DNA from: Basidiobolus meristosporus CBS 931.73
Taxonomy: Eukaryota > Fungi > Basidiobolomycota
Assembly (NCBI GenBank): GCA_002104905.1
Contig: MCFE01000512.1
Coordinates: forward strand, 1 to 64,000
Reading direction: 5' to 3'
Length of the DNA stretch: 64,000 nt
Position numbers and translations under genes: made by a program. Within the stretch, counting starts at the first letter, position 1, and every line of letters starts with the position of its first letter. Shown here piece by piece: positions 1-64,000 of the stretch. The notes under the pieces are model-generated. The model saw only the letters and a list, made by a program, of their open reading frames with translations. It ran no database searches and was not told the origin of the DNA.

Positions 1-809
1 TGAGTTGCCGCTCCCTGAGGGATGGTTTTCCAAGTAAGGGATTTCAGAGCCTCTTCTGACATCCAGGGCTGGCCATCAGCATCCAAGAAGTTCTCCTTAA
101 ATTCGTCGGCGAGATTCAAGTGATTTGCTAAGTTTGTGGATATAACACCAGGGTGAAGACTAAAGGCCACTAGTCCCTTACTTTTGTAGCGGTTGCTCAA
201 CTCCTTGGTAAAGAGAATAATGGCGGTTTTAGACTGTCCATAGGCCTGCCATTTTTCGTACGTTCTGCCGTCGGAAAACCCAGGATCTGCAAAGCGGATT
301 TTGGATATTTGATGGCCTGAGCTAGATACATTAACTACGCGTGGACCTTGGGAGGAAGCCAAGAGCCGATCTAGTATCAGGTTTGTGAAAAGGAAAGGTG
401 CCAAGTAATTAATCCCAAACTGCGCTTCAAACCCATCCTTTGTTCTACTGTATGGTGCAGCCATGATTGCGGCATTGTTGATTAGCACGTCAATAGGCTC
501 GGTATATTCATTCACCTCCTTGGCTGCATCTCGAACCGAATCCAAAGAGGCAAGATCGATCACGAGCGATCGTAGGTTTGCACTTGGTGTCTCTTGCTTG
601 ATTTTCCCAATGGTCTCGTCGAGAGAACTCTGTCTCCTGCCTGCAACGATCACCAGCTTGGCACCGTACTTTGCAATCACTCTGGCGGCTTCGGCACCAA
701 GGCCACCCCAAGTAGCACCTGTGATAAGCACAGTTTTTCCCTTGATGCTGTCAGAGAACACCATAGCGGCCTCCTCAGATGTAGTGTCTTTTCCAAAAGT
801 GTGGGACAT
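1..809 (-). CDS. Short-chain dehydrogenase/reductase (retinol dehydrogenase/WWOX-like fungal SDR), 3' end beyond the window edge
   Basis: Manual translation from the ATG at 809: MSHTFGKDTTSEEAA...KTVLITGATWGGLGAEAAR...IDVLINNAAIM...VVNVSSSGH...YGQSK...SLHPGVI...WKTIPQGAAT. It carries the TGxxxGxG cofactor motif, NNA, and the YxxxK catalytic motif. Open for 269 codons with no intron. Absent from the ORF track because the stop lies outside the window. Confidence 0.95.
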   Translation of the reverse strand, partial: MSHTFGKDTTSEEAAMVFSDSIKGKTVLITGATWGGLGAEAARVIAKYGAKLVIVAGRRQSSLDETIGKIKQETPSANLRSLVIDLASLDSVRDAAKEVNEYTEPIDVLINNAAIMAAPYSRTKDGFEAQFGINYLAPFLFTNLILDRLLASSQGPRVVNVSSSGHQISKIRFADPGFSDGRTYEKWQAYGQSKTAIILFTKELSNRYKSKGLVAFSLHPGVISTNLANHLNLADEFKENFLDADGQPWMSEEALKSLTWKTIPQGAAT

Positions 810-1439
810 TTTGATTGACTCAGTCTTCAGGCGAAGGTGGCAATAAATAGGAGTCACCAAGTGCAGGCCCATGTGATCATCTTTCTCAGCAGCTTTTTGT
901 GGGTGGTGAGCGGCCACTTAGAATGTAATGTTCCCAATTCGTAGGGTATCCGCAGCATTTACTGGAAGTCTACTCGTGTGCCCAATCACACTCGGATCTG
1001 ATGGTAATGTCGCGGTGTTGGGTATATACGTAGGCCACATACAGAAGCTTATCAACATGAACAGTTGGCAGTCATATCACCCGAAATCCGCAGTAAGGTT
1101 ACTGACCCAAATTTACGGATAATCAATACCCGAGTTTGTGGAAAATCACAGCCCATGACAAGCTGACTATTCCATATGGAGAATGTTTCCGATTGATTGC
1201 GGATTGATGTTTAGATCTATGCAAACGTTCCCGTGGTTAAGAGTTTAGCCAGCGAATTTGTTTAGTTGGCTAATGTGCATATTAATCGTCAATAAACAAC
1301 TACTAGAGGCAAATGTGAATATCAATCATCATTAAACAGCTACTATATTGCCACGCAGATATCCATTTTGAAGCCGCGGAAAAATCTATGTAATTGCTAA
1401 TAAACTCGGATATGCTGTGCCGCTTAACATACCAAATGA

Positions 1440-1665
1440 TATGTATGTTGTAAGAGTCTTGGAGATATTGGAAGTGATTGGGAGAACAAGTAGATTATGT
1501 GGTTTTCACTTGATGATTTATTGAATGTAAAAGTAGTTTTATACTTTTACCTGGTCTTGGCATTACAAACACGTAGAATAGGTTAAGGAAGGTCCTAAGA
1601 ACATGTGTGCAAAGTTGGGGACTGTTTGAACAACTTATCAAATTTTCATGTTCTGGGTACCTGGT
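1440..1665 (+). repeat. Dispersed degenerate repeat, copy 1 (homologous to 4955-5180)
   Basis: Shares blocks such as GGAAGTGA(T/A)TGGGAGAACAAGT and AAGAACATGTGTGCAAAGTT with 4955-5180. Family not identified. Confidence 0.6.
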
Positions 1666-2102
1666 ATTTTGGTGAAAATATTCCAAGTAAATCCCAACAA
1701 GGAATTTGGTCAGTGTTCTCTAAGATTTGAGGGTAATGATCTAAGTGACTAAGTTGGGTGAATATTTAGGTGGAATTCCGAATTTTTACAACACTGTAGA
1801 GTAACAATGCTAACCCACTACAAAATGTTGACCACAAACAGTTACCATTGTCAATAAGGCAATGCACAACCTCACTACATTGCATTGGCCATGATTAACC
1901 AACAGTACTTATAGAGGATATCTCTTTCAACCAGATCACCCTCATTCTTAACACTTTGAGGTGCAGCTTATACTCTATTTCCTTGGTACGAAGAGGTAAA
2001 GTAGCAAAGGTTAAATCAATCTAGCTTGCACAAAGCTAATTAGGTGGGATCGAGAAGGTGATATAAATCGGGAAAGTTCGCACGAGACTCCACCAGCCAG
2101 TC

Positions 2103-2575
2103 ATGCAGCTTTCCTTCCTCTTGCTAGTTTCCGCTACCCCACTCGGTGACTCCCAGGTAGCCAACACCAATGAGCCATATGTCGAATAATAGGGTGCTTG
2201 TTATCAGGACACCTTGGTCCCCACTCAAGAATACCAGCCATCAATTGAGGAGGGGGATGATTCGGAGATGGGTGAGCCAATGCAGACAAGCGAGACCTCG
2301 GGTGAGCAAACAGGATTCTCTGGGTTGCATGGGTTCGATATTTCAAATTTACAACCATCCCAAGCCTTGCTGGACAACATAAATGGCCATTCCTCCAGTA
2401 AAGCCAATGCCTTGTCCAACTCAAACCAGTTCAATCAGGGGCAAGTCGTTGATCAAACCCTGTACCAGCCCAAGCAGCAACAGCCACAAATTATCATCAC
2501 TCAGCCAGCATGAAGTATAAGAGATCTGCTTGTTGCAACTTCAAAGTTAGATATTTCAGTGGAAACAGATACTAG
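2103..2575 (+). pseudogene. Diverged family-A pseudogene (secreted protein)
   Basis: MQLSFLLLVSATPLGD... has in-frame TAA TAG at codons 29-30, then continues in frame into ORF 2214-2513 with ALLDNINGHSSSKANALSNSNQFNQGQVVDQTLYQPKQQQPQIIITQPA. A deletion/frameshift precedes the KYKRSA...RYFSGNRY tail. TATAAAT lies about 40 nt upstream. Confidence 0.85.
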
Positions 2576-2817
2576 GATAAGCAATAGTATGCTCCAGAAA
2601 ATAAAGACGAAATATAAGGTTTGGTCATGGTGAGTTCCACCAAATAATAGAAGAAAATTGAAAAAATAGGAGAATGCAAAATACGGATGGTACTCAAACA
2701 GCATTGTAATAGTGTGAGTAATGACCTGATTAGTCCATGAAATATATAATAGCAATTTGGCCAGCTAAACCATATTATATGCTATATAACAGCTCACAAA
2801 TACGTTATTCACTCCAC

Positions 2818-3222
2818 ATGCGCTTTATTACCGTAGCAGTAACTCTAGGCCATGCCACCATTCAAGATGCCGTTGATGCCCCAATCGGCTGTCATTCTCC
2901 TTGCACTCGCGAGTATAGAGGGGTTCATTATCGCAGCTTACCATGTGCACAGTATGCGAACGATTGCTACCAAAACGTTTGAGTTTTGCCTGTCGTTAAG
3001 ACGTCAAATGTCCAATCTCCGTTATTGCTTCAGGTTTTCAGCACGGTGACCAGAAAGCACGATAGCCTGAACATCGCTAATGCCAGCAGCAATAAAGGCT
3101 TCAACGTCAAGTATCAAGTAAGACCCAGTCTCGACCTGGAGGGTGGGGCCAATGCGCTGGAATACGCCAAGCAAAAGGAAGCGAAAACCCAGATAATAGC
3201 TCTTCATATCTCTACGTTCTGA
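2818..3222 (+). pseudogene. Diverged family-B pseudogene (secreted protein)
   Basis: MRFITVAVTLGHATIQDAVDAPIGCHSPCTREYRGVHYR...CYQNV*VLPVVKTSNVQSPLLLQVFSTVTRKHDSLNIANASSNK...EYAKQK. One in-frame TGA at 2980-2982; the acidic C-terminus is lost. Confidence 0.85.
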
Positions 3223-4954
3223 CGCAGTCCACCCAAGTTGTACAATACACAACCCCTTGGCAGAGGCAGAATAACAGGTTCAATACAATAGGTGTGCTGA
3301 CAGTTCCCCCCAACAGATAAATCAACCTAAACTGAGGATATTGGGTAGGCAAAACAAATAAACATTCTTTGCACGACTACTCTACTCTCACAGTCTCATT
3401 GACTATCAATCCGTCGCAGATACAGTGTACTGGTCCAAAAAAATCGACAGACACCAAAGGCATAGGGGCACTCCACATTTGGTTGGTGGCAAGAGAGAAG
3501 TCCAAACAGCGTTGTGTATCAACAACCGCATTTGAAGATACTCTGGGATGTCAGTAAAGCCATGTTCAATGTTTACATACTTACTCCATCGAACTTTAAA
3601 ATAAATGTATCGATTTTGGGAGTTGAATTGCCGTTTAAGTCAACATACGATTGCACAAGAATATGTAAAATATTTGATGTTGTAGTACGCACTGGGCGGG
3701 TTACTGTATTGATATATGGACCAAGTAGATCCATACCACACCCACATACCTCAGGAATGACTGTATGGTGACACTCCTGCATACGCAAGCCTTTCATAAT
3801 GATTTTGGTCAATAATTATCTGTGCCGGGGCATAGGTTCAGTGGGGGGGGGTAAAAAGAGGCATTGTAATTATCAACTAGCTCAATTCCCTAGTACTACA
3901 GACACTATTTCGATGTCATTTCCGGGTGAAGTCCTCACTCCAGTCCAAACGCCTACGTGTTCTCTTTGAAATATGCCTTTCTTTGCTGTATACCACAATC
4001 CCATCTCAATAACTATGGTCAATGGGTAGGCAGATGCTCCAAAGAAAACGCTCAATCCGGAAGAAAAGTGTTCGACACCGTTATTCTGGAGATTACCAAC
4101 TCGATTTTCTATAGCTCATCTTATGACGGAGTAGCGCAGAAGATCTACACGATGATTCATCAGAAAGTGTGGAGTTTGCCTAGCATATGAACGCAGACAC
4201 TGAGATATTGAGGATGCGTAGTGTTACCGTACATCTATTCCTCATCTAACAAGGCTTCATTGAAATGAATGAACAAGCCTGCAGTGTTAGATGTACTGAC
4301 ATTGCTTTCAGTTTTCTTCCTACCGTTGCAGTGATTGCATCCTCAATCTGGGTCTATCATCTCAACTTGCCACTGCACCTACAGTGCCAATACTTAGCCC
4401 ACAGCTGATGCAACACTTTAGAGACTTAAACAACTTGAAAGTTCCAGCTTTGAAGTATAGACTGATGGCCTGATTGAATAACTGATGTGCTTTGACTAGG
4501 ATAGTGACTATAATTCTGACAATGATGAGCACTTGTCAATCCACAGAATGGAGAAGTTCTGTTAACCAGACAACTGTGCTCAGTGCTGCAATCACAGCAC
4601 TTCATACTGCTTAGTTGGTTTGGGCACCTGAGGAACACAAAGTAAACCATTGGCAGCCTACATTGCTCACACCTCCAGTACTCAGTTGTGCAGCCTTGAA
4701 TGACAGCATCTATATGGCTAACAGGATGACTTGTTTTACTCCAGGCAAGGCAAAAATGGCAATACCAATACTATTCAAAAGTCTAGGATTGAGACTAAGC
4801 AACAATACTGATGGTCAAGGTAAAGTGATACAACTTGCAAAGTAAAAGCAACTGCTTGTAGGCTGAAGAAGTATTTAGGCTCTTGTGAGGACACAAATAG
4901 CTGAACATAAGAAAATTCAATGAAAATAATAGTGGCTGTGCAGATTATAGAGTA

Positions 4955-5180
4955 TAATGTTTCAAGAGTCTCAGAGATACTGGAAGTGAATGGGAGAACA
5001 AGTCAAATTTGAGGTCTGCTCCTAATCATTCATAAAATATAAGAGTATTATCTTTACATCAACATGGTCTTTACAATGCAAACATGAAGAATACAATTAT
5101 GATGGTTCCAAGAACATGTGTGCAAAGTTTGGGGCTGTTACAACAACTCTCAGATATCTCATGTCTTAGGTATCTGATAC
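4955..5180 (+). repeat. Dispersed degenerate repeat, copy 2 (homologous to 1440-1665)
   Basis: Same conserved blocks as 1440-1665. Matching frames give VSRVSEILEVNGRTS versus VVRVLEILEVIGRTS. Confidence 0.6.
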
Positions 5181-5699
5181 CTGTGCAGAGTGACTCTATA
5201 CAGGGTCAATGGCTAGAGCTCTCAATGATTTATAAATTACAACCTAGGTGTACAGAAAGCATAAATGTTACCTTGCTATGAGATAGCTCAGACCTGAAAC
5301 TCATCTGATAATCAGCTGGTATTCCAATGATATTTTGCTGGCATTCTGCTGGTGTTTTCCCTTTAGATTTCTAGCTGCAATTTTAGGGGCAAGTAGAGAG
5401 TAGCTGATGATTGGAGTTGGTATTAATTCTAGTTGGTTCTGTTTCCACCTAAAAAGTATGTCTTTCAAATAGCTAGTACCTTAGCTCTCTGGTAGCTATT
5501 TTTCATTGTGAACAGATTGCTGTACTGGAGTTCAAGAGCAGCACCAAATGGGCTTACACTAAGTGCTTATGCTGGTCAACAGACCCCTGATGACCTCCAT
5601 ATGTATACACTTACTGCCAAGAAGGTCACCCTATATACCTGAAAAGTAACAAGTAACATCAGCAATGCAAGCACAACATGGTGATGATAGCTGCATATC

Positions 5700-5955
5700 A
5701 TAAATTCTGTTATACTTACTACCCAAGCCTAGCATATCTAGGACTCCCAAGAACACCAAGCCTAGCTTGCATAGCAAACCAACTCTGTTGCCTTTATAGC
5801 CAAACCTAGCTACATACAAGACCAATATTAGACCAGAACCTCCCTGCTAATATTTCCTCCACTCTCTGACAATTCTAAGATTCTGCACTTAGTTGTCACT
5901 TAGGTCTGGCTAAACCATTGAAGAGTCTTATTATACTTTTCTCTTAAATGCAACA
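5700..5955 (+). mobile_element. LTR 3'-end (U5-like) fragment of a family related to the Gypsy element at 35.6-41.5 kb
   Basis: Colinear with 36045-36292 (CCAAGCCTAG...GAACACCAAGCCTAGC...GACCAATATTAGA...CTCTCTGACAATTCTAAGATTCTGCACTT...AAACCATT) and ends in CAACA. No TSD found. Confidence 0.8.
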
Positions 5956-8900
5956 CTGACTTACTTTGTCTTCAGAGTTGTTTGATCTTGCACTGCCTTG
6001 TTGTGGGCAACTTATAGTGCAATATTACTATATTATGATATTATCCTTTGATGTTATGTATGGACAACAAATATTGAAAGAAGGACATGCAACAGTGCAC
6101 TAAAGGCATGCACATATTTGACTGCTCAATATCATCCATATAATACCTTCCTCTAGTAACAATGCCAAGAAATCTTGCAGTTTCTATCATGTATGCATTT
6201 CTCATGGACAGCATCAGCTCTGAAGTTTTATGTGCACATTCATATTATGACCAGGCTAACAAAAGAGCTCCTTATGCACCATTGGTAGCTACTCTTCAGT
6301 TGATGATCAATTTTGTGCACATTGATTGTATTCTGGTCATAAATACCACATCTGAGCATTACAGGTATCAGAGCACTCATCTTATAATTGCTATACCTCT
6401 GATATGACATATGTTTGTGAGTATGTAGGTGTTTTGGAGTCTTTGATGTGACTACAAAGTAGTTTGCTTTGGTACTGAGCTGAGAGAGAATCTCTAGGTG
6501 ACATTATTTCTTTAGTCATACACTTGACTGTCAGAGTGCATTCAACCAGGCTTTGTGACAAGGAAAGTTAAAGGCCTGCTGATAATGCCTCTTTTGTTGC
6601 TTGTTACAGGTGCTTACTTGTATCCTTGTGTACTTTCAGTGGCTGTCCCTTGAGTTGAAGCCTAGGTACTGAGGTACTAGATGGAGTTCTGGCTAAACAT
6701 GCTCTATCTAATTGCTATAAATGTCAGAGCAGTAAGTACATCTATTACTTAATACTAGTTACAGAATATTTGAGTGAAAATACATATGTGTATGACAAAG
6801 TCCATTATTATCCACAAGACACTTAACTCTTTTGGAGGAGCTAGATATATATTTATCTCACTGACCATCAAAAGCTACTTTACTCCAAGTTCATTGGAAG
6901 CATTGGGTGTCATATATTGACAGTGTAGGAGAAAGAGCCCAGAAGCTGCCAACCAATGGCAATTTGATGATCTACTGATTTTATGTAAGGAGCTCTCAAT
7001 AAAACTTGTGAGGTTTTGCTGCAAGCATAAGGATGCACATATAAATCTCTGATGTATAGTTTCTCTACTTTTTGCTAGAAGCTTAGAGAGTATAGATGTA
7101 TGTTCACCTAAAGTCTCTTAAGGTGTGGATATGTAAGAAGATAGGAAGAAGAGCAAATTACAGATTCTGCCATATTCAAGTCCCATAAGAAATACTGCAT
7201 TCAAGTACATCTGCAATCCACAGAGTGACTGATGGAGGAACATCAAGTACAGTAGACAAGAAGTGAACAAGTATCCCTTTGGCAATGAGAAGCACAACAG
7301 CCTCAGTAAATGTGTAGTAAGTCAAATAAGGCAAGGCCTGGCTTGGCACAACAAACAAGTATTACTTCTGAAGACAACCATATCAAGGTATGTCAGGTAA
7401 CTCTTGCATGCCAGCCAACTTAAATGCCTTTTCAAAAGTAACTTACACAAAAAGGAGTGGGATTACACTCATACAGGGGACCAGAATGGAGTAGGAAAAG
7501 GAAGCTTATTAGCCAGGAGTCTAGGAGTATTTTGAGATATTAAGCAGATACACTTTGCCAAGTGATGGCAGCTATATGTACATTTGTAAAAGGCATACTT
7601 TAGCAGCAATGCAAGGCATACAGTAAGTTTACAAGTATCACACTAAGAAGCCACATGTTTGTGGTATTAGGACTGTAACCACTGCAAAGCACTGCCAAGT
7701 TTTGTACCACATCAGACAGTCTAGTCAGCAATACTATTACAATGCCTACATAAGTCAAAGGAGAGCAGCACAGGTTTGTTCTTGCTAGTACTGCAGTGGT
7801 GTCAATGTGGGATCCTGATGGCAAATATGGATTGGATCCACCTGCAAGACCAAATTATTTTTTATACGGTCAAAATAGGTTGCAAACTTAGCCCTAAAAC
7901 ATCACTGACTCCTGCAAGTAGAATTTAATTGTTAAAGTCCTGAATGCTAGTTACCTTTACTTCCTTCACCCAATGAAAAAGAATATCTTGGAAAAGACCA
8001 AGCATACTAGAACCTGGGAGCATACTGCACTGTATGACACAGTATGGCACCATAAGGCTACAATCACTCAGTTGTACAATACATAAGCAGGAATTCTTTG
8101 CAGTGGTACTCATGTATTCAAGGTTGAACTATAATTTGTTTATTTGCTCCTCTTAGTGGTGCATAACTATCCTTTATGATGGATGTCTACTTGGATGGAT
8201 ACACTGAGCATTAACTAGAATCTTGATTATTTGGCCTAGCTTACTATTCTCTCATAACTTCACTGCTACCAGAATCATTGATTATGAATACTGTTCTTTA
8301 CAAGTTTCTTTATAAATACCACAATGTAGCTTCTGCTTGGGTAGTGCCCATCCTAATACTGATGTCTTCCAGCTTTGCACTTATGGCTCCCTGGCTGACT
8401 ATCAACATGTTCTTGAGAGGTCTATTGCCTCTTGGTTTAACATCCCTGCCACTTAGCAACTGAGAATTTATAGCATTGCTAATATATTCCTTTAGTGTTT
8501 CAATTATAAACTGACATTTACCTACTTGCCTGGCTCCTGAATATTGCATACAGAACAGGACATATGTAGATCACCTGGCTTTTGGGTCCTAATAATCTAA
8601 GAGCACACTGGCCACAAGACAATGGCATGGCAGATATGATGGCATCCTATATATTGGTACACTCAACTTTGAAATATTTTGCAGCTTCTTAAATAACTGT
8701 TATCTTCAAGTTGGGGTCTTGATGTATGCTTCATAGCCTCATGCCCCATTGCTGTGATAAGCACTTCTATGAGCTTAATTTATGGCCACATTGTCTCACA
8801 CAAATGAATATGTAATTCTCATGCATTGTCAGGTAAAAAAATAGCATCACAGTACCACTTGTGATTATTCCTTGCAGCAAAACTACTGGGATGTCTACTA

Positions 8901-9749
8901 GGGATGGTATTTGCTCAAAGGGCTTGGTTGAGGGAGAAATTTGTTGTGAGTATATTGCAAATTAATACACCATTGAAAGGCTTGAAGGCTTTTAGGCAGG
9001 CAACAAGATGCCATGAGTACTTCACATATAGGGGTAGCTACTCAGAGTGGTTGGTTATGTGAGTCTCATGTCTAGATATCTATCTGGAAAGAGCTTTGGT
9101 TTTAGATTGTCAACCTCCAAGAACTTCAAGTCAAGGCTTGTTTCTGAAAGGCCTTGAATTCAGGTCTCAGATGTTTAGAGCATCAGGCCTTGGTTTTAGT
9201 CTGACAGAGCCACAAATACAGGTTTGGCCATTACAAGCCCAATGTCAAGGCTTTTTCTAATGCAATCAGTGAGCTGCAGTACTTGATAGATGTGTGCCTC
9301 AAGTTGAGACACCTAAAGAGTGGAATCCTACATTAAGGACTTTTGCAAATACAGACATCAAGACAAGGCTCCCATTGGACAGGCACCTCCAATCACTACT
9401 TTTGCAAGTAAAAGCCTCACATCCCAGCCCTCAGTGGATGTGGGCCTGAAGTTAGATTTCAGCATAAAAGAGTCTTCATTGGGATTTTTTAGTCACTGAG
9501 GCTTGTGCTTTCAAACTATAGGAATATTGAAGCCTCAGGTTGAAGGCCTCTGAAGTCCACAGTTTGAGGCTATGTATCTCAGCTGCATAGAGAGCAGTAT
9601 TGTTGTTTGTAACAAACAAGAGTCTTATATGGCAATTGTAGGTAGTAATGAGCCTAAAGATACAGATCCCAGGCATTGACTCTTGGGGATAGACAGAAGA
9701 GCTGATATCAGGTTCCAGGCAGGCCCGGGCCTGAGTAAGAAGGTAAAGA

Positions 9750-9925
9750 CAGTGCATCCAGGTATGCCAAATATTTCCACATTGTTATGGATCAGCCTGC
9801 GCAATATAGGACATACTCCATAGCAGATAAAGACACCCATGATATTGATGGATGCTCTAACCAAGATACACAGTACACAGAGCCCATGAAAGATGCCTTA
9901 TATGGCAATGAGTCTATGGAATGAA
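9750..9925 (+). pseudogene. Family-B 3' relic
   Basis: Encodes SASRYAK...IVMDQPAQYRTYS...GCSNQDTQYTEPMKD, matching the B C-terminus. Confidence 0.75.
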
Positions 9926-10287
9926 CTTAAAGCCATTCAAGTTGCGTTGATTATATATTTCTTGCTTAATATGTAGTAGCAGAAGTATGATCCATGCCAG
10001 CACAAGAATAAGGGTAAGGCTAGAGCAGAATAAAGCGGACCCGCAATATCAGCCAGTAGTACCTTTCTGAGTAGTCAAAATGGATAAGTCAGCTGGCGCA
10101 GATAGCTGATACAATATCTGGTCAAGTTCCTGAGGGCTGTAAAACAATGGACTCCAGTATTTCGGCATATATGGCATTGTGCGGAGACTGCTCTACTTGC
10201 TAATTGCTTACATGAATAGGAGTAGTAGTGAATACGTGATCCATTAGCCTATTTATTGTGGCGGGATCACAATAGTATTAAGCCTAT

Positions 10288-10600
10288 TCATATCATTAGC
10301 TGTCTCTGTATCTACGTCTACGGTAACATGATGTCTGATTGTCATCTTCATTCGAGTCTTGGTTTTCATCCTTGTCGGGAGTAAATGATTGCACATATGT
10401 TGACGTAGATGGTTGGAAAGTGCCTGAGCATTTTGTGCGGAGTTAGTTTAAACATTGTCCAACCAGGGATGGCATCGATGGTTCAATCTCATGGTCTACT
10501 TATTGGTTGTCATGTGTAGCTATGGGTGTTGCGAAATACACACCGAATAGGATGAAGTGATAAGAAAAAAAGCGGAAATTGATGACAGTTGAGTCCCATG
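10288..10600 (-). pseudogene. Family-C relic (C* subtype)
   Basis: Colinear with C genes (GTATCTACGTCTACGG...GATGGTTGGAAAGTGCCTGAGC). Deleted, with a degenerate 5' end. Confidence 0.75.
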
Positions 10601-11230
10601 TTGATAGCTATTCTAGGTGCCCAATTATCAAGCAATCCACAGCCAATTGATCCACGTACTTCATTGCTTCAACAATCTTCCATCTATTGCTCGCCACGAT
10701 AGCTCACCACCATTCCATTTTAGTAGTTTATCTGTTATTATTCGTAATTTTGTGGGAACAAAGTGAGGAGTCATTACAAGATTGTTCATGATGCTGTGAG
10801 CATGAAGGTTTTGACAGAAGTATTCTTATTGCTTGTCCTACGCTGTTTCTTCCTGATATCAGTTGGTGTAATGTGTTGGATAGCCTACAGAGATAGCGAT
10901 TTTGTGATGGGATTTATTATGACATCAACAAAAATAAATAAACAATCCTCTTCAATTTTGACCTTGCTATACCACCTTGGAAGGGACAAACCAAAATGTC
11001 TCATACTACGCCTTTTCAAACTATGGCTTGAGGTGAGCACACAGGAATGGCTTCGGTCTTACGTAGTTCTTGATTTCATAGTTTTAGAATGCTAAGCTAA
11101 TCTGGTTATAAAGCAACCTGTAGCAATCTTTGTGAGTGTTTTGGGATATCTTCACCAGCCATCAGTCGATAGTATACTGAGCCAGATTTACGATGCATTG
11201 CATCAACCACCTTAGGTAGGTTTAGCAAAA

Positions 11231-11340
11231 ATGCAACTCTCCATCACTTCATACATCGCCTCTACCCAATTGACCTCTATTGCACCAGATAAATCTTCAA
11301 GTCGGAACATTAACCGAGGGCTGTGTTGATTTGAAATTAT
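11231..11340 (+). pseudogene. A*-type signal-peptide relic (old A-like paralogue)
   Basis: AAAATG CAA CTC TCC ATC ACT... gives MQLSITSYIASTQLTSIAPDKSSS, resembling the A N-terminus. Homologous relics occur at 14276, about 18140, about 24340 and about 31590. Confidence 0.55.
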
Positions 11341-11406
11341 AGAGTCATAAGAGTAGTGATAGCCAAGGGTATCAATGTGTATTCATCATAAAATTATCAC
11401 AACTAT

Positions 11407-11750
11407 ATGGATGTGAATGAGGGCAAAGATGAAGGCGAAGGTGAGGACTCGATAGATGACACTTCAACTCAGCCAGAGTCATCCTACAACATGACAAACT
11501 GCAATATAGCAGATATGCAGCCAAGACAGGCCTTGTTGGACAGAGTGAACGCTCACTCATCCAGTGATGCTGATGCCCTGTCGAACTCCAATCAGTTTGA
11601 CCAAGCGCAGGTTATCGACCAAACCCTCTATCAGCCTAAGCAGCAACAGCCCCTAGATCATCATCACCCAGCCAGCCACCCGTAGCCATGTTGGACGCCA
11701 GAAGTACAAGAGATCTGCGCATAAGTGCTTCAAGAACAGATACATTGAAT
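11407..11750 (+). pseudogene. Family-A pseudogene, 5'-truncated and frameshifted
   Basis: ORF 11407-11685 starts at MDVNEG with no signal peptide. An extra base after QQQP shifts the tail out of frame. Confidence 0.85.
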
Positions 11751-12084
11751 AAATAAATATGACATTTGGCCACCTTAGATTAATATGAAACATCATCAGC
11801 CGTGATTCGTGAATTACCATACTACAGCTGAAATATCACAAGTATATATGTATATATTGGTGTATGTATCAGTTTATTTATCGTACATTAATCATGTAGA
11901 CTACGCGATATCAATGTGATGGAGTCGACAATATTAGAGAGAATGCTGATTTTCAATCTGATAAAGTGTGAGTTCATCAAAGTTAACTAACTATTGCTAC
12001 CATCAATGTTGTAACCATGTTATAATGGTTCCCATGCTATATATTCCCGAGTGTACTTGGCAATGGACTTAGTAGTTCTCAAAG

Positions 12085-12663
12085 ATGCGCGCATTCATTG
12101 TATCCTTGACCTTGGGCCTTGCTTCTCTTCAGGCCACCATTGCTGCTCCAGTCCCATGCTCCGAATCATGCAACCGTGAGCATAGAAGAGTCCGTTATCG
12201 CAGGTATTCATGCTCGGACCAAGCAAGCAACTGCTACCAGCAAGTCCAGGTTCAGCCCACTGTTGAAACGCCAAACGTCCAAGTGCCATTGTTGCGTCAG
12301 GTGTTCACCACCGTGACCAGAAAGCATGACAATCTGAACACTGCCAACGCCAACAGTGACAAGAGTCTCGATGTTCAGTTTCAAGCAGGCCCTAGCCTCG
12401 AAGTAGAAGGCTCAGCCAGCGCATCCGAGTACGCCAAACAGAAGGGTGCTGAACACTCCGAAGATGGCTCTGGTTACCCTATTGTTGTGGTTCAGCCTGC
12501 ACAAGATGAGACATACTCCACACCAGTAGTGGACACCCAATGCATCGAAGGATGCTCTGACCAAGATACACAGTACTCTGAGCCCATGGTAGATGTTCAA
12601 TGTGGTGATGACTGTGCTAATCAGGACCCACAGTATACCGAGCCCATGGAAGACACTCAATGA
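12085..12663 (+). CDS. Family-B secreted protein, 192 aa
   Basis: Signal-like MRAFIVSLTLGLASLQATIA, 8 Cys, HRRVRYRRY block, two acidic 20-aa C-terminal repeats. AATAAA downstream. Confidence 0.9.
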   Translation: MRAFIVSLTLGLASLQATIAAPVPCSESCNREHRRVRYRRYSCSDQASNCYQQVQVQPTVETPNVQVPLLRQVFTTVTRKHDNLNTANANSDKSLDVQFQAGPSLEVEGSASASEYAKQKGAEHSEDGSGYPIVVVQPAQDETYSTPVVDTQCIEGCSDQDTQYSEPMVDVQCGDDCANQDPQYTEPMEDTQ

Positions 12664-13294
12664 CCCGACGACTGCACTTGAGCCCAAATGCAATAAAGAT
12701 CCATTATCCATTTTATTTTTCGCCTCATATGTGAGCAGAAATATAGCCATTAACAGCATGGGAGCAAAGAGCGTTTGACAAACTTAAAACCAAGCCAATT
12801 TCCACACTTCACTCTGATGATCCGAAGTCCAGTCACCAATTCAGGAGAAGGGTATACTATATTATTGAACTAACTTGAGTAAAATCAATCCTATGTTGAT
12901 AGCTATTCTATGTGGCCAATCATCAAACAATCCACAACTACTCACCACTATTCCATTTTAGTAACTTATTCGTTATTATTCGCAATTCAGAGGGGACACA
13001 ACCAAAATAATTCACACTGTCATGTGAGGAGTTGTTAGATGTTCTGAGCATAAAGTTTTAACGTCGAATATGCCTGACCGAAAGGCACTGCGTATCCATA
13101 TCTATGTTTGGTTATTTCGGTTGATGCTCATTCCACTCATCCCTGTGGTCACATCTACGCTGTTTTTTCCTGATATCAGTTGGTGTAATCTTATTTGCAG
13201 AAGAAATGTGCGTGTTTTATAGCATGCAGAAATAGCGATTATATGATAGGATTTATTATGAATGCCAAACCAATGTTTACATGATCCGATTGAG

Positions 13295-13717
13295 TCAAAA
13301 GCGGCCGCTGTATCTACTTCTACGGTAGCGTCGTTGACAACGTTTGCACGATGGCTGATCGTCGTCGTCACTCGAGTCTTGAGTATCATCCTCATCGGGA
13401 GTAATTGATTGTACATATGTCGGTGCAGATGGTTGGTACAATGTCTGATCTACTTGCTGCACTTGCTCAAATTGATTCTGGTTGGAAAGTGCCTCAGCGT
13501 TCTGTGCAGAATTAGTCTGAGCGTTGTCCAACAATGGATAGGCGTTCGGGGACTCCAGTTGATAGTATATTGGTGTATATGACACTAATGGTTCTTTGTC
13601 GAAGTCCACTGGGACACCCTGGTCTACTTGCTGGTTGTCATATGTTGCAATGGGCGATGCATAAGATGCACCGAATAGGAATACTAAGGCGGATAGAATG
13701 CGGAAAGTGCGTTGCAT
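13295..13717 (-). CDS. Family-C secreted protein, 140 aa
   Basis: The start conserved in all copies is the ATG of MQRTFRILSALVFLFGASYA; the ORF track uses an upstream non-ATG start. N/Q core, D-rich block, CKRC, R/Y tail. Confidence 0.9.
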   Translation of the reverse strand: MQRTFRILSALVFLFGASYASPIATYDNQQVDQGVPVDFDKEPLVSYTPIYYQLESPNAYPLLDNAQTNSAQNAEALSNQNQFEQVQQVDQTLYQPSAPTYVQSITPDEDDTQDSSDDDDQPSCKRCQRRYRRSRYSGRF

Positions 13718-13754
13718 GTTGGCGCCTGATGACATACTGGAAGGCAAACAGTTG

Positions 13755-13762
13755 CTTTTATG
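13755..13762 (-). promoter_or_regulatory. TATA-like box of C genes (CATAAAAG)
   Basis: About 40 nt upstream of the ATG and similar in the intact C copies. Confidence 0.45.
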
Positions 13763-14275
13763 TATGGTTTGCTAGATTCATCAGCGATCATCAGCAACCA
13801 AACCCAGTTTACTAAATTATGAAGCAAAGGTGAGTAAAGTTAATCAGCATTTCACTTTCATTGCAATGATCAGTGAATAGGTGTTGATTAACACCGTAAT
13901 CCCGGCGACCAATCACTTCAGTACATCAAGAAAAATAAATAAACATTCGTCTTCAATTTTGAGCTTGCTATACCACTTTGGAATGACAAACGCGGTAGTG
14001 AAGGGACAAACTAAAATGACTCATACTACGCCTTTTCAAGCTATGGCTTGAAGTGAGCACACAGGAATCGCGTCGTTCTTGCGTAGTTCTCGATTTCATC
14101 GTCGAAGGCCACCAAGCTACTCTGATTATATAGTACCCTGCAGCTATTTTTATGAGTATGTTGGGATTATGAACGAATTAACATCTTCACCGGCCATCAG
14201 TCGATAGTATACTGAACTAAATTTACGATTTAGCATAATGCATTGCATCGACCACCTCAAGTCCGCTTAGCAAAA

Positions 14276-14345
14276 ATGTAACTCGCCATCACTTTGCTGG
14301 CTTCATATATCACCTCTATCCAAGCGATCTCTATTGCAGCAGATG
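14276..14345 (+). pseudogene. A*-type signal-peptide relic
   Basis: ATG TAA CTC GCC ATC ACT TTG CTG GCT TCA TAT ATC... gives M*LAITLLASYITSIQAISIAADE; codon 2 is CAA-to-TAA. Confidence 0.6.
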
Positions 14346-14478
14346 AACCTAGAGTTGCATTGATTTGAGATCGTAGATTCATAGGGATAGTGATTGCTAA
14401 GGGTATTAATGTGTACCTATCACTATGACTATCAGCATGTGGCTTTCCAAATCTTCAATGATGTAGCTACTTTTCCTT

Positions 14479-14760
14479 TTGGCCATCGTTGTTGCTCCAA
14501 TTCCACGCTCCGAATCATGCAATCGCAACCATAAAAGAGTGCATTATCGTAGTTCGTCATGCTCCGATCGAGCAAGTAACTGCCACCAGCAAGCCCGAGC
14601 TCTGCCAACTGTAGAGACTTCGAATGCCCAAGTACGATTGTACGTTGAAGGATGCGTTATCAGGATATACAAAACACTGAGCCCATGGAAGTTGCTCAGT
14701 TTGGCAATGACTGTGCTAATCAGGACTTACTGTATGCTGACTTTATGGACGACACTCAAC
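14479..14760 (+). pseudogene. B*-type relic (internally deleted old B paralogue)
   Basis: AIVVAPIPRSESCNRNHKRVHYRSSSCSDRASNCHQQ... is joined by a deletion to remnants of the C-terminal repeats. Confidence 0.8.
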
Positions 14761-14956
14761 GTACCGACAACTGCACTTAATTCAATAAATCTCGATTATC
14801 CATATCATTTGCTCTTAAAGCCAATCTAACTTGATTGCTAATAGCTAAACCAGGTAGTTAGTTGATGGGCAACAAAAGCAGGACATAGCATGTGAATTCC
14901 TGGCCTCAAGTGAGTCTGATACAGGGTGTAGTATAGTAGACTATGCCAAATACCAC

Positions 14957-14963
14957 TATAAAG
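14957..14963 (+). promoter_or_regulatory. TATA box of A genes (TATAAAG)
   Basis: About 40 nt upstream of AAAATG and conserved before the A copies at 24852 and 32104. Confidence 0.5.
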
Positions 14964-14997
14964 TGAGCTTACGACTGGTTTTACGATATTCATCAAA

Positions 14998-15552
14998 ATG
15001 CAGCTTACTCTCACTTTGCTCGCTTTGTACTTTGCTTCTATCCATGCATTCCCTGCCACAGAAGATACCTCTTCTCAGGTGAGCTACGGTGACAATTTGT
15101 GCGGGGAGCAAGTAAGTCCTTGCTACCCAGAAACTCAATCGCCTGCAGATGACTATCAGCCGGAACAGGACGAGGGTGATCACTATATGGATGAGAATGG
15201 GGGTGAAGATGAAGGCGAAGGTGAAGATTCAATGGATGGCACTACAACTCAGCCAGAATCATCCTACGAGATGCCCAACTTCAATATAGCCGACCTGCAA
15301 CCAAGACAGGCCTTGTTGGACAGAGTGAACGCTCACTCATCCAGTGATGCTGATGCTCTGTCGAATTCTAATCAGTTTGACCAAGCGCAGGTTATCGACC
15401 AAACCCTCTATCAGCCTAAGCAGCAACAGCCCCAGATCATTATCACTCAGCCAGCCACCCATAGCTATGGTGGAGGCCAGAAGAAGTACAAGAGGTCTGT
15501 ACATAAGTACTTCAAGATCAGATATTTCAGTGGGAATCGATACATTGATTAA
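14998..15552 (+). CDS. Family-A secreted protein, 184 aa
   Basis: Signal-like MQLTLTLLALYFASIHA, Cys pair, D/E/G-rich block, N/Q core, K/Y/R tail. AATAAA directly at the stop. Confidence 0.9.
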   Translation: MQLTLTLLALYFASIHAFPATEDTSSQVSYGDNLCGEQVSPCYPETQSPADDYQPEQDEGDHYMDENGGEDEGEGEDSMDGTTTQPESSYEMPNFNIADLQPRQALLDRVNAHSSSDADALSNSNQFDQAQVIDQTLYQPKQQQPQIIITQPATHSYGGGQKKYKRSVHKYFKIRYFSGNRYID

Positions 15553-15833
15553 ATAAACATTTCATTTGGTCACCCTATATTAAAATGAAACATCATCAGC
15601 CGTGGTTCGTGAATTACCGCACTACTGCTGAAATATCAAAAGCATATGCGAATATATTAGGGTATATATTGGTGTATTTATCAGTGTATTTATCGTGTTG
15701 TAACCAAATAAAGTGCGCGATATCAATGCGATTGAGCCGATGATGGCAGAGCGAATGCTAATTTTCAATCTGATAAAGTTAACTAACTATTGCTACCATC
15801 AACGTTGTAACCATGTTATAATGATTCCCATGC

Positions 15834-15840
15834 TATATAT
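15834..15840 (+). promoter_or_regulatory. TATA-like box of B genes (TATATAT)
   Basis: GCTATATATTCC lies about 45 nt upstream of AAAGATG in every B copy. Confidence 0.5.
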
Positions 15841-15880
15841 TCCCGAGTGTACTTGGCAATGAACTCAGCAGTTCTCAAAG

Positions 15881-16459
15881 ATGCGTACATTCATTGTATC
15901 ATTGATCTTGGGCCTTGCCTCTCTTCAAGCCGCCGTTGCTGCTCCAGTCCCATGCTCCGAATCATGCAACCGTGAGCATAGAAGAGTCCGTTATCGCAGG
16001 TATTCATGCTCAGACCAAGCAAGCAACTGCTACCAGCAATCCCAGGTTCAGTCCACTGTTGAAACGCCAAACGTCCAAGTGCCATTGTTGCGTCAGGTGT
16101 TCACCACCGTGACCAGAAAGCATGACAATCTGAACGCTGCCAACGCCAATAGTGACAAGAGTCTCGATGTTCAGTTTCAAGCAGGCCCTAGTCTCGAAGT
16201 AGAAGGTTCAGCTAGCGCATCCGAGTACGCCAAACAGAAGGGTACTGAACACTCAGACAATGGCGCTGATTACCCCACTGTTATGATTCAGCCTGCACAA
16301 GATGAGACATACTCCACACCAGTAGTGGTCACCCAATGCATCGAAGGGTGCTCAGACCAAGATACACAGTACACTGAGCCCATGGAAGATGTTCAATGTG
16401 GCGATAACTGTGCTAATCAGGACCCACAGTATACTGAGCCCATGGAAGACACTCAATGA
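15881..16459 (+). CDS. Family-B secreted protein, 192 aa
   Basis: Intact paralogue of 12085-12663. Confidence 0.9.
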   Translation: MRTFIVSLILGLASLQAAVAAPVPCSESCNREHRRVRYRRYSCSDQASNCYQQSQVQSTVETPNVQVPLLRQVFTTVTRKHDNLNAANANSDKSLDVQFQAGPSLEVEGSASASEYAKQKGTEHSDNGADYPTVMIQPAQDETYSTPVVVTQCIEGCSDQDTQYTEPMEDVQCGDNCANQDPQYTEPMEDTQ

Positions 16460-17152
16460 ACCAACGACTGCACTTGAGCCCAAATCCAATAAAATTTCAT
16501 TATTCATGTTATTTTTCGCCTCGTATGGGATAGCAGAAATATAGCCGTTACCATCAAGAAAATAAGGGTATTTTACAAACTCAACACCATGCCAATTTCC
16601 GCACTTCCCTCTGATAACCCGAAGTCCAGCGACCAATCCAGGAAAAGGGTAAGAAACGTCTTGAAGTACTGCTTGAAGGTCATGGGTAGCTTGTTCAATA
16701 GGTTTTATGTGGGTTTAGTCAATATGGAAATCGGGTCTCCTTGAGCATATCACCATTCCAAGAAGTTCTAGCATGAGTCCGCTATTATAGAGGGTAGGAT
16801 ACATGATAAATAAGGAGAATTCGGTGTGTGTCAAATCCAATAGTCTGGTGCTTTTGACTTATATTCACTGGTACCAGCAGAGTGAGAAAGTACCAAAGCC
16901 CAACTATTGCTTACTACCATTACCAGCACATAACTAATACGCACTACAGACGAATGCTTCTTATTGTAATTGAGAAAATTGGTGCTTGATCGGCTCTTTC
17001 CCTTACATTAATATCGGTTAAATACTCGCCGTTGTTCCACCCATCCCTGTGGTCATGTCTCTTTTGTGACTTTTTTTCCTGGTATTAATTGTCAGAAACT
17101 GGAGTGATGTCGGTTATATATTACATTATCTTATTTATTAAACCTATTCATA

Positions 17153-17587
17153 TCAATAGCTGTCTCTGAATCTACGCCTACGGTAGCGTTGTTGACAACG
17201 TTTACACGATGGTTGATCGTCGTCGTCACTCGAGTCCTCAGTGTCATCCTCGTTGGGTGTAATTGATTGCACATATGTCGGCGCAGATGGTTGGTACAAT
17301 GTTTGATCTACTTGCTGCACCTGGTCGTACTGATTCTGGTTGGAAAGTGCCTGAGCGTTCTGTGCAGAATTCATCTTCACATTGTCCAACAATGGATAGG
17401 TGTCTGGAGACTCTAGTTGATAGTATGTTGGTGTATATGGCACTAATGGTTCATTGTCGGCATTGCCGCCAAAGTCCACTGGGATACCCTGGTTTACTTG
17501 CTGGTTGTCATACGTTGCAATGGGCGATGCGTAAGATGCACCGAATAGGAATACTAAGGCGGATAGAATGCGTAAAGTGCGTTGCAT
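17153..17587 (-). CDS. Family-C secreted protein, 144 aa
   Basis: Intact from the ATG of MQRTLRILS. Confidence 0.9.
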   Translation of the reverse strand: MQRTLRILSALVFLFGASYASPIATYDNQQVNQGIPVDFGGNADNEPLVPYTPTYYQLESPDTYPLLDNVKMNSAQNAQALSNQNQYDQVQQVDQTLYQPSAPTYVQSITPNEDDTEDSSDDDDQPSCKRCQQRYRRRRFRDSY

Positions 17588-18139
17588 GTTGGCGCTTGAT
17601 GACACACTGGAAGGTAAACAGTTGCTTTTATGTATGGTTTGCTAGATTCATCAGCGATCATCAGCAACCAAGCCCAGTTTACTAAATTATGAAGCAAAGG
17701 TGAGTAAAGTTAATCAGCATTTCACTTTCATTGCACTGATCAGTGAGTAAGAGTTGATTAACATCGTAATCCAGGCGACCAATCACTTCAGTACATGAAG
17801 AAAAACAAATAAACATTCGTCTTCAATTCTGGGCTTGCTATACCACTTTGGAATGACATACGCGGTAGTGAAGGGACAAACTAAAATGACTCATACTACG
17901 CCTTTTCAAGCTATGGCTTGAAGTGAGCACACAGGAATGGCTTCATTCTTACGTAGTTCTTGATTTCATAGTCGTAGAACGCTAGGCTACTCTGGTTTTA
18001 TAACAACCTGTAACAATCTTTGTGAGTGTTATGGGATCATGACTGAATTAATATCTTCACCAGCCTTCAGTCGATAGTATACTGAGTTGAATTTACGATG
18101 TAGCATTATGCATTGTACCAATTAGCTTAGCTTAGCAAA

Positions 18140-18625
18140 AATGTAACTCACCATCACCTCTGTCCAAGTGATCTTCCAGTGTAGCAGACGAATCTTCGAG
18201 TTGTGTTGATCTGAAACTGAAGAGCCGTAAGAATAGTGATTGTTAAGGGTATTAATGTGTATTTATCACAGCACTTCAACTGCTAGTTTCTAATGCCCCG
18301 ACCGAGCAAGTGACTGTTAACAGCAAGTCCAAGTTCTGCATACTGTTGAAACGTCGAATGTCCAAGTGCCATTATTATGTCAAGTGTTCACCACTGTTAC
18401 CAAAAAACATGGCAATCTGAGTACTGCTAACGCTAATAGGGAAAAGAGTCTTAATGCCAAGCTGGCCCTAGCCTCGAAGTAGAAGGTTCAGCCAGCGCAT
18501 CCGAGTACGCCAAACTGAAGAGTGCTGAGCAATCAGACGATGGCTCTAATTTCCCATTGTTGTGACTTAGCTTGCACAAGATGAGACATACACTACACCA
18601 GTAGTAGACACCCAATGCGTTGAAG
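18140..18625 (+). pseudogene. A* and B relics
   Basis: AAAATGTAACTC... relic followed by stop-containing B sequence (VETSNVQVPLLCQVFTTVTKKHGNLSTANAN; SASEYAK). The full A gene is deleted from this unit. Confidence 0.7.
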
Positions 18626-18984
18626 GATGCGCTGATCAAGATACTGAAAGGAATACAAGAGATCGGCTCAGATATTCTAGTGGAAATAGACACAAGGAAC
18701 ATCATTTCACTTGACCACCTTATATTAAAATGAAACATCAGCATTGATTCGTAAATCACTATACTACAGCTGGAATATCAAAAGCATATGTGCATTTATT
18801 GGTGTATTTATCAGTGTATTTATCCTCCTGTAATCATGCAAACTACGCGATGATGGTAGACAGAATGCTAATCTGATCAAAGTTAACTAACTATTGCTAC
18901 CATCAATGTTAAAACCATATTATACTGGTTCCCATGCTATATATTCCCGAGCGTACTTGGCAATGAACTCAGCAGTTCTCAAAG

Positions 18985-19563
18985 ATGCGTACATTCATTG
19001 TATCCTTGATCTTGGGCCTTGCCTCTCTTCAAGCCGCCGTTGCTGCTCCAGTCCCATGCTCCGAATCATGCAACCGCGAGCATAGAAGAGTCCGTTATCG
19101 CAGGTATTCATGCTCGGACCAAGCAAGCAACTGCTACCAGCAAGTCCAGGTTCAGCCCACTGTTGAAACGCCAAACGTCCAAGCGCCATTGTTGCGTCAG
19201 GTGTTCACCACCGTGACCAGAAAGCATGACAATCTGAACACTGCCAACGCCAATAGTGACAAGAGTCTCGATGTTCAGTTTCAAGCAGGCCCTAGTCTCG
19301 AAGTAGAAGGCTCAGCCAGCGCATCCGAGTACACCAAACAGAAGGGTGCTGAACACTCAGACGATGGCTCTGGTTACCCCATTGTTATGGTTCAGCCTGC
19401 GCAAGATGAGACATACTCCACACCAGTAGTGGACACCCAATGCATCGAAGGATGCTCTGACCAAGATACACAGTACACTGAGCCCATGGAAGATGTTCAA
19501 TGTGGCGATGACTGTGCTAATCAGGACTCACAGTATACTGAGCCCATGGAAGACACTCAATGA
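18985..19563 (+). CDS. Family-B secreted protein, 192 aa
   Basis: Intact paralogue. Confidence 0.9.
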   Translation: MRTFIVSLILGLASLQAAVAAPVPCSESCNREHRRVRYRRYSCSDQASNCYQQVQVQPTVETPNVQAPLLRQVFTTVTRKHDNLNTANANSDKSLDVQFQAGPSLEVEGSASASEYTKQKGAEHSDDGSGYPIVMVQPAQDETYSTPVVDTQCIEGCSDQDTQYTEPMEDVQCGDDCANQDSQYTEPMEDTQ

Positions 19564-20206
19564 ACCAACGACTGCACTTGAGCCCAAATCCAATAAAGTT
19601 TCATTATTCATGTTATTTTTCGTCTCATATGTGATAGCAGAAATATAGCCATTACCAGCATGGGAACAAGAGCATTTGACAAACTCAACACCACGCCAAT
19701 TTCTTCCCTCTGATGACCCGAAGTCCAGCTACCAATTCAGGAGAAGAGTAAGAAGCTGGTTAAGCTTGGCTATGCACGTGTTTAAGTACTGCTCGTAGGT
19801 ATTGGGTGGCTTATTTAATAAGCTCAACCCGGGCCTAGTCAATATGGAGATAGGGCATCCTAGAGTGTATCGCTATCTCAAGAAGTCCAACTATTACTCA
19901 CTACCATGAGCGCACATATAACATGCACCACAGACGAGTGATTCTTATTATAATTGAGAAATTTAGCGCTTGATCGGCTCTTTCCCTTACTTCAATCTCT
20001 GTTGATACTCGCCATTATTTCACCCATCCCTGTGGGCACATCTCTTGTGTATCATATTTGAAAGCTTGTTTACAGAAGAATTGGGTGTACCTGATAGCCT
20101 ACATGGACAGGGACACTGGAGTAATATCGATTGTATGATACATTAACCTATTTATTATGCTGGGATCACAATAGTCATAAAATGTAGAAAGGCCAACAAC
20201 CTGTTC

Positions 20207-20637
20207 TCATCGATAGCTGTCTCTGTATCTACGTCTACGGTGGCGTCGTTGACAACGTTTACACGATGGCTGATCGTCATCATCACCAGAGTCTTGGTCT
20301 TCATCCTTGTCGGGAGTCAATGATTGCACATATGTCGACGCAGATGGTTGGTACAATGTCTGATCTATTTGCTGCATACTGATTCTGGTTGGGAAGTGCC
20401 TGAGCATTCTGTACGGAGTTAGTTTGAATATTGTTCAACAAGGGATAAGTAATTAGGGACTCTAGCTGGTAATCTGCCAGCGCATATGATATTAATGGTT
20501 CAGTCTCATAGTCCACTTGGACACCCTGGTCTACTTATTGATTGCCATAGGTAACAATAGGCGATGCATAGGATACACCGAATAGGAATACTAAGGTAGA
20601 TAAAATGCGTGGATAAAATTCGGAAATTACGTCGCAT
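20207..20637 (-). pseudogene. C*-subtype pseudogene
   Basis: ATG at 20637. A 13-nt insertion (ACGCATTTTATCT) in the signal-peptide region shifts the frame, and there is a second shift in the core. Confidence 0.8.
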
Positions 20638-21119
20638 ATTGGCACTTAGTTACACACTGGAATACAAAAAGTTGCTTTTGTTTTTATCAACAATCATCAG
20701 CAGCCAAAGCTCAGTTGATAGCTATTCTATGTGGCCAATCATCAATAAAAACAATCCACAGCCAATTGAACCTATGTATCATCGATCTACGTATTTCATT
20801 ACCTATACCATCATCCATTTATTGCTATCCACGATTGCTCACCACTATTTCATTTTAGTAGTTTGTTCAATATTGCTCGCAAATTGTAGGGTACAAAACC
20901 AAAATGATTCACACTATTGTTTAAGGGTTCATTACCAGTATGTTCATGATGCTCATTCCACTCATCCCAGTGGTCACGTCTCCACTGTTTCTTTCGGATA
21001 TCAGTTGTTATAATCTTGTTTGCAGAAGAAATGTGTGTGTTTTATAGCTTGCAGAAATAACGATTATATGATGGGATTTATTATGAATGCCAAACTAGTG
21101 TTTACATGATCTGATTGAA

Positions 21120-21554
21120 TCAAGAGCTGCCTCTGTATCCACGTCTACGGTAGCGTCGTTGACAACGTTTGCACGATGGCTGATCGTCGTCGTCACTCGA
21201 GTCTTGAGTGTCATCCTCGTCGGGAGTAAACGATTGCACATATGTCGGTGCAGATGGTTGGTACAATGTCTGATCTACTTGCTGCACTTGCTCAAATTGA
21301 TTCTGGTTGGAAAGTGCCTGAGCGTTCTGTGCAGAATTAGTCTGAGCGTTGTCCAACAATGGATAGGTGTCTGGAGACTCTAGTTGATAGTATGTTGGTG
21401 TGTATGACATTAATGGCTCATTGTCGGCATTGTCTTTAAAATCCACCGGGATGCCCTGGTCTACTTGCTGGTTGTCATACGTTGCAATGGGCGTTGCATA
21501 AGATGCACCGAATAGGAATACTAAGGCGGATAGAATGCGGAAAGTGCGTTGCAT
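21120..21554 (-). CDS. Family-C secreted protein, 144 aa
   Basis: Intact from the ATG of MQRTFRILS. Confidence 0.9.
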   Translation of the reverse strand: MQRTFRILSALVFLFGASYATPIATYDNQQVDQGIPVDFKDNADNEPLMSYTPTYYQLESPDTYPLLDNAQTNSAQNAQALSNQNQFEQVQQVDQTLYQPSAPTYVQSFTPDEDDTQDSSDDDDQPSCKRCQRRYRRRGYRGSS

Positions 21555-21844
21555 GTTGGCTCTTGATGACACACTGGAAGGCAAACAGTTGCTTTTATGT
21601 ATTGTTTGCTAGATTCATCAGCGATCATCAGCAACCAAACCCCGTTTACTAAATTATGAAGCAAAGGTGAGTAAAGTTAATCAGCATTTCACTTTCATTG
21701 CAATGATCAGTGAATAGGGGTTGATTAACAACGTAATCCAGGCGACCAATCACTTCAGCACATCAAGAAAAATAAATAAACATTTCTCTTCAATTCTGGG
21801 CGTGCTATACCACTTTGATATGACAGGACGAGGGTGATCAATAT

Positions 21845-22210
21845 ATGGATGAGAATGAGGGCGAAGATGAAGGCGAAGGTGAGGACTCGATGGATGGCAC
21901 TACAACTCAGCCAGAGTCATCCTACAACATGCCAAACTTCAATATAGCCGACATGCAACCAAGAGAGGCATTGTTGGACAGAGTGAACGCTCACTCATCC
22001 AGTGATGCTGATGCTCTGTCGAACTCTAATCAGTTTGACCAAGCGCAGGTTATCGACCAAACCCTCTATCAGCCTAAGCAGCAACAGCCTCAGATCATCA
22101 TCACTCAACCAGCCACCCGTAGCTATGGTGGAGGCCTGAAGAAGTACAAGAGGTCTGCACATAAGTACTTCAAGATCAGATATTTCAGTGGGAATCGATA
22201 CGTTGATTAA
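21845..22210 (+). pseudogene. Family-A copy lacking promoter and signal peptide (open from an internal Met)
   Basis: A deletion junction at 21823-21825 fuses C-upstream DNA to A coding sequence. Confidence 0.8.
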
Positions 22211-22554
22211 ATAAATATATCATTAGGCCACCTAATATTAATATGAAACATCATCAGCCGTGCTTCGTGAATTACCACACTACTGCTGAAATATCAAAAG
22301 CATATGTGTATATATTGTTATATATATTGGTGTATTTATCAGTTTATTTATCGTACTGTAACCATAGAAACTACGCGATATCAATGCGATTGAGCCGATG
22401 ATGGTAGAGCGAATGCTGCTTTTCAATCTGACAAGGTGTGAGTTCATCAAAGTTAACTAACTATGGCTACCATCAGTGTTGTAACCATGTTATACTGGTT
22501 CCCATGCTATATATTCCTGAGTGTAATTAGCAATGTGCTCAGTAGTTCTCAAAG

Positions 22555-23133
22555 ATGCGTGCATTCATTGTATCCTTGATCTTGGGCCTTGCCTCTCTTC
22601 AAGCCACCATTGCTGCTCCAGTCCCATGCTCCGAATCATGTAATCGTGAGCATAGAAGAGTATGTTATCGCAGGTATTCATGCTCGGACCAAGCAAGCAA
22701 CTGCTACCAGCAAGTCCAGGTTCAGCCCACTGTTGAAACGCCAAACGTCCAAGTGCCATTGTTGCGTCAGGTGTTCACCACCGTGACCAGAAAGCATGAC
22801 AATCTGAACACTGCCAATGCCAACAGTGACAAGAGTCTCGATGCCCAGTTTCAAGCAGGCCCTAGCCTCGAAGTAGAAGGCTCAGCCAGCGCATCCGAGT
22901 ACGCCAAACAGAAGGGTGCTGAACACTCAGACGATGGCTCTGGTTACCCTATTGTTATGGTTCAGCCTGGGCAAGATGAGACATACTCCACACCAGTAGT
23001 GGACACCCAATGCATCGAAGGATGCTCTGACCAAGATACACAGTACACTGAGCCCATGGAAGATGTTCAATGTGACGATAACTGTGCTGATCAGGACTCA
23101 CAGTATTCTGAGCCCATGGAAGACACTCAATGA
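22555..23133 (+). CDS. Family-B secreted protein, 192 aa
   Basis: Intact. One Arg-to-Cys change (RRVCYRR) is consistent with CGT-to-TGT. Confidence 0.9.
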   Translation: MRAFIVSLILGLASLQATIAAPVPCSESCNREHRRVCYRRYSCSDQASNCYQQVQVQPTVETPNVQVPLLRQVFTTVTRKHDNLNTANANSDKSLDAQFQAGPSLEVEGSASASEYAKQKGAEHSDDGSGYPIVMVQPGQDETYSTPVVDTQCIEGCSDQDTQYTEPMEDVQCDDNCADQDSQYSEPMEDTQ

Positions 23134-23378
23134 CCCAACGACTGCACTTGAGCCCAAATCCAATAAAGTTCCATTATTTTTCGCCTCATATGTAATCCCT
23201 GTGGTCACGTCTCCGCTGGCTCCTCCTGATGTCAGTTGGTGTAATCTTGTTTGCAGAAGAAATGTGTGTGTTGGATAGCTTACAGTAGTAGCGATTATTT
23301 CACAGGATTAATTATGAATGCCACATACGATAGGATTTATTATGAATGCCAAACTAGTGTTTACATGATCCGATTGAG

Positions 23379-23813
23379 TCAAAAGCGGCCTCTGTATCTA
23401 CGTCTACGGTAGCGTCGTTGACAACGTTTACACGATGGCTGGTCGTCATCGTCACTCGAGTCTTGAGTGTCATCCTCGTCGGGAGTATTTGATTGCACAT
23501 ATGTCGGCGCAGATGGTTGGTACAATGTCTGATCGACTTGCTGCACCTGCTCGTATTGATTCTGGTTGGAAAGTGCCTGAGCGTTCTGTGCGGAATTCGT
23601 TTGAGCGTTGTCTAGCAATGGATAGGCGTCTGGGGACTCTAGCTGATAGTATGTTGGTGTATATGACATTGAAGGTTCATTGTCGGCATTGCCACCAAAG
23701 TCCGCTGGGATACCCTGGTCTACTTGCTGGTTTTCATACGTTGTAATGGGCGATGCATAAGATACACCGAATAGGAATACTAAGGCGGATAGAATGCGGA
23801 AAGTGCGTTGCAT
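23379..23813 (-). CDS. Family-C secreted protein, 144 aa
   Basis: Intact. Confidence 0.9.
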   Translation of the reverse strand: MQRTFRILSALVFLFGVSYASPITTYENQQVDQGIPADFGGNADNEPSMSYTPTYYQLESPDAYPLLDNAQTNSAQNAQALSNQNQYEQVQQVDQTLYQPSAPTYVQSNTPDEDDTQDSSDDDDQPSCKRCQRRYRRRRYRGRF

Positions 23814-24851
23814 GTTGGCTCCTGCTGACACACTGGAAGGCAAACAGTTACTTTTATGTATGATTTGCTAGATTCATCAGCGATCATCAGCAACCAAACC
23901 CAGTTTACTAAATTATGAAGCAGAGGGGAGTAAAGTTAATCAGCATTTCATTTTCATTGTAATGATCGATGAGTAAAAGCTGATTAACACCGTAATCCAA
24001 GCGACCAATCACTTCAATAAATAAACACTCTTCAATTCTGCGCCGCCGCACGATTTGGGAATGACATTAGCGGTTGTGAAGAGACAAACCAAAATGACTC
24101 ATACTACGCCTTTTCAAGCTATGGCTTGAGGTGAGCTCACAGGAATGGCTTCGTTCTTACGTAGTTCTTGATTTCATAGTCATAGAATTGTAACCTGCTC
24201 GGGTTATATAGCGACCTGTAGCTATTTTAATGCGTATTATGGGATTATGAATGAATTCATATTTTACCAGTCATCATTCGGTAGCATTCTGAGCTAGATT
24301 AACGATTTAACATCAAGCGTTGCATCAACCACCACAAGATGATACAGCGCCACTATCCAAGGGATCTCTAATGCCGCAGATGAACTTCAAGTCGAAACAT
24401 GAACCTAGATTTGCGTTGATTTCAAATTGTAGATTCATAGGAATAGTGGTTGCTAAGGGTATTAATGTGAATTTATCACTGCGACTATTCACATATGGCT
24501 TTCCAAATGCTCAATGACGTAGCTACTTTTTCTTTTGGCGGTCGTTGCTGCTTCAATACACTGTGCCCACGGAATATGCTCAGTGTTGTAATGATTGTGC
24601 TTAGCAGGACTCACCGACTGCAGACTTTATGGAGGACACTTAATGTACCGATAAGTGCACTTAATTCAATAAATCTCGATTATCCATATGAGCCCATATC
24701 TTCACAAGTACTTAGTGGAAAGTCAACCACGGCTGGACATGGCATGTGAATTCATGGCTTCAAGTGAGTCAGATATAGGATGCAGTATAATAGACTACGC
24801 CAAATACCACTATAAAGTGAGCTTACGACTAGTTTTACGCTATTCATTAAA

Positions 24852-25406
24852 ATGCAGCTTACTCTCGCTTTGTTTGCTTTGTACTTTGCTTCTATTCATG
24901 CATTACCCGCCACAGAAGATACCTCTTCTCAGGTTAGCAACGACAACAACTTGTGCGGCGAGCAAATAAGTCCTTGCTACCAAGAAACTCAATCGCCTGC
25001 ATATGACTATCAGCAGGAACAGGATGAGGGTGATAGCTATATGGATGAGAATGAGGGCGAAGATGAAGGAGAAGGTGTGGACTCAATGGATGGCACTACA
25101 ACTCAGCCAGAGTCATCCTACAACATGCCCAGCTTCAGTATAGCCGATATGCAACCAAGACAGGCCTTGTTGGACAGAGTGGACGCTCATTCATCCAGTG
25201 ATGCTGATGCTCTGTCGAACTCTAATCAGTTTGACCAAGCGCAGGTTATCGACCAAACCCTCTATCAGCCTAAGCAGCAACAGCCCCAAATCATCATCAC
25301 TCAGCCAGCCACCCGAAGCTATGGTGGAGGCCAGAAGAAGTACAAGAGGTCGGCACATAAGTACTTCAAGATCAGATATTTCAGTGGGAACAGATACATT
25401 GAATAA
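24852..25406 (+). CDS. Family-A secreted protein, 184 aa
   Basis: Intact, with signal peptide. Confidence 0.9.
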   Translation: MQLTLALFALYFASIHALPATEDTSSQVSNDNNLCGEQISPCYQETQSPAYDYQQEQDEGDSYMDENEGEDEGEGVDSMDGTTTQPESSYNMPSFSIADMQPRQALLDRVDAHSSSDADALSNSNQFDQAQVIDQTLYQPKQQQPQIIITQPATRSYGGGQKKYKRSAHKYFKIRYFSGNRYIE

Positions 25407-25753
25407 ATAAACATGTCATTTGGCCGCCTAATATTAATATGAAACATCATCAACCGTGATTCGTGAATTACCACACCAAAGCTGAAATTTTATCAAAAGC
25501 ATATGCGTATATATTGGTGTATTTATCAGTGTATTTATCAGTGTATTTATCGTGCTGTAACCATATAAACTACGCGATATCAATGCGATTGAGCCGATGA
25601 TGGTAGAGCAAATACTGCTTTTCAATCTGACAAAGTGTGAGTTCATCAAAGTTAACTAACTATTGTTGCCATCAGTGTTGTAACCGTGTTATAATGGTTC
25701 CCCTGCTATATATTCCCGAGGGAATTCAGCAATGTACCCAGTAGTTCTCAAAG

Positions 25754-26272
25754 ATGCGTACATTCATTGTATCATTGATCTTGGGCCTTGCCTCTCTTCA
25801 AGCCACCATTGCTGCTCCAGTCCCATGCTCCGAATCATGTAATCGTGAGCATAGAAGAGTCCGTTATCGCAGGTATTCATGCTCGGACCAAGCAAGCAAC
25901 TGCTACCAGCAAGTCCAGGTTCAGCCCACTGTTGAAACGCCAAACGTCCAAGTGCCATTGTTGCGTCAGGTGTTCACCACCGTGACCAGAAAGCATGACA
26001 ATCTGAACACTGCCAACGCCAACAGTGACAAGAGTCTCGATGTTCAGTTTCAAGCAGGCCCTAGCCTCGAGGTAGAGGGCTCAGCCAGCGCATCCGAGCA
26101 CGCCAAACAGAAGAGTGCTGAACACTCAGAAGATGGCTCTGGTTACCCCATTGTTATAGGTCAGCCTGCACAAGATGAGACATACTCCACACCAGTAGTG
26201 GACACCCAATGCATCGAAGGGTGCTCTGACCAAGATACACAGTACACTGAGCCCATGGAAGATGCTCAATGA
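25754..26272 (+). CDS. Family-B secreted protein, 172-aa variant
   Basis: Intact but lacks exactly one of the two 20-aa C-terminal repeats. Confidence 0.88.
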   Translation: MRTFIVSLILGLASLQATIAAPVPCSESCNREHRRVRYRRYSCSDQASNCYQQVQVQPTVETPNVQVPLLRQVFTTVTRKHDNLNTANANSDKSLDVQFQAGPSLEVEGSASASEHAKQKSAEHSEDGSGYPIVIGQPAQDETYSTPVVDTQCIEGCSDQDTQYTEPMEDAQ

Positions 26273-26582
26273 ACCAACGACTGCACTTGAGCCCAAATCC
26301 AATAAAGCACCATTATTCATTTTATTTTTCGTCTCATATGTGATAGCAGAGATATAGCCATTAACAGCATGGGAACAAGAGCGTTTGACAAACTCAACAC
26401 CACGCCAATCTCCATATTTCCCTCTGATGACCCGAAGTCCAGCCACCAATTGAGGAGAGGGGTAAGAAACTGGTAAAGCTTGGCTATGCACGTCTTTAAG
26501 TCCTGCTTGGAGGTAGTGGGTGGCTCATTTAATAAGCTCAACGAGGGCTTAGTCAATATGGAGATCGGACATCCTAGAGTGT

Positions 26583-26911
26583 GGCTGACCGTCATCGTCA
26601 CTCAAGTCTTGGTCTTCATCCTCGTGGGGAGTAAATGGTTACACATATGTCGACGTAGATGGTTGGAAAGTGCCTGAGCATTCTGTGCGGAGTTAGCTTA
26701 AACATTGTCCAACAACGATAGGTGACTGGGAACTCTAGCTGATAATCTGTCGGTGCATATGGAATCGATGGTTCAGTCTCATAGTCCACTTGGACACCCA
26801 GGTCTACTTATTGATTGCCATATGTAGCAATGGGCGATGCATTGGATACACCGGATAGGAATACCAATGTTGGACAAAATGCGTGGATAAAATGCGGAAA
26901 TAAGGTTGCAT
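26583..26911 (-). pseudogene. C*-subtype pseudogene, 3'-truncated
   Basis: ATG at 26911, frameshifting insertion at the same place as in 20207-20637, tail deleted. Confidence 0.75.
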
Positions 26912-27383
26912 ATTGGCACTTAGTTACACACTGGAATACAAAAAGTTGCTTTTGTTTTTATCAACAATCATCAGCAGCCAAAGCTCAGTTGATAGCTATT
27001 CTATGTGGCCAATCATCAATAAAAACAATCCACAGCCAATTGAACCTATGTATCATCGATCTACGTATTTCATTACCTATACCATCATCCATTTATTGCT
27101 ATCCACGATTGCTCACCACTATTTCATTTTAGTAGTTTGTTCAATATTGCTCGCAAATTGTAGGGTACAAAACCACACTATTGTTTAAGGGTTCATTGCC
27201 AGAATGTTCATGATGCTCATTCCACTCATCCCAGTGGTCACGTCTCCGCTGTTTCTTCCGGATATCAATTGTTATAATCTTGTTTGTAGAAGAAATGTGG
27301 GTGTTTTATAGCTTGCAGAAATAGCGATTATATGATGGGATTTATTATGAATGCCAAACTAGTGTTTACATGATCTGATTGAA

Positions 27384-27818
27384 TCAAGAGCTGCCTCTGT
27401 ATCCACGTCTACGGTAGCGTCGTTGACAACGTTTGCATGATGGCTGATCGTCGTCGTCACTCGAGTCTTGAGTGTCATCCTCGTCGGGAGTAAACGGTTG
27501 CACATATGTCGGTGCAGATGGTTGGTACAATGTTTGATCTACTTGCTGCACTTGCTCAAACTGATTCTGGTTGGAAAGTGCCTGAGCGTTCTGTGCAGAG
27601 TTCGTCTGAGCGTTGTTCAACAATGGATAGGCGTTTGGGGACTCTAGTTGATAGTATGTTGGTGCATATGACACTAATGGTTCATTGTCGGTGTTGCCAC
27701 CAAAGTCCACCGGGATGCCCTGGTCTATTTGCTGGTTGTCATACGTTGCGATGGGTGATGCATAAGATACACCAAATAGGAATACAAAGGCGGATAGGAT
27801 GCGGAAAGTGCGTTGCAT
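27384..27818 (-). CDS. Family-C secreted protein, 144 aa
   Basis: Intact. Confidence 0.9.
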   Translation of the reverse strand: MQRTFRILSAFVFLFGVSYASPIATYDNQQIDQGIPVDFGGNTDNEPLVSYAPTYYQLESPNAYPLLNNAQTNSAQNAQALSNQNQFEQVQQVDQTLYQPSAPTYVQPFTPDEDDTQDSSDDDDQPSCKRCQRRYRRRGYRGSS

Positions 27819-28108
27819 GTTGGCGCTTGATGGCACACTGGAAGGTAAACAGTTGCATTTATGTATGGTTTGCTAGATTCATCAGCGATCATCAGCAACC
27901 AAACCCCGTTTACTAAATTATGAAGCAAAGGTGAGTAAAGTTAATCACCATTTCACTTTCATTGCAATGATCAGTGAATAAGAGTTGATTAACACCGTAA
28001 TTCAGGCGACCAATCACTTCAGTACATCAAGAAAAATAAATCAACATTTCTCTTCAATTCTGGGCGTGCTATACCACTTTGGTATGACAGGACGAGGGTG
28101 ATCGCTAT

Positions 28109-28462
28109 ATGGATGAGAATGAGGGCGAAGGTGAGGACTCGATGGATGACACTTCAACTCAGCCAGAGTCATCCTACGACATGCCAAACTTCAATATAGC
28201 CGACATGCAACCAAGACAAGCCCTATTGGACAGAGTGAACGCTCACTCATCCAGTGATGCTGATGCCCTGTCGAACTCTAATCAGTTTGACCAAGCGCAG
28301 GTAGTCGATCAAACCTTCTATCAGCCTAAGCAGCAACAGCCACGGATCATCATTACCCAGCCAGCCACCCGTAGCTATGGTGGAGGCCAGAAGAAGTACA
28401 AGAGGTCGGCACATAAGTACTTCAAGATCAGATATTTCAGTGGGAATCGATACATTGAATAA
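28109..28462 (+). pseudogene. Family-A copy lacking promoter and signal peptide
   Basis: Same deletion junction as 21823-21825, here at 28087-28089. Confidence 0.8.
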
Positions 28463-28806
28463 ATAAACATGTCATTTGGCCACCCTATATTAATATGAAA
28501 CATCATCAGCCGTGGTTCGTGAATTACCACACTACTGCTGAAATATCAAAAGCATATGCGTATATATTAGGGTATATATTGGTGTATTTATCAGTGTATT
28601 TATCGTACTGTAACCATAGAAACTACGCGATATCAATGCGATTGAGCCGATGATGGTAGAGCGAATGCTGCTTTTCAATCTGACAAGGTGTGAGTTCATC
28701 AAAGTTAACTAACTATGGCTACCATCAGTGTTGTAACCATGTTATACTGGTTCCCATGCTATATATTCCTGAGTGTAATTAGCAATGTGCTCAGTAGTTC
28801 TCAAAG

Positions 28807-29385
28807 ATGCGTGCATTCATTTTATCATTGATCTTGGGCCTTGCCTCTCTTCAAGCCACCATTGCTGCTCCAGTCCCATGCTCCGAATCATGTAATCGTG
28901 AGCATAGAAGAGTACGTTATCGCAGGTATTCATGCTCGGACCAAGCAAGCAACTGCTACCAGCAAGTGCAGGTTCAGCCCACTGTTGAAACGCCAAACGT
29001 CCAAGTGCCACTGTTGCGTCAGGTGTTCACCACCGTGACCAGAAAGCATGACAATCTGAACACTGCCAACGCCAACAGTGACAAGAGTCTCGATGTTCAG
29101 TTTCAAGCAGGCCCTAGCCTGGAAGTAGAGGGTTCAGCCAGCGCATCCGAGTACGCCAAACAGAAGGGTGCTGAACACTCAGACGATGGCTCTGGTTACC
29201 CCATTGTTATGGTTCAGCCTGCGCAAGATGAGACATACTCCACACCAGTAGTGGACACCCAATGCATCGAAGGATGCTCTGACCAAGATACACAGTACAC
29301 TGAGCCCATGGAAGATGTTCAATGTGACGATAACTGTGCTGATCAGGACTCACAGTATTCTGAGCCCATGGAAGACACTCAATGA
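28807..29385 (+). CDS. Family-B secreted protein, 192 aa
   Basis: Intact. Confidence 0.9.
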   Translation: MRAFILSLILGLASLQATIAAPVPCSESCNREHRRVRYRRYSCSDQASNCYQQVQVQPTVETPNVQVPLLRQVFTTVTRKHDNLNTANANSDKSLDVQFQAGPSLEVEGSASASEYAKQKGAEHSDDGSGYPIVMVQPAQDETYSTPVVDTQCIEGCSDQDTQYTEPMEDVQCDDNCADQDSQYSEPMEDTQ

Positions 29386-29960
29386 CCCCACGACTGCACT
29401 TAAGCCCAAATCCAATAAAGTTCCATTATTTTTCGCCTCATATGTGATAGCAGAAATATAGCCGTTATCAGCATGGGAGCAAGGGCGTTTGTCAAACTCA
29501 ACACCACGCTAATTTCCATACTTCCCTCTGATGACCCGAAGTCCAGCTACCAACTCAGGAGAAGAGTAAGAAGCTGGTAAGGCTTGGCTATGCACGTGTT
29601 TAAGTACTGCTCGGAGGTAGTAGATGACATATTTAATAAGCTCAACCCGGGCCTAGTCAATATGGAGATAGGGCATCCTAGAGTGTATCGCTATCTCAAG
29701 AAGTCCAACTATTACTCACTACCATTGCCAGAAAACATAGTATCCTGAGCGCACATATAACATGCACAACAGACGAGTGATTCTTATTATAAATGAGAAA
29801 ATTAGCGCTTGATCGGCTCTTTCCCTTACTACAATCTCTGTTGATACTCGCCATTATTCCACCCATCCTTGTGGGCACATCTCTCGTGTATCTTTTTTTC
29901 CTAGTGTTTATATTTGAAAGCTTGTTTACAGAAGAATTGGGTGTACTTGGTAGCCTTAGG

Positions 29961-30346
29961 TAGCTGTTTACACGATGGCTGATCGTCGTCGTCACTCGAG
30001 TCTTGGTCTTCATCCTCGTCGGGAGTAATTGATTGCACATATGTCGATGCAGATGATTGGTACAATGTCTGATCTCTTTGCTGCACCTGGCTATACTGAT
30101 TCTGGTTGGGAAGTGCCTGAGTATTCTGTACGGAATTAGTTTGAATATTGTTCAACAAGGGATGGGGACTCCAGCTGGTAGTCTGTCGGCGCATATGATA
30201 TCGATGGTTCAGTCTCATAGTCCACTTGAACACCCAGGTCCACCTATTGGTTGCCATATGTAGCAATAGGCGATGCATAGGATACACCGAATAGGAATAC
30301 CAAGGTGAATAAAATGCGTGGATAAAATTCGGAAATTACGTCGCAT
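29961..30346 (-). pseudogene. C*-subtype pseudogene
   Basis: ATG at 30346, the same signal-region insertion, further shifts, and a truncated tail. Confidence 0.75.
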
Positions 30347-30679
30347 ATTGGCTCTTGGTTGCTTTTGTGTTTATCTACGATGTATCATCCATTTATGTAG
30401 ATTGCCTGCCACTAGTCCATTTTAGTAGCTTATTCATTATTGTTCGCAAATTGGAGAGAACAAAACCAAAATGTTTGATGTGAGGAGTCATTGCTCATTC
30501 CACACATACCTGTGGTCACGTCTCCTCTGATGTCAGTTGGTTTAATCTTGATTGCAGAAGAAATGTGTGTGTTGGATAGATTACAGTAGCAGCGATTATT
30601 TCATAGGATTAATTATGAATGCCATATACGATAGGATTTATTATGAATGCCAAACTAGTGTTTACATGATCCGATTGAG

Positions 30680-31114
30680 TCAAAAGCGGCCTCTGTATTT
30701 ACGTCTACGGTAGCGTCGTTGACAACGTTTACACGATGGCTGGTCGTCATCGTCACTCGAGTCTTTATTGTCATCCTCGTCGGGAGTAATTGATTGCACA
30801 TATGTCGGCGCAGATGGTTGGTACAATGTCTGATCGACTTGCTGCACCTGCTCGTATTGATTCTGGTTGGAAAGTGCCTGAGCGTTCTGTGCAGAATTCG
30901 TTTGAGCGTTGTCTAGCAATGGATAGGCGTCTGGGGACTCTAGCTGATAGTATGTTGGTGTATATGACATTGATGGTTCATTGTCGGCATTGCCACCAAA
31001 GTCCACTGGGATGCCCTGGTCTACTTGCTGGTTGTCATACGTTGCAATGGGCGTTGCATAAGATGCACCGAATAGGAATACTAAGGCGGATAGAATGCGG
31101 AAAGTGCGTTGCAT
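30680..31114 (-). CDS. Family-C secreted protein, 144 aa
   Basis: Intact. Confidence 0.9.
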   Translation of the reverse strand: MQRTFRILSALVFLFGASYATPIATYDNQQVDQGIPVDFGGNADNEPSMSYTPTYYQLESPDAYPLLDNAQTNSAQNAQALSNQNQYEQVQQVDQTLYQPSAPTYVQSITPDEDDNKDSSDDDDQPSCKRCQRRYRRRKYRGRF

Positions 31115-32103
31115 GTTGGCTCTTGATGACACACTGGAAGGCAAACAGTTGCTTTTATGTATGGTTTGCTAGATTCATCAGCGATCATCAGCAACCAAAC
31201 CCCGTTTACTAAATTATGAAGCAGAGGGGAGTAAAGTTAATCAGCATTTCACTTTCATTGCAATGATCAGTGAATAGGTGTTGATTGAAACCGTAATCTA
31301 AGCGACCAATCACTTCAGTACATGAAGAAAAATAAATAAACATTCTTCAATTCTTTTAGAATGACATTAGCGGTTGTCAAGAGACAAACCAAAATGACTT
31401 GAAGTGAGCACACAGGAATGGCTTCGTTCTTACGTAGTTCTTGATTTCATAGTCGTAGAATGGGAACCTGTAGCTATATTAATGCGTATTATGGGATTAT
31501 GAATGAATTGATATTTTATCAGTCATCATTCGGTAGTATACTGAGCTAGATTTACGATTTAGCATTAAGCATTGCATCAACCACCACAAGATGATACAGC
31601 GCCTCTATCCAAGGGATCTCTATTGCCGCAGATGAACTTCAAGTCGAAACATGAGCCTAGATTTGCGTTGATTTCAATTTGTAGATTCGTAGGAATGGTG
31701 ATTACTAAGGATATTAATGTGTATTTGTCACCGCGACTATTAACATATGGCTTTCCAAATGCTCAATGATGTAGCTACTTTTTCTTTTGGCCGTCGTTGC
31801 TGATTCAATACACTGAGCCCATGGAATATGCTCAGTGCTGTAATGATTGTGCTTAGTAGGACTCACCGACTGCGGACTTTACGGACGACACTTAATGTAC
31901 CGGCAACTGCACTTAATTCAATGAATCTCGATTATCCATATGAGCCCATATCTTCACAAGTACTTAGTGGAAAGTCAACCACGGCTGGACATGGCATGTG
32001 AATTCATGGCTTCAAGTGAGTCAGATATAGGATGCAGTATAATAGACTACGCCAAATACCACTATAAAGTGAGCTTACGACTGGTTTTACGCTATTCATC
32101 AAA

Positions 32104-32658
32104 ATGCAGCTTACTCTCGCTTTGTTCGCTTTGTACTTTGCATCTATCCATGCATTACCCGCCACAGAAGATACCTCTTCTCAGGTTAGCAACGACAGCA
32201 ACTTGTGCGGGGAGCAAGTAAGTCCTTGCTACCAAGAAACTCAATCGCCTGCATACGACTATCAGCCGGAACAGGACGAGGGTGATAGCTATATGGATGA
32301 GAATGAGGGCGAAGATGAAGGCGAAGGTGCAGACTCAATGGATGAAGTTTCAACTCAGCCAGAGTCATCCTACAACATGCCCAGCTTCAATATAGCCGAT
32401 ATGCAACCAAGACAGGCCTTGTTGGACAGAGTGAGCGCTCACTCATCCAGTGATGCTGATGCTCTGTCGAACTCTAATCAGTTTGACCAAGCGCAGGTTG
32501 TTGACCAAACCCTCTATCAACCTAAGAGGCAGCAGCCCCAGATCATCATCACTCAGCCAGCCGCCCGTAGCTATGGTGGAGGCCGGAAGAAGTACAAGAG
32601 ATCGGCGCATAAGTACTTCAAGTTCAGATATACCAGTGGGAACCAATACATCGATTAA
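32104..32658 (+). CDS. Family-A secreted protein, 184 aa
   Basis: Intact, with signal peptide. Confidence 0.9.
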   Translation: MQLTLALFALYFASIHALPATEDTSSQVSNDSNLCGEQVSPCYQETQSPAYDYQPEQDEGDSYMDENEGEDEGEGADSMDEVSTQPESSYNMPSFNIADMQPRQALLDRVSAHSSSDADALSNSNQFDQAQVVDQTLYQPKRQQPQIIITQPAARSYGGGRKKYKRSAHKYFKFRYTSGNQYID

Positions 32659-32946
32659 ATAAACATTTCAATTGACCACCTTATATTAATATGAAACATC
32701 ATCAGCCGTGATTCGCGAATTACCACACTACAGCTGAAATATCAAAAGCATATGTGTATATGTTGGTGTATTTATCGTACTGCAATCATGTAAACCACAC
32801 AATATCAATGCAATTGAGCCGATGATGGTGGAGAGATTGCTAATTTGAGATCTGATCAAAGTTAACTAACTATTGCTACCATCAATGTTGTAACCATGCT
32901 ATATATTCCCGAGGGAATTCAGCAATGAACTCAGTAGTTCTCAAAG

Positions 32947-33284
32947 ATGCGTACATTCATTGATCTTGGGCCTTGCTTCTCTTCAAGCCATCATTGCTGT
33001 TCCAGTCCCATGCTCCAAATCATGCAATCGTGAGCATAGAAGAGTCCGTTATCACAGGTATTCATGCTCGGACCAAGCAAGCAACTGCTACCAGCAAGTC
33101 TGCCAAAGCCAACAGTGACAAGAGTCTCAATGCTCAGTTTCAAGCAGGCCCTAGCCTCGAAGTAGAAGGCTCAGCCAGTGCATCCGAGTATGCCAAACAG
33201 AAGAGTGCTGAACACTCAGAAGATGGCACCAATTACCCTATTGTTATGGCACAGCCTGCACAAGATGAGACATACTCCACACCA
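32947..33284 (+). pseudogene. Family-B pseudogene
   Basis: An 8-nt deletion after MRTFI shifts the frame, an internal deletion removes half of the core, and the 3' end is truncated. Confidence 0.85.
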
Positions 33285-33653
33285 TATGGAAATCGGGTCT
33301 CTATTCCAAGAAGCTATTATAGAATGCAAGGAGAATTTGGTGCGTGTCAAATCCAGTAATCTGGTCCTTTTGACTCACACTCATTGGTACCAGCAGAGCG
33401 AGAAAATACGAAAGCCCAACTATTGCTCACTACCATTACCAGCACATGACTAATATGCATTCTTATTATAATTGTGGAAATTGGTGCCTGATCGGCTCTT
33501 TCCATTACTTCAATCTCTGTTGACCACCCATCTTTGTGGTCATGTGACTTTTTCCTGGTGTTAATTGTCAGAGACTGGTTACATAAATAGGGAAAATGGA
33601 GTGATGTTGGTCATATATTACATTATCTTATTTATCACACAATAGTATTAACC

Positions 33654-33950
33654 CTACTCATATCTATAGCCATCTCTGTATCTACATCTACAGCAGTGTT
33701 GTTGACAACTTTGATTGTTGTTGTCACTTGAGTCTGGAGTAAACAATTGCACAAATGTGGGCATAGATGGTTGGTACAATGTTTGATCTACTTGGTGCAT
33801 CTGGTCATACTGATTCTTGTTGAAATGCGCCTGTGTGTTCTGTGCAGAATATGCCTGAGCATTGTCTAGCAATGGACAAGCATCTGGGGACTATAGTGGC
33901 AGTATGTTGGTGCATACAACATAAATGGTTTATTGCTGGCACTCAAGGAT
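33654..33950 (-). pseudogene. Family-C pseudogene (terminal, CpG-eroded)
   Basis: LDNAQAYSAQNTQAHFNKNQYDQMHQVDQTLYQPS...; 5' part lost. Confidence 0.8.
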
Positions 33951-35595
33951 TTTGTACCAAAGCACAAGATAACAAAACACTAGGCAGATTCTGTAACAGC
34001 CATGCCAAAGAATATGCATATGTTTATTATGGAGATCTAATGGGAACACTTGCTAAGGTACAGATAGGTAAAGTGCTCAATCAAAGAATTGGGATATTTA
34101 GATGGATTGGATCTGGATCACTTTGTGAAGATCTTGCAATAGCTTCACATCAATTCTGTTAGCTTAGATTTCAGCCAACCCATCTTGATTTCAGCCAATT
34201 CATCCTGATATCTTGGCAGCCTTACAATGCTAATTTTAGTCACTTTTCCTCATGAAGTCTTAACAGTGTTTTGTAGGTATCTAAGCAGTCTCATCACAGT
34301 CTCATCACAGCATCTGGGTGCTTTCCCCATTTCTACATTATAGGAACTCCCATTTCAATGAGAAATTTGATGGTGCTCTGATGACTCTTCAGTGGCATTG
34401 TTACAGCCTTGTTGCAGAGTCGGAGTTCTTTTCAACTTTCTATGCCATTGGAATTCCTTCTGTTGGAAACAAACTTATATGTGTACTAAGTGTGCTTCCA
34501 TAGCCTTATCATAGCCTTGTTACGGTGTTGATATTATTTTAGTTTGATGCCCAAAAATCACTATATTCTATAAACTCAACAATATTGCTCAAACTACTCA
34601 GCTCCATTATACCCCCACTGTACCAATGGGATACTTGAAGATATAGAAATTTTCCTTTTGTTTACCCACTCACACCATTATTTATACACATATAGTTTAA
34701 ATCAAAAATAACTACTGATTCTTCTTAATGCACCTTAGCATATGCTTATACCTGCACAATTAGGACACTTGTATCACACCCACAAGATGGTACTTCATCC
34801 AAGTGTTTACAAAGCTCCCATATGCAGCATACTGTTGGTGGCACATTATTTTGGCAAATTAAAGATCTGTGATATATCTCACCTGCTCTGTTGGAAACTC
34901 TATAAATGTGATGCATGGACTCAAAGTCTGTATGTACTTTGTCAGACTTAACAGAGTATGAATGCAATGGGAGAGGACACTCATATGCCCTGTCTTGTGC
35001 CTGTAAAGGAGTGGCTCAAGCCTTTATACATGCCCATTACATAGCAGCCATAGATGCAACATGCTGACATTGGTGATGAGCATCAGGAGGAACATTGCTA
35101 CTACACCTACATACAACTCACTATGCTTCAAGTGTGCTGTAGGTAGAAGCTGTCTCAAAGGGGCAATAGAATAAAATATATTCCACCCCACCAGTTCTCA
35201 CATTCAGATCATTGCAAATGCATATGCTTCTTGATTAGTTCCCATATAGGCACAAAAGTCAATAAATGCACTGCAGTAATTTGCCAATGCTTTCTATTTT
35301 CACCAGGATTCCAGGTGATTGAAGTGGGCACTATTATCTCTTATGCAGTTCTGTGATTACTGCTGGAGTATTGCTGAATGGCAAATTTGTTGCTTCTGAT
35401 TGAAAGCCTTTACCCCAGCTGAAGTAATCCTTTTTGTTGTATGAGGTTTGGGACAAACTCCATATTCTGACTTTTGACAATTAACATGCTAACCATTGGG
35501 CATACTAATGCTAATCTCTGTATGTTCTTTTTGAGGAAGCTGTATACTCCAATCATTGTTGTTAAGAGAAGAATAGTAGATACCTATAATGGAAT

Positions 35596-36292
35596 AGTTG
35601 TGCATCAACATTTAAAACTTAGCCAAATTTACTCCGTTTGAAAATCTAGTACCCTAACTGATTTTCCCTAACCCAAACATAACAAATCTCAGTTACAGTT
35701 TATTTTATCCCACCTCAGAATCTATTTTTAGCTATCACACCTGATGTATTTTCAAATGGTCATTATGTTATCAACCTATCTGCCAAGCCTTCCCAGGTGA
35801 TTAGTCATCTGAGATCTATCCAACCACTATGCAGTTGCCAAGACATCAGTTGATTGATGATGTAATTTTCATTTATCTTATGCACCTATGAACACCCAAA
35901 TTGATTTCAATCAATCTAGTCCCTTGGCGCTTACTAATTCAACTAGATCAGAAAAGTATAAATAAAGTTTACTGAACCTTTTGGTTTAGTGTGTGTCTCA
36001 ACAAAATTTAGATTCTGTCTCAGAAAACATAAGAATCCAACAATTCTGTTCTAGTTTCTATCCAAGCCTAGTATATCTAGCAGTCCAAAGAACACCAAGC
36101 CTAGCCTGCCTAGCAAACAAATATCATTTTCTTTATAGCCAACCTAGCTATATCCAAGACCAATATTAGATCAAAATCTTTCTGCTAACATTTCCGCCAC
36201 TCTCTGACAATTCTAAGATTCTGCACTTAATTGTCTCTTTGGTTCAGTTAAACCATTCAAGAGTTTTATTACACTTTCTCTTGGATACAACA
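35596..36292 (+). repeat. 5' LTR
   Basis: (A)GTTGTG...GATACAACA. About 18 mismatches to the 3' LTR by manual count (about 97% identical). Confidence 0.95.
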
Positions 36293-36332
36293 TTTTTTTT
36301 GTTGAACTCCATTACATTCAGCTGATTAGAAG

Positions 36333-39300
36333 ATGTCCTCAGCAGCAAGCAATCCAAACCTTTCCATGTTGGAAGAAGCCAGAAGAAATCAGGAAGAACT
36401 TACTGAACAGCTTGAAAACATCATGCTTGAAAGAAACACCATGATGCTTGAGCACTCAAAGCTTACCAAAACAAGATCTGATAATCACTGTAGAGATGAA
36501 CTCCTTGAAGTTATATCCAGTTACCAAGATGAAATTGGAATAATTAAGGAAGCATTGGAGAATATTGCCAGAGTAATTGACAGCATTGAAAATCCGCCAA
36601 GCCTTGCTCTGCATCAGCCACCAAGAAGTCATGCCTTTGAATCCTCCAGATCTACATCTCCTTCTAGACCTGCCCTGGTGGTTGTCCCAAGATCCTTGCT
36701 TGTTTATGCTGAAGGCACCAGTGCCATCAAGAATCCAACTGAGTTTCATTACAAGTTTAGTCACATCTTAGCTGCACACCAGCTAGACCCTGACACCAAC
36801 TGGGCTAGACTTCTGCCTCTCTGTCTCACAATGCAAGATGCTGACTGGGTTGAAGTGAACATTCCTTCCAATAGTAAGTGGAAAATTGCCCAAAACCTCT
36901 TTTGCAGCCATTTTGAGGATCCTCTCAAGAAAGCACATCTGAACTGCAACTTATGGAAAACTAAAATGTGAAAAGGTGAATCTGTGCAACACTTCTGTGA
37001 TAGATTCCAAAGACAAATGAGATTAGCTGGAGTTAGTGATGATAATCCATTGCTTACTGCTCATTTTCTTTCAAACTTTTCACACCAGCTACAGAGCAAT
37101 ATTGCTATTGTCAAAGCATGCAACCCTGCATGAACCTATGACCAGATCTCAGAGATATGTACACTGGCAATCACCTAGACTGCAGCTGTTAGCCAGACTT
37201 CAGGCAACTCAAACCAAGATCCCACAACAGCCAAAAAGAGACCAGCCATGTGACCAAGAAGCAGTCAACCGCTACCAAGCACTGTGAGCTTCATGGAAAA
37301 TGCTATCATTCTACCAGTGAATGCAAAGGCATCACCAAGCAGTCAAACAAGTCAGGAAACACCTCAGAAAAGCAGCAAAACACCAAAACTAATAATCCAT
37401 ATGCTGATGACAAGTGCTTTAAATGTGGAAATATGGGACATAGATTGCCTGCCTGTCCTGAAAAGAACTCCACACCATCAGCCAAAATTACCCAGATCCT
37501 TGACAATCATTCAGCCAATGATATAATGGGGTATGAAGAAGCATATGAAGAACTTACAGTTCAAGATTATCACAACCTCTTTGAGTTTCCGGCTAAAATT
37601 GCAACTGTTCAAGAAAAGAAGCAACCAATCACACAGCTCAAAGCCATAGAAGTGCCGCTCACCCTCAATGGCCAATCATATGTAGCACTACTGGATACTG
37701 GATCATCCAACTCTATTGTATCACCCAATGTAGTCAGAGATCTCAATTTAGAGATAGAAAAACAACCAGGAAAAATCATTCTTGCAGCTAAGGATCTCTC
37801 AGCCCCAAGAATTGGCATTACCAACCCAATCAACATACATTGTGGCTCAGTAACCATAGTCCATTAGATAGAAGTTATTGACATACCAGATGGATCTCAG
37901 GTAGTCATTGGTCTGGACACCTTCACCAAACTTGGCTTTCACATAGGCGGACTACCAGTTTCCTATCCAGGAATCACTAAATCTCAGCCGCTCATGATGG
38001 ATCAAATCCCAGAGATTATCTCATCCCAACCAGAAGAAGAATAGTTAACCCCAACTTTTCAAGAATATTCTCAATCAGTCAAATTGGATATTCAGCCGGC
38101 CATAGAGAGAAATCAGGCCATTCCAAGGAAGAGCTTCTGCACCATCCCAGAATCCATTGTTACACTAGAGACCCCACCTGGTGAGTCAACATGGAGGAGG
38201 CAATACCCAATTCCGCATTCATGTCAACACTTAGTTGATGAGATAGTCCAAAAATGGGCTGACAATGGAATTATCACTCAAGCCCCTGTCAACACAACAT
38301 TCAATAGCCCTTTGACGCTTGCACCAAAGAAAGATGCTGATGGAAATCTAACCCTGAAGTGACCCTGTTTGGACCCCAGACCTCTGAACAAGCTTCTCCA
38401 AGATGACAAGTTTCCAGTTCCAGGAATCCAGGATATCTTTTCCACACTATCAGGGGCAAAAGTATTCTCCAAGTTGGACTTGAAGGATGCATATCACCAA
38501 TTCCAGATCCATCCTGATCATCAGCATAAGACTGCCTTTACTTGGAATAATATGCAATGGATGTTTTAGGGAGCTCCCTTTGGCCTAAAGACACTTACCA
38601 GCAAGTCTCAGAGAGTCATGACTATAATACTCAAGAATGCACCATACGCATTGGTATTTGTTGATGATGTCATCATAATTTCCACTAACCGTGATGATCA
38701 TGCAGCCCATGTCACCTATGTAATCAACAGACTGACAACTGCTGGACTGATTCTCAATGCTGAAAGGTGCAGTTTTGCCCGCCTCAAAATCAATCTACTT
38801 GGATTTATAGTCACACCAGCTGGCCACCAATTAGATCCTTTCAAACTGGTCAATATCCCAGAATGGCCAAAACCCACTAGCGCCAAGCAACTTCAACATT
38901 ATCTCGGAGTATTCAACTATTTCAGGGAACACATACCACTCATGTTCTCATTGAGTGCCCCTTTAGATGCATTACGCCATAACCCTGATCTCACCTCAGC
39001 CTGGAACAAGACTCATGACCTAGTCTTTGAGTCATTCTGCCAACTGCTTCCACAAGCACCCACCTTATCCTACCCAGACTTTACTAAGCCCTTTGTTGTT
39101 GCTACAGATGCATCTAATGTTGGGTTAGGGGCAGTCCTCTATCAAGATGAAGACCAAAATCTGCCTCACTGGATCTCTTTCCAAGCCAGGTCCCTACAAC
39201 CTGCTGAGAGAAACTACTCTGCTACCAAGAAGGAGCTACTTGCCATAGTATTTGCCTTGAAGAAGTTTCATCAGTATCTATGGGGTAAGCCTTTTACCTT

Positions 39301-40816
39301 GTACACTGACCACCAAGCCCTTGTCTTTATCCACTCTCAGAAGACTCTGACTCCAATGCTTACCAACTGGCTTGATACTCTACTTGATTATGAATATAGA
39401 GTTATTCATTGCCCAGGAATTCTCAACATCCTTCCTGACCACCTGTCAAGACTTTTTCCAACATCACCTTGGGAGGGACATGTGATTACTGATGTAATCA
39501 GTAAATTCTCTACAACTTCCAAAATAATTCCTCAGCTGGATTCAGCAACTTGGAAAATCCCACCTGAAGAACAAAGGAAAACATTGATACAGAGGAGTCA
39601 TTTACTTGGCCACTTTGGAGCGGACAAACTTATGAAGAAGCTACACTCTGATGGATATCACTGGCCAAATATCAAAGTTGACTGCTTAGAATTTGTCAAG
39701 TTGTGCAGAGAATGTCAACTTTACAATATCAGCCACCATGGATTTCACCCTCTGAGCCCCATCCATGCAAGCCTTCCTATGGATCATATTACAATTGATC
39801 TAGCTGGACCTTTCACCACTAGTGATGATGGTAATCACTACCTCTTTATAATTGTGGATGTCTGCACACGTTTTGTCTTCCTCAAAGCTATCCCAGACAA
39901 GTATGCTGCCACTATTGCACAAGAACTATTCAAGCTCTTCTGCCTTTTTGGACTCCCTAAGGTCATTCAATTGGATAATGGAACAGAATTTGTGAATCAC
40001 GTGATCAAAGCCCTTTGCCAGAATAGCACCATTGATCACCATCTGATCACTCCATATCATCCCAAAGCTAATGGACTGGCTGAAAGACATGTTCAGACCT
40101 CAGTGAGCATCACCAGGAAATCTATCAAAGGTATCAAGAAGAATTGGGACAAGTACACTCCAACTGTACAGTATACTATCAACACCAAAATTGCCGCTCT
40201 ACATGGATCAACACCATTTTCCTTGATGTTTGGAAGAAGATACAACCACTTTGGAGACCATCAGAATACAGAGTTAGAAAGTTTGAATACAGATAAGCTA
40301 AAGAACCGGCTTGAGTACCTTACCAACATTGTCTACCCTGCTATCAGTGCCAGAAGTAAGGCCTCTCAGCAAAAGATGACTTCAATGTATGCCTCAAGAC
40401 ACAGGAACAGCAGCTTCCCAGATGGGTCATATGTCATGACACTAGATCAAATCCGGCAATCTAAGCTTGACCCTAAGTATGAAGGACCATTCAAGGTTGT
40501 CAGATGCACCACTGGAGGATCTTATGTACTTCAGGATAACACTGGAGCACTGCTACCCAAAAACTTTCCACCTTCTTCACTCAAACTTATTTCTCAAGAC
40601 CCAGTAACTTTGGAATCCTATAAAGTTGAATCTATTGTGGACCATGATGGAGAAGAACCAAATAGCCTTTATTTAGTCAAGTGGAAAGGCTATGATGCCA
40701 AACACAACACCTGGGAACCTTACACCAACTTTGATGATGTTGCCATTATTGATCAGTATTGGAGCCGCAGAGGAACCCAGAAGGTATCAAAAAACTCCTC
40801 TTCCGGAAGGAAATGA
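36333..40816 (+). pseudogene. gag-pol (Gag, Zn knuckle, aspartic protease, RT, RNase H, integrase, chromodomain) with nonsense codons and one frameshift
   Basis: CFKCGNMGHRLPAC knuckle; ALLDTGSS protease; SKLDLKDAYHQ, GAPFGL and FVDD in RT; TDAS and LYTDH in RNase H; HxxxHxG..CxxC and DNGTEF/NGLAER in integrase; YKVESIV..YLVKWKGY..NTWEP chromodomain. Stops at 36969, about 37128, 37865, 38042, 38360 and 38567; 1-nt frameshift near 37172. Confidence 0.95.
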
Positions 40817-41513
40817 TGTTGTGTATCAACATTTAAAACTTAGCCAAATTTACTCTGTTTGAAACTCTAGTACCCTAACTGATTTTCCCTAACCTAAACA
40901 TAACAAATCCCAGTTACAGTTTATTTTATCCCACCTCAGAATCTATTTTTAGCTATCACACCTGATCTATTTTCAAATGGTCATTATGTTATCAACCTAT
41001 CTGCCAAGCCTTCCTAGGTGATTAGTCATCTGAGATCTATCCAACCACTATGCAGTTGCCAAGACATCAGTTGATTGATGATGTAATTTTCATTTATCTT
41101 ATGCACCTATGAACACCCAAATTGATTTCAATCAATCTAGTCCCTTGGCGCTTACTAATTCAACTAGATCAGAAAAGTATAAATAAAGTTTACTGAACCT
41201 TTTGGTTTAGTGTGTGTGTCAACAAAATTTAGATTCTGTCTCAGAAAAAATAAGAATCCAACAATTCTGTTCTAGTTTCTATCCAAGCCTAGTATATCTA
41301 GCAGTCCAAAGAACACCAAGCCTAGCCTGCCTAGCAAACAAATATCATTGTCTTTATAGCCAACCCAGCTATATCCAAGACCAATATTAGATCAGAATCT
41401 TTCTGCTAATATTTCCACCACTTGCTGACAATTCTAAGATTCTGCACTTAATTGTCCCTTTGGTTCAGTTAAACCATTCAAGAGTTTTATTACACTTTCT
41501 CTTGGATACAACA
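40817..41513 (+). repeat. 3' LTR
   Basis: TGTTGTGTATCAACA...GATACAACA. Confidence 0.95.
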
Positions 41514-42139
41514 GGAATACATTTGTTGAGCTTTACACTGTTGACAGCAACAGTATCAAAGCTAGCCCTTTGCCATATGTAGCCAGCCTCATTATGCCTT
41601 AAGAAGAATACTTGTGCAAGTCTCATCAAAAGACCATCACAGAATTTAAATCCTGTCACCAAGTGGCATTGATGCTGTCTGAACACTTTGCAAAAGCTAT
41701 TAGAGAAAAACTGCACCTTACATTTCACAAAAATCTGCCTGGTGTCTGGGCCCTGAATAGTGGCTTGATGAAACCCTGCATATTTATGATAATACACAAT
41801 TCTAATTTTGTGGAGACACTCATTGTACCATTGGCTTAAAGGACTATAGCTACCTTTGTTATTACAGGAGATTGGTTGGTGATAAGAGAATGAATTATCA
41901 ACCAAAATAACCCTAAAGAGTACTTGAAGTCATAAAGAAAATTAGTAGGCTCATATGTTATTCTCTTACAGGTTTAAATATTGAGAGTAAAGTGTTTCTG
42001 GCTTGCATCAGTGGGGAGCAAAGCCTGTATCTTATGCCATGATAGGTCTAATAAACATGTAAGCAAAGTAAAGGATCAGGGTGGTGTCAGGTATTCATAT
42101 TGCAGTAACTTAACTAGCAGAATACTGAATTGGCAACTT

Positions 42140-42930
42140 AATAGAAGTATTGCCAAAACCTGAGCTCTATATTGGCAAGAGTACTGCCAAAATATGCACT
42201 TCATATTACAAGTATACTGTTGCAACCTTAACCCTGGATTGCAAGACAATTGTCCATATATGCACCACAGGTTTCCAAGAGCTCTACCACAGCCCAGAAC
42301 CCAGGTTTACATGAGTATTGACACAGCCTGGTCCTCAGGTGTCTGTGAGAATTGGCACAACCTACACCAGAGGTTTACAAGAGTATTGCCACATCATGGA
42401 CCTCAGGCCCACAAGAGTATTGCCACAATTTGGACCCCAGGCTTACTGGAGTATTGCTGCAGTTTGGATGCATATTTACAAACGTATTGCCGCAGCCTTA
42501 ATATCTGTTCAACAATAATACTACCTTCACTTGTGCTCAAATCTCACAAGAGTACTACCCCAGCAGGGACTGCAAGCCAACAAGTGTATCAACTCAACCT
42601 GAACTCCAGGATAGCCACAGTATAACCTCAGCCTGGATTCCAGATTATTTAGAGTAAAGCCTCAACCAGTAATCCTAGTTAGTAAGAGTATCACCGCTGC
42701 ATAAACTCTAGACTAATTAGTGTATCAGCACTACCTGGACTACAGATTCAAAAGTATATTGCATTAAACTGGTCACCAGGTTGCATCAGTAAGAGTACTG
42801 TATCATTGTGGCCACTAGGATAACTGGTGTATTTGCACAATATAGACCCCAGGTTGACTGTAAAACTATAGTAGCTTGTATGCAGCTTTACTGGACCTTG
42901 ACTACAGGTTAACTGGAGTATCACCTCAAC
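42140..42930. repeat. Degenerate 33-34-bp tandem repeat (roughly 20 or more units)
   Basis: The best-preserved units are AAGAGTATTGCCACATCATGGACCTCAGGCCCAC and AAGAGTATTGCCACAATTTGGACCCCAGGCTTAC; the AGTATTG/AGTACT phase recurs every ~34 nt. Confidence 0.65.
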
Positions 42931-44671
42931 CCAGACTCCATGTTATGCAGTGTACTGATACAACCTGTCCAGTAGCCACTGAATGCCCACAGGCAGGTGA
43001 CTGAAATTCACCATGCCAATTTTTTTTGACAGCAGCCACTGGCTTACAACAGAAATGTAACCAAAAAAATCTAGTCAATTTTTTCACAATTGACCCTGAC
43101 AGCAGCCACTTGTTGCCCACAGACATGTGAGTGCAATTCACCATGCTAATGTTTGTTCTGACAGCAGTCACTGGTTGCCCACAGGCATGTGACTAACAGC
43201 AATTAATTTATTAATAACTCTGGCAGCTGCTAATGGTTGCCTATACACATGTGACGGATATTCACCATGCTAATATTCTCTCTGCCAGCAGCCACTAGTT
43301 TCCAGCAGATGTCTGGCCAAAATTATTTAGTCAGGTTTCTCACTGTTGATTCTGACAGCATCCACTGGTTGCCCATAGACATGTGATCATAAGAATATTT
43401 AGTTAATTCTTGCACTGTAAACTATGACAGCAGCCACTGGTTACCCACAGGTAGGTGACCAAACATTTAGTTAGATTAGTGTGTACTCCAACTGCCGCCA
43501 CTGGATGTGTATAGACATGTGACCAAAAATATTTAGTCAATTTTTTTGCTGCTCACTCCAACAGCAACCACTAGATGCCTACAGACAAGTGAGTGAAACT
43601 CATTGTAATAATTTTCTTTTGAAAGCAGTCACTGGTTGCCCACAGATGTGTGACCAGGAAAACATATAGTTAAATTTCCCACTGCTGACCCTGACAGCAG
43701 CCCCTGGATGCCCACAGACACGTGAGGGAAATTAACCAAGCCCATTTTTTTTAACAGCAGCTCCTGGTTACCCACAGACATGTGGCCAAAGCATTAGTCA
43801 ATTTTCACATTGTTGACCCCTGTCAGCTGCCACTGATTGCCCAAAGTGACTAACATCCATCATACCAATTTTCTTTATGATAGGAGCCACTGGTTTCCCA
43901 CAAACATGTGACCAATATCATTTAGTTAATAGACTTGTTCCATTGTACTGTGCCAGGGTGTGCAGCGCAATCCACGGTTGTAAAGAACAATTGGGCGCAA
44001 TATTATAGCTACCAGAAGGCAGGATTGTTCTTGGACAATTTTGCACTATGCGGGACAATCTTGCACACTATGGCACAATCTGACACGATGAGGTTGGCAC
44101 GGATGAATGCGCCAACTCGTAATGTTTGCATCATGTGCGCAATCAGATACTGCTATTATGGCAGGTAAAATCCGGTATTTGGATATGTTTCTTTAATGTA
44201 AATGGAAATAAATGTGTATCACACTATAAACTACACTGATACTTACCATTTTAGCTACCCTCACTCCAATTGGACGGTATCTCAGTAGTTAACTGGTCAA
44301 AAGTATCCTGAAGCTGGCAGCCCCCAATTGGCTCATTGACTACTGAAAAAGCTACCTGATTTGCCATCAAATATCCCATTTTGCCCATTGAGCAAGTAAA
44401 TCCCTGATCCTAGTGATTGGACAAGGTGTCATAGCTAGCATACAAGCGGTTGTGTAGGTACAAAACAGATCCAATAGCTGCACTGGTATTACAGATGATG
44501 TATATATATGCAGGGTGTTTATTTATAGGGGTTCTGTCTCAAATCTGAGATGACCTTGATATTACTTATATCAAAAATTTGATGATCACTGATTTGCAAT
44601 GGCTCAATTTGGATTGCAAAAAAAAGGGTTGTTGGGATCATTACAAATGTGAGCAATTCAAAGCAATTGCA

Positions 44672-45900
44672 TCATCTTCTCCTGGGTTTTTTTCTCACAG
44701 GGATTACTACTGAAGCATTTGGTAGTGACTCACTTTGCACGCCTATACTACTTCCTGGCTGACTATCATCTTGGCTACTTGTGTATTTGTAGTCAGCACT
44801 TTGCCTCCTAGTTGATGAGTGCAATGCTGCAGCTTGGCTGCGCTGAATTGCTCCAACTGAACTAACTGAACCAGCCTTTAGTGCCATGCGCTGACGTGCT
44901 CTTTTACTTGCCATGGGCTCTGGTGGTTGAGGCACTTCATGTTGGTCATCATTGGTCAGTTCACCAGAAGTAACTTGCTGATGGTCAGGCATAATGGCAC
45001 GTGCAGGTGCGCCTTGACGCGTTGAGATGGCCCTTAGCTGAGTTCCATGTGATGCCGCTTATTGATGCTACTTGGTCCGCTCCAATGGACTTGTGTCTAA
45101 ATGAGCAGATTGGTGAGTTCTTGTAGTTTTGCTCTGAAGCAGGCGCATTGACCCAATGCGCGTTGACTTGATGCGGGGTGTTCTGGTAAAGGATGTTGGC
45201 ATGGTCTGGACTGACATGCACTGGCGTGCTGTGGTTGCAAGAGATGGTAGGGAATCTAGCAAGGCGTGCTGGCGCAATCTAGACAATGTTGCTTGCGGTC
45301 TGTATTCTTCCTTCTGAAGCTCACCATCTGATTCCTCAAGGTATTCACTTACCCTCTGTCTGATACTTTGGAGCTGTTGCCTGGATGAGTCCTGTGTATA
45401 TTGCTCTTGGAAGCCACTTAGCTCTACTAATATATCATGTAGTATATTATTCATTTGAGGCAAAAACTCATTCAAAATTTCTTTGGTTTTCAAAGTTGAG
45501 GCACAAATGGACGCATCTGGCCCATACTGTGCAAATTGCGTGCAAAATTGTTCCTGCATGGCTTCTTTGTCAAATCCCCTCACTCTCAGCTCATTCTTGA
45601 TTTCAATACTTGTTTTGTTATATATCTTTTTACATACATTGGCTGGCATCTTGATGTAGAACTAATGCCACAGCTTTCTACTCAAATTCTTCCATCTTTG
45701 TTGACTCTCTGAGGTATCTAGTTCTGCTAGATTAATCAGTAGTACCCAAATATCTGTATAAAGGCTCATCATAGACACTTGGGCCATACTAAAATCATTT
45801 GGCAAGAGCTTGAATGGATCTGACATCAACTTTTCTGGTCCAGACCATGCTTGTGAGGTGGGGGGATGGGTTTTGTCTGGGTTGTACTAAAGATGAATTG
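44672..45900 (-). pseudogene. Accessory ORF of the PHIS element, Myb/SANT-like N-terminus and C-terminal basic NLS-like end
   Basis: ORFs 45068-45649 and 44672-44992 are in one frame, separated by TAG and TAA. The upstream frame reads RWKNLSRKLWH*FYIKMPANVCKKIY (W..L...L..CK..Y pattern) and the ORF ends VRKKPRRR. The Myb call is pattern-based only. Confidence 0.6.
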
Positions 45901-46279
45901 AGGCTTGGTATGGGGACCATAGCAACAGATTTGGATACTTATACAGCAGTATATTGGCATCAACCTGGTCTTATATGAAATCTACATGAAAACTAATGGG
46001 ATTGTTGAATTTTCCATATATTATGCATGATGCATCTTGAATTGTATTGACACAGATCAGATCACATCAATTGCAGATTTCCTATTTGATTATAGACCTA
46101 TGATTAAAGCATCAATAAAAGTACCAAGGCATTGTTTGCAGATGATTTTTGCAACATAATGATGGGATACATGGCAATTGATGGAGATTTAACCATAATG
46201 TATTAAAGATCAGATAAATAACGCAGATTGTGCCAAATTGATTAAAACTGCCTTTATATGATCATCCATCAATTTTAAT

Positions 46280-47163
46280 ATGACTTACTCATCTGAATGG
46301 TCTTTTCTCTTCAATCCCATCATTACCACTGGATTTCCTTTTGAAACACTAGAGGAGATCTATTCCAATTACTGTGGACCATCAACTCCAATCTACTCAA
46401 GGAGATCCCTTGTTAAGCTTCTCTGCTATTACAAGAACTATTGCCCTACAAGGTTTCATCCCACCATCCATGGCAACAAAAGTCCTAGAAGCTTACATTC
46501 CCAGCTGACATCAATGGAGAACCACCTTGCAGAGGGTATGAATGACTTAGAGCAAGCTTGAAATACTAGGTTCAGAAGCTCCAATAGCTTCCATATCCCA
46601 GAGTATTCAGCAACAGGTTCCATATCAGGAGTATTTTGGATACCTTCCCAGTGAGGATTAACAGACCTTCTAGAGGGCAGAGGCACACTTATTCTGGCAA
46701 GTACAAGGCACACTGTCTGAAGTTTCAAGCACTGTCTGACATTGAGGGTAACATCATCTGGTTTAGTGGGCCATTTGCTGGAAGTAGGCATGACAAAGCA
46801 CTCTGGGTAGAGAATCATCCTGAATTATGTAGAGGAGAGAAAGGTATGGCAGACTTAGCCTATATAGAAGAGGATTGTCAGAGATTAGGATGTATTACAG
46901 CTTATAGGAAGCCAAGGAATGATGTGCTTAGCAGGAAGCAGAAGCTCTACAATGAGATATCTAATCATTTCAGAGTAAGGGTAGAGCACACATTTGGATA
47001 TCTGAAGAGATTCAGCATACTGGCAGATAAATACAGAGGAAAGTCATATATAGGAGAAAACAGCAGAATAGGTAAAATAGTTAAGATACTAATTAATGCA
47101 CAGTGTGTTTATACAAGAAGACATCCACTGAGAGAAATGTGTCTGGAGCATTATGAAGAATAA
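46280..47163 (+). pseudogene. DDE_Tnp_4-type transposase (Harbinger/ISL2EU-like)
   Basis: GVLDTFPVRINRP..Q..YSGKYKAHCLKFQ..GPFAGSRHD..MADLAY..RVRVEHTFGYLKRFSIL. One TGA at 46559 and a frameshift near 46635. Confidence 0.9.
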
Positions 47164-47671
47164 ATAAAGCAAGGAAAGCACTATTCTGAGCAACAAAAGT
47201 AAGATTGAGTAAAATTACCAGTAACTGTATCATACCACTGGCATCACGGTAGAGATTATAGTGCCAGGTGGTGCCGTAGAGTACCAGATCAATCCGACAC
47301 CATAAACAGGCTGGCACTATGTGGCACTATCCAATGGAACAAGTCTAATTTTCTCACTGTTGATTTTGACAGCAGCCACTTGTTGCACACAGATATGTGA
47401 CTAAGAACCATTAGCTAATTTTCTCACTGTTGATTCTGATAGTAGCCTCTGAACATCTGTATACATGTGACTGAAATCACTTAATTAATTTTCAAATCTG
47501 ACAGCAGCTGCTGGATGACCAAAGATATGTGACTGCAATTGACCATGCCAATTCTGTTTCTGACAGCAAATACTGACTATCCACAGATATGTGATCAAAT
47601 GCATCTAGTTTCTTTTCTCACTGTTGATTGTGACAGCAGCCATTGGTTGCCCACAGATATGTGACCACAAT

Positions 47672-48404
47672 AGACTTGTTCTGGTGGATAGTGCCACATT
47701 GAGGCATGAGTGCCAAATGATGCCATAGTGTGCCAGAGAGGCCAAGTGAGCATATACTTGGCCACAGAGTGTGAAACAAAGATCTGCATCTTCATGCAAA
47801 GCAGCCCCTGTGTTTCACTCATTGTGATAGAGAAAATCCATTTTTTGATGTTTGTTTGTGGATTAATATTGTGCAGGATGTATAAGAGCACTAAAGAATT
47901 GAAGATATGCATCTGGTACTCAATACCTGTGGCACTCCAAATCTAGCTCCTGTGGCTTGTAACATGTCACAAAAATGCATAGCACTATCTTGGTCCACTG
48001 GTACTATCTGGCACTATAAGTGCATTGTATTGATCTTACTTTAGTACTTATATTTAAATATAGTGCCGGATAGTACCAGTAGACCAAGATAGTGCCATGC
48101 ATTTTTGTAACATGTTACAAGCCACAGGAGCTAGATTCAGAGTGCCATGGGTATTGAGTACCAGATGCATGTCTTCAATACTTTTGTGCACTTGCACATC
48201 TTCTACAACATTCACCTAAAAAAAAGGTCACAAAATGGATTTTCTCCATCACAATGAGTGAAACACAGGGGCTGCTTTGCATGAAGATGCAGAGCTGTGC
48301 TGCACACTCTGTGGCCAAGTGTTGGCTCACTTGGCCTCCCTGGCACACTATGGAATCATTTGGCACTTGTGGCTCAATGTGGCCCTATCCAATGGAACAA
48401 GTCT
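47672..48404. mobile_element. Foldback MITE of the same family (733 bp, ~346-bp inverted arms)
   Basis: Ends AGACTTGTTC...GAACAAGTCT with AAT on both sides. Arms 47672-48018 and 48059-48404 are reverse complements. Confidence 0.88.
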
Positions 48405-49669
48405 AATCAGTAAGTTAATTTTTTGACTATTTGTCAGAGAGCAGCTAATGGATCTTCACATGCATGTGACTAAAATTCAAAATGCTGATTTTTTTCTGGC
48501 AGCAGCCACTTATTGCTCACCAACATGTGATCACAATCATTTAGTTACACTTTGAATTGCTGACTCTGATACCAGCCACTGGATACCCACAGACCCGTGA
48601 CTATAATTCACAGTGCTGATCTTTTTCTGGCAGCAGCCATTGGCTGCCCACAGAGATGTCACCACAATCAGTTAGCTAATTTCTTCACTGTTTAGTCTGA
48701 CTGCAGCCACTAGTTGCCCACAGATATGTGACTGAAATTCACCATGCCAATTTTCTTTCTTACAGTAGGCACTGGTTGTCCTCAGACATGTAACCAAAGG
48801 CATTTAGTCAATTTTCTTACTGATGACTTTAGCAGCAGCCACTAGTTGCCCACTGACATGTAGACAAAAGCATTTAGTTAACTCTCTCTCACTGTTCATT
48901 CTGGCACCTGCCACTTGTTGCTCACAGACATGTGCCTGGTCATGCCAATTTTGGCCAAAGACATGCAACTGATACTTAATTTGCTAATTTCTCTCTGACA
49001 TCAGCCACTGGTTACCCACAGACATGTAATTGAAAATCACTCTGCTAATTTTCTTGCTGACAGTGGTCACTGGTTGCCTACAGACATTTGACTGGATTTT
49101 GGCACTCCAATTCACTTGCTGAGAGCAGCCACTGGCTGCCCACAGACATGTGACCATAATCATTTAGTTAATTCTCTCACAATTTAGTCTGACAGCAGCC
49201 TCCAGGTACCCACAGACACTTGACTAAAAACCATCATATCAATAACTGTACTGACAGCAGCCACTGGTTGCCCACTGACAGGTGACTTAGTTTCAGCATG
49301 CCAATTTCCTTTCTACAGGAGCCTTTGGTTGCTCACAGACATTTGACAGAAACCATCATTCTAATTATCAACCTCACAGAAGCCACCGGTTGCTCAGAGA
49401 CATGTGACAGGAAATCATCCTGTCAATTTTCTTACTGACAGCAGCCACTGTATGCCAATAGACATGTGACTAAGCTTCAGCATGTAAATTTTCTTTCTGA
49501 CAGCAGTCACAGGTTGCCCATGCACATGTGAATGAGATATACTGTGCTCAGTTTTTATCTGACTGCCACTACTGGTTGTCTATAGGCATGTCACCAGAAA
49601 CAACAAGCTCATATATAAATCTGACAGCAGCCACTAGATGCCAATGTCTATGTGAATTAAATTTGCAAT

Positions 49670-51130
49670 ACACTTGTTCTGTTGGATTGTGCCACATTGT
49701 GCCAGACTCTCAAAAGTGCAGATTGATCTGTCACTCTATGGCACTCTCTGGGACTATCATTTCCACCATGATGCCAGTGGTAGGATGCAGCCACTTATAA
49801 TTTTACTCAATCTTACTTATGTTGCTCATAATAGTACTGTTCCTTGCTTTATTAAGGCTTCAAAATGCTCCAGACACATTTCTCTCAGTGGATGTCTTCT
49901 TATATGAATATACTGTGCATAAATAGGTATCTTGACTATTTACCTATTCTGCTGTTTTCTCCTATGTATGACTTCCTTCTGTATTTACCTACCAGCATGC
50001 TGAATCTCTCTAGATATCCAAATCTACTTTACTCACAAGTCTATAATGAAATGGGAAATCAGCAATTGATGTGACCTGATCCATGTTAATGCAATCCAAG
50101 ATGCAACATGCATGATATATGGAAAATTCAACTATCACATTAGTTTTCATATATATTTAATGTAAGACCCGGTTGATGCCAATAAACCATTGTATAAGTA
50201 TCCAAATCCATCACTACAGTCCCTATACCAAGTCTTAGCTCATCTTTAGTACAACCCAGACAAAACCCATCCCCTAGCTCACAAGCATGGTCTGGACAGG
50301 AAAAGTCAATGTTGGATCTGTTCAAGTTCTTACCAGATGATCTTAGTATGGCCCAAGTGTCTATAATTAGCCTTCATACTGATATTTGTGCACTACACAT
50401 TAATCTAGAAGAACTGGATACCTGAGATAGTCAATAGAGATGGAAGGATATGAGTAGAAAGCTGTAGCATAAGTTTTGCATCAAGACACCAGCCGATGAA
50501 TGTAAGATGATATATGACAAGTGAAAAATCAAGAATGAGCTGAGAGTAAGGCAATTTGATGAGGAACCTGCATAAGAGCTATTCCACATGCAATTTAGAT
50601 AGTACAGACCAGACACATCTGTTTATGCCTCAACTTTGGGAACCAAAGAGATTTCAAAGAGTTTTGCCTCAAATGACTAATGTAATACATGATACATTAG
50701 TAGAGCTAAGTGGCTCCCAAGTGCAATATACATAGGGCTCATCCAGCCAATAGTTCCAAGGTATCCAACAGAGGGTAAGTGAACAGCTTGAGGAATCATA
50801 AGGTGAGCTTCAAGAGGAAAAATACAGACTCAAGCAACTGCATTGCAATTGTGCCAGCACACCTCACTGATATCCGTACCATCCCTTGCAACTTCAGCAT
50901 ACCAGCATACATCAGTCCAATCTATACCAACACCATTCATAAGATTGCCCTGCATTGAGTCAACAAATGTAAGGCCAACACATGCACTGCAGAGCAACAC
51001 TACCAGAGCTTGCCAAACTGCTTATTAAGACACAAGTCCACTGGAGTGGGCAAAGTTGCATCAACCAGTGACATCAAAAAAAATTCAGCCGTGGACCATG
51101 CCAACTCATGCAGTTGTGCCTGCGCATCCT
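49670..51130 (-). mobile_element. Inverted, internally deleted and truncated copy of the 43931-47346 transposon
   Basis: Starts AAT|ACACTTGTTC. 49690-50015 matches the reverse complement of about 47330-46990, then it jumps to about 46090 and follows the accessory ORF to about 45000. Confidence 0.85.
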
Positions 51131-52240
51131 GATGCCCACAGACATGTGATTAAAACCATCATGTAAATTCTCTTACTGACAGCAGCCACTTGTTGCCTTC
51201 AGACATGTTACTTAAAACCATCAAGATAATTTTTAATCTAACAGCAACCACTGGTTGCCCACACACATGTGACTTAAAACCATCATGCTAATATTCAATC
51301 TGACAGTAACCACTGGTTGTCCACAGACATGTGATTAAAACCATCATGTAAATTTTCTTACTGACAGCAGCCACTTGTTGCCTTCAGACATATGACTTAA
51401 AGTCTTCAAGATAATTTTTAATCTGACAGCAACCACTGGTTGCCCACAGACATGTGACTAAAAACCATCACACTAATGATCAGGCTGACAGCACCCAATG
51501 GTTGCCCACAGACATGGGACTTACAACTATAATGTTAATTAACAATCTGACAGCAACCACTGGTTGCCCACAGACATGTGACTAAAAACCATCATGCTGA
51601 CAGCAGCCACTTGTTGCCCACAGACATTTGACTAAAAACCATTACGCTAATTTACACTCTGAACGCAACCACAGGTGCCTACAAATATGTGACTTAAAAC
51701 CAATATGCTAATATTCTGTCTGATAGCAACCACTGTTTGCCCAGAGAAATGTGACTGTAATGCATCATGCTAATATTCAATTGGACAGCAACCACTGGTG
51801 ACTCTTAAAACTATCATGCTAATGATCATGCTGATAGCAACCACTAGTTCCCCACAGACATTTGAATAAAAACCATCACTCTAATAAGCAGGCTAACAGC
51901 AGTCACTGGTTGCCCACAGACATGTGACTTAAAACCATGATGCTTTTATTCAATCTTACAGCAACCACTGATTGCCCACAGACATGGGACTTAAATCCAT
52001 CATGCTAATATTCATTCAGACAGCAACCACTGGTTGCCCACAGACATGTGACTTAGACTTATGATGCTATTATTCAATCTGACAGCAACCGCTGGTGACC
52101 CACAGACAAGTGACCTGAAACCATCATATTGATTTTCATTCTGACAGCAGCCATCTGTTGCCCAAAGATATGTGACTTAAATCCAGTATGCTAATTTTTA
52201 ATATAACAGACACCACTGGTTGCCCACAGCCATTTGACAA

Positions 52241-52468
52241 AAAACTTGGCCAATTTCACTCTGTTAGAAAATCCTGTACCCTAACTGATTTTCCCTAACC
52301 CAAACATACCTAATCCCTGTAATGGTTTATTCCATCACTTATCAGAATCTTTTTTAGCTGTCACACCTCATCAATTTCCAAGTGGTCATTACATCCCCAA
52401 CTGATCTACTAAGTCTTTCCAATGGATTAGTCATCTGAGATCTGTCCAACTACTTAGTAGTTGCCAAA
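52241..52468 (+). mobile_element. LTR 5'-end fragment of the Gypsy family embedded in the satellite
   Basis: AAACTTGGCCAATTTCACTCTG..GTACCCTAACTGATTTTCCCTAACCCAAACATA..GATTAGTCATCTGAGATCT..GTTGCCAA is colinear with about 35615-35840. Confidence 0.8.
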
Positions 52469-55400
52469 TACAGACATGTGATCTAAACTTATGATGCTAG
52501 CATTTAATCTGAGAGCAACCACTGGTTGCTCACAGCCATGTGACCAACAAGCATCATATGAATTATCAGGTTGACAGCAACCACTGGTTGCCAACAGATA
52601 TGTAACTTAAAACTTTCATATTAATATATATTTTGACAGCAACAACTGGTTGCTCACATACATGTGACTTAAACTTATGATGCTAATATTCAATCTGACA
52701 GCAGTCACTTGTTGCCCATAGACACGTGACTAAAAAACATCACATGAATTATCAGGTTAACAGCAGCCACTTGTTGCCCACAGACATGTGACCTAAACTT
52801 ATGATGCTAATATTCAATCTGACAGCAACCAATGGCGGCCCACAGACAAGCAACTTGTTACTTTTCATAGTGGCAGCAGCCATCTGTTACCCACAGACAT
52901 GAGACTTAAAACCTTTATGCTAATTTTTATCTGACAGCAGCCACTGATGGCCCACAGAAATGTGACTTAAGACTGTTGTATAAATATTTATTCTGACAGC
53001 AACAACTGGTTGCCCACATCCATGTGACTTAAACTTATGATGCTAATATTCAATCTAACAAAAGCCACTACTTGCCCACAGACATATGACTAAATACCAT
53101 TGCCCTATTGATTAAGCTGACAGCAGCCACCAGTTACCCACAGACATGTGACTATATTTTGGCATGCCAATTCTCCTTCAGACATCAGCCACTGGTTGCC
53201 CACAGACATGTGACTAAATTTCAGCATGTCAATTTTCTTTCTGACAGCAGCCACTGGTTGCCCACAGACATGTGACTAAAAACCCCTAAGGCTATAATTG
53301 GGACTGACAGCAGCTACTTGTTGCCCACAGAAATGTGACTAAAACAATCATGCTAATATTCAATCTGACAGCAGCCACTTGATGCCCACATACATGTGAC
53401 TGAATTTCAGCATGCCAACTTGCTTTTTATCAGCAGCCACTGTTTGCCTGCAGACATGTGATATAAAGCATTCACTCAATAATCAGGCTGACAGCAGCCA
53501 CCGGTTGCCCACAGACATGTGACTGAGTTTCTGGATGCCAATTTACTTTCTGAAAGCAGCCACTGTTTGCCTTCAGACATGTGACTTAAAACCATCACGC
53601 TATAATCAGGATGACAGCAGCTACTGGTTGCCCACAGACATGCAACTTACAACCATTATGCCAATTTACCATCTGACAGCAACCACTGATTGCCCACAGA
53701 CATGTGACTGAATTTCAGTATACCAATTTACTTTTTGTCAGCAGCCACTTGTTGCCCACAGACATGTGACTTAAAACCATCAAGCTATATTCAGGCTGAC
53801 AGCAGCCACATGTTGCCCACAAACATGTGACTAAAAACCATTACACCATAATTTGGCTGACAGCAACCACATGTTGCCCACAGACATGTGACTGAATTTC
53901 TGCATGCAAATTTTCTTCTGACAGCAGCCACATACGGCCTACAGACATGTGACTTGAAACCCTCACGCTATAATCAGGCTGACAGCAACCACATGTTGCC
54001 CACAAATGTGTGACTAAAAATCATTACGCTATGATTAAGCTAACATCAGCCACTGGTTGCCCACAGACATGTAACTGAATTTCAGCATGACAATTGACTT
54101 CTTGTCAGCAGCCACTGTTTGCCTTTAGACATGTGAGTTAATACCCTTGCGCTATAATTAGGCTGACAGCAGCCACTTAGTGCCCACAAACACATGACTA
54201 AAAATCATTACGCTATAATTAGGCTGACAGCAGCCACTGGTTGCCCACAGACATGTGATTAAAAACCATCATGTTATAATCAGGCTGACAGCGGCCACTG
54301 TTAGCCCACAGACATGTGACTGAAATTCTGCATGCCAATTTTCTTTCTGACAGCAGCCACATGTTGTCAACAGACATGTGACTAAAAACCATCATGCCAT
54401 ATCCAGGCTGACAGCAGCCACTGGTTGCCCACAGACATGTGACTGAATATCTGCATGCCAATTTCCTTTCTGACAGCAGCCACATGTTGCCCTCAGATAT
54501 GTGACTAAAAACCATTACGCTATATCCAGGCTGACAGCACCCACATGTTGCCCGCAGATATGTGACTAAAAACCATCACGTTATAATCAGGCTGACAACG
54601 GCCACTGTTAGCCCACAGACATGAGAATCAAATTCTGCATGCCAATTTTCTTTCTGACAGTAGCCACTGATTGCCATCGGATATGTGACTAAAAACCATC
54701 ATGCAAATGATCAGCCTGACAGCAGCCACTTGTTGCCCACAGTCATGTAATTAAAACAATAATATTGACTGAATATCTGCACGCCAATTTTCTCTCTGAC
54801 AGCAGCCACGTGTTGCCCACAGACATGTGACTTAAAACTATCATGCTATATTTAGGCTGACAGCAGCCACATGTTGCCCACAGACATGTGACTAAAAACC
54901 ATCACGCTATAATTAGGCTGGCAGCAACCACTTGTTGCCCACAGACATGTGACTAAAACCATTACGCTAAAATATGGCTGACAGCAGCCACTGGTGGCCC
55001 ACAGACATGTGACTAAAAACCATCACGCTAGAATGAGGCTGACAGTAGCCACTTGTTGCCCACAGACATGTGACTTAAAACCATCATGCTATAATCAGGC
55101 AGACAGCAGCCACTGGTTGCCCACAGACATGTGACTAAAAACCATTACGCTATAATTAGGCTGACAGCAGCCACTTGTTACCCAGAGACATGTGACTAAA
55201 AACCATTACGCTATAATTAGGCTGACAGCAGCCACTGGTTGCTGACAGACATGTGACTCAAAACCATTATGTTATAATCATGCTGACAGCAGCCACTTGT
55301 TGCTCACAGACATGTGATTAAAACAATAACATTGATAATTGGGTTAACAGCAGCCACCGGTTGCCCGCAGCCATGTCACTTAAAACCATTATGCTAATTC

Positions 55401-58400
55401 TTAATCTGACAACAGCCACTTGTTGCCCACAGACATGTGACTCAAAACCATCACGCCATGTTCAGGCTGAGAGCAGTGACTTGTTGCACTCAGACATGTG
55501 ACTAAAAACCATTACACTATAATCAGGCTGACAGCAGCAACATGTTGCCCATAGACATGTGCCTAAAAACCATCACGCTTGAATTAGGGTGAGAGCAGCC
55601 ACATGTTGCCCACAGACATGTGACTTAAAACCATCATGCTATAATCAGGCAGACAGCAGCCACTGGTTGCCCACAGACATGTGACTTAAAACCATCATGC
55701 TATAATCAGGCAGACAGCAGCCACTTGTTACCCAGAGACATGTGACTAAAAACCATTACGCTATAATTAGGCTGACAGCAGCCACTGGTTGCTGACAGAC
55801 ATGTGACTCAAAACCATTATGTTATAATCATGCTGACAGCAGCCACTTGTTGCTCACAGACATGTGATTAAAACAATAACATTGATAATTGGGTTAACAG
55901 CAGCCACCGGTTGCCTGCAGCCATGTCACTTAAAACCATTATGCTAATTCTTAATCTGACAACAGCCACTTGTTGCCCACAGACATGTGACTCAAAACCA
56001 TCACGCCATGTTCAGGCTGAGAGCAGTGACTTGTTGCACTCAGACATGTGACTAAAAACCATTACACTATAATCAGGCTGACAGCAGCAACATGTTGCCC
56101 ATAGACATGTGCCTAAAAACCATCACGCTTGAATTAGGGTGAGAGCAGCCACATGTTGCCCACAGACATGTGACTTGAAACCATCATGCTATAATCAGGC
56201 TTACAGCAGCCACTCGTTGCGCACAGACATGTGACTTAAGACCATTAGGCTAATATTTAATATGACAACAGCCACTTGTTGCACTCAGACATGCAACTTG
56301 AAACCATCACGCTATAATTTGGCTGACGGCAGCCACTTGTTGCCCACAGACATGTGACTAAACACCATTACGCTAAAATATGGCTGACAGCAGCCACTGG
56401 TTGCCCACAGACATGTGTCTTAAAACCATCATGCTATATTCAGGCTGACAGCAGCCACTGGTTGCCCACAGACATGTGTCTTATAACCATCATGCTATAT
56501 TCAGGCTGACAGCAGCCACTTGTTGCCCACAGACATGTGACTCAAACAATAATATTAATGATTGGGCTGACAGCAGCCACCGGTTGCCCACAGCAGCCAC
56601 CGGTTGCCCACAGCAGCCACCGGTTGCCCACAGCAATGTCACTTAAAACAATTATGCTCATTTTTAATCTGACAACAGCCACTTGTTGCCCACAGACATG
56701 TGACTTTAAACCATCATGCTATATTTAGGCTGACAGCAGCCACATGTTGCCCACAGACATGTGACTAAAAACCATCACGCTTGAATTAGGGTGAGAGCAG
56801 CCACATTTTGCCCACAGACATGTGACTTGAAACCATCATGCTATATTTAGGCTGACAGCAGCCACTTGTTGCCCACAGACATGTGACTAAACACCATTAC
56901 ACTAAAATATGGCTGACAGAAGCCACTAGTTGCCCACAGACATGTGACTTAAAAACATTACACTAAAATATGGCTGACAGCAGCCACTGGTTGCCCACAG
57001 ACATGTAACTAAAAGCCATCACGCTAGAATCAGGCTGACAGCAGCCACTTGTTGCCCATGGACATGTGACTCAAACAATAATATTAATGATTGGGCTGAC
57101 AGCAGCCACCGGTTGCCCGCAGCACTGTCACTTAAAACCATTGTTGCTAATTTTTAATCAGACAACAGCCACTGGTTGCCCACAGATATGTGACTTAAAA
57201 CCATTACGCTAAAATATGGCTGACAGCAGCCACATGTTGCCCACAGACATGTGACTAAAAACCATCACGTTAGAATCAGGCTGACAGCAGCCACATGTTG
57301 CCAACAGACATGTGACTAAAAACCAGTACCCTATAATTAGGCTGGCATCAGCCACTTATTGCCTGCAGACATGTGAATTAAAACCATCATGCTATAATTA
57401 GGCTGACAGCAGCTAGAATCAGGCTGACAGCAGCCACTGGTTGCCCACAGACATGTGACTAAAACCATTATGCTAGAATCAGGCTGACTGCAGCCACTGG
57501 TTGCCCACAGACATGTGACTAAAAACCAATACCCTATAATTAGGCTGCCAGCAGCCACTTGTTGCCCACAGACATATGACTAAAACAATCACGCTAGAAG
57601 CAGGCTGACAGCAGCCACTTGTTATCCACAAACATGTGACTTAAAACCCCTTATGCTATACTTAGGCTGACAGCAGCCACTTGTTGCCCACAGACATGTG
57701 GCTAAACCATTACGTTAGAATCAGGCTGACAGCAGCCACTGGTTGCCCACAGACATGTGACTAAAAACCATCACGCTAGAATTAGGCTGACAGCAGCCAC
57801 TTATTGCCTGCAGACATGTGAATTAAAACCATCATGCTATAATTAGGCTGACAGCAGCCACATGTTGCCCACAGACATGTGACCTAAACCATCACGTTAA
57901 AAACAGGCTGACAGCAGCCACTGGTTGCCCTCAGACATGTGACTAAACCATTACGCTAGAATCAGGCTGACAGCAGCCACTGGTTGCCCACAGACATATG
58001 ACTAAAAACCAGTACCCTGTAATTAGGCTGGCATCAGCCACTTATTGCCTGCAGACATGTGAATTAAAACCATCATGCTATAATTAGGCTGACAGCAGCT
58101 AGAATCAGGCTGACAGCAGCCACTGGTTGCCCACAGACATGTGACTAAAAACCAATACCCTATAATTATGCTGACAGCAGCCACTGGTTGCCCACAGACA
58201 TGTGACTAAAAACCAATACCCTATAATTATGCTGACAGCAGCCACTTGTTGCCCACAGACATGTGACTAAAAACCAATACCCTATAATTAGGCTGACAGC
58301 AGCCACTGGTTGCCCACAGACATGTGACTAAAAACCAATACCCTATAATTAGGCTGACAGCAGCCACTGGTGCGCCCACAGACATGTGACTTAAAACCAT

Positions 58401-61400
58401 TACACTAAAATATGGCTGACAGCAGCCACATGATGCCCACAGACATGTGACTAAAAACCTTTACACTATAATTAGGCTAACAGCAGCCACTGGTTACCCA
58501 CAGACACGTGACTTAAAACCATTACGCTAAAATATGGCTGACACCAGCCACTGGTTGCCCACAGACATGTGACTAAAAACCAATACCCTATAATTAGGCT
58601 GACAGCAGCCACTTGTTGCCCACAGACATGTGACCTAAACCATCGCGTAAAAATCAGGCTGACAGCAGCCACTGGTTGCCCTCAGACATGTGACTAAACC
58701 ATTACGCTAGAATCAGGCTGACAGCAGCCACTAGTTGCCCACAGACATGTGACTTAAAACTATCATGCTATATTTAGGCTGACAGCAGCCACTTGTTGAC
58801 CACAGACATGTGACTAAAAACCATCACGCTAGAATCAGGCTGACAGCACCCACTTGTTGCCCACAGACATGTGACTTAAAACCATTACGCTAAAATATGG
58901 CTGACAGCAGCCACTTGTTGCCCAGAGACATGTGACTAAATTTCTGCATGTAAATTTGTGACATAAACCCTCACGTTAAAATCAGGCTGACAGCAGCCAC
59001 TGGTTGCCCTCAGACATGTGACTAAAAACCATCACGCTAGAATCACGCTGACAGCAGCCACATGTTGCCCACAGACATGTGACTAAAAACCAATACCCTA
59101 AAATATGGCTGACAGCAGCCACTTGTTGCCCACAGACATGTGACTGAATTTCTGAAGGCAAATTTGTGACATAAACCCTCACGTTAAAATCTGGCTGACA
59201 GCAGCCACTGGTTGCCCTCAGACATGTGACTAAACCATTACGCTAGAATCAGCCTGACAGCAGCCACTGGTTGCCCACAGACATGTGACTTAAAACCATC
59301 ATGCTATATTTAGGCTGACAGCAGCCACTTGTTGACCTCAGACATGTGACTAAAAACCATCATGCTAGAATCAGGCTGACAGCAGCCACTTATTGTCCAC
59401 AGACATGTGACTAAAAACTATTAAGCTATAATTAGGCTGACAGCAGCCACTGGTTGCCCACAGACATGTGACTGAATTTCTGCATGCAAATTTGTGACAT
59501 AAACCCTCAGGTTATAATCAGGCTGACAGCAGCCACTGGTTGCCCTCAGACACGTGACTAAAAACCATCACGCTAGAATCATGCTGACAGCAGCCACATG
59601 TTGCCCACAGGCATGTGACTAAAAACAAATACCCTAAAATATGGCTGACAGCAGCCACTTGTTACCCACAAACATGTGACTGTATTTCTGCATGCAAATT
59701 TGTGACATAAACCCTCACGTTAAAATCAAGCAGCCACTGGTTGCCCACAGACATGTGACTAAAACCATTATGCTAGAATCAGGCTGACAGCAGCCACTTA
59801 TTGTCCACAGACATGTGACTAAAAACTATTACGCTATAATTAGGCTGACAGCAGCCACTGGTTGCCCACAGACATGTGACTGAATTTCTGCATGCAAATT
59901 TGTGACATAAACCCTCACGTTAAAATCAGGCTGACAGCAGCCACTGGTTGCCCTCAGATATGTGACTAAACCATTACGCTAGAATCAGGCTGACAGCAAC
60001 CACTTGTTGCCCACAGACATGTGACTGAATTTCTGAAGGCAAATTTGTGACATAAACCCTCACGTTAAAATCTGGCTGACAGCAGCCACTGGTTGCCCTC
60101 AGACATGTGACTAAACCATTACGCTAGAATCAGCCTGACAGCAGCCACTGGTTGCTCACAGACATGTGACTTAAAACCATCATGCTATATTTAGGCTGAC
60201 AGCAGCCACTTGTTGACCTCAGACATGTGACTAAAAACCATCATGCTAGAATCAGGCTGACAGCAGCCACTTATTGCCCACAGACATGTGACTAAAAACT
60301 ATTACGCTATAATTAGGCTGACAGCAGCCACTGGTTGCCCACAGACATGTGACTGAATTTCTGCATGCAAATTTGTGACATAAACCCTCAGGTTAAAATC
60401 AGGCTGACAGCAGCCACTGGTTGCCCTCAGACACGTGACTAAAAACCATCACGCTAGAATCACGCTGACAGCAGCCACATGTTGCCCACAGGCATGTGAC
60501 TAAAAACAAATACCCTAAAATATGGCTGACAGCAGCCACTTGTTACCCACAAACATGTGACTGAATTTCTGCATGCAAATTTGTGACATAAATCCTCACG
60601 TTAAAATCAGGCTGACAGCAGCTACTGGTTGCCCTCAGACATGTGACTAAACCATTACGCTAGAATCAGGCTGACAGCAGCCACTGGTTGCCCACAGACA
60701 TGTGACTTAAAACCATCATGCTATATTTAGGCTGACAGCAGCCACTTGTTGACCTCAGACAGGTGACGAAAAACCATCACGCTAGAATCAGGCTGACAGC
60801 AGCCACTTGTTGCCCACAGACATGTGACTAAAAACTATTACGCTATAATTAGGCTGACAGCAGCCAAATGTTGCCCACAGACATGTGACTTAAAACCATT
60901 ACGGTAAAATATGGCTGACAGCAGCCACAGGTTGCCCACAGACATGTGACTAAACCATTACGCTAGAATCAGGCTGACAGCAGCCACTGGTTGCCCACAG
61001 ACATGTGACTTAAAACCATCATGCTATATTTAGGCTGACAGCAGCCACTTGTTGCCCACAGACATGTGACCTAAACCATCACGTTAAAAACAGGCTGACA
61101 GCAGCCAAATGTTGCCCGCAGACATATGACTAAAACCATTAAGCTAGAAGCAGGCTGACAGCAGCCACTTGTAATCCACAAACATGTGACTTAAAACCCC
61201 TTATGCTATACTTAGGCTGACAGCAGCCACTGGTTGCCCACAGACATGTGACTGAATTTCTGCATGCAAATTTGTGACATAAACCCTCAGGTTAAAATCA
61301 GGCTGACAGCAGCCACTGGTTGCCCTCAGACATGTGACTAAACCATTACGCTAGAATCAGCCTGACAGCAGCCACTGGTTGCCCACAGACATGTGACTTA

Positions 61401-64000
61401 AAACCATCATGCTATATTTAGGCTGACAGCAGCCACTTGTTGCCCACAGACATGTGACCTAAACCATCACGTTAAAAACAGGCTGACAGCAGCCAAATGT
61501 TGCCCGCAGACATATGACTAAAACCATTAAGCTAGAAGCAGGCTGACAGCAGCCACTTGTAATCCACAAACATGTGACTTAAAACCCCTTATGCTATACT
61601 TAGGCTGACAGCAGCCACTGGTTGCCCTCAGACATGTGACTAAACCATTACACTAGAATCAGGCTGACAGCAGCCACTGGTTGCCCTCAGACATGTGACG
61701 AAAAACCATCACGCTAGAATCAGGCTGACAGCAGCCACTTATTGCCCACAGACATGTGACTAAAAACTATTACGCTAGAATCAGGCTGACAGCAGCCAAA
61801 TGTTGCCCCAGACATGTGACTTAAAACCATTACGGTAAAATATGGCTGACAGCAGCCACTTATTGCCCACAGACATGTGACTAAAAACTATTACTCTATA
61901 ATTAGGCTGACAGCAGCCACTGGTTGCCCCCAGACATGTGACTGAATACCTGCATGCAAATTTGTGACATATAGAATCAGGCTGACAGCAGCCAAATGTT
62001 GCCCCAGACATGTGACTTAAAACCATTACGGTAAAATATGGCTGACAGCAGCCACTGGTTGCCCACAGACATGTGACTAAACCATTACGCTAGAATCAGG
62101 CTGACAGCAGCCACTGGTTGCCCACAGACATGTGACTTAAAAGCATCATGCTATATTTAGGCTGACATCAGCCACTTGTTGACAACAGAAATGTGACATA
62201 AACCCTCACGTTAAAATCAGGCTGTCAGCAGCCACTGGTTGCCCTCAGACATGTGACTAAAAACAATCACACTAGAATCACGCTGACAGCAGTCACATGT
62301 TGCCCACAGACATGTGACCAAAAACCAATACCCTAAAATATGGCTGACAGCAGCCACTTGTTGCCCACAGACATGTGACTGAATTTCTGCATGCAAATTT
62401 GTGACATAAACCCTCACGTTAAAATCATGCTGACAGCAGCCACTGGTTGCCCTCAGACATGTGTCTAAACCATTACGCTAGAATCAGGCTGACAGCAGCC
62501 ACTGGTTGCCCACAGACATGTGAATTAAAACCATCATGCTATATTTAGGCTGACAGCAGCCACTTGTTGACCTCAGACATGTGACTAAAAACCATCATGC
62601 TAGAATCAGGCTGACAGCAGCCACTTATTGCCCACAGACATGTGACTAAAAACTATTACGCTATAATTAGGCTGACAGCAGCCACTGGTTGCCCACAGAC
62701 TTGTGACTGAATTTCTGCATGCAAATTTGTGACATAAACCCTCACGTTAAAATCAGGCTGACAGCATCCACTGGTTCCCTCAGACATGTGACTAAAAACC
62801 ATCACGCTAGAATCAGGCTGACAGCAGCCACTGGTTGCCCACAGACATGTGACTTAAAACCATCATGCTATATTTAGGCTGACAGCAGCCACTTGTTGCC
62901 CACAGACATGTGACCTAAACCATCACGTTAAAAACAGGCTGACAGCAGCCAAATGTTGCCCTCAGACAAATGACTAAAACCATTAAGCTAGATGCAGGCT
63001 GACAGCAGCCACTTGTTATCCACAAACATGTGACTTAAAACCCCTTATGCTATACTTAGGCTGACAGCAGCCACTTGTTGCCCACCAACATGTGGCTAAA
63101 CCATTACGTTAGAATCAGGCAGACAGCAGCCACTGGTTGCCCACAGACATGTGACTCAAAACCATCACGCTAGAATTAGGCTGACAGCAGCCACTGGTTG
63201 CTCACAGACATGTGACCTAAACCATCACGTTAAAATCAGGCTGACAGCAGCCACTGGTTGCCCACAGACATGTGACCTAAACCATCACGTTAAAAACAGG
63301 CTGACAGCAGCCAAATGTTGCCCTCAGACAAATGACTAAAACCATTACGCTAGAATCAGGCTGACAGCAGCCACATGGTTGTCCACAGACATGTGACTTA
63401 AAAGCATCATGCTATATTTAGGCTGACATCAGCCACTTGTTGACAACAGAAATGTGACATAAACCCTCACGTTAAAATCAGGCTGACAGCTGCCACTGGT
63501 TGCCCTCAGACATGTGACTAAAAACCATCACGCTAGAATCACGCTGACAGCAGCCACATGTTGCCCACAGACATGTGACTAAAAACCAATACCTAAAATA
63601 TGGCTGACAGCAGCCACTTGTTGCCCACAGACATGTGACTGAATTTCTGCATGCAAATTTGTGACATAAACCCTCACGTTAAAATCAGGCTGACAGCAGC
63701 CACTGGTTGCCCTCAGACATGTGACTAAACCATTACGCTAGAATCAGGCTGACAGCAGCCACTGGTTGCCCACAGACATGTGACTTAAAACCATCATGCT
63801 ATATTTAGGCTGACAGCAGCCACTTGTTGACCTCAGATATGTGACTAAAAACTATTACGCTATAATTAGGCTGACAGCAGCCACTGGTTGCCCACAGACA
63901 TGTGACTGAATTTCTGCATGCAAATTTGTGATGTAAACCCTGACGTTAAAATCAGGCTGACAGCAGCCACTGGTTGCCCACAGACATGTGACTTAAAAGC

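Follow-up and report, generated by a model that had tools for sequence, protein, structure and literature searches.

The stretch of DNA analysed here (the window) comprises 64,000 nucleotides of Basidiobolus meristosporus CBS 931.73. Between 11.4 and 33.9 kb it carries a seven-unit array of three genes, designated A, B and C. Copies were counted from the ORF listing and by tblastn, with one A, one B and one C copy as queries (Table 1). The intact A genes (184 aa) and B genes (192 aa, with one copy of 172 aa) lie on the forward strand, and the intact C genes (140-144 aa, counted from the first ATG) lie on the reverse strand. An earlier note on this DNA had reported about seven repeats with intact copies of A (3), B (6) and C (6), and our counts agreed. 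The order along the window is A'BC / B'ABC / B'BC'C / A'BC / ABC'C / A'BC'C / AB'C', in which the ten broken copies (primed) are three A genes without the first ~56 codons, three B fragments and four C fragments. The orientations described before were also found: B and C converge, and C points away from the following A or A'. The units are 80-93% identical across 0.7-2.9 kb, which excludes chance, and the joint amplification of A, B and C was thereby confirmed. There are also higher-order repeats of 6.3 and 7.3 kb. By tblastn, the family reaches past the array, with a decayed A-B pair and B and C fragments at lower coordinates. The neighbourhood of the array is rich in transposons and satellites.

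Table 1. Members of the A, B and C families along the window (positions in the window; primes denote broken copies).
Feature	Position	Strand	Evidence and remarks
Decayed A-B pair, second subtype (A174/B165-like), outside the array	2199..3177	+	tblastn A 42-184 (two frames) followed by B 1-120 (54%)
Decayed remnants of B (+, 9724-9909) and C (-, 10326-10577), outside the array	9724..10577		tblastn
A', without first ~56 codons (signal peptide), frame break near 3' end	11401..11746	+	tblastn A 62-145 and 145-177, two frames
B copy 1, intact, 192 aa	12085..12663	+	ORF; 90% identity to query B
C copy 1, intact, 140 aa from first ATG	13295..13717	-	ORF; alignment A3
B' fragment, internal deletion, B core absent	14467..14759	+	tblastn B 12-69 and 160-192 only
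A, intact, 184 aa	14998..15552	+	ORF; 184-aa public models P0028, P0029, P0031 at 85-94% identity
B copy 2, intact, 192 aa	15881..16459	+	ORF; P0001 at 94% identity
C copy 2, intact, 144 aa	17153..17587	-	ORF; alignment A3
B' fragment, three frames	18288..18648	+	tblastn B 41-163, pieces in three frames
B copy 3, intact, 192 aa	18985..19563	+	ORF
C' fragment, frame-broken, 67-80% identity	20258..20667	-	tblastn C, three pieces
C copy 3, intact, 144 aa	21120..21554	-	ORF; P0057 at 97% identity
A', no signal peptide, open from internal Met to normal stop, 121 aa	21824..22210	+	ORF, tblastn; dN/dS 0.17 vs A' 28088..28462
B copy 4, intact, 192 aa	22555..23133	+	ORF
C copy 4, intact, 144 aa	23379..23813	-	ORF
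A, intact, 184 aa	24852..25406	+	ORF
B copy 5, 172 aa, stops one C-terminal Cys repeat early	25754..26272	+	ORF; tblastn similarity continues beyond stop
C' fragment, frame-broken	26573..26941	-	tblastn C, four pieces
C copy 5, intact, 144 aa	27384..27818	-	ORF
A', no signal peptide, open from internal Met, 117 aa	28088..28462	+	ORF, tblastn, dN/dS
B copy 6, intact, 192 aa	28807..29385	+	ORF
C' fragment, frame-broken	29967..30355	-	tblastn
C copy 6, intact, 144 aa	30680..31114	-	ORF
A, intact, 184 aa	32104..32658	+	ORF
B' fragment, internal deletion	32957..33284	+	tblastn B 7-51 and 86-147
C' fragment closing the array, 61% identity	33675..33896	-	tblastn

The promoter and poly(A) signals ascribed to the genes were recovered. 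In all six B copies, TATATAT lies at -47 and AATAAA at +29. The C copies carry AATAAA at +14 or +38; in A, TATAAAG lies near -42 and AATAAA overlaps the stop codon. No 8-mer was conserved upstream of all three families, in what is a weak test of shared promoters. The signal-peptide-like N-termini proposed for A, B and C were likewise evident on inspection of alignments A1-A3. The putative leaders have a charged start, a hydrophobic run of 12-15 residues and a small residue at -1; position -3 is a small residue in B and C and Ile in A. A search of sequencing runs listed no RNA run for the A-B-C unit. Four runs contained gene B; they either covered intergenic DNA too or were tiny, indicating that they are DNA or uninformative.

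The view that the unit encodes three different proteins was not upheld. A core of 38-45 aa is common to A and C (hhalign probability 98%, E 2e-14; trimmed cores, E 1.7e-16). In addition, the N-termini of A and B are related (probability 85%, E 6e-6) and share the leader and a C-x6-C-Y-Q loop, whose two cysteines hardly vary among A, B and the two-core proteins described below. A single core common to all three families was considered and rejected for B: the B core aligned with the A/C core at an hhalign E of 0.24-0.5 (probability <1%), and its gapless profile score gave p = 0.21 against column shuffles, whereas the A-C relationship was confirmed. The superfamily is built of a few short conserved modules: the leader with the C-x6-C-Y-Q loop (A and B), the B core (~45 aa), the A/C core (~40 aa; A and C), and a short Arg/Lys-Tyr basic patch, which A and C carry at the C-terminus and B close to the N-terminus. 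The spacers that join them are acidic or Met-rich and vary freely. The cores are nearly invariant between species, although the A proteins are otherwise only ~40% identical.

Both cores occur in single proteins in the sister species Basidiobolus ranarum. P0055 is an uninterrupted ORF of 966 nt that encodes the leader, the loop, the B core, a spacer, the A core and the A tail. P0027, an uninterrupted ORF of 813 nt, encodes the B core, a spacer, a C-type core, an acidic run and a CxxC tail. P0137, P0139, P0141 and P0147 have the same layouts as P0055 or P0027, and the B core came first in all five complete B. ranarum two-core proteins from a motif scan (P0027, P0055, P0137, P0139 and P0141). These fusion-type ORFs lend indirect support to the view that A, B and C may work together. 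The difference between the two species may reflect gene splitting or gene fusion, in either direction. Two sorts of apparent fusion were set aside: P0013, a candidate natural B-A fusion, is a spliced model (1072 nt for 319 aa), and those B. meristosporus models in which the A core precedes the B core appear to be adjacent genes run together.

We defined the superfamily by possession of the B core, the A/C core or both, and by restriction to the genus; the cores are seen in alignments A1-A4. A, B and C matched only hypothetical proteins of B. meristosporus (K493DRAFT) and B. ranarum (K7432). When 1.84 billion representatives were searched with a profile HMM covering all modules, only 43 proteins reached E<=1e-3, and every hit that was checked came from Basidiobolus (17 known from the A, B and C searches, and ten looked up among the other 26). 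On the hits checked, the superfamily is restricted to this genus. It exceeds 100 genes per genome. Clusters at 90%, all from a single genome, comprise 32 members for B192, 23 for B165, 22 for A174, 8 for A184 and 12 for C144.

A conserved A-B-C triplet, as the earlier note had envisaged, was not found: contigs of B. ranarum carry tandem arrays of A only and of B only, and within B. meristosporus many dispersed A-B pairs lack C. The adjacency of A to B is retained in a subtype that has diverged to 55-60% identity. This A174-B165 pair belongs to units, 4-5.5 kb long, that share 93-94% identity from scaffold to scaffold, and no terminal repeats or transposase indicative of carriage by a mobile element were found in these units. 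Identical proteins appear under two accessions on different scaffolds. Furthermore, the nearest relative of each array gene lies on another scaffold (94-97% identity), whereas neighbours are only 85-93% identical, which indicates that whole arrays were copied. The intact copies evolve under purifying selection, with dN/dS values over 33 pairs of 0.29 (A), 0.31 (B) and 0.23 (C). The reported B:C ratio near 1:1 stands as a count (6 intact copies each), but not as a selected stoichiometry, because B and C belong to one duplication unit that copies broken genes too.

The proteins themselves are acidic (pI ~4.1-4.4 for A, B and C) and enriched in Gln, Asn, Asp, Glu and Tyr. Their charge blocks are segregated, with one Arg/Lys-Tyr patch each; in C, a block of -9 adjoins a block of +7. 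A and C contain 2 Cys and B contains 8, as CxxxC and Cx6C pairs with no CC doublets. Of KR and RR sites, A has one KR and B two RR in one patch, whereas KR/RR/RRR in C occur only within the last 16 residues. AlphaFold2 (AF2) gave a pLDDT of 51 and a pTM of 0.10 for A. For B the pLDDT was 38, staying below 50 from residue 15 to the end at residue 192, and the tail had no helices. A and B are therefore predicted to be intrinsically disordered; the models come from shallow alignments (16-21 rows) and are still compatible with folding upon assembly.

The absence of any known domain was borne out, as no Pfam family reached its threshold for A, B or C, and no PDB entry matched the family at E<=10. 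The nearest neighbours by language model were secreted, disordered structural proteins (cuticle GYR/YLP proteins, caseins, prisilkin, a hyphal wall protein and oomycete M96). Their scores of 0.59-0.70 lie in the range reached by shuffled proteins, and we treat them as a lead rather than as relatives. The UniRef names CBM1 (fungal cellulose-binding), C2H2, SCP and glucanase CBD, which some members carry, were discarded, since no such Pfam domain was found at E<=5 in P0009, P0010, P0058, P0079, P0110 or P0112. The PIR repeat (PF00399; Q-[IV]-x-D-G-Q-[IV]-Q) gave no Pfam match at E<=1, and the A/C core reads D-Q-T instead of D-G-Q. The eight-Cys hydrophobin pattern C-CC-C-C-CC-C was absent from A, B and C. 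Alpha-hairpinin-type peptides form a CX3C-Xn-CX3C helical hairpin, a helix-loop-helix stapled by two disulfides; the B tail (C-x3-C, ~15 residues, C-x3-C) matches them in motif only.

Given these observations, we propose that the array represents, in split and co-amplified form, a two-core secreted protein specific to the genus, and we put the probability of this reading at about 0.5; the product of the array would probably be a bulk extracellular material. The tandem genes all belong to a single superfamily of small secreted proteins that is specific to Basidiobolus, and decayed copies lie at the edges of the array. The B core and the A- or C-type core, joined in single ORFs in B. ranarum, are distributed over separate neighbouring genes in B. 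meristosporus. Unequal crossing-over and block duplication would have copied the genes together, within arrays first and then as whole arrays across many scaffolds. Outside the cell, the proteins may associate via the invariant cores and via acidic bodies with basic Tyr-rich patches, to give a matrix, coat or adhesive. The logic would be like that of casein (SCPP) and insect cuticle-protein clusters, in which adjacent genes for small, secreted, disordered proteins arose by duplication and module shuffling, and the products are made in bulk and associate extracellularly. Both systems show charge-block and Tyr/Gln-rich compositions. Unlike those clusters, the array belongs to a fungus and shows no detected sequence homology to them, and its bulk expression and co-assembly are putative. 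The M96 mating-specific array of Phytophthora is another large tandem array of near-identical genes for small secreted proteins under concerted evolution. However, M96 is a single gene type in another kingdom with no detectable homology; it ranked third among the language-model neighbours of B, with a chance-level score of 0.66.

Alternatively, unequal crossing-over and block duplication, acting on a genome that is repeat-rich and highly duplicated, might have produced the amplification and the B:C ratio as neutral by-products. In that case the genes may still work, but their copy number and linkage would carry no functional message. Since broken A', B' and C' copies have been duplicated along with the units, much of the amplification may indeed be neutral. 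The higher-order repeats, the closer relatives on other scaffolds and the identical proteins under two accessions all fit this account. As an explanation of the whole pattern we nevertheless consider it possible and, on balance, unlikely. ORFs are intact in 15 of the 25 copies with dN/dS of 0.2-0.3, amplification recurs independently in the A-only and B-only arrays of B. ranarum, and A-to-B adjacency outlasts divergence to 55-60% identity.

The genes could also encode pro-peptide precursors, in which a Kex2-type protease cuts at RR/KR, the acidic body is the pro-piece and short basic Cys- or Tyr-rich peptides are active. The conserved, basic and aromatic C-terminal peptide of A (~19 residues), for example, could have an antimicrobial or signalling use in gut or dung. 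Each protein has one dibasic-rich patch beside an acidic block, and the K-K-Y-K-[RK] motif of A and the tail after it are conserved in both species. The B165 subfamily matched Pfam Myticin-prepro (PF10690) at E 0.0025, and C matched ProSAAS at E 0.004. Like the mussel myticin pre-proprotein, which has a signal peptide, a Cys-rich cationic peptide and an anionic extension, B165 combines a signal peptide, a Cys-/Arg-rich segment and an anionic extension. B. meristosporus was also the richest genome in a survey of fungal Kex2-processed repeat proteins (KEPs), with 43 (PMC7329392), and A, B and C resemble KEPs in the signal peptide (by inspection), the dibasic motifs and the lineage-specific families. 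We think this reading rather doubtful. Both Pfam matches fall under the gathering score (18 vs 28.5 bits; 17.6 vs 23). For PF10690, four members (three B165 and one 178-aa relative) scored 14.5-18.4 bits and the B192 type of the window had no match; the Cys-/Arg-rich segment has 4 Cys rather than 8, and B. ranarum shows no conservation of the basic segment. The dibasic sites of B are missing from B. ranarum B (P0019) and from two-core P0055, and cutting the C tail would give fragments of just 3-6 residues. Moreover, conservation is strongest in the neutral cores, not in the basic patches. These are single cores of 40-45 aa, unlike the tandem KR/RR-flanked core peptides of KEPs, and no dibasic sites lie between the C-terminal Cys repeats of B.

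A co-delivered effector set, directed against an animal host or rival gut microbes and amplified in an arms race, seems very improbable to us. Clusters of lineage-specific secreted effector genes occur in Ustilago maydis and similar fungi, and the array resembles these as a tandem set of orphan secreted-protein genes without known domains. The proteins are small, secreted-looking and lineage-specific, and their large arrays occupy a region rich in transposons and satellites. The fungus is associated with the gut and is an opportunistic pathogen (PMC9391592). However, selection on the copies is purifying rather than diversifying, the cores hardly change between species, and more than 100 near-identical copies per genome point to dosage rather than diversification. 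AF2 gave no fold for A and B, and no known effector motif was found. We know of no host-induced expression of the A, B and C genes.

Returning to the split two-core protein, we offer a more specific guess, which we hold loosely and think will probably prove wrong. A, B and C may be parts of a previously unknown, genus-specific multi-component extracellular material, for example the coat of spores or zygospores, or the capilliconidial adhesive. Acidic disordered proteins would self-assemble through the two invariant short cores and through charge-block or cation-pi contacts, and B. ranarum would make the material in unsplit form, from its two-core proteins. The unusual life cycle of Basidiobolus features ballistic spores and adhesive capilliconidia; the fungus passes through insects and herptile guts and occasionally infects humans. 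To our knowledge, almost nothing is known of its surface and secreted biology at the molecular level. A genus-restricted superfamily of more than 100 genes, under selection and with products predicted to be secreted and disordered, makes a strong candidate for a material or interaction factor peculiar to this lineage. The occurrence of split forms in one species and fused forms in the other amounts to a natural experiment for asking if the two cores act jointly. If the co-assembly is true, the family would provide a new and simple system for protein materials made of short conserved motifs on disordered spacers.

A, B and C, three small intronless gene families at ~11.4-33.9 kb of the window, constitute a real, selected, genus-specific modular family that is putatively secreted, predicted to be disordered and co-amplified as neighbouring genes. 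ORF listing and tblastn recovered the intact copies counted in the earlier note (3 A, 6 B and 6 C). The orientations it described, B and C convergent and C divergent from the next A, were reproduced, and the TATA-like boxes and AATAAA signals lie where it had placed them. With broken or fragmentary copies written as A', B' and C', the order is A'BC, B'ABC, B'BC'C, A'BC, ABC'C, A'BC'C and AB'C'. The units are 80-93% identical, with higher-order blocks recurring 6.3 and 7.3 kb apart. The satellite at the window end has higher-order periods of 122, 183, 208 and ~300 bp and a strongly negative GC skew.

Members of the A, B and C families and repeats flanking the array
Feature	Position	Strand	Description	Basis
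Intact A (n=3)		+	184 aa each	ORF listing, tblastn
Intact B (n=6)		+	five of 192 aa, one of 172 aa	ORF listing, tblastn
Intact C (n=6)		-	140-144 aa, counted from first ATG	ORF listing, tblastn
Broken copies			3 A without first ~56 codons, 3 B fragments, 4 C fragments	tblastn
A' copies	11401-11746, 21824-22210, 28088-28462		the 3 broken A copies above; leader and signal peptide missing	
Further decayed A/B/C-family members	2199-3177, 9724-10577		outside main array	
Ty3/gypsy chromovirus remnant	36333-40816		directly downstream of array; zinc knuckle, aspartyl protease, RT, RNase H, integrase, chromodomain	
Transposase remnant ORF	46636-47163		DDE_Tnp_4 (PIF/Harbinger-type) domain, E 5e-23	
Satellite	~51133-64000		61-bp units, at least 12.8 kb, reaching window end	

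Selection was assessed by the Nei-Gojobori method in 33 pairs of intact copies. The dN/dS was 0.29 for A (dS 0.21), 0.31 for B (dS 0.10) and 0.23 for C (dS 0.24), and it was at most 0.53 in 32 of the 33 pairs; the outlier was one C pair, with a value of 0.85 at a dS of just 0.03. The intact A, B and C copies are genes under selection. Between B. meristosporus and B. ranarum, A is ~33-39% identical by pairwise BLAST and 41-44% identical in a multi-sequence alignment. A stretch of ~85 residues of A, comprising its core and tail, is almost invariant across the two species, and the B core is also nearly invariant. The mean dS among the B copies (12085-29385) was under half that of A or C in the same array, pointing to either gene conversion acting more often on B or tighter constraint on its codons.

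All A' copies have an identical breakpoint at codon ~57, where they abut the upstream region of C; they therefore lack the promoter-proximal leader and the signal peptide. Two of them (21824-22210 and 28088-28462) have nevertheless kept a frame that opens at an internal Met and reads through to the usual stop; their dN/dS is 0.17 to each other and 0.11-0.25 against intact A. Either these copies encode a functional non-secreted short form or they are kept clean by gene conversion from intact A. A'-like copies have public models of 114-121 aa.

The view that A, B and C are three different proteins did not hold. A and C have a common core of 38-45 residues (hhalign probability 98%, E 2e-14; E 1.7e-16 for the trimmed cores), and A and B have a common leader followed by a C-x6-C-Y-Q loop (probability 85%, E 6e-6), both cysteines of which are nearly invariant in the joint alignment. 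No similarity was detected between the B core and the A/C core by hhalign (E 0.24-0.5) or by a gapless profile test (p = 0.21).

Both cores occur within one chain in B. ranarum. In the public protein P0055, a leader and a loop very close to that of A precede the B core, which a Met/Glu-rich spacer links to the A core and then the A tail; the protein is encoded by an uninterrupted 966-nt ORF surrounded by housekeeping genes. P0027, from an uninterrupted 813-nt ORF, runs from the B core through a spacer to a C-type core, followed by an acidic run and then a CxxC tail. The P0055 layout recurs in P0137 and P0139, and the P0027 layout in P0141 and P0147; a motif scan picked out five complete two-core proteins in B. 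ranarum (P0027, P0055, P0137, P0139 and P0141), and the B core comes first in each. A, B and C are therefore modules of two types of two-core protein that stand as separate genes, and the separate and two-core forms may have arisen from one another by fission or by fusion. By the usual Rosetta-stone logic, the presence of both cores in one chain indirectly supports joint action of the modules. The B. meristosporus models with both cores, of which P0013 is spliced, have the reverse order; since this is the order of the genomic A-to-B adjacency, they look like merged neighbouring genes. Seven public B. meristosporus models (P0007, P0015, P0026, P0044, P0048, P0081 and P0082) splice A or A' to the next B, and may be real read-through transcripts or prediction artefacts.

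A profile of all modules, run against 1.84 billion representatives, matched only 43 proteins at E<=1e-3; 17 had already turned up with a Basidiobolus source, and of the remaining 26 the 10 that were looked up are all from Basidiobolus. No description of this protein family was found in the literature searched. In B. meristosporus, 90% clusters, named by family and length in aa, hold 32 (B192), 8 (A184) and 12 (C144) members for the window types and 23 (B165) and 22 (A174) for a second subtype, over many scaffolds. Identical proteins stand under two accessions in some cases. A conserved A-B-C triplet, for which the earlier note had proposed a search, was not borne out. By accession adjacency, A174-B165 pairs lie on at least nine B. 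meristosporus scaffolds, with no C beside them at both loci inspected; at other loci A still precedes B and the arrangement is otherwise variable. Three B. ranarum contigs carry, without triplets, five tandem B, about nine tandem A and five tandem A, respectively, and a protein search with C found no stand-alone C in this species. The nearest relative of each window gene is on another scaffold (94-97% identity), compared with 85-93% for neighbours in the array, indicating that whole arrays were duplicated after the units had diverged. The A174-B165 pair sits in a 4-5.5 kb unit that is 93-94% identical across scaffolds (L005 1-4006, L006 7796-13043 and L007 7796-13310) and that also repeats inside L006 with a 10-kb period. 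Block duplication could account for these copies, as could haplotypes left uncollapsed or a carrier element.

By inspection, signal-peptide-like N-termini are present in A, B and C, as had been claimed. With a pI of 4.1-4.4, the mature proteins are acidic, and Gln, Asn, Asp, Glu and Tyr are abundant in them. A single short Arg/Lys-Tyr patch lies at the C-terminal end of A and of C, and immediately follows the leader in B. The number of Cys is 2 in both A and C, against 8 in B. Charge is segregated, and in C a net -9 block immediately precedes a +7 block. No family reached Pfam thresholds, in agreement with the reported absence of a known domain, and the family profile matched no PDB sequence at E<=10. 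UniRef labels some members as CBM1, C2H2, SCP or glucanase CBD, labels that Pfam does not reproduce. AlphaFold2 with family alignments gave models with almost no secondary structure (A, pLDDT 51 and pTM 0.10; B, pLDDT 38), from which we read A and B as probably intrinsically disordered, the alignments behind the models being shallow. Met/Glu-rich spacers that contain short tandem repeats occur in P0137, P0139, P0138 and P0144, for example with a ~9-residue Met-rich unit present five times and a His/Lys/Trp unit, also in five copies; the spacers of window A differ in being Asp/Glu/Gly-rich. The composition of the spacers is thus free, and the cores are fixed.

The main alternative to a structural role outside the cell is that A, B and C are processed precursors. 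Dibasic patches adjoin acidic blocks, and Myticin-prepro and ProSAAS matched in Pfam, both below threshold; the B. meristosporus genome was the richest in a survey of Kex2-processed proteins (PMC7329392). However, B does not keep its dibasic sites across species and the strongest constraint is on the neutral cores, which weakens the precursor model, and we consider it unlikely. An effector role is less probable still: the genomic setting fits it, but the selection pattern does not. Part of the amplification is probably a neutral by-product of the duplication unit, since broken copies are propagated with it, and so is the B:C ratio near 1:1 that the earlier note had pointed out.

A search of sequencing runs listed no RNA run for the A-B-C unit; the runs covering the locus, compared over 5.5 kb, are DNA or too small to be informative. 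Two very small runs from one sample, X3 and X4, whose contigs add up to 0.5 and 1.1 million letters, contain one contig each of 300-350 nt that spans the 5' portion of a B paralogue (window 18960-19341), starting ~25 nt before the ATG in X3 and ~58 nt after it in X4. These contigs would fit a strongly expressed transcript as well as a DNA skim of such low coverage that only high-copy sequence assembles.

For the specific role, we tentatively propose, with a probability of about 35-40%, that A, B and C are secreted together in bulk. They would associate through their invariant cores and through contacts between the acidic body and the basic-Tyr patches, and the product would be an extracellular matrix, coat or adhesive.

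What the first reader, a model, noticed from the sequence alone, without database searches (positions are those of the whole stretch)
15310..17420. All three families carry a 35-residue core that aligns without gaps
Seen: A LLDRVNAHSSSDADALSNSNQFDQAQVIDQTLYQP, C LLDNAQTNSAQNAQALSNQNQFEQVQQVDQTLYQP and B LLRQVFTTVTRKHDNLNTANANSDKSLDVQFQAGP are each 35 aa from LL to P. A and C are clearly homologous. B shares L1, L2, L16, N20, Q30 and P35 with both, plus V5 and D14 with A. The core is the best-preserved part even in the old pseudogenes at 2.1-3.2 kb. Inference: the N/Q/S-rich, small-residue, helix-poor composition fits a beta-strand or amyloid-like polymerisation module, possibly forming an A/B/C hetero-oligomer from one ancestral gene.
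Basis: partly seen in the sequence, partly recalled or inferred. Interest (0 to 1): 0.75.

Follow-up and report, generated by a model that had tools for sequence, protein, structure and literature searches.

The report
Two secreted-protein motifs, not one core
Three neighbouring genes of the frog-gut fungus Basidiobolus encode small exported, unstructured proteins: families A and C truly share a 35-residue motif, B carries a different one, and in a sister species both motifs sit in one protein, so they look like two partner modules of a family found only in this genus, with no tested function.

Summary
The stretch is one A-B-C cassette of a tandem array (about 2-34 kb of the window) in Basidiobolus meristosporus CBS 931.73. 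The three quoted 35-residue strings exist, though the quoted B and C strings come from other copies. Each is the best-conserved part of its family.

A and C cores are homologous (hhalign 98.3%, E 1.3e-14). The B core is not detectably related to them. Every shuffled partner gives a better window.

B shares with A only the signal peptide and a Cys loop. Five uninterrupted B. ranarum ORFs carry the B motif followed by the A/C motif. So there are two modules in one modular family, known only from this genus: all 24 hits among 1.84 billion representatives are Basidiobolus.

AlphaFold2 predicts disorder. I found no support for amyloid, no RNA data, and no verdict from the complex test. The function is untested. 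My best guess is an abundant extracellular matrix or wall material assembled or anchored through the two motifs.

The scan found the same cassette on another contig (s1-199493), with a similar reading.

The parts
14998..15552 (+). Gene A (184 aa). Order of parts: signal peptide, C-x6-C loop, acidic tract (net -17), motif M2, Q/P-rich stretch with IIIT, basic Lys/Arg/Tyr/Phe tail (+7).
   Evidence: The ORF is identical to a protein in the public collection. dN/dS is below 0.3.
15313..15417 (+). A core = motif M2 (35 aa, from LLD to YQP).
   Evidence: Exact match to the quoted string. Homologous to the C core. 19 of 35 columns are invariant across two species.
15881..16459 (+). Gene B (192 aa). 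Order of parts: signal peptide, basic Cys-rich N-terminus, motif M1, acidic C-terminus with C-x3-C repeats.
   Evidence: ORF, present in the public collection. Family alignment, charges.
16085..16189 (+). Conservation continues to about 16255 (residue 125).
   Evidence: It is not related to M2 by hhalign or by shuffles.
17153..17605 (-). Gene C. The annotated start is the Met at 17587 (144 aa). Order of parts: signal peptide, N region, motif M2, acidic tract, basic tail with a CxxC motif (two Cys two residues apart).
   Evidence: ORF. The 144-aa form is returned as P0065. Charges.
17288..17392 (-). C core = motif M2 (local copy, 5 residues different from the quoted string).
   Evidence: tblastn places A residues 106-140 here. 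21 of 35 columns are invariant.
2103..33890 (.). The whole array of intact, truncated and decayed A, B and C copies. B copies recur every 3.05-3.8 kb.
   Evidence: tblastn map with stop counts and ORF list.
12085..12663 (+). Intact B copy.
13295..13747 (-). Intact C copy.
18985..19563 (+). Intact B copy.
21120..21584 (-). Intact C copy.
21845..22210 (+). A copy without the signal-peptide end (121-aa ORF).
22555..23133 (+). Intact B copy.
23379..23843 (-). Intact C copy.
24852..25406 (+). Intact A copy.
25754..26272 (+). B copy ending early (172 aa).
27384..27836 (-). Intact C copy.
28109..28462 (+). A copy without the signal-peptide end (117-aa ORF).
28807..29385 (+). Intact B copy.
30680..31144 (-). 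Intact C copy.
32104..32658 (+). Intact A copy.

Best explanation
The stretch is one cassette of a tandemly amplified superfamily of small secreted, intrinsically disordered, net-acidic proteins (pI about 4.1-4.4). Each carries a short, strongly basic Arg/Lys/Tyr patch. The superfamily is known only from Basidiobolus.

It holds two conserved short modules, not one. M2 is the A/C core, from ALLD.V through ALSNSNQFDQAQ to DQTLYQP. M1 is the B core, from PLLRQVFTTVTRKH to KYQAGPSLE.EG. A and C share M2. B carries M1 and shares with A only the signal peptide and a C-x6-C loop.

In B. ranarum, single uninterrupted ORFs have the order signal peptide, (Cys loop), M1, variable linker, M2, then an A-type or a C-type tail. 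A, B and C are therefore split or module-loss derivatives of a two-module architecture, or that architecture is a fusion of them.

Shown: the genes are real and under purifying selection, strongest in the modules. M1 and M2 are distinct. They occur together in one chain. The family is seen in this genus only.

Inferred, at about 0.3-0.35: these are abundant extracellular matrix, wall or spore-surface proteins. M1 and M2 would act as short assembly or anchoring motifs that fold on binding, to each other or to a wall polymer. The variable acidic, Met-rich or His/Lys-rich linkers and the basic tails would supply charge-driven cohesion or ion binding.
For: - Organism and annotation.
- A/C core homology.
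- B/A N-terminal homology.
- No similarity between the B core and the A/C core.
- Two-module ORFs P0040, P0064, P0087, P0090 and P0092 each translate without interruption from one ORF.
- P0040 matches B (E 6e-20) and A (E 3e-22). P0090 matches B (E 3e-17) and C (E 6e-8).
- In every one of them M1 comes before M2.
- Selection: dN/dS 0.08-0.19 in the cores against 0.14-0.34 elsewhere. The cores have the most invariant columns.
- Disorder.
- Charge blocks.
- Amplification: dozens of copies, with clusters of 32, 23, 22 and 12 member sequences, and the array map.
- Seen in this genus only: all 24 hits of the exhaustive profile search are Basidiobolus.
- Variable linkers (Met-rich in P0086, His/Lys repeats in P0087).
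- Language-model look-alikes are secreted matrix proteins such as cuticle proteins, casein, enamelin and MEPE. All score below 0.8, so they are leads only.
Against: - There is no expression or protein evidence: no RNA run was listed.
- There is no structural or binding evidence for either motif. The monomer models are unconfident, and the complex job gave no verdict.
- Fusion versus fission cannot be ordered without an outgroup.
- A very old internal duplication that gave rise to both M1 and M2 cannot be excluded. Both begin with a Pro or Ala followed by LL, and the fixed-register p is 0.005-0.04.
- In B. ranarum the A and B families are amplified in separate arrays. Fixed 1:1:1 dosage is therefore not a general feature.
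- Conserved basic tails next to KR sites fit a peptide-precursor reading equally well.
Confidence: 0.55

Rival explanations
1. One ancestral 35-residue core persists in A, B and C, with B much diverged, and acts as a beta-strand or amyloid-like polymerisation unit that forms A/B/C hetero-oligomers.
For: - 8 of 35 and 7 of 35 identities in a gap-free register, with fixed-register shuffle p of 0.005 and 0.04 and profile column-permutation p of 0.018.
- Both modules start with LL after a Pro or Ala.
- N+Q content is 20-40%.
- The N-terminal third of M1 is an aggregation hot spot on an approximate scale.
- The C-terminal half of M1 alternates polar and hydrophobic residues.
- M1 and M2 occur in one chain, which fits an old internal duplication.
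Against: - After correcting for the choice of register, the match is ordinary.
- hhalign finds nothing between the cores.
- The A/C core has no hot spot and no strand-like periodicity. It is 11-17% charged and only 35 residues long.
- AlphaFold2 shows no strands.
- There is no Pfam curlin or other amyloid family match.
- M1 and M2 have different periodicity patterns.
Confidence: 0.1
2. A, B and C are precursors of secreted cationic peptides. An acidic pro-region neutralises a basic Arg/Lys/Tyr/Phe peptide, which a Kex2-like protease releases at KR (after A residue 166 and C residue 130). The conserved cores would be pro-domain, sorting or chaperone motifs, or are themselves the released products.
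For: - Signal peptides, acidic tracts (-17, -15, -9) and basic patches (+7, +3, +7), with KR at A 165-166 and C 129-130.
- The A tail is conserved between species.
- Earlier notes of this scan describe other Basidiobolus arrays with an acidic front and a cationic tail (s1-190795, s1-202207). These are leads, not tested here.
Against: - The cores, not the tails, are the most conserved parts.
- The KR site of A is KK in B. ranarum.
- B has no KR site, and its basic patch lies directly after the signal peptide.
- The proteins stay net acidic overall.
- No modifying-enzyme genes lie in the window.
Confidence: 0.2
3. M2 is a PIR-like wall-anchoring motif. A conserved Gln in the stretch Q-[VIL]-[IV]-D-Q-T-[LI]-Y-Q becomes linked covalently to wall beta-1,3-glucan, tethering an acidic disordered chain to the cell wall.
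For: - Q, D, Q and Q are invariant in M2.
- In yeast and Candida PIR repeats (consensus QIxDGQ[IV]Q), the three Gln and the Asp are needed for wall incorporation (PMC12359137).
- The proteins are secreted, contain Cys and are abundant.
Against: - The Pfam PIR model does not match.
- There is no DGQ, and the spacing differs.
- Each chain has one copy, whereas C. albicans Pir1 needs two repeats.
- This reading gives no role to M1.
Confidence: 0.1

Closest known systems
The same cassette on another contig of this genome (scan finding s1-199493)
   Same: A three-gene cassette of exported, unstructured, charge-patterned proteins found only in Basidiobolus and read as parts of one modular family. 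My independent tests reach the same reading.
   Different: This report adds three things. The B core is not the A/C core. Five B. ranarum ORFs hold both motifs. In B. ranarum the A and B families sit in separate arrays.
Yeast and Candida PIR cell-wall proteins (Pfam PF00399)
   Same: Secreted proteins with a short Gln/Asp-rich conserved motif whose Gln and Asp residues are functionally essential (PMC12359137), plus Cys-containing regions.
   Different: No Pfam match, no DGQ, one motif per chain, and a wall linkage that is untested.
Functional amyloids: curli CsgA/CsgB repeats (PF07012), Ustilago repellents, hydrophobins (from my own knowledge)
   Same: Abundant small secreted proteins. Curli units are N/Q/S-rich and of similar length.
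   Different: No Pfam match. There is a single unit per chain rather than a stack of repeats. The A/C core is hydrophilic and charged. There is no hydrophobin Cys pattern, and nothing predicts beta structure.
Secreted disordered matrix proteins (caseins, enamelin, MEPE, insect cuticle proteins)
   Same: Signal peptide, acidic disordered chains and tandem gene clusters. They are the nearest clusters by language-model features.
   Different: The scores are below 0.8, which shuffled sequences also reach. There is no homology, and this is a different kingdom.
Acidic-propiece / cationic-peptide precursors and Kex2-processed fungal secreted peptides (from my own knowledge)
   Same: A signal peptide, an acidic tract, a basic tail and a KR site in A and in C.
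   Different: There is a single site rather than repeated units flanked by KR. The site is not conserved in B. ranarum A, and the most conserved part is not the basic tail.

Membership tests
One A/B/C superfamily (this locus) | The A and C cores are homologous | tested here: met
   BLASTP E 5e-6. hhalign 98.3%, E 1.3e-14.
One A/B/C superfamily (this locus) | The B core is homologous to the A/C core in the gap-free 35-residue register | tested here: not met
   hhalign finds no core match. The register ranks 169th of 23,700 and 408th of 17,380, and every shuffle beats it. The profile score is -3.4.
One A/B/C superfamily (this locus) | Some other link joins B to A and C | tested here: met
   B and A share the N-terminus (hhalign 74.6%, E 2.7e-5). 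Single ORFs carry both motifs.
PIR cell-wall proteins (PF00399) | Match to the Pfam PIR repeat model, or the motif Q[IV]xDGQ[IV]Q | tested here: not met
   No PIR hit at E up to 1 (whole proteins) or up to 10 (cores). The nearest string lacks the Gly and has a different spacing.
PIR cell-wall proteins (PF00399) | Alkali-labile covalent link to beta-1,3-glucan | not testable with these tools
   This needs wall fractionation.
Curlin repeat proteins (PF07012) | Pfam match and several tandem repeat units per chain | tested here: not met
   No hit. Each normal chain has one M2.
Amyloid or prion-like domain | Aggregation-prone or long uncharged N/Q-rich segment | tested here: not met
Only the first third of M1 scores as a hot spot.
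Amyloid or prion-like domain | Cross-beta fibrils, thioflavin T binding | not testable with these tools
   This needs peptides and biophysics.
Hydrophobins | Eight Cys in the pattern with two adjacent Cys pairs, and a Pfam match | tested here: not met
   A and C have 2 Cys. B has 8, but as C-x3-C and C-x6-C pairs. No Pfam hit.
Kex2-processed secreted peptide precursors | A signal peptide plus conserved dibasic sites that release peptides | tested here: inconclusive
   One KR site in A and one in C. It is KK in B. ranarum A, and B has none. Cleavage is untested.

The most novel reading that the evidence does not exclude
M1 and M2 are a matched pair of short motifs that fold on binding each other. 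Through them, separately encoded disordered proteins (B with A or C) would co-assemble outside the cell into a two-component fungal matrix or adhesive. Sister species would then encode the same system either fused in one chain or split across co-amplified genes.
Probability: 0.15. Interest if true: 0.7.

Novelty: new variant of a known kind. Interest (0 to 1): 0.4.

Why it matters
Early-diverging fungi lack hydrophobins and most of the well-studied wall-protein families of Dikarya, so what coats their walls and spores is largely unknown. This family is heavily amplified, known only from this genus, and built from two strongly conserved polar motifs joined by freely varying disordered linkers. 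That makes it a tractable candidate for such a material.

The fused (B. ranarum) and split (B. meristosporus) versions give a natural test of whether the two motifs work together. For the scan itself, the case shows that anchoring a gap-free alignment on a few identities can suggest a shared core where profile and shuffle tests find none.

Tried and rejected
- Complex prediction of A 92-155 with B 60-125: no verdict, score 0.00 against a mark of 0.34. This is evidence neither way.
- RNA runs for 14900-17700: none was listed.
- AlphaFold2 models of A and B were too unconfident (pLDDT 52 and 39) to justify a fold search.
- Profile searches of solved structures with the M2 and B alignments found nothing below E 0.7.
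- Pfam on whole proteins and on cores gave only sub-threshold chance hits.
- The protein atlas gave only scores below 0.8.
- Paper searches on Basidiobolus secretome, transcriptome and proteomics found nothing on these genes.
- Hydrophobic-moment scans: M2 showed no significant helix-like or strand-like periodicity (P 0.22 and 0.52). The first 11 residues of M1 look like an amphipathic helix (P 0.018). The strand-like alternation in M1 was not significant on its maximum (P 0.21).
- The B. meristosporus 'fusion' proteins P0021, P0030, P0033, P0053, P0055, P0059 and P0063 were set aside as probable gene-model joins of neighbouring A and B genes.
- P0017 (L003) needs an annotated intron that bridges a frame break inside the B part. 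I described the broken copies and did not mend them.
Full report
WHAT IS THERE

The window comes from Basidiobolus meristosporus CBS 931.73. The A protein is letter for letter in the public collection, in a cluster whose named members are hypothetical proteins of that strain. Every homologue found belongs to B. meristosporus or B. ranarum.

The finding's stretch holds three intronless ORFs:
- A at 14998-15552 (+), 184 aa.
- B at 15881-16459 (+), 192 aa.
- C at 17153-17605 (-), with the annotated start at 17587, giving 144 aa.

They form one unit of an array that runs from about 2.1 to 33.9 kb. The array mixes intact, 5'-truncated and decayed copies, and B copies recur every 3.05-3.8 kb. Downstream lie a Ty3/gypsy element, a DDE transposase ORF and a 61-bp satellite.

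CHECKING THE OBSERVATION

The quoted A string is at 15313-15417. The quoted B and C strings are exact only in other copies. The local B core (16085-16189) differs by one residue and the local C core (17288-17392, minus strand) by five. The identity counts are correct: 8 of 35 for B/A and 7 of 35 for B/C.

The A and C cores are clearly homologous, with BLASTP 22/35 at E 5e-6 and profile-profile 98.3% at E 1.3e-14 over 39 columns.

The B alignment does not survive testing.
- With the register fixed, shuffling gives p 0.005 (A) and 0.04 (C). But the register was chosen after looking.
- Among all gap-free 35-residue registers it ranks 169th of 23,700 (B/A) and 408th of 17,380 (B/C). Every one of 300 shuffled partners yields a better best window.
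- With family profiles the score in that register is -3.4, ranking 64th of 21,754 and 247th of 16,060.
- Full-length hhalign aligns B with A only over residues 1-55, that is the signal peptide plus a C-x6-C loop (74.6%, E 2.7e-5). It aligns B with C only over a 12-residue basic patch.
- Core-only hhalign with 29 B-type and 66 A/C-type segments gives 8 columns in a different register at probability 0.45%.

The equal length of 35 follows from the chosen anchors. The B module stays conserved to about residue 125, and the A module extends on both sides.

The claim that the cores are the best-preserved parts holds. They have 19, 12 and 21 invariant columns out of 35. Their dN/dS is 0.08-0.19 against 0.14-0.34 for the rest, in window paralogues and in B. 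ranarum arrays.

In the decayed copies at 2.1-3.2 kb the A core keeps 27/35 against 45/119 outside, and the B core 22/35 against 43/85. That A copy belongs to another subfamily, so the contrast mostly records selection before it decayed.

TWO MODULES IN ONE FAMILY

B. ranarum encodes proteins that carry the B-type motif (M1) followed by the A/C-type motif (M2).
- P0040, P0087 and P0092 have an A-like Cys loop at the front and an A-type tail.
- P0064 and P0090 have a C-type acidic tract and a tail with a Cys-x-x-Cys motif.
- P0093 is a partial protein of the second type.

All five full-length genes translate exactly from one uninterrupted ORF: 966, 813, 1086, 771 and 879 bases.

P0040 matches B at E 6e-20 and A at E 3e-22. 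P0090 matches B at E 3e-17 and C at E 6e-8. M1 always comes before M2.

M1 and M2 are therefore separate modules that can sit in one chain, and A, B and C are related as module-loss or split versions of that architecture, or it is a fusion of them. Without an outgroup I cannot say which came first.

In B. ranarum the A-only and B-only families form their own homogeneous tandem arrays, unlike the interleaved cassette here.

One B. meristosporus locus (L003) has an ORF that runs from the second half of a B gene straight into a complete mature A. There is a frame break inside the B part, which the annotation bridges with an intron. I left that break as it is.

WHAT THE PROTEINS LOOK LIKE

Each has a hydrophobic N-terminal signal segment, and UniRef labels two relatives 'Secreted protein'. 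Mature A, B and C are net acidic (-18, -14, -10; pI 4.1-4.4). Each has long acidic tracts and one short basic Arg/Lys/Tyr patch.

AlphaFold2 with the family alignments gives no fold: pLDDT 52 and 39, pTM 0.10 and 0.12, with only a short helix at A 104-111. The atlas model of P0040 is likewise unconfident.

Linkers vary freely between subfamilies. They are Asp/Glu-rich in A, Met-rich in P0086 and His/Lys-repeat-rich in P0087, while M1 and M2 stay fixed.

RANGE

Pfam, PDB profiles and the language-model atlas give nothing significant. An exhaustive profile search with M2 against 1.84 billion representatives found 24 proteins at E up to 0.001. All of them are Basidiobolus.

AMYLOID?

Nothing I could run supports it. 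The A/C core is hydrophilic, 11-17% charged and only 35 residues long. M1 has a hydrophobic first third and an alternating second half, so a small hairpin or a binding strand is conceivable there. None of this excludes amyloid. Only peptides can settle it.

MOST LIKELY MECHANISM

Three features point to an abundant extracellular material rather than an enzyme or a receptor: heavy amplification, secretion, and disorder with charge blocks, together with two polar motifs under the strongest constraint.

I take M1 and M2 to be short assembly or anchoring motifs, binding each other or a wall polymer. Their presence in one chain in the sister species suggests they act together. This functional step is inference, at about 0.3-0.35.

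There are three rivals. The first is a cationic-peptide precursor with an acidic pro-region, since A and C each have a KR site and the tail is conserved; against it, the cores are more conserved than the tails and the site is KK in B. ranarum A. The second is a PIR-like glutamine anchor in M2.

LIMITS

No RNA run was listed. The complex prediction gave no verdict. Signal peptides were judged from hydrophobicity, not with a dedicated predictor. The same cassette was already reported by this scan on another contig (s1-199493) with a similar reading.

Noticed in passing
window 36333-40816: Ty3/gypsy-type retrotransposon on the + strand. It has a gag-like ORF, a zinc knuckle plus aspartyl protease, and a 732-aa ORF with RT, RNase H, integrase and a C-terminal chromodomain.
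   Followed up: partly
window 46636-47163: A 175-aa ORF matching DDE_Tnp_4 (E 5e-23), probably a remnant of a PIF/Harbinger-type DNA transposon.
   Followed up: partly
window 51133-64000: A 61-bp satellite with higher-order periods of 122, 183 and 208 bp fills the last 13 kb or so and coincides with strong negative GC skew. Another note of this scan covers it (s1-212672).
   Followed up: partly
L004 (B. ranarum, 11.7 kb) and L005 (B. ranarum, 8.7 kb): In B. ranarum the A family forms a homogeneous head-to-tail array (eight copies, one of them interrupted) and the B family another (five copies). This differs from the interleaved A-B-C cassette of B. meristosporus.
   Followed up: partly
P0085, P0086 (B. 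meristosporus); P0087 = L006 3001-4086 (B. ranarum): Subfamilies keep M2 but swap the linker. P0085 and P0086 have Met-rich runs (alternating Met and Asp/Asn). P0087 has six or so repeats of a Lys/His-rich unit plus Met/Glu/Pro repeats. These compositions recall metal-binding disordered proteins.
   Followed up: no
L003 26-1127 (B. meristosporus): An ORF runs from the C-terminal half of a B gene into a complete mature A lacking its signal peptide. The B part has a frame break, which the annotation bridges with an intron.
   Followed up: partly
window 21845-22210 and 28109-28462: Two A copies lack the signal-peptide and Cys-loop end but keep an open frame from an internal Met. They alternate with full-length A copies, which suggests a higher-order repeat unit in the array.
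   Followed up: no
window 17263-17685, 27506-27916, 30790-31212 (+ strand): ORFs of 136-140 aa lie antisense to the C genes and recur in several cassettes. They are most simply a by-product of the conserved C sequence and not genes.
   Followed up: no
window 16337-16456 (B residues 153-192): The B C-terminus holds two copies of a unit of about 20 residues, with a C-x3-C pair followed by an acidic stretch ending in YTEPMED. The number of units varies among paralogues.
   Followed up: no
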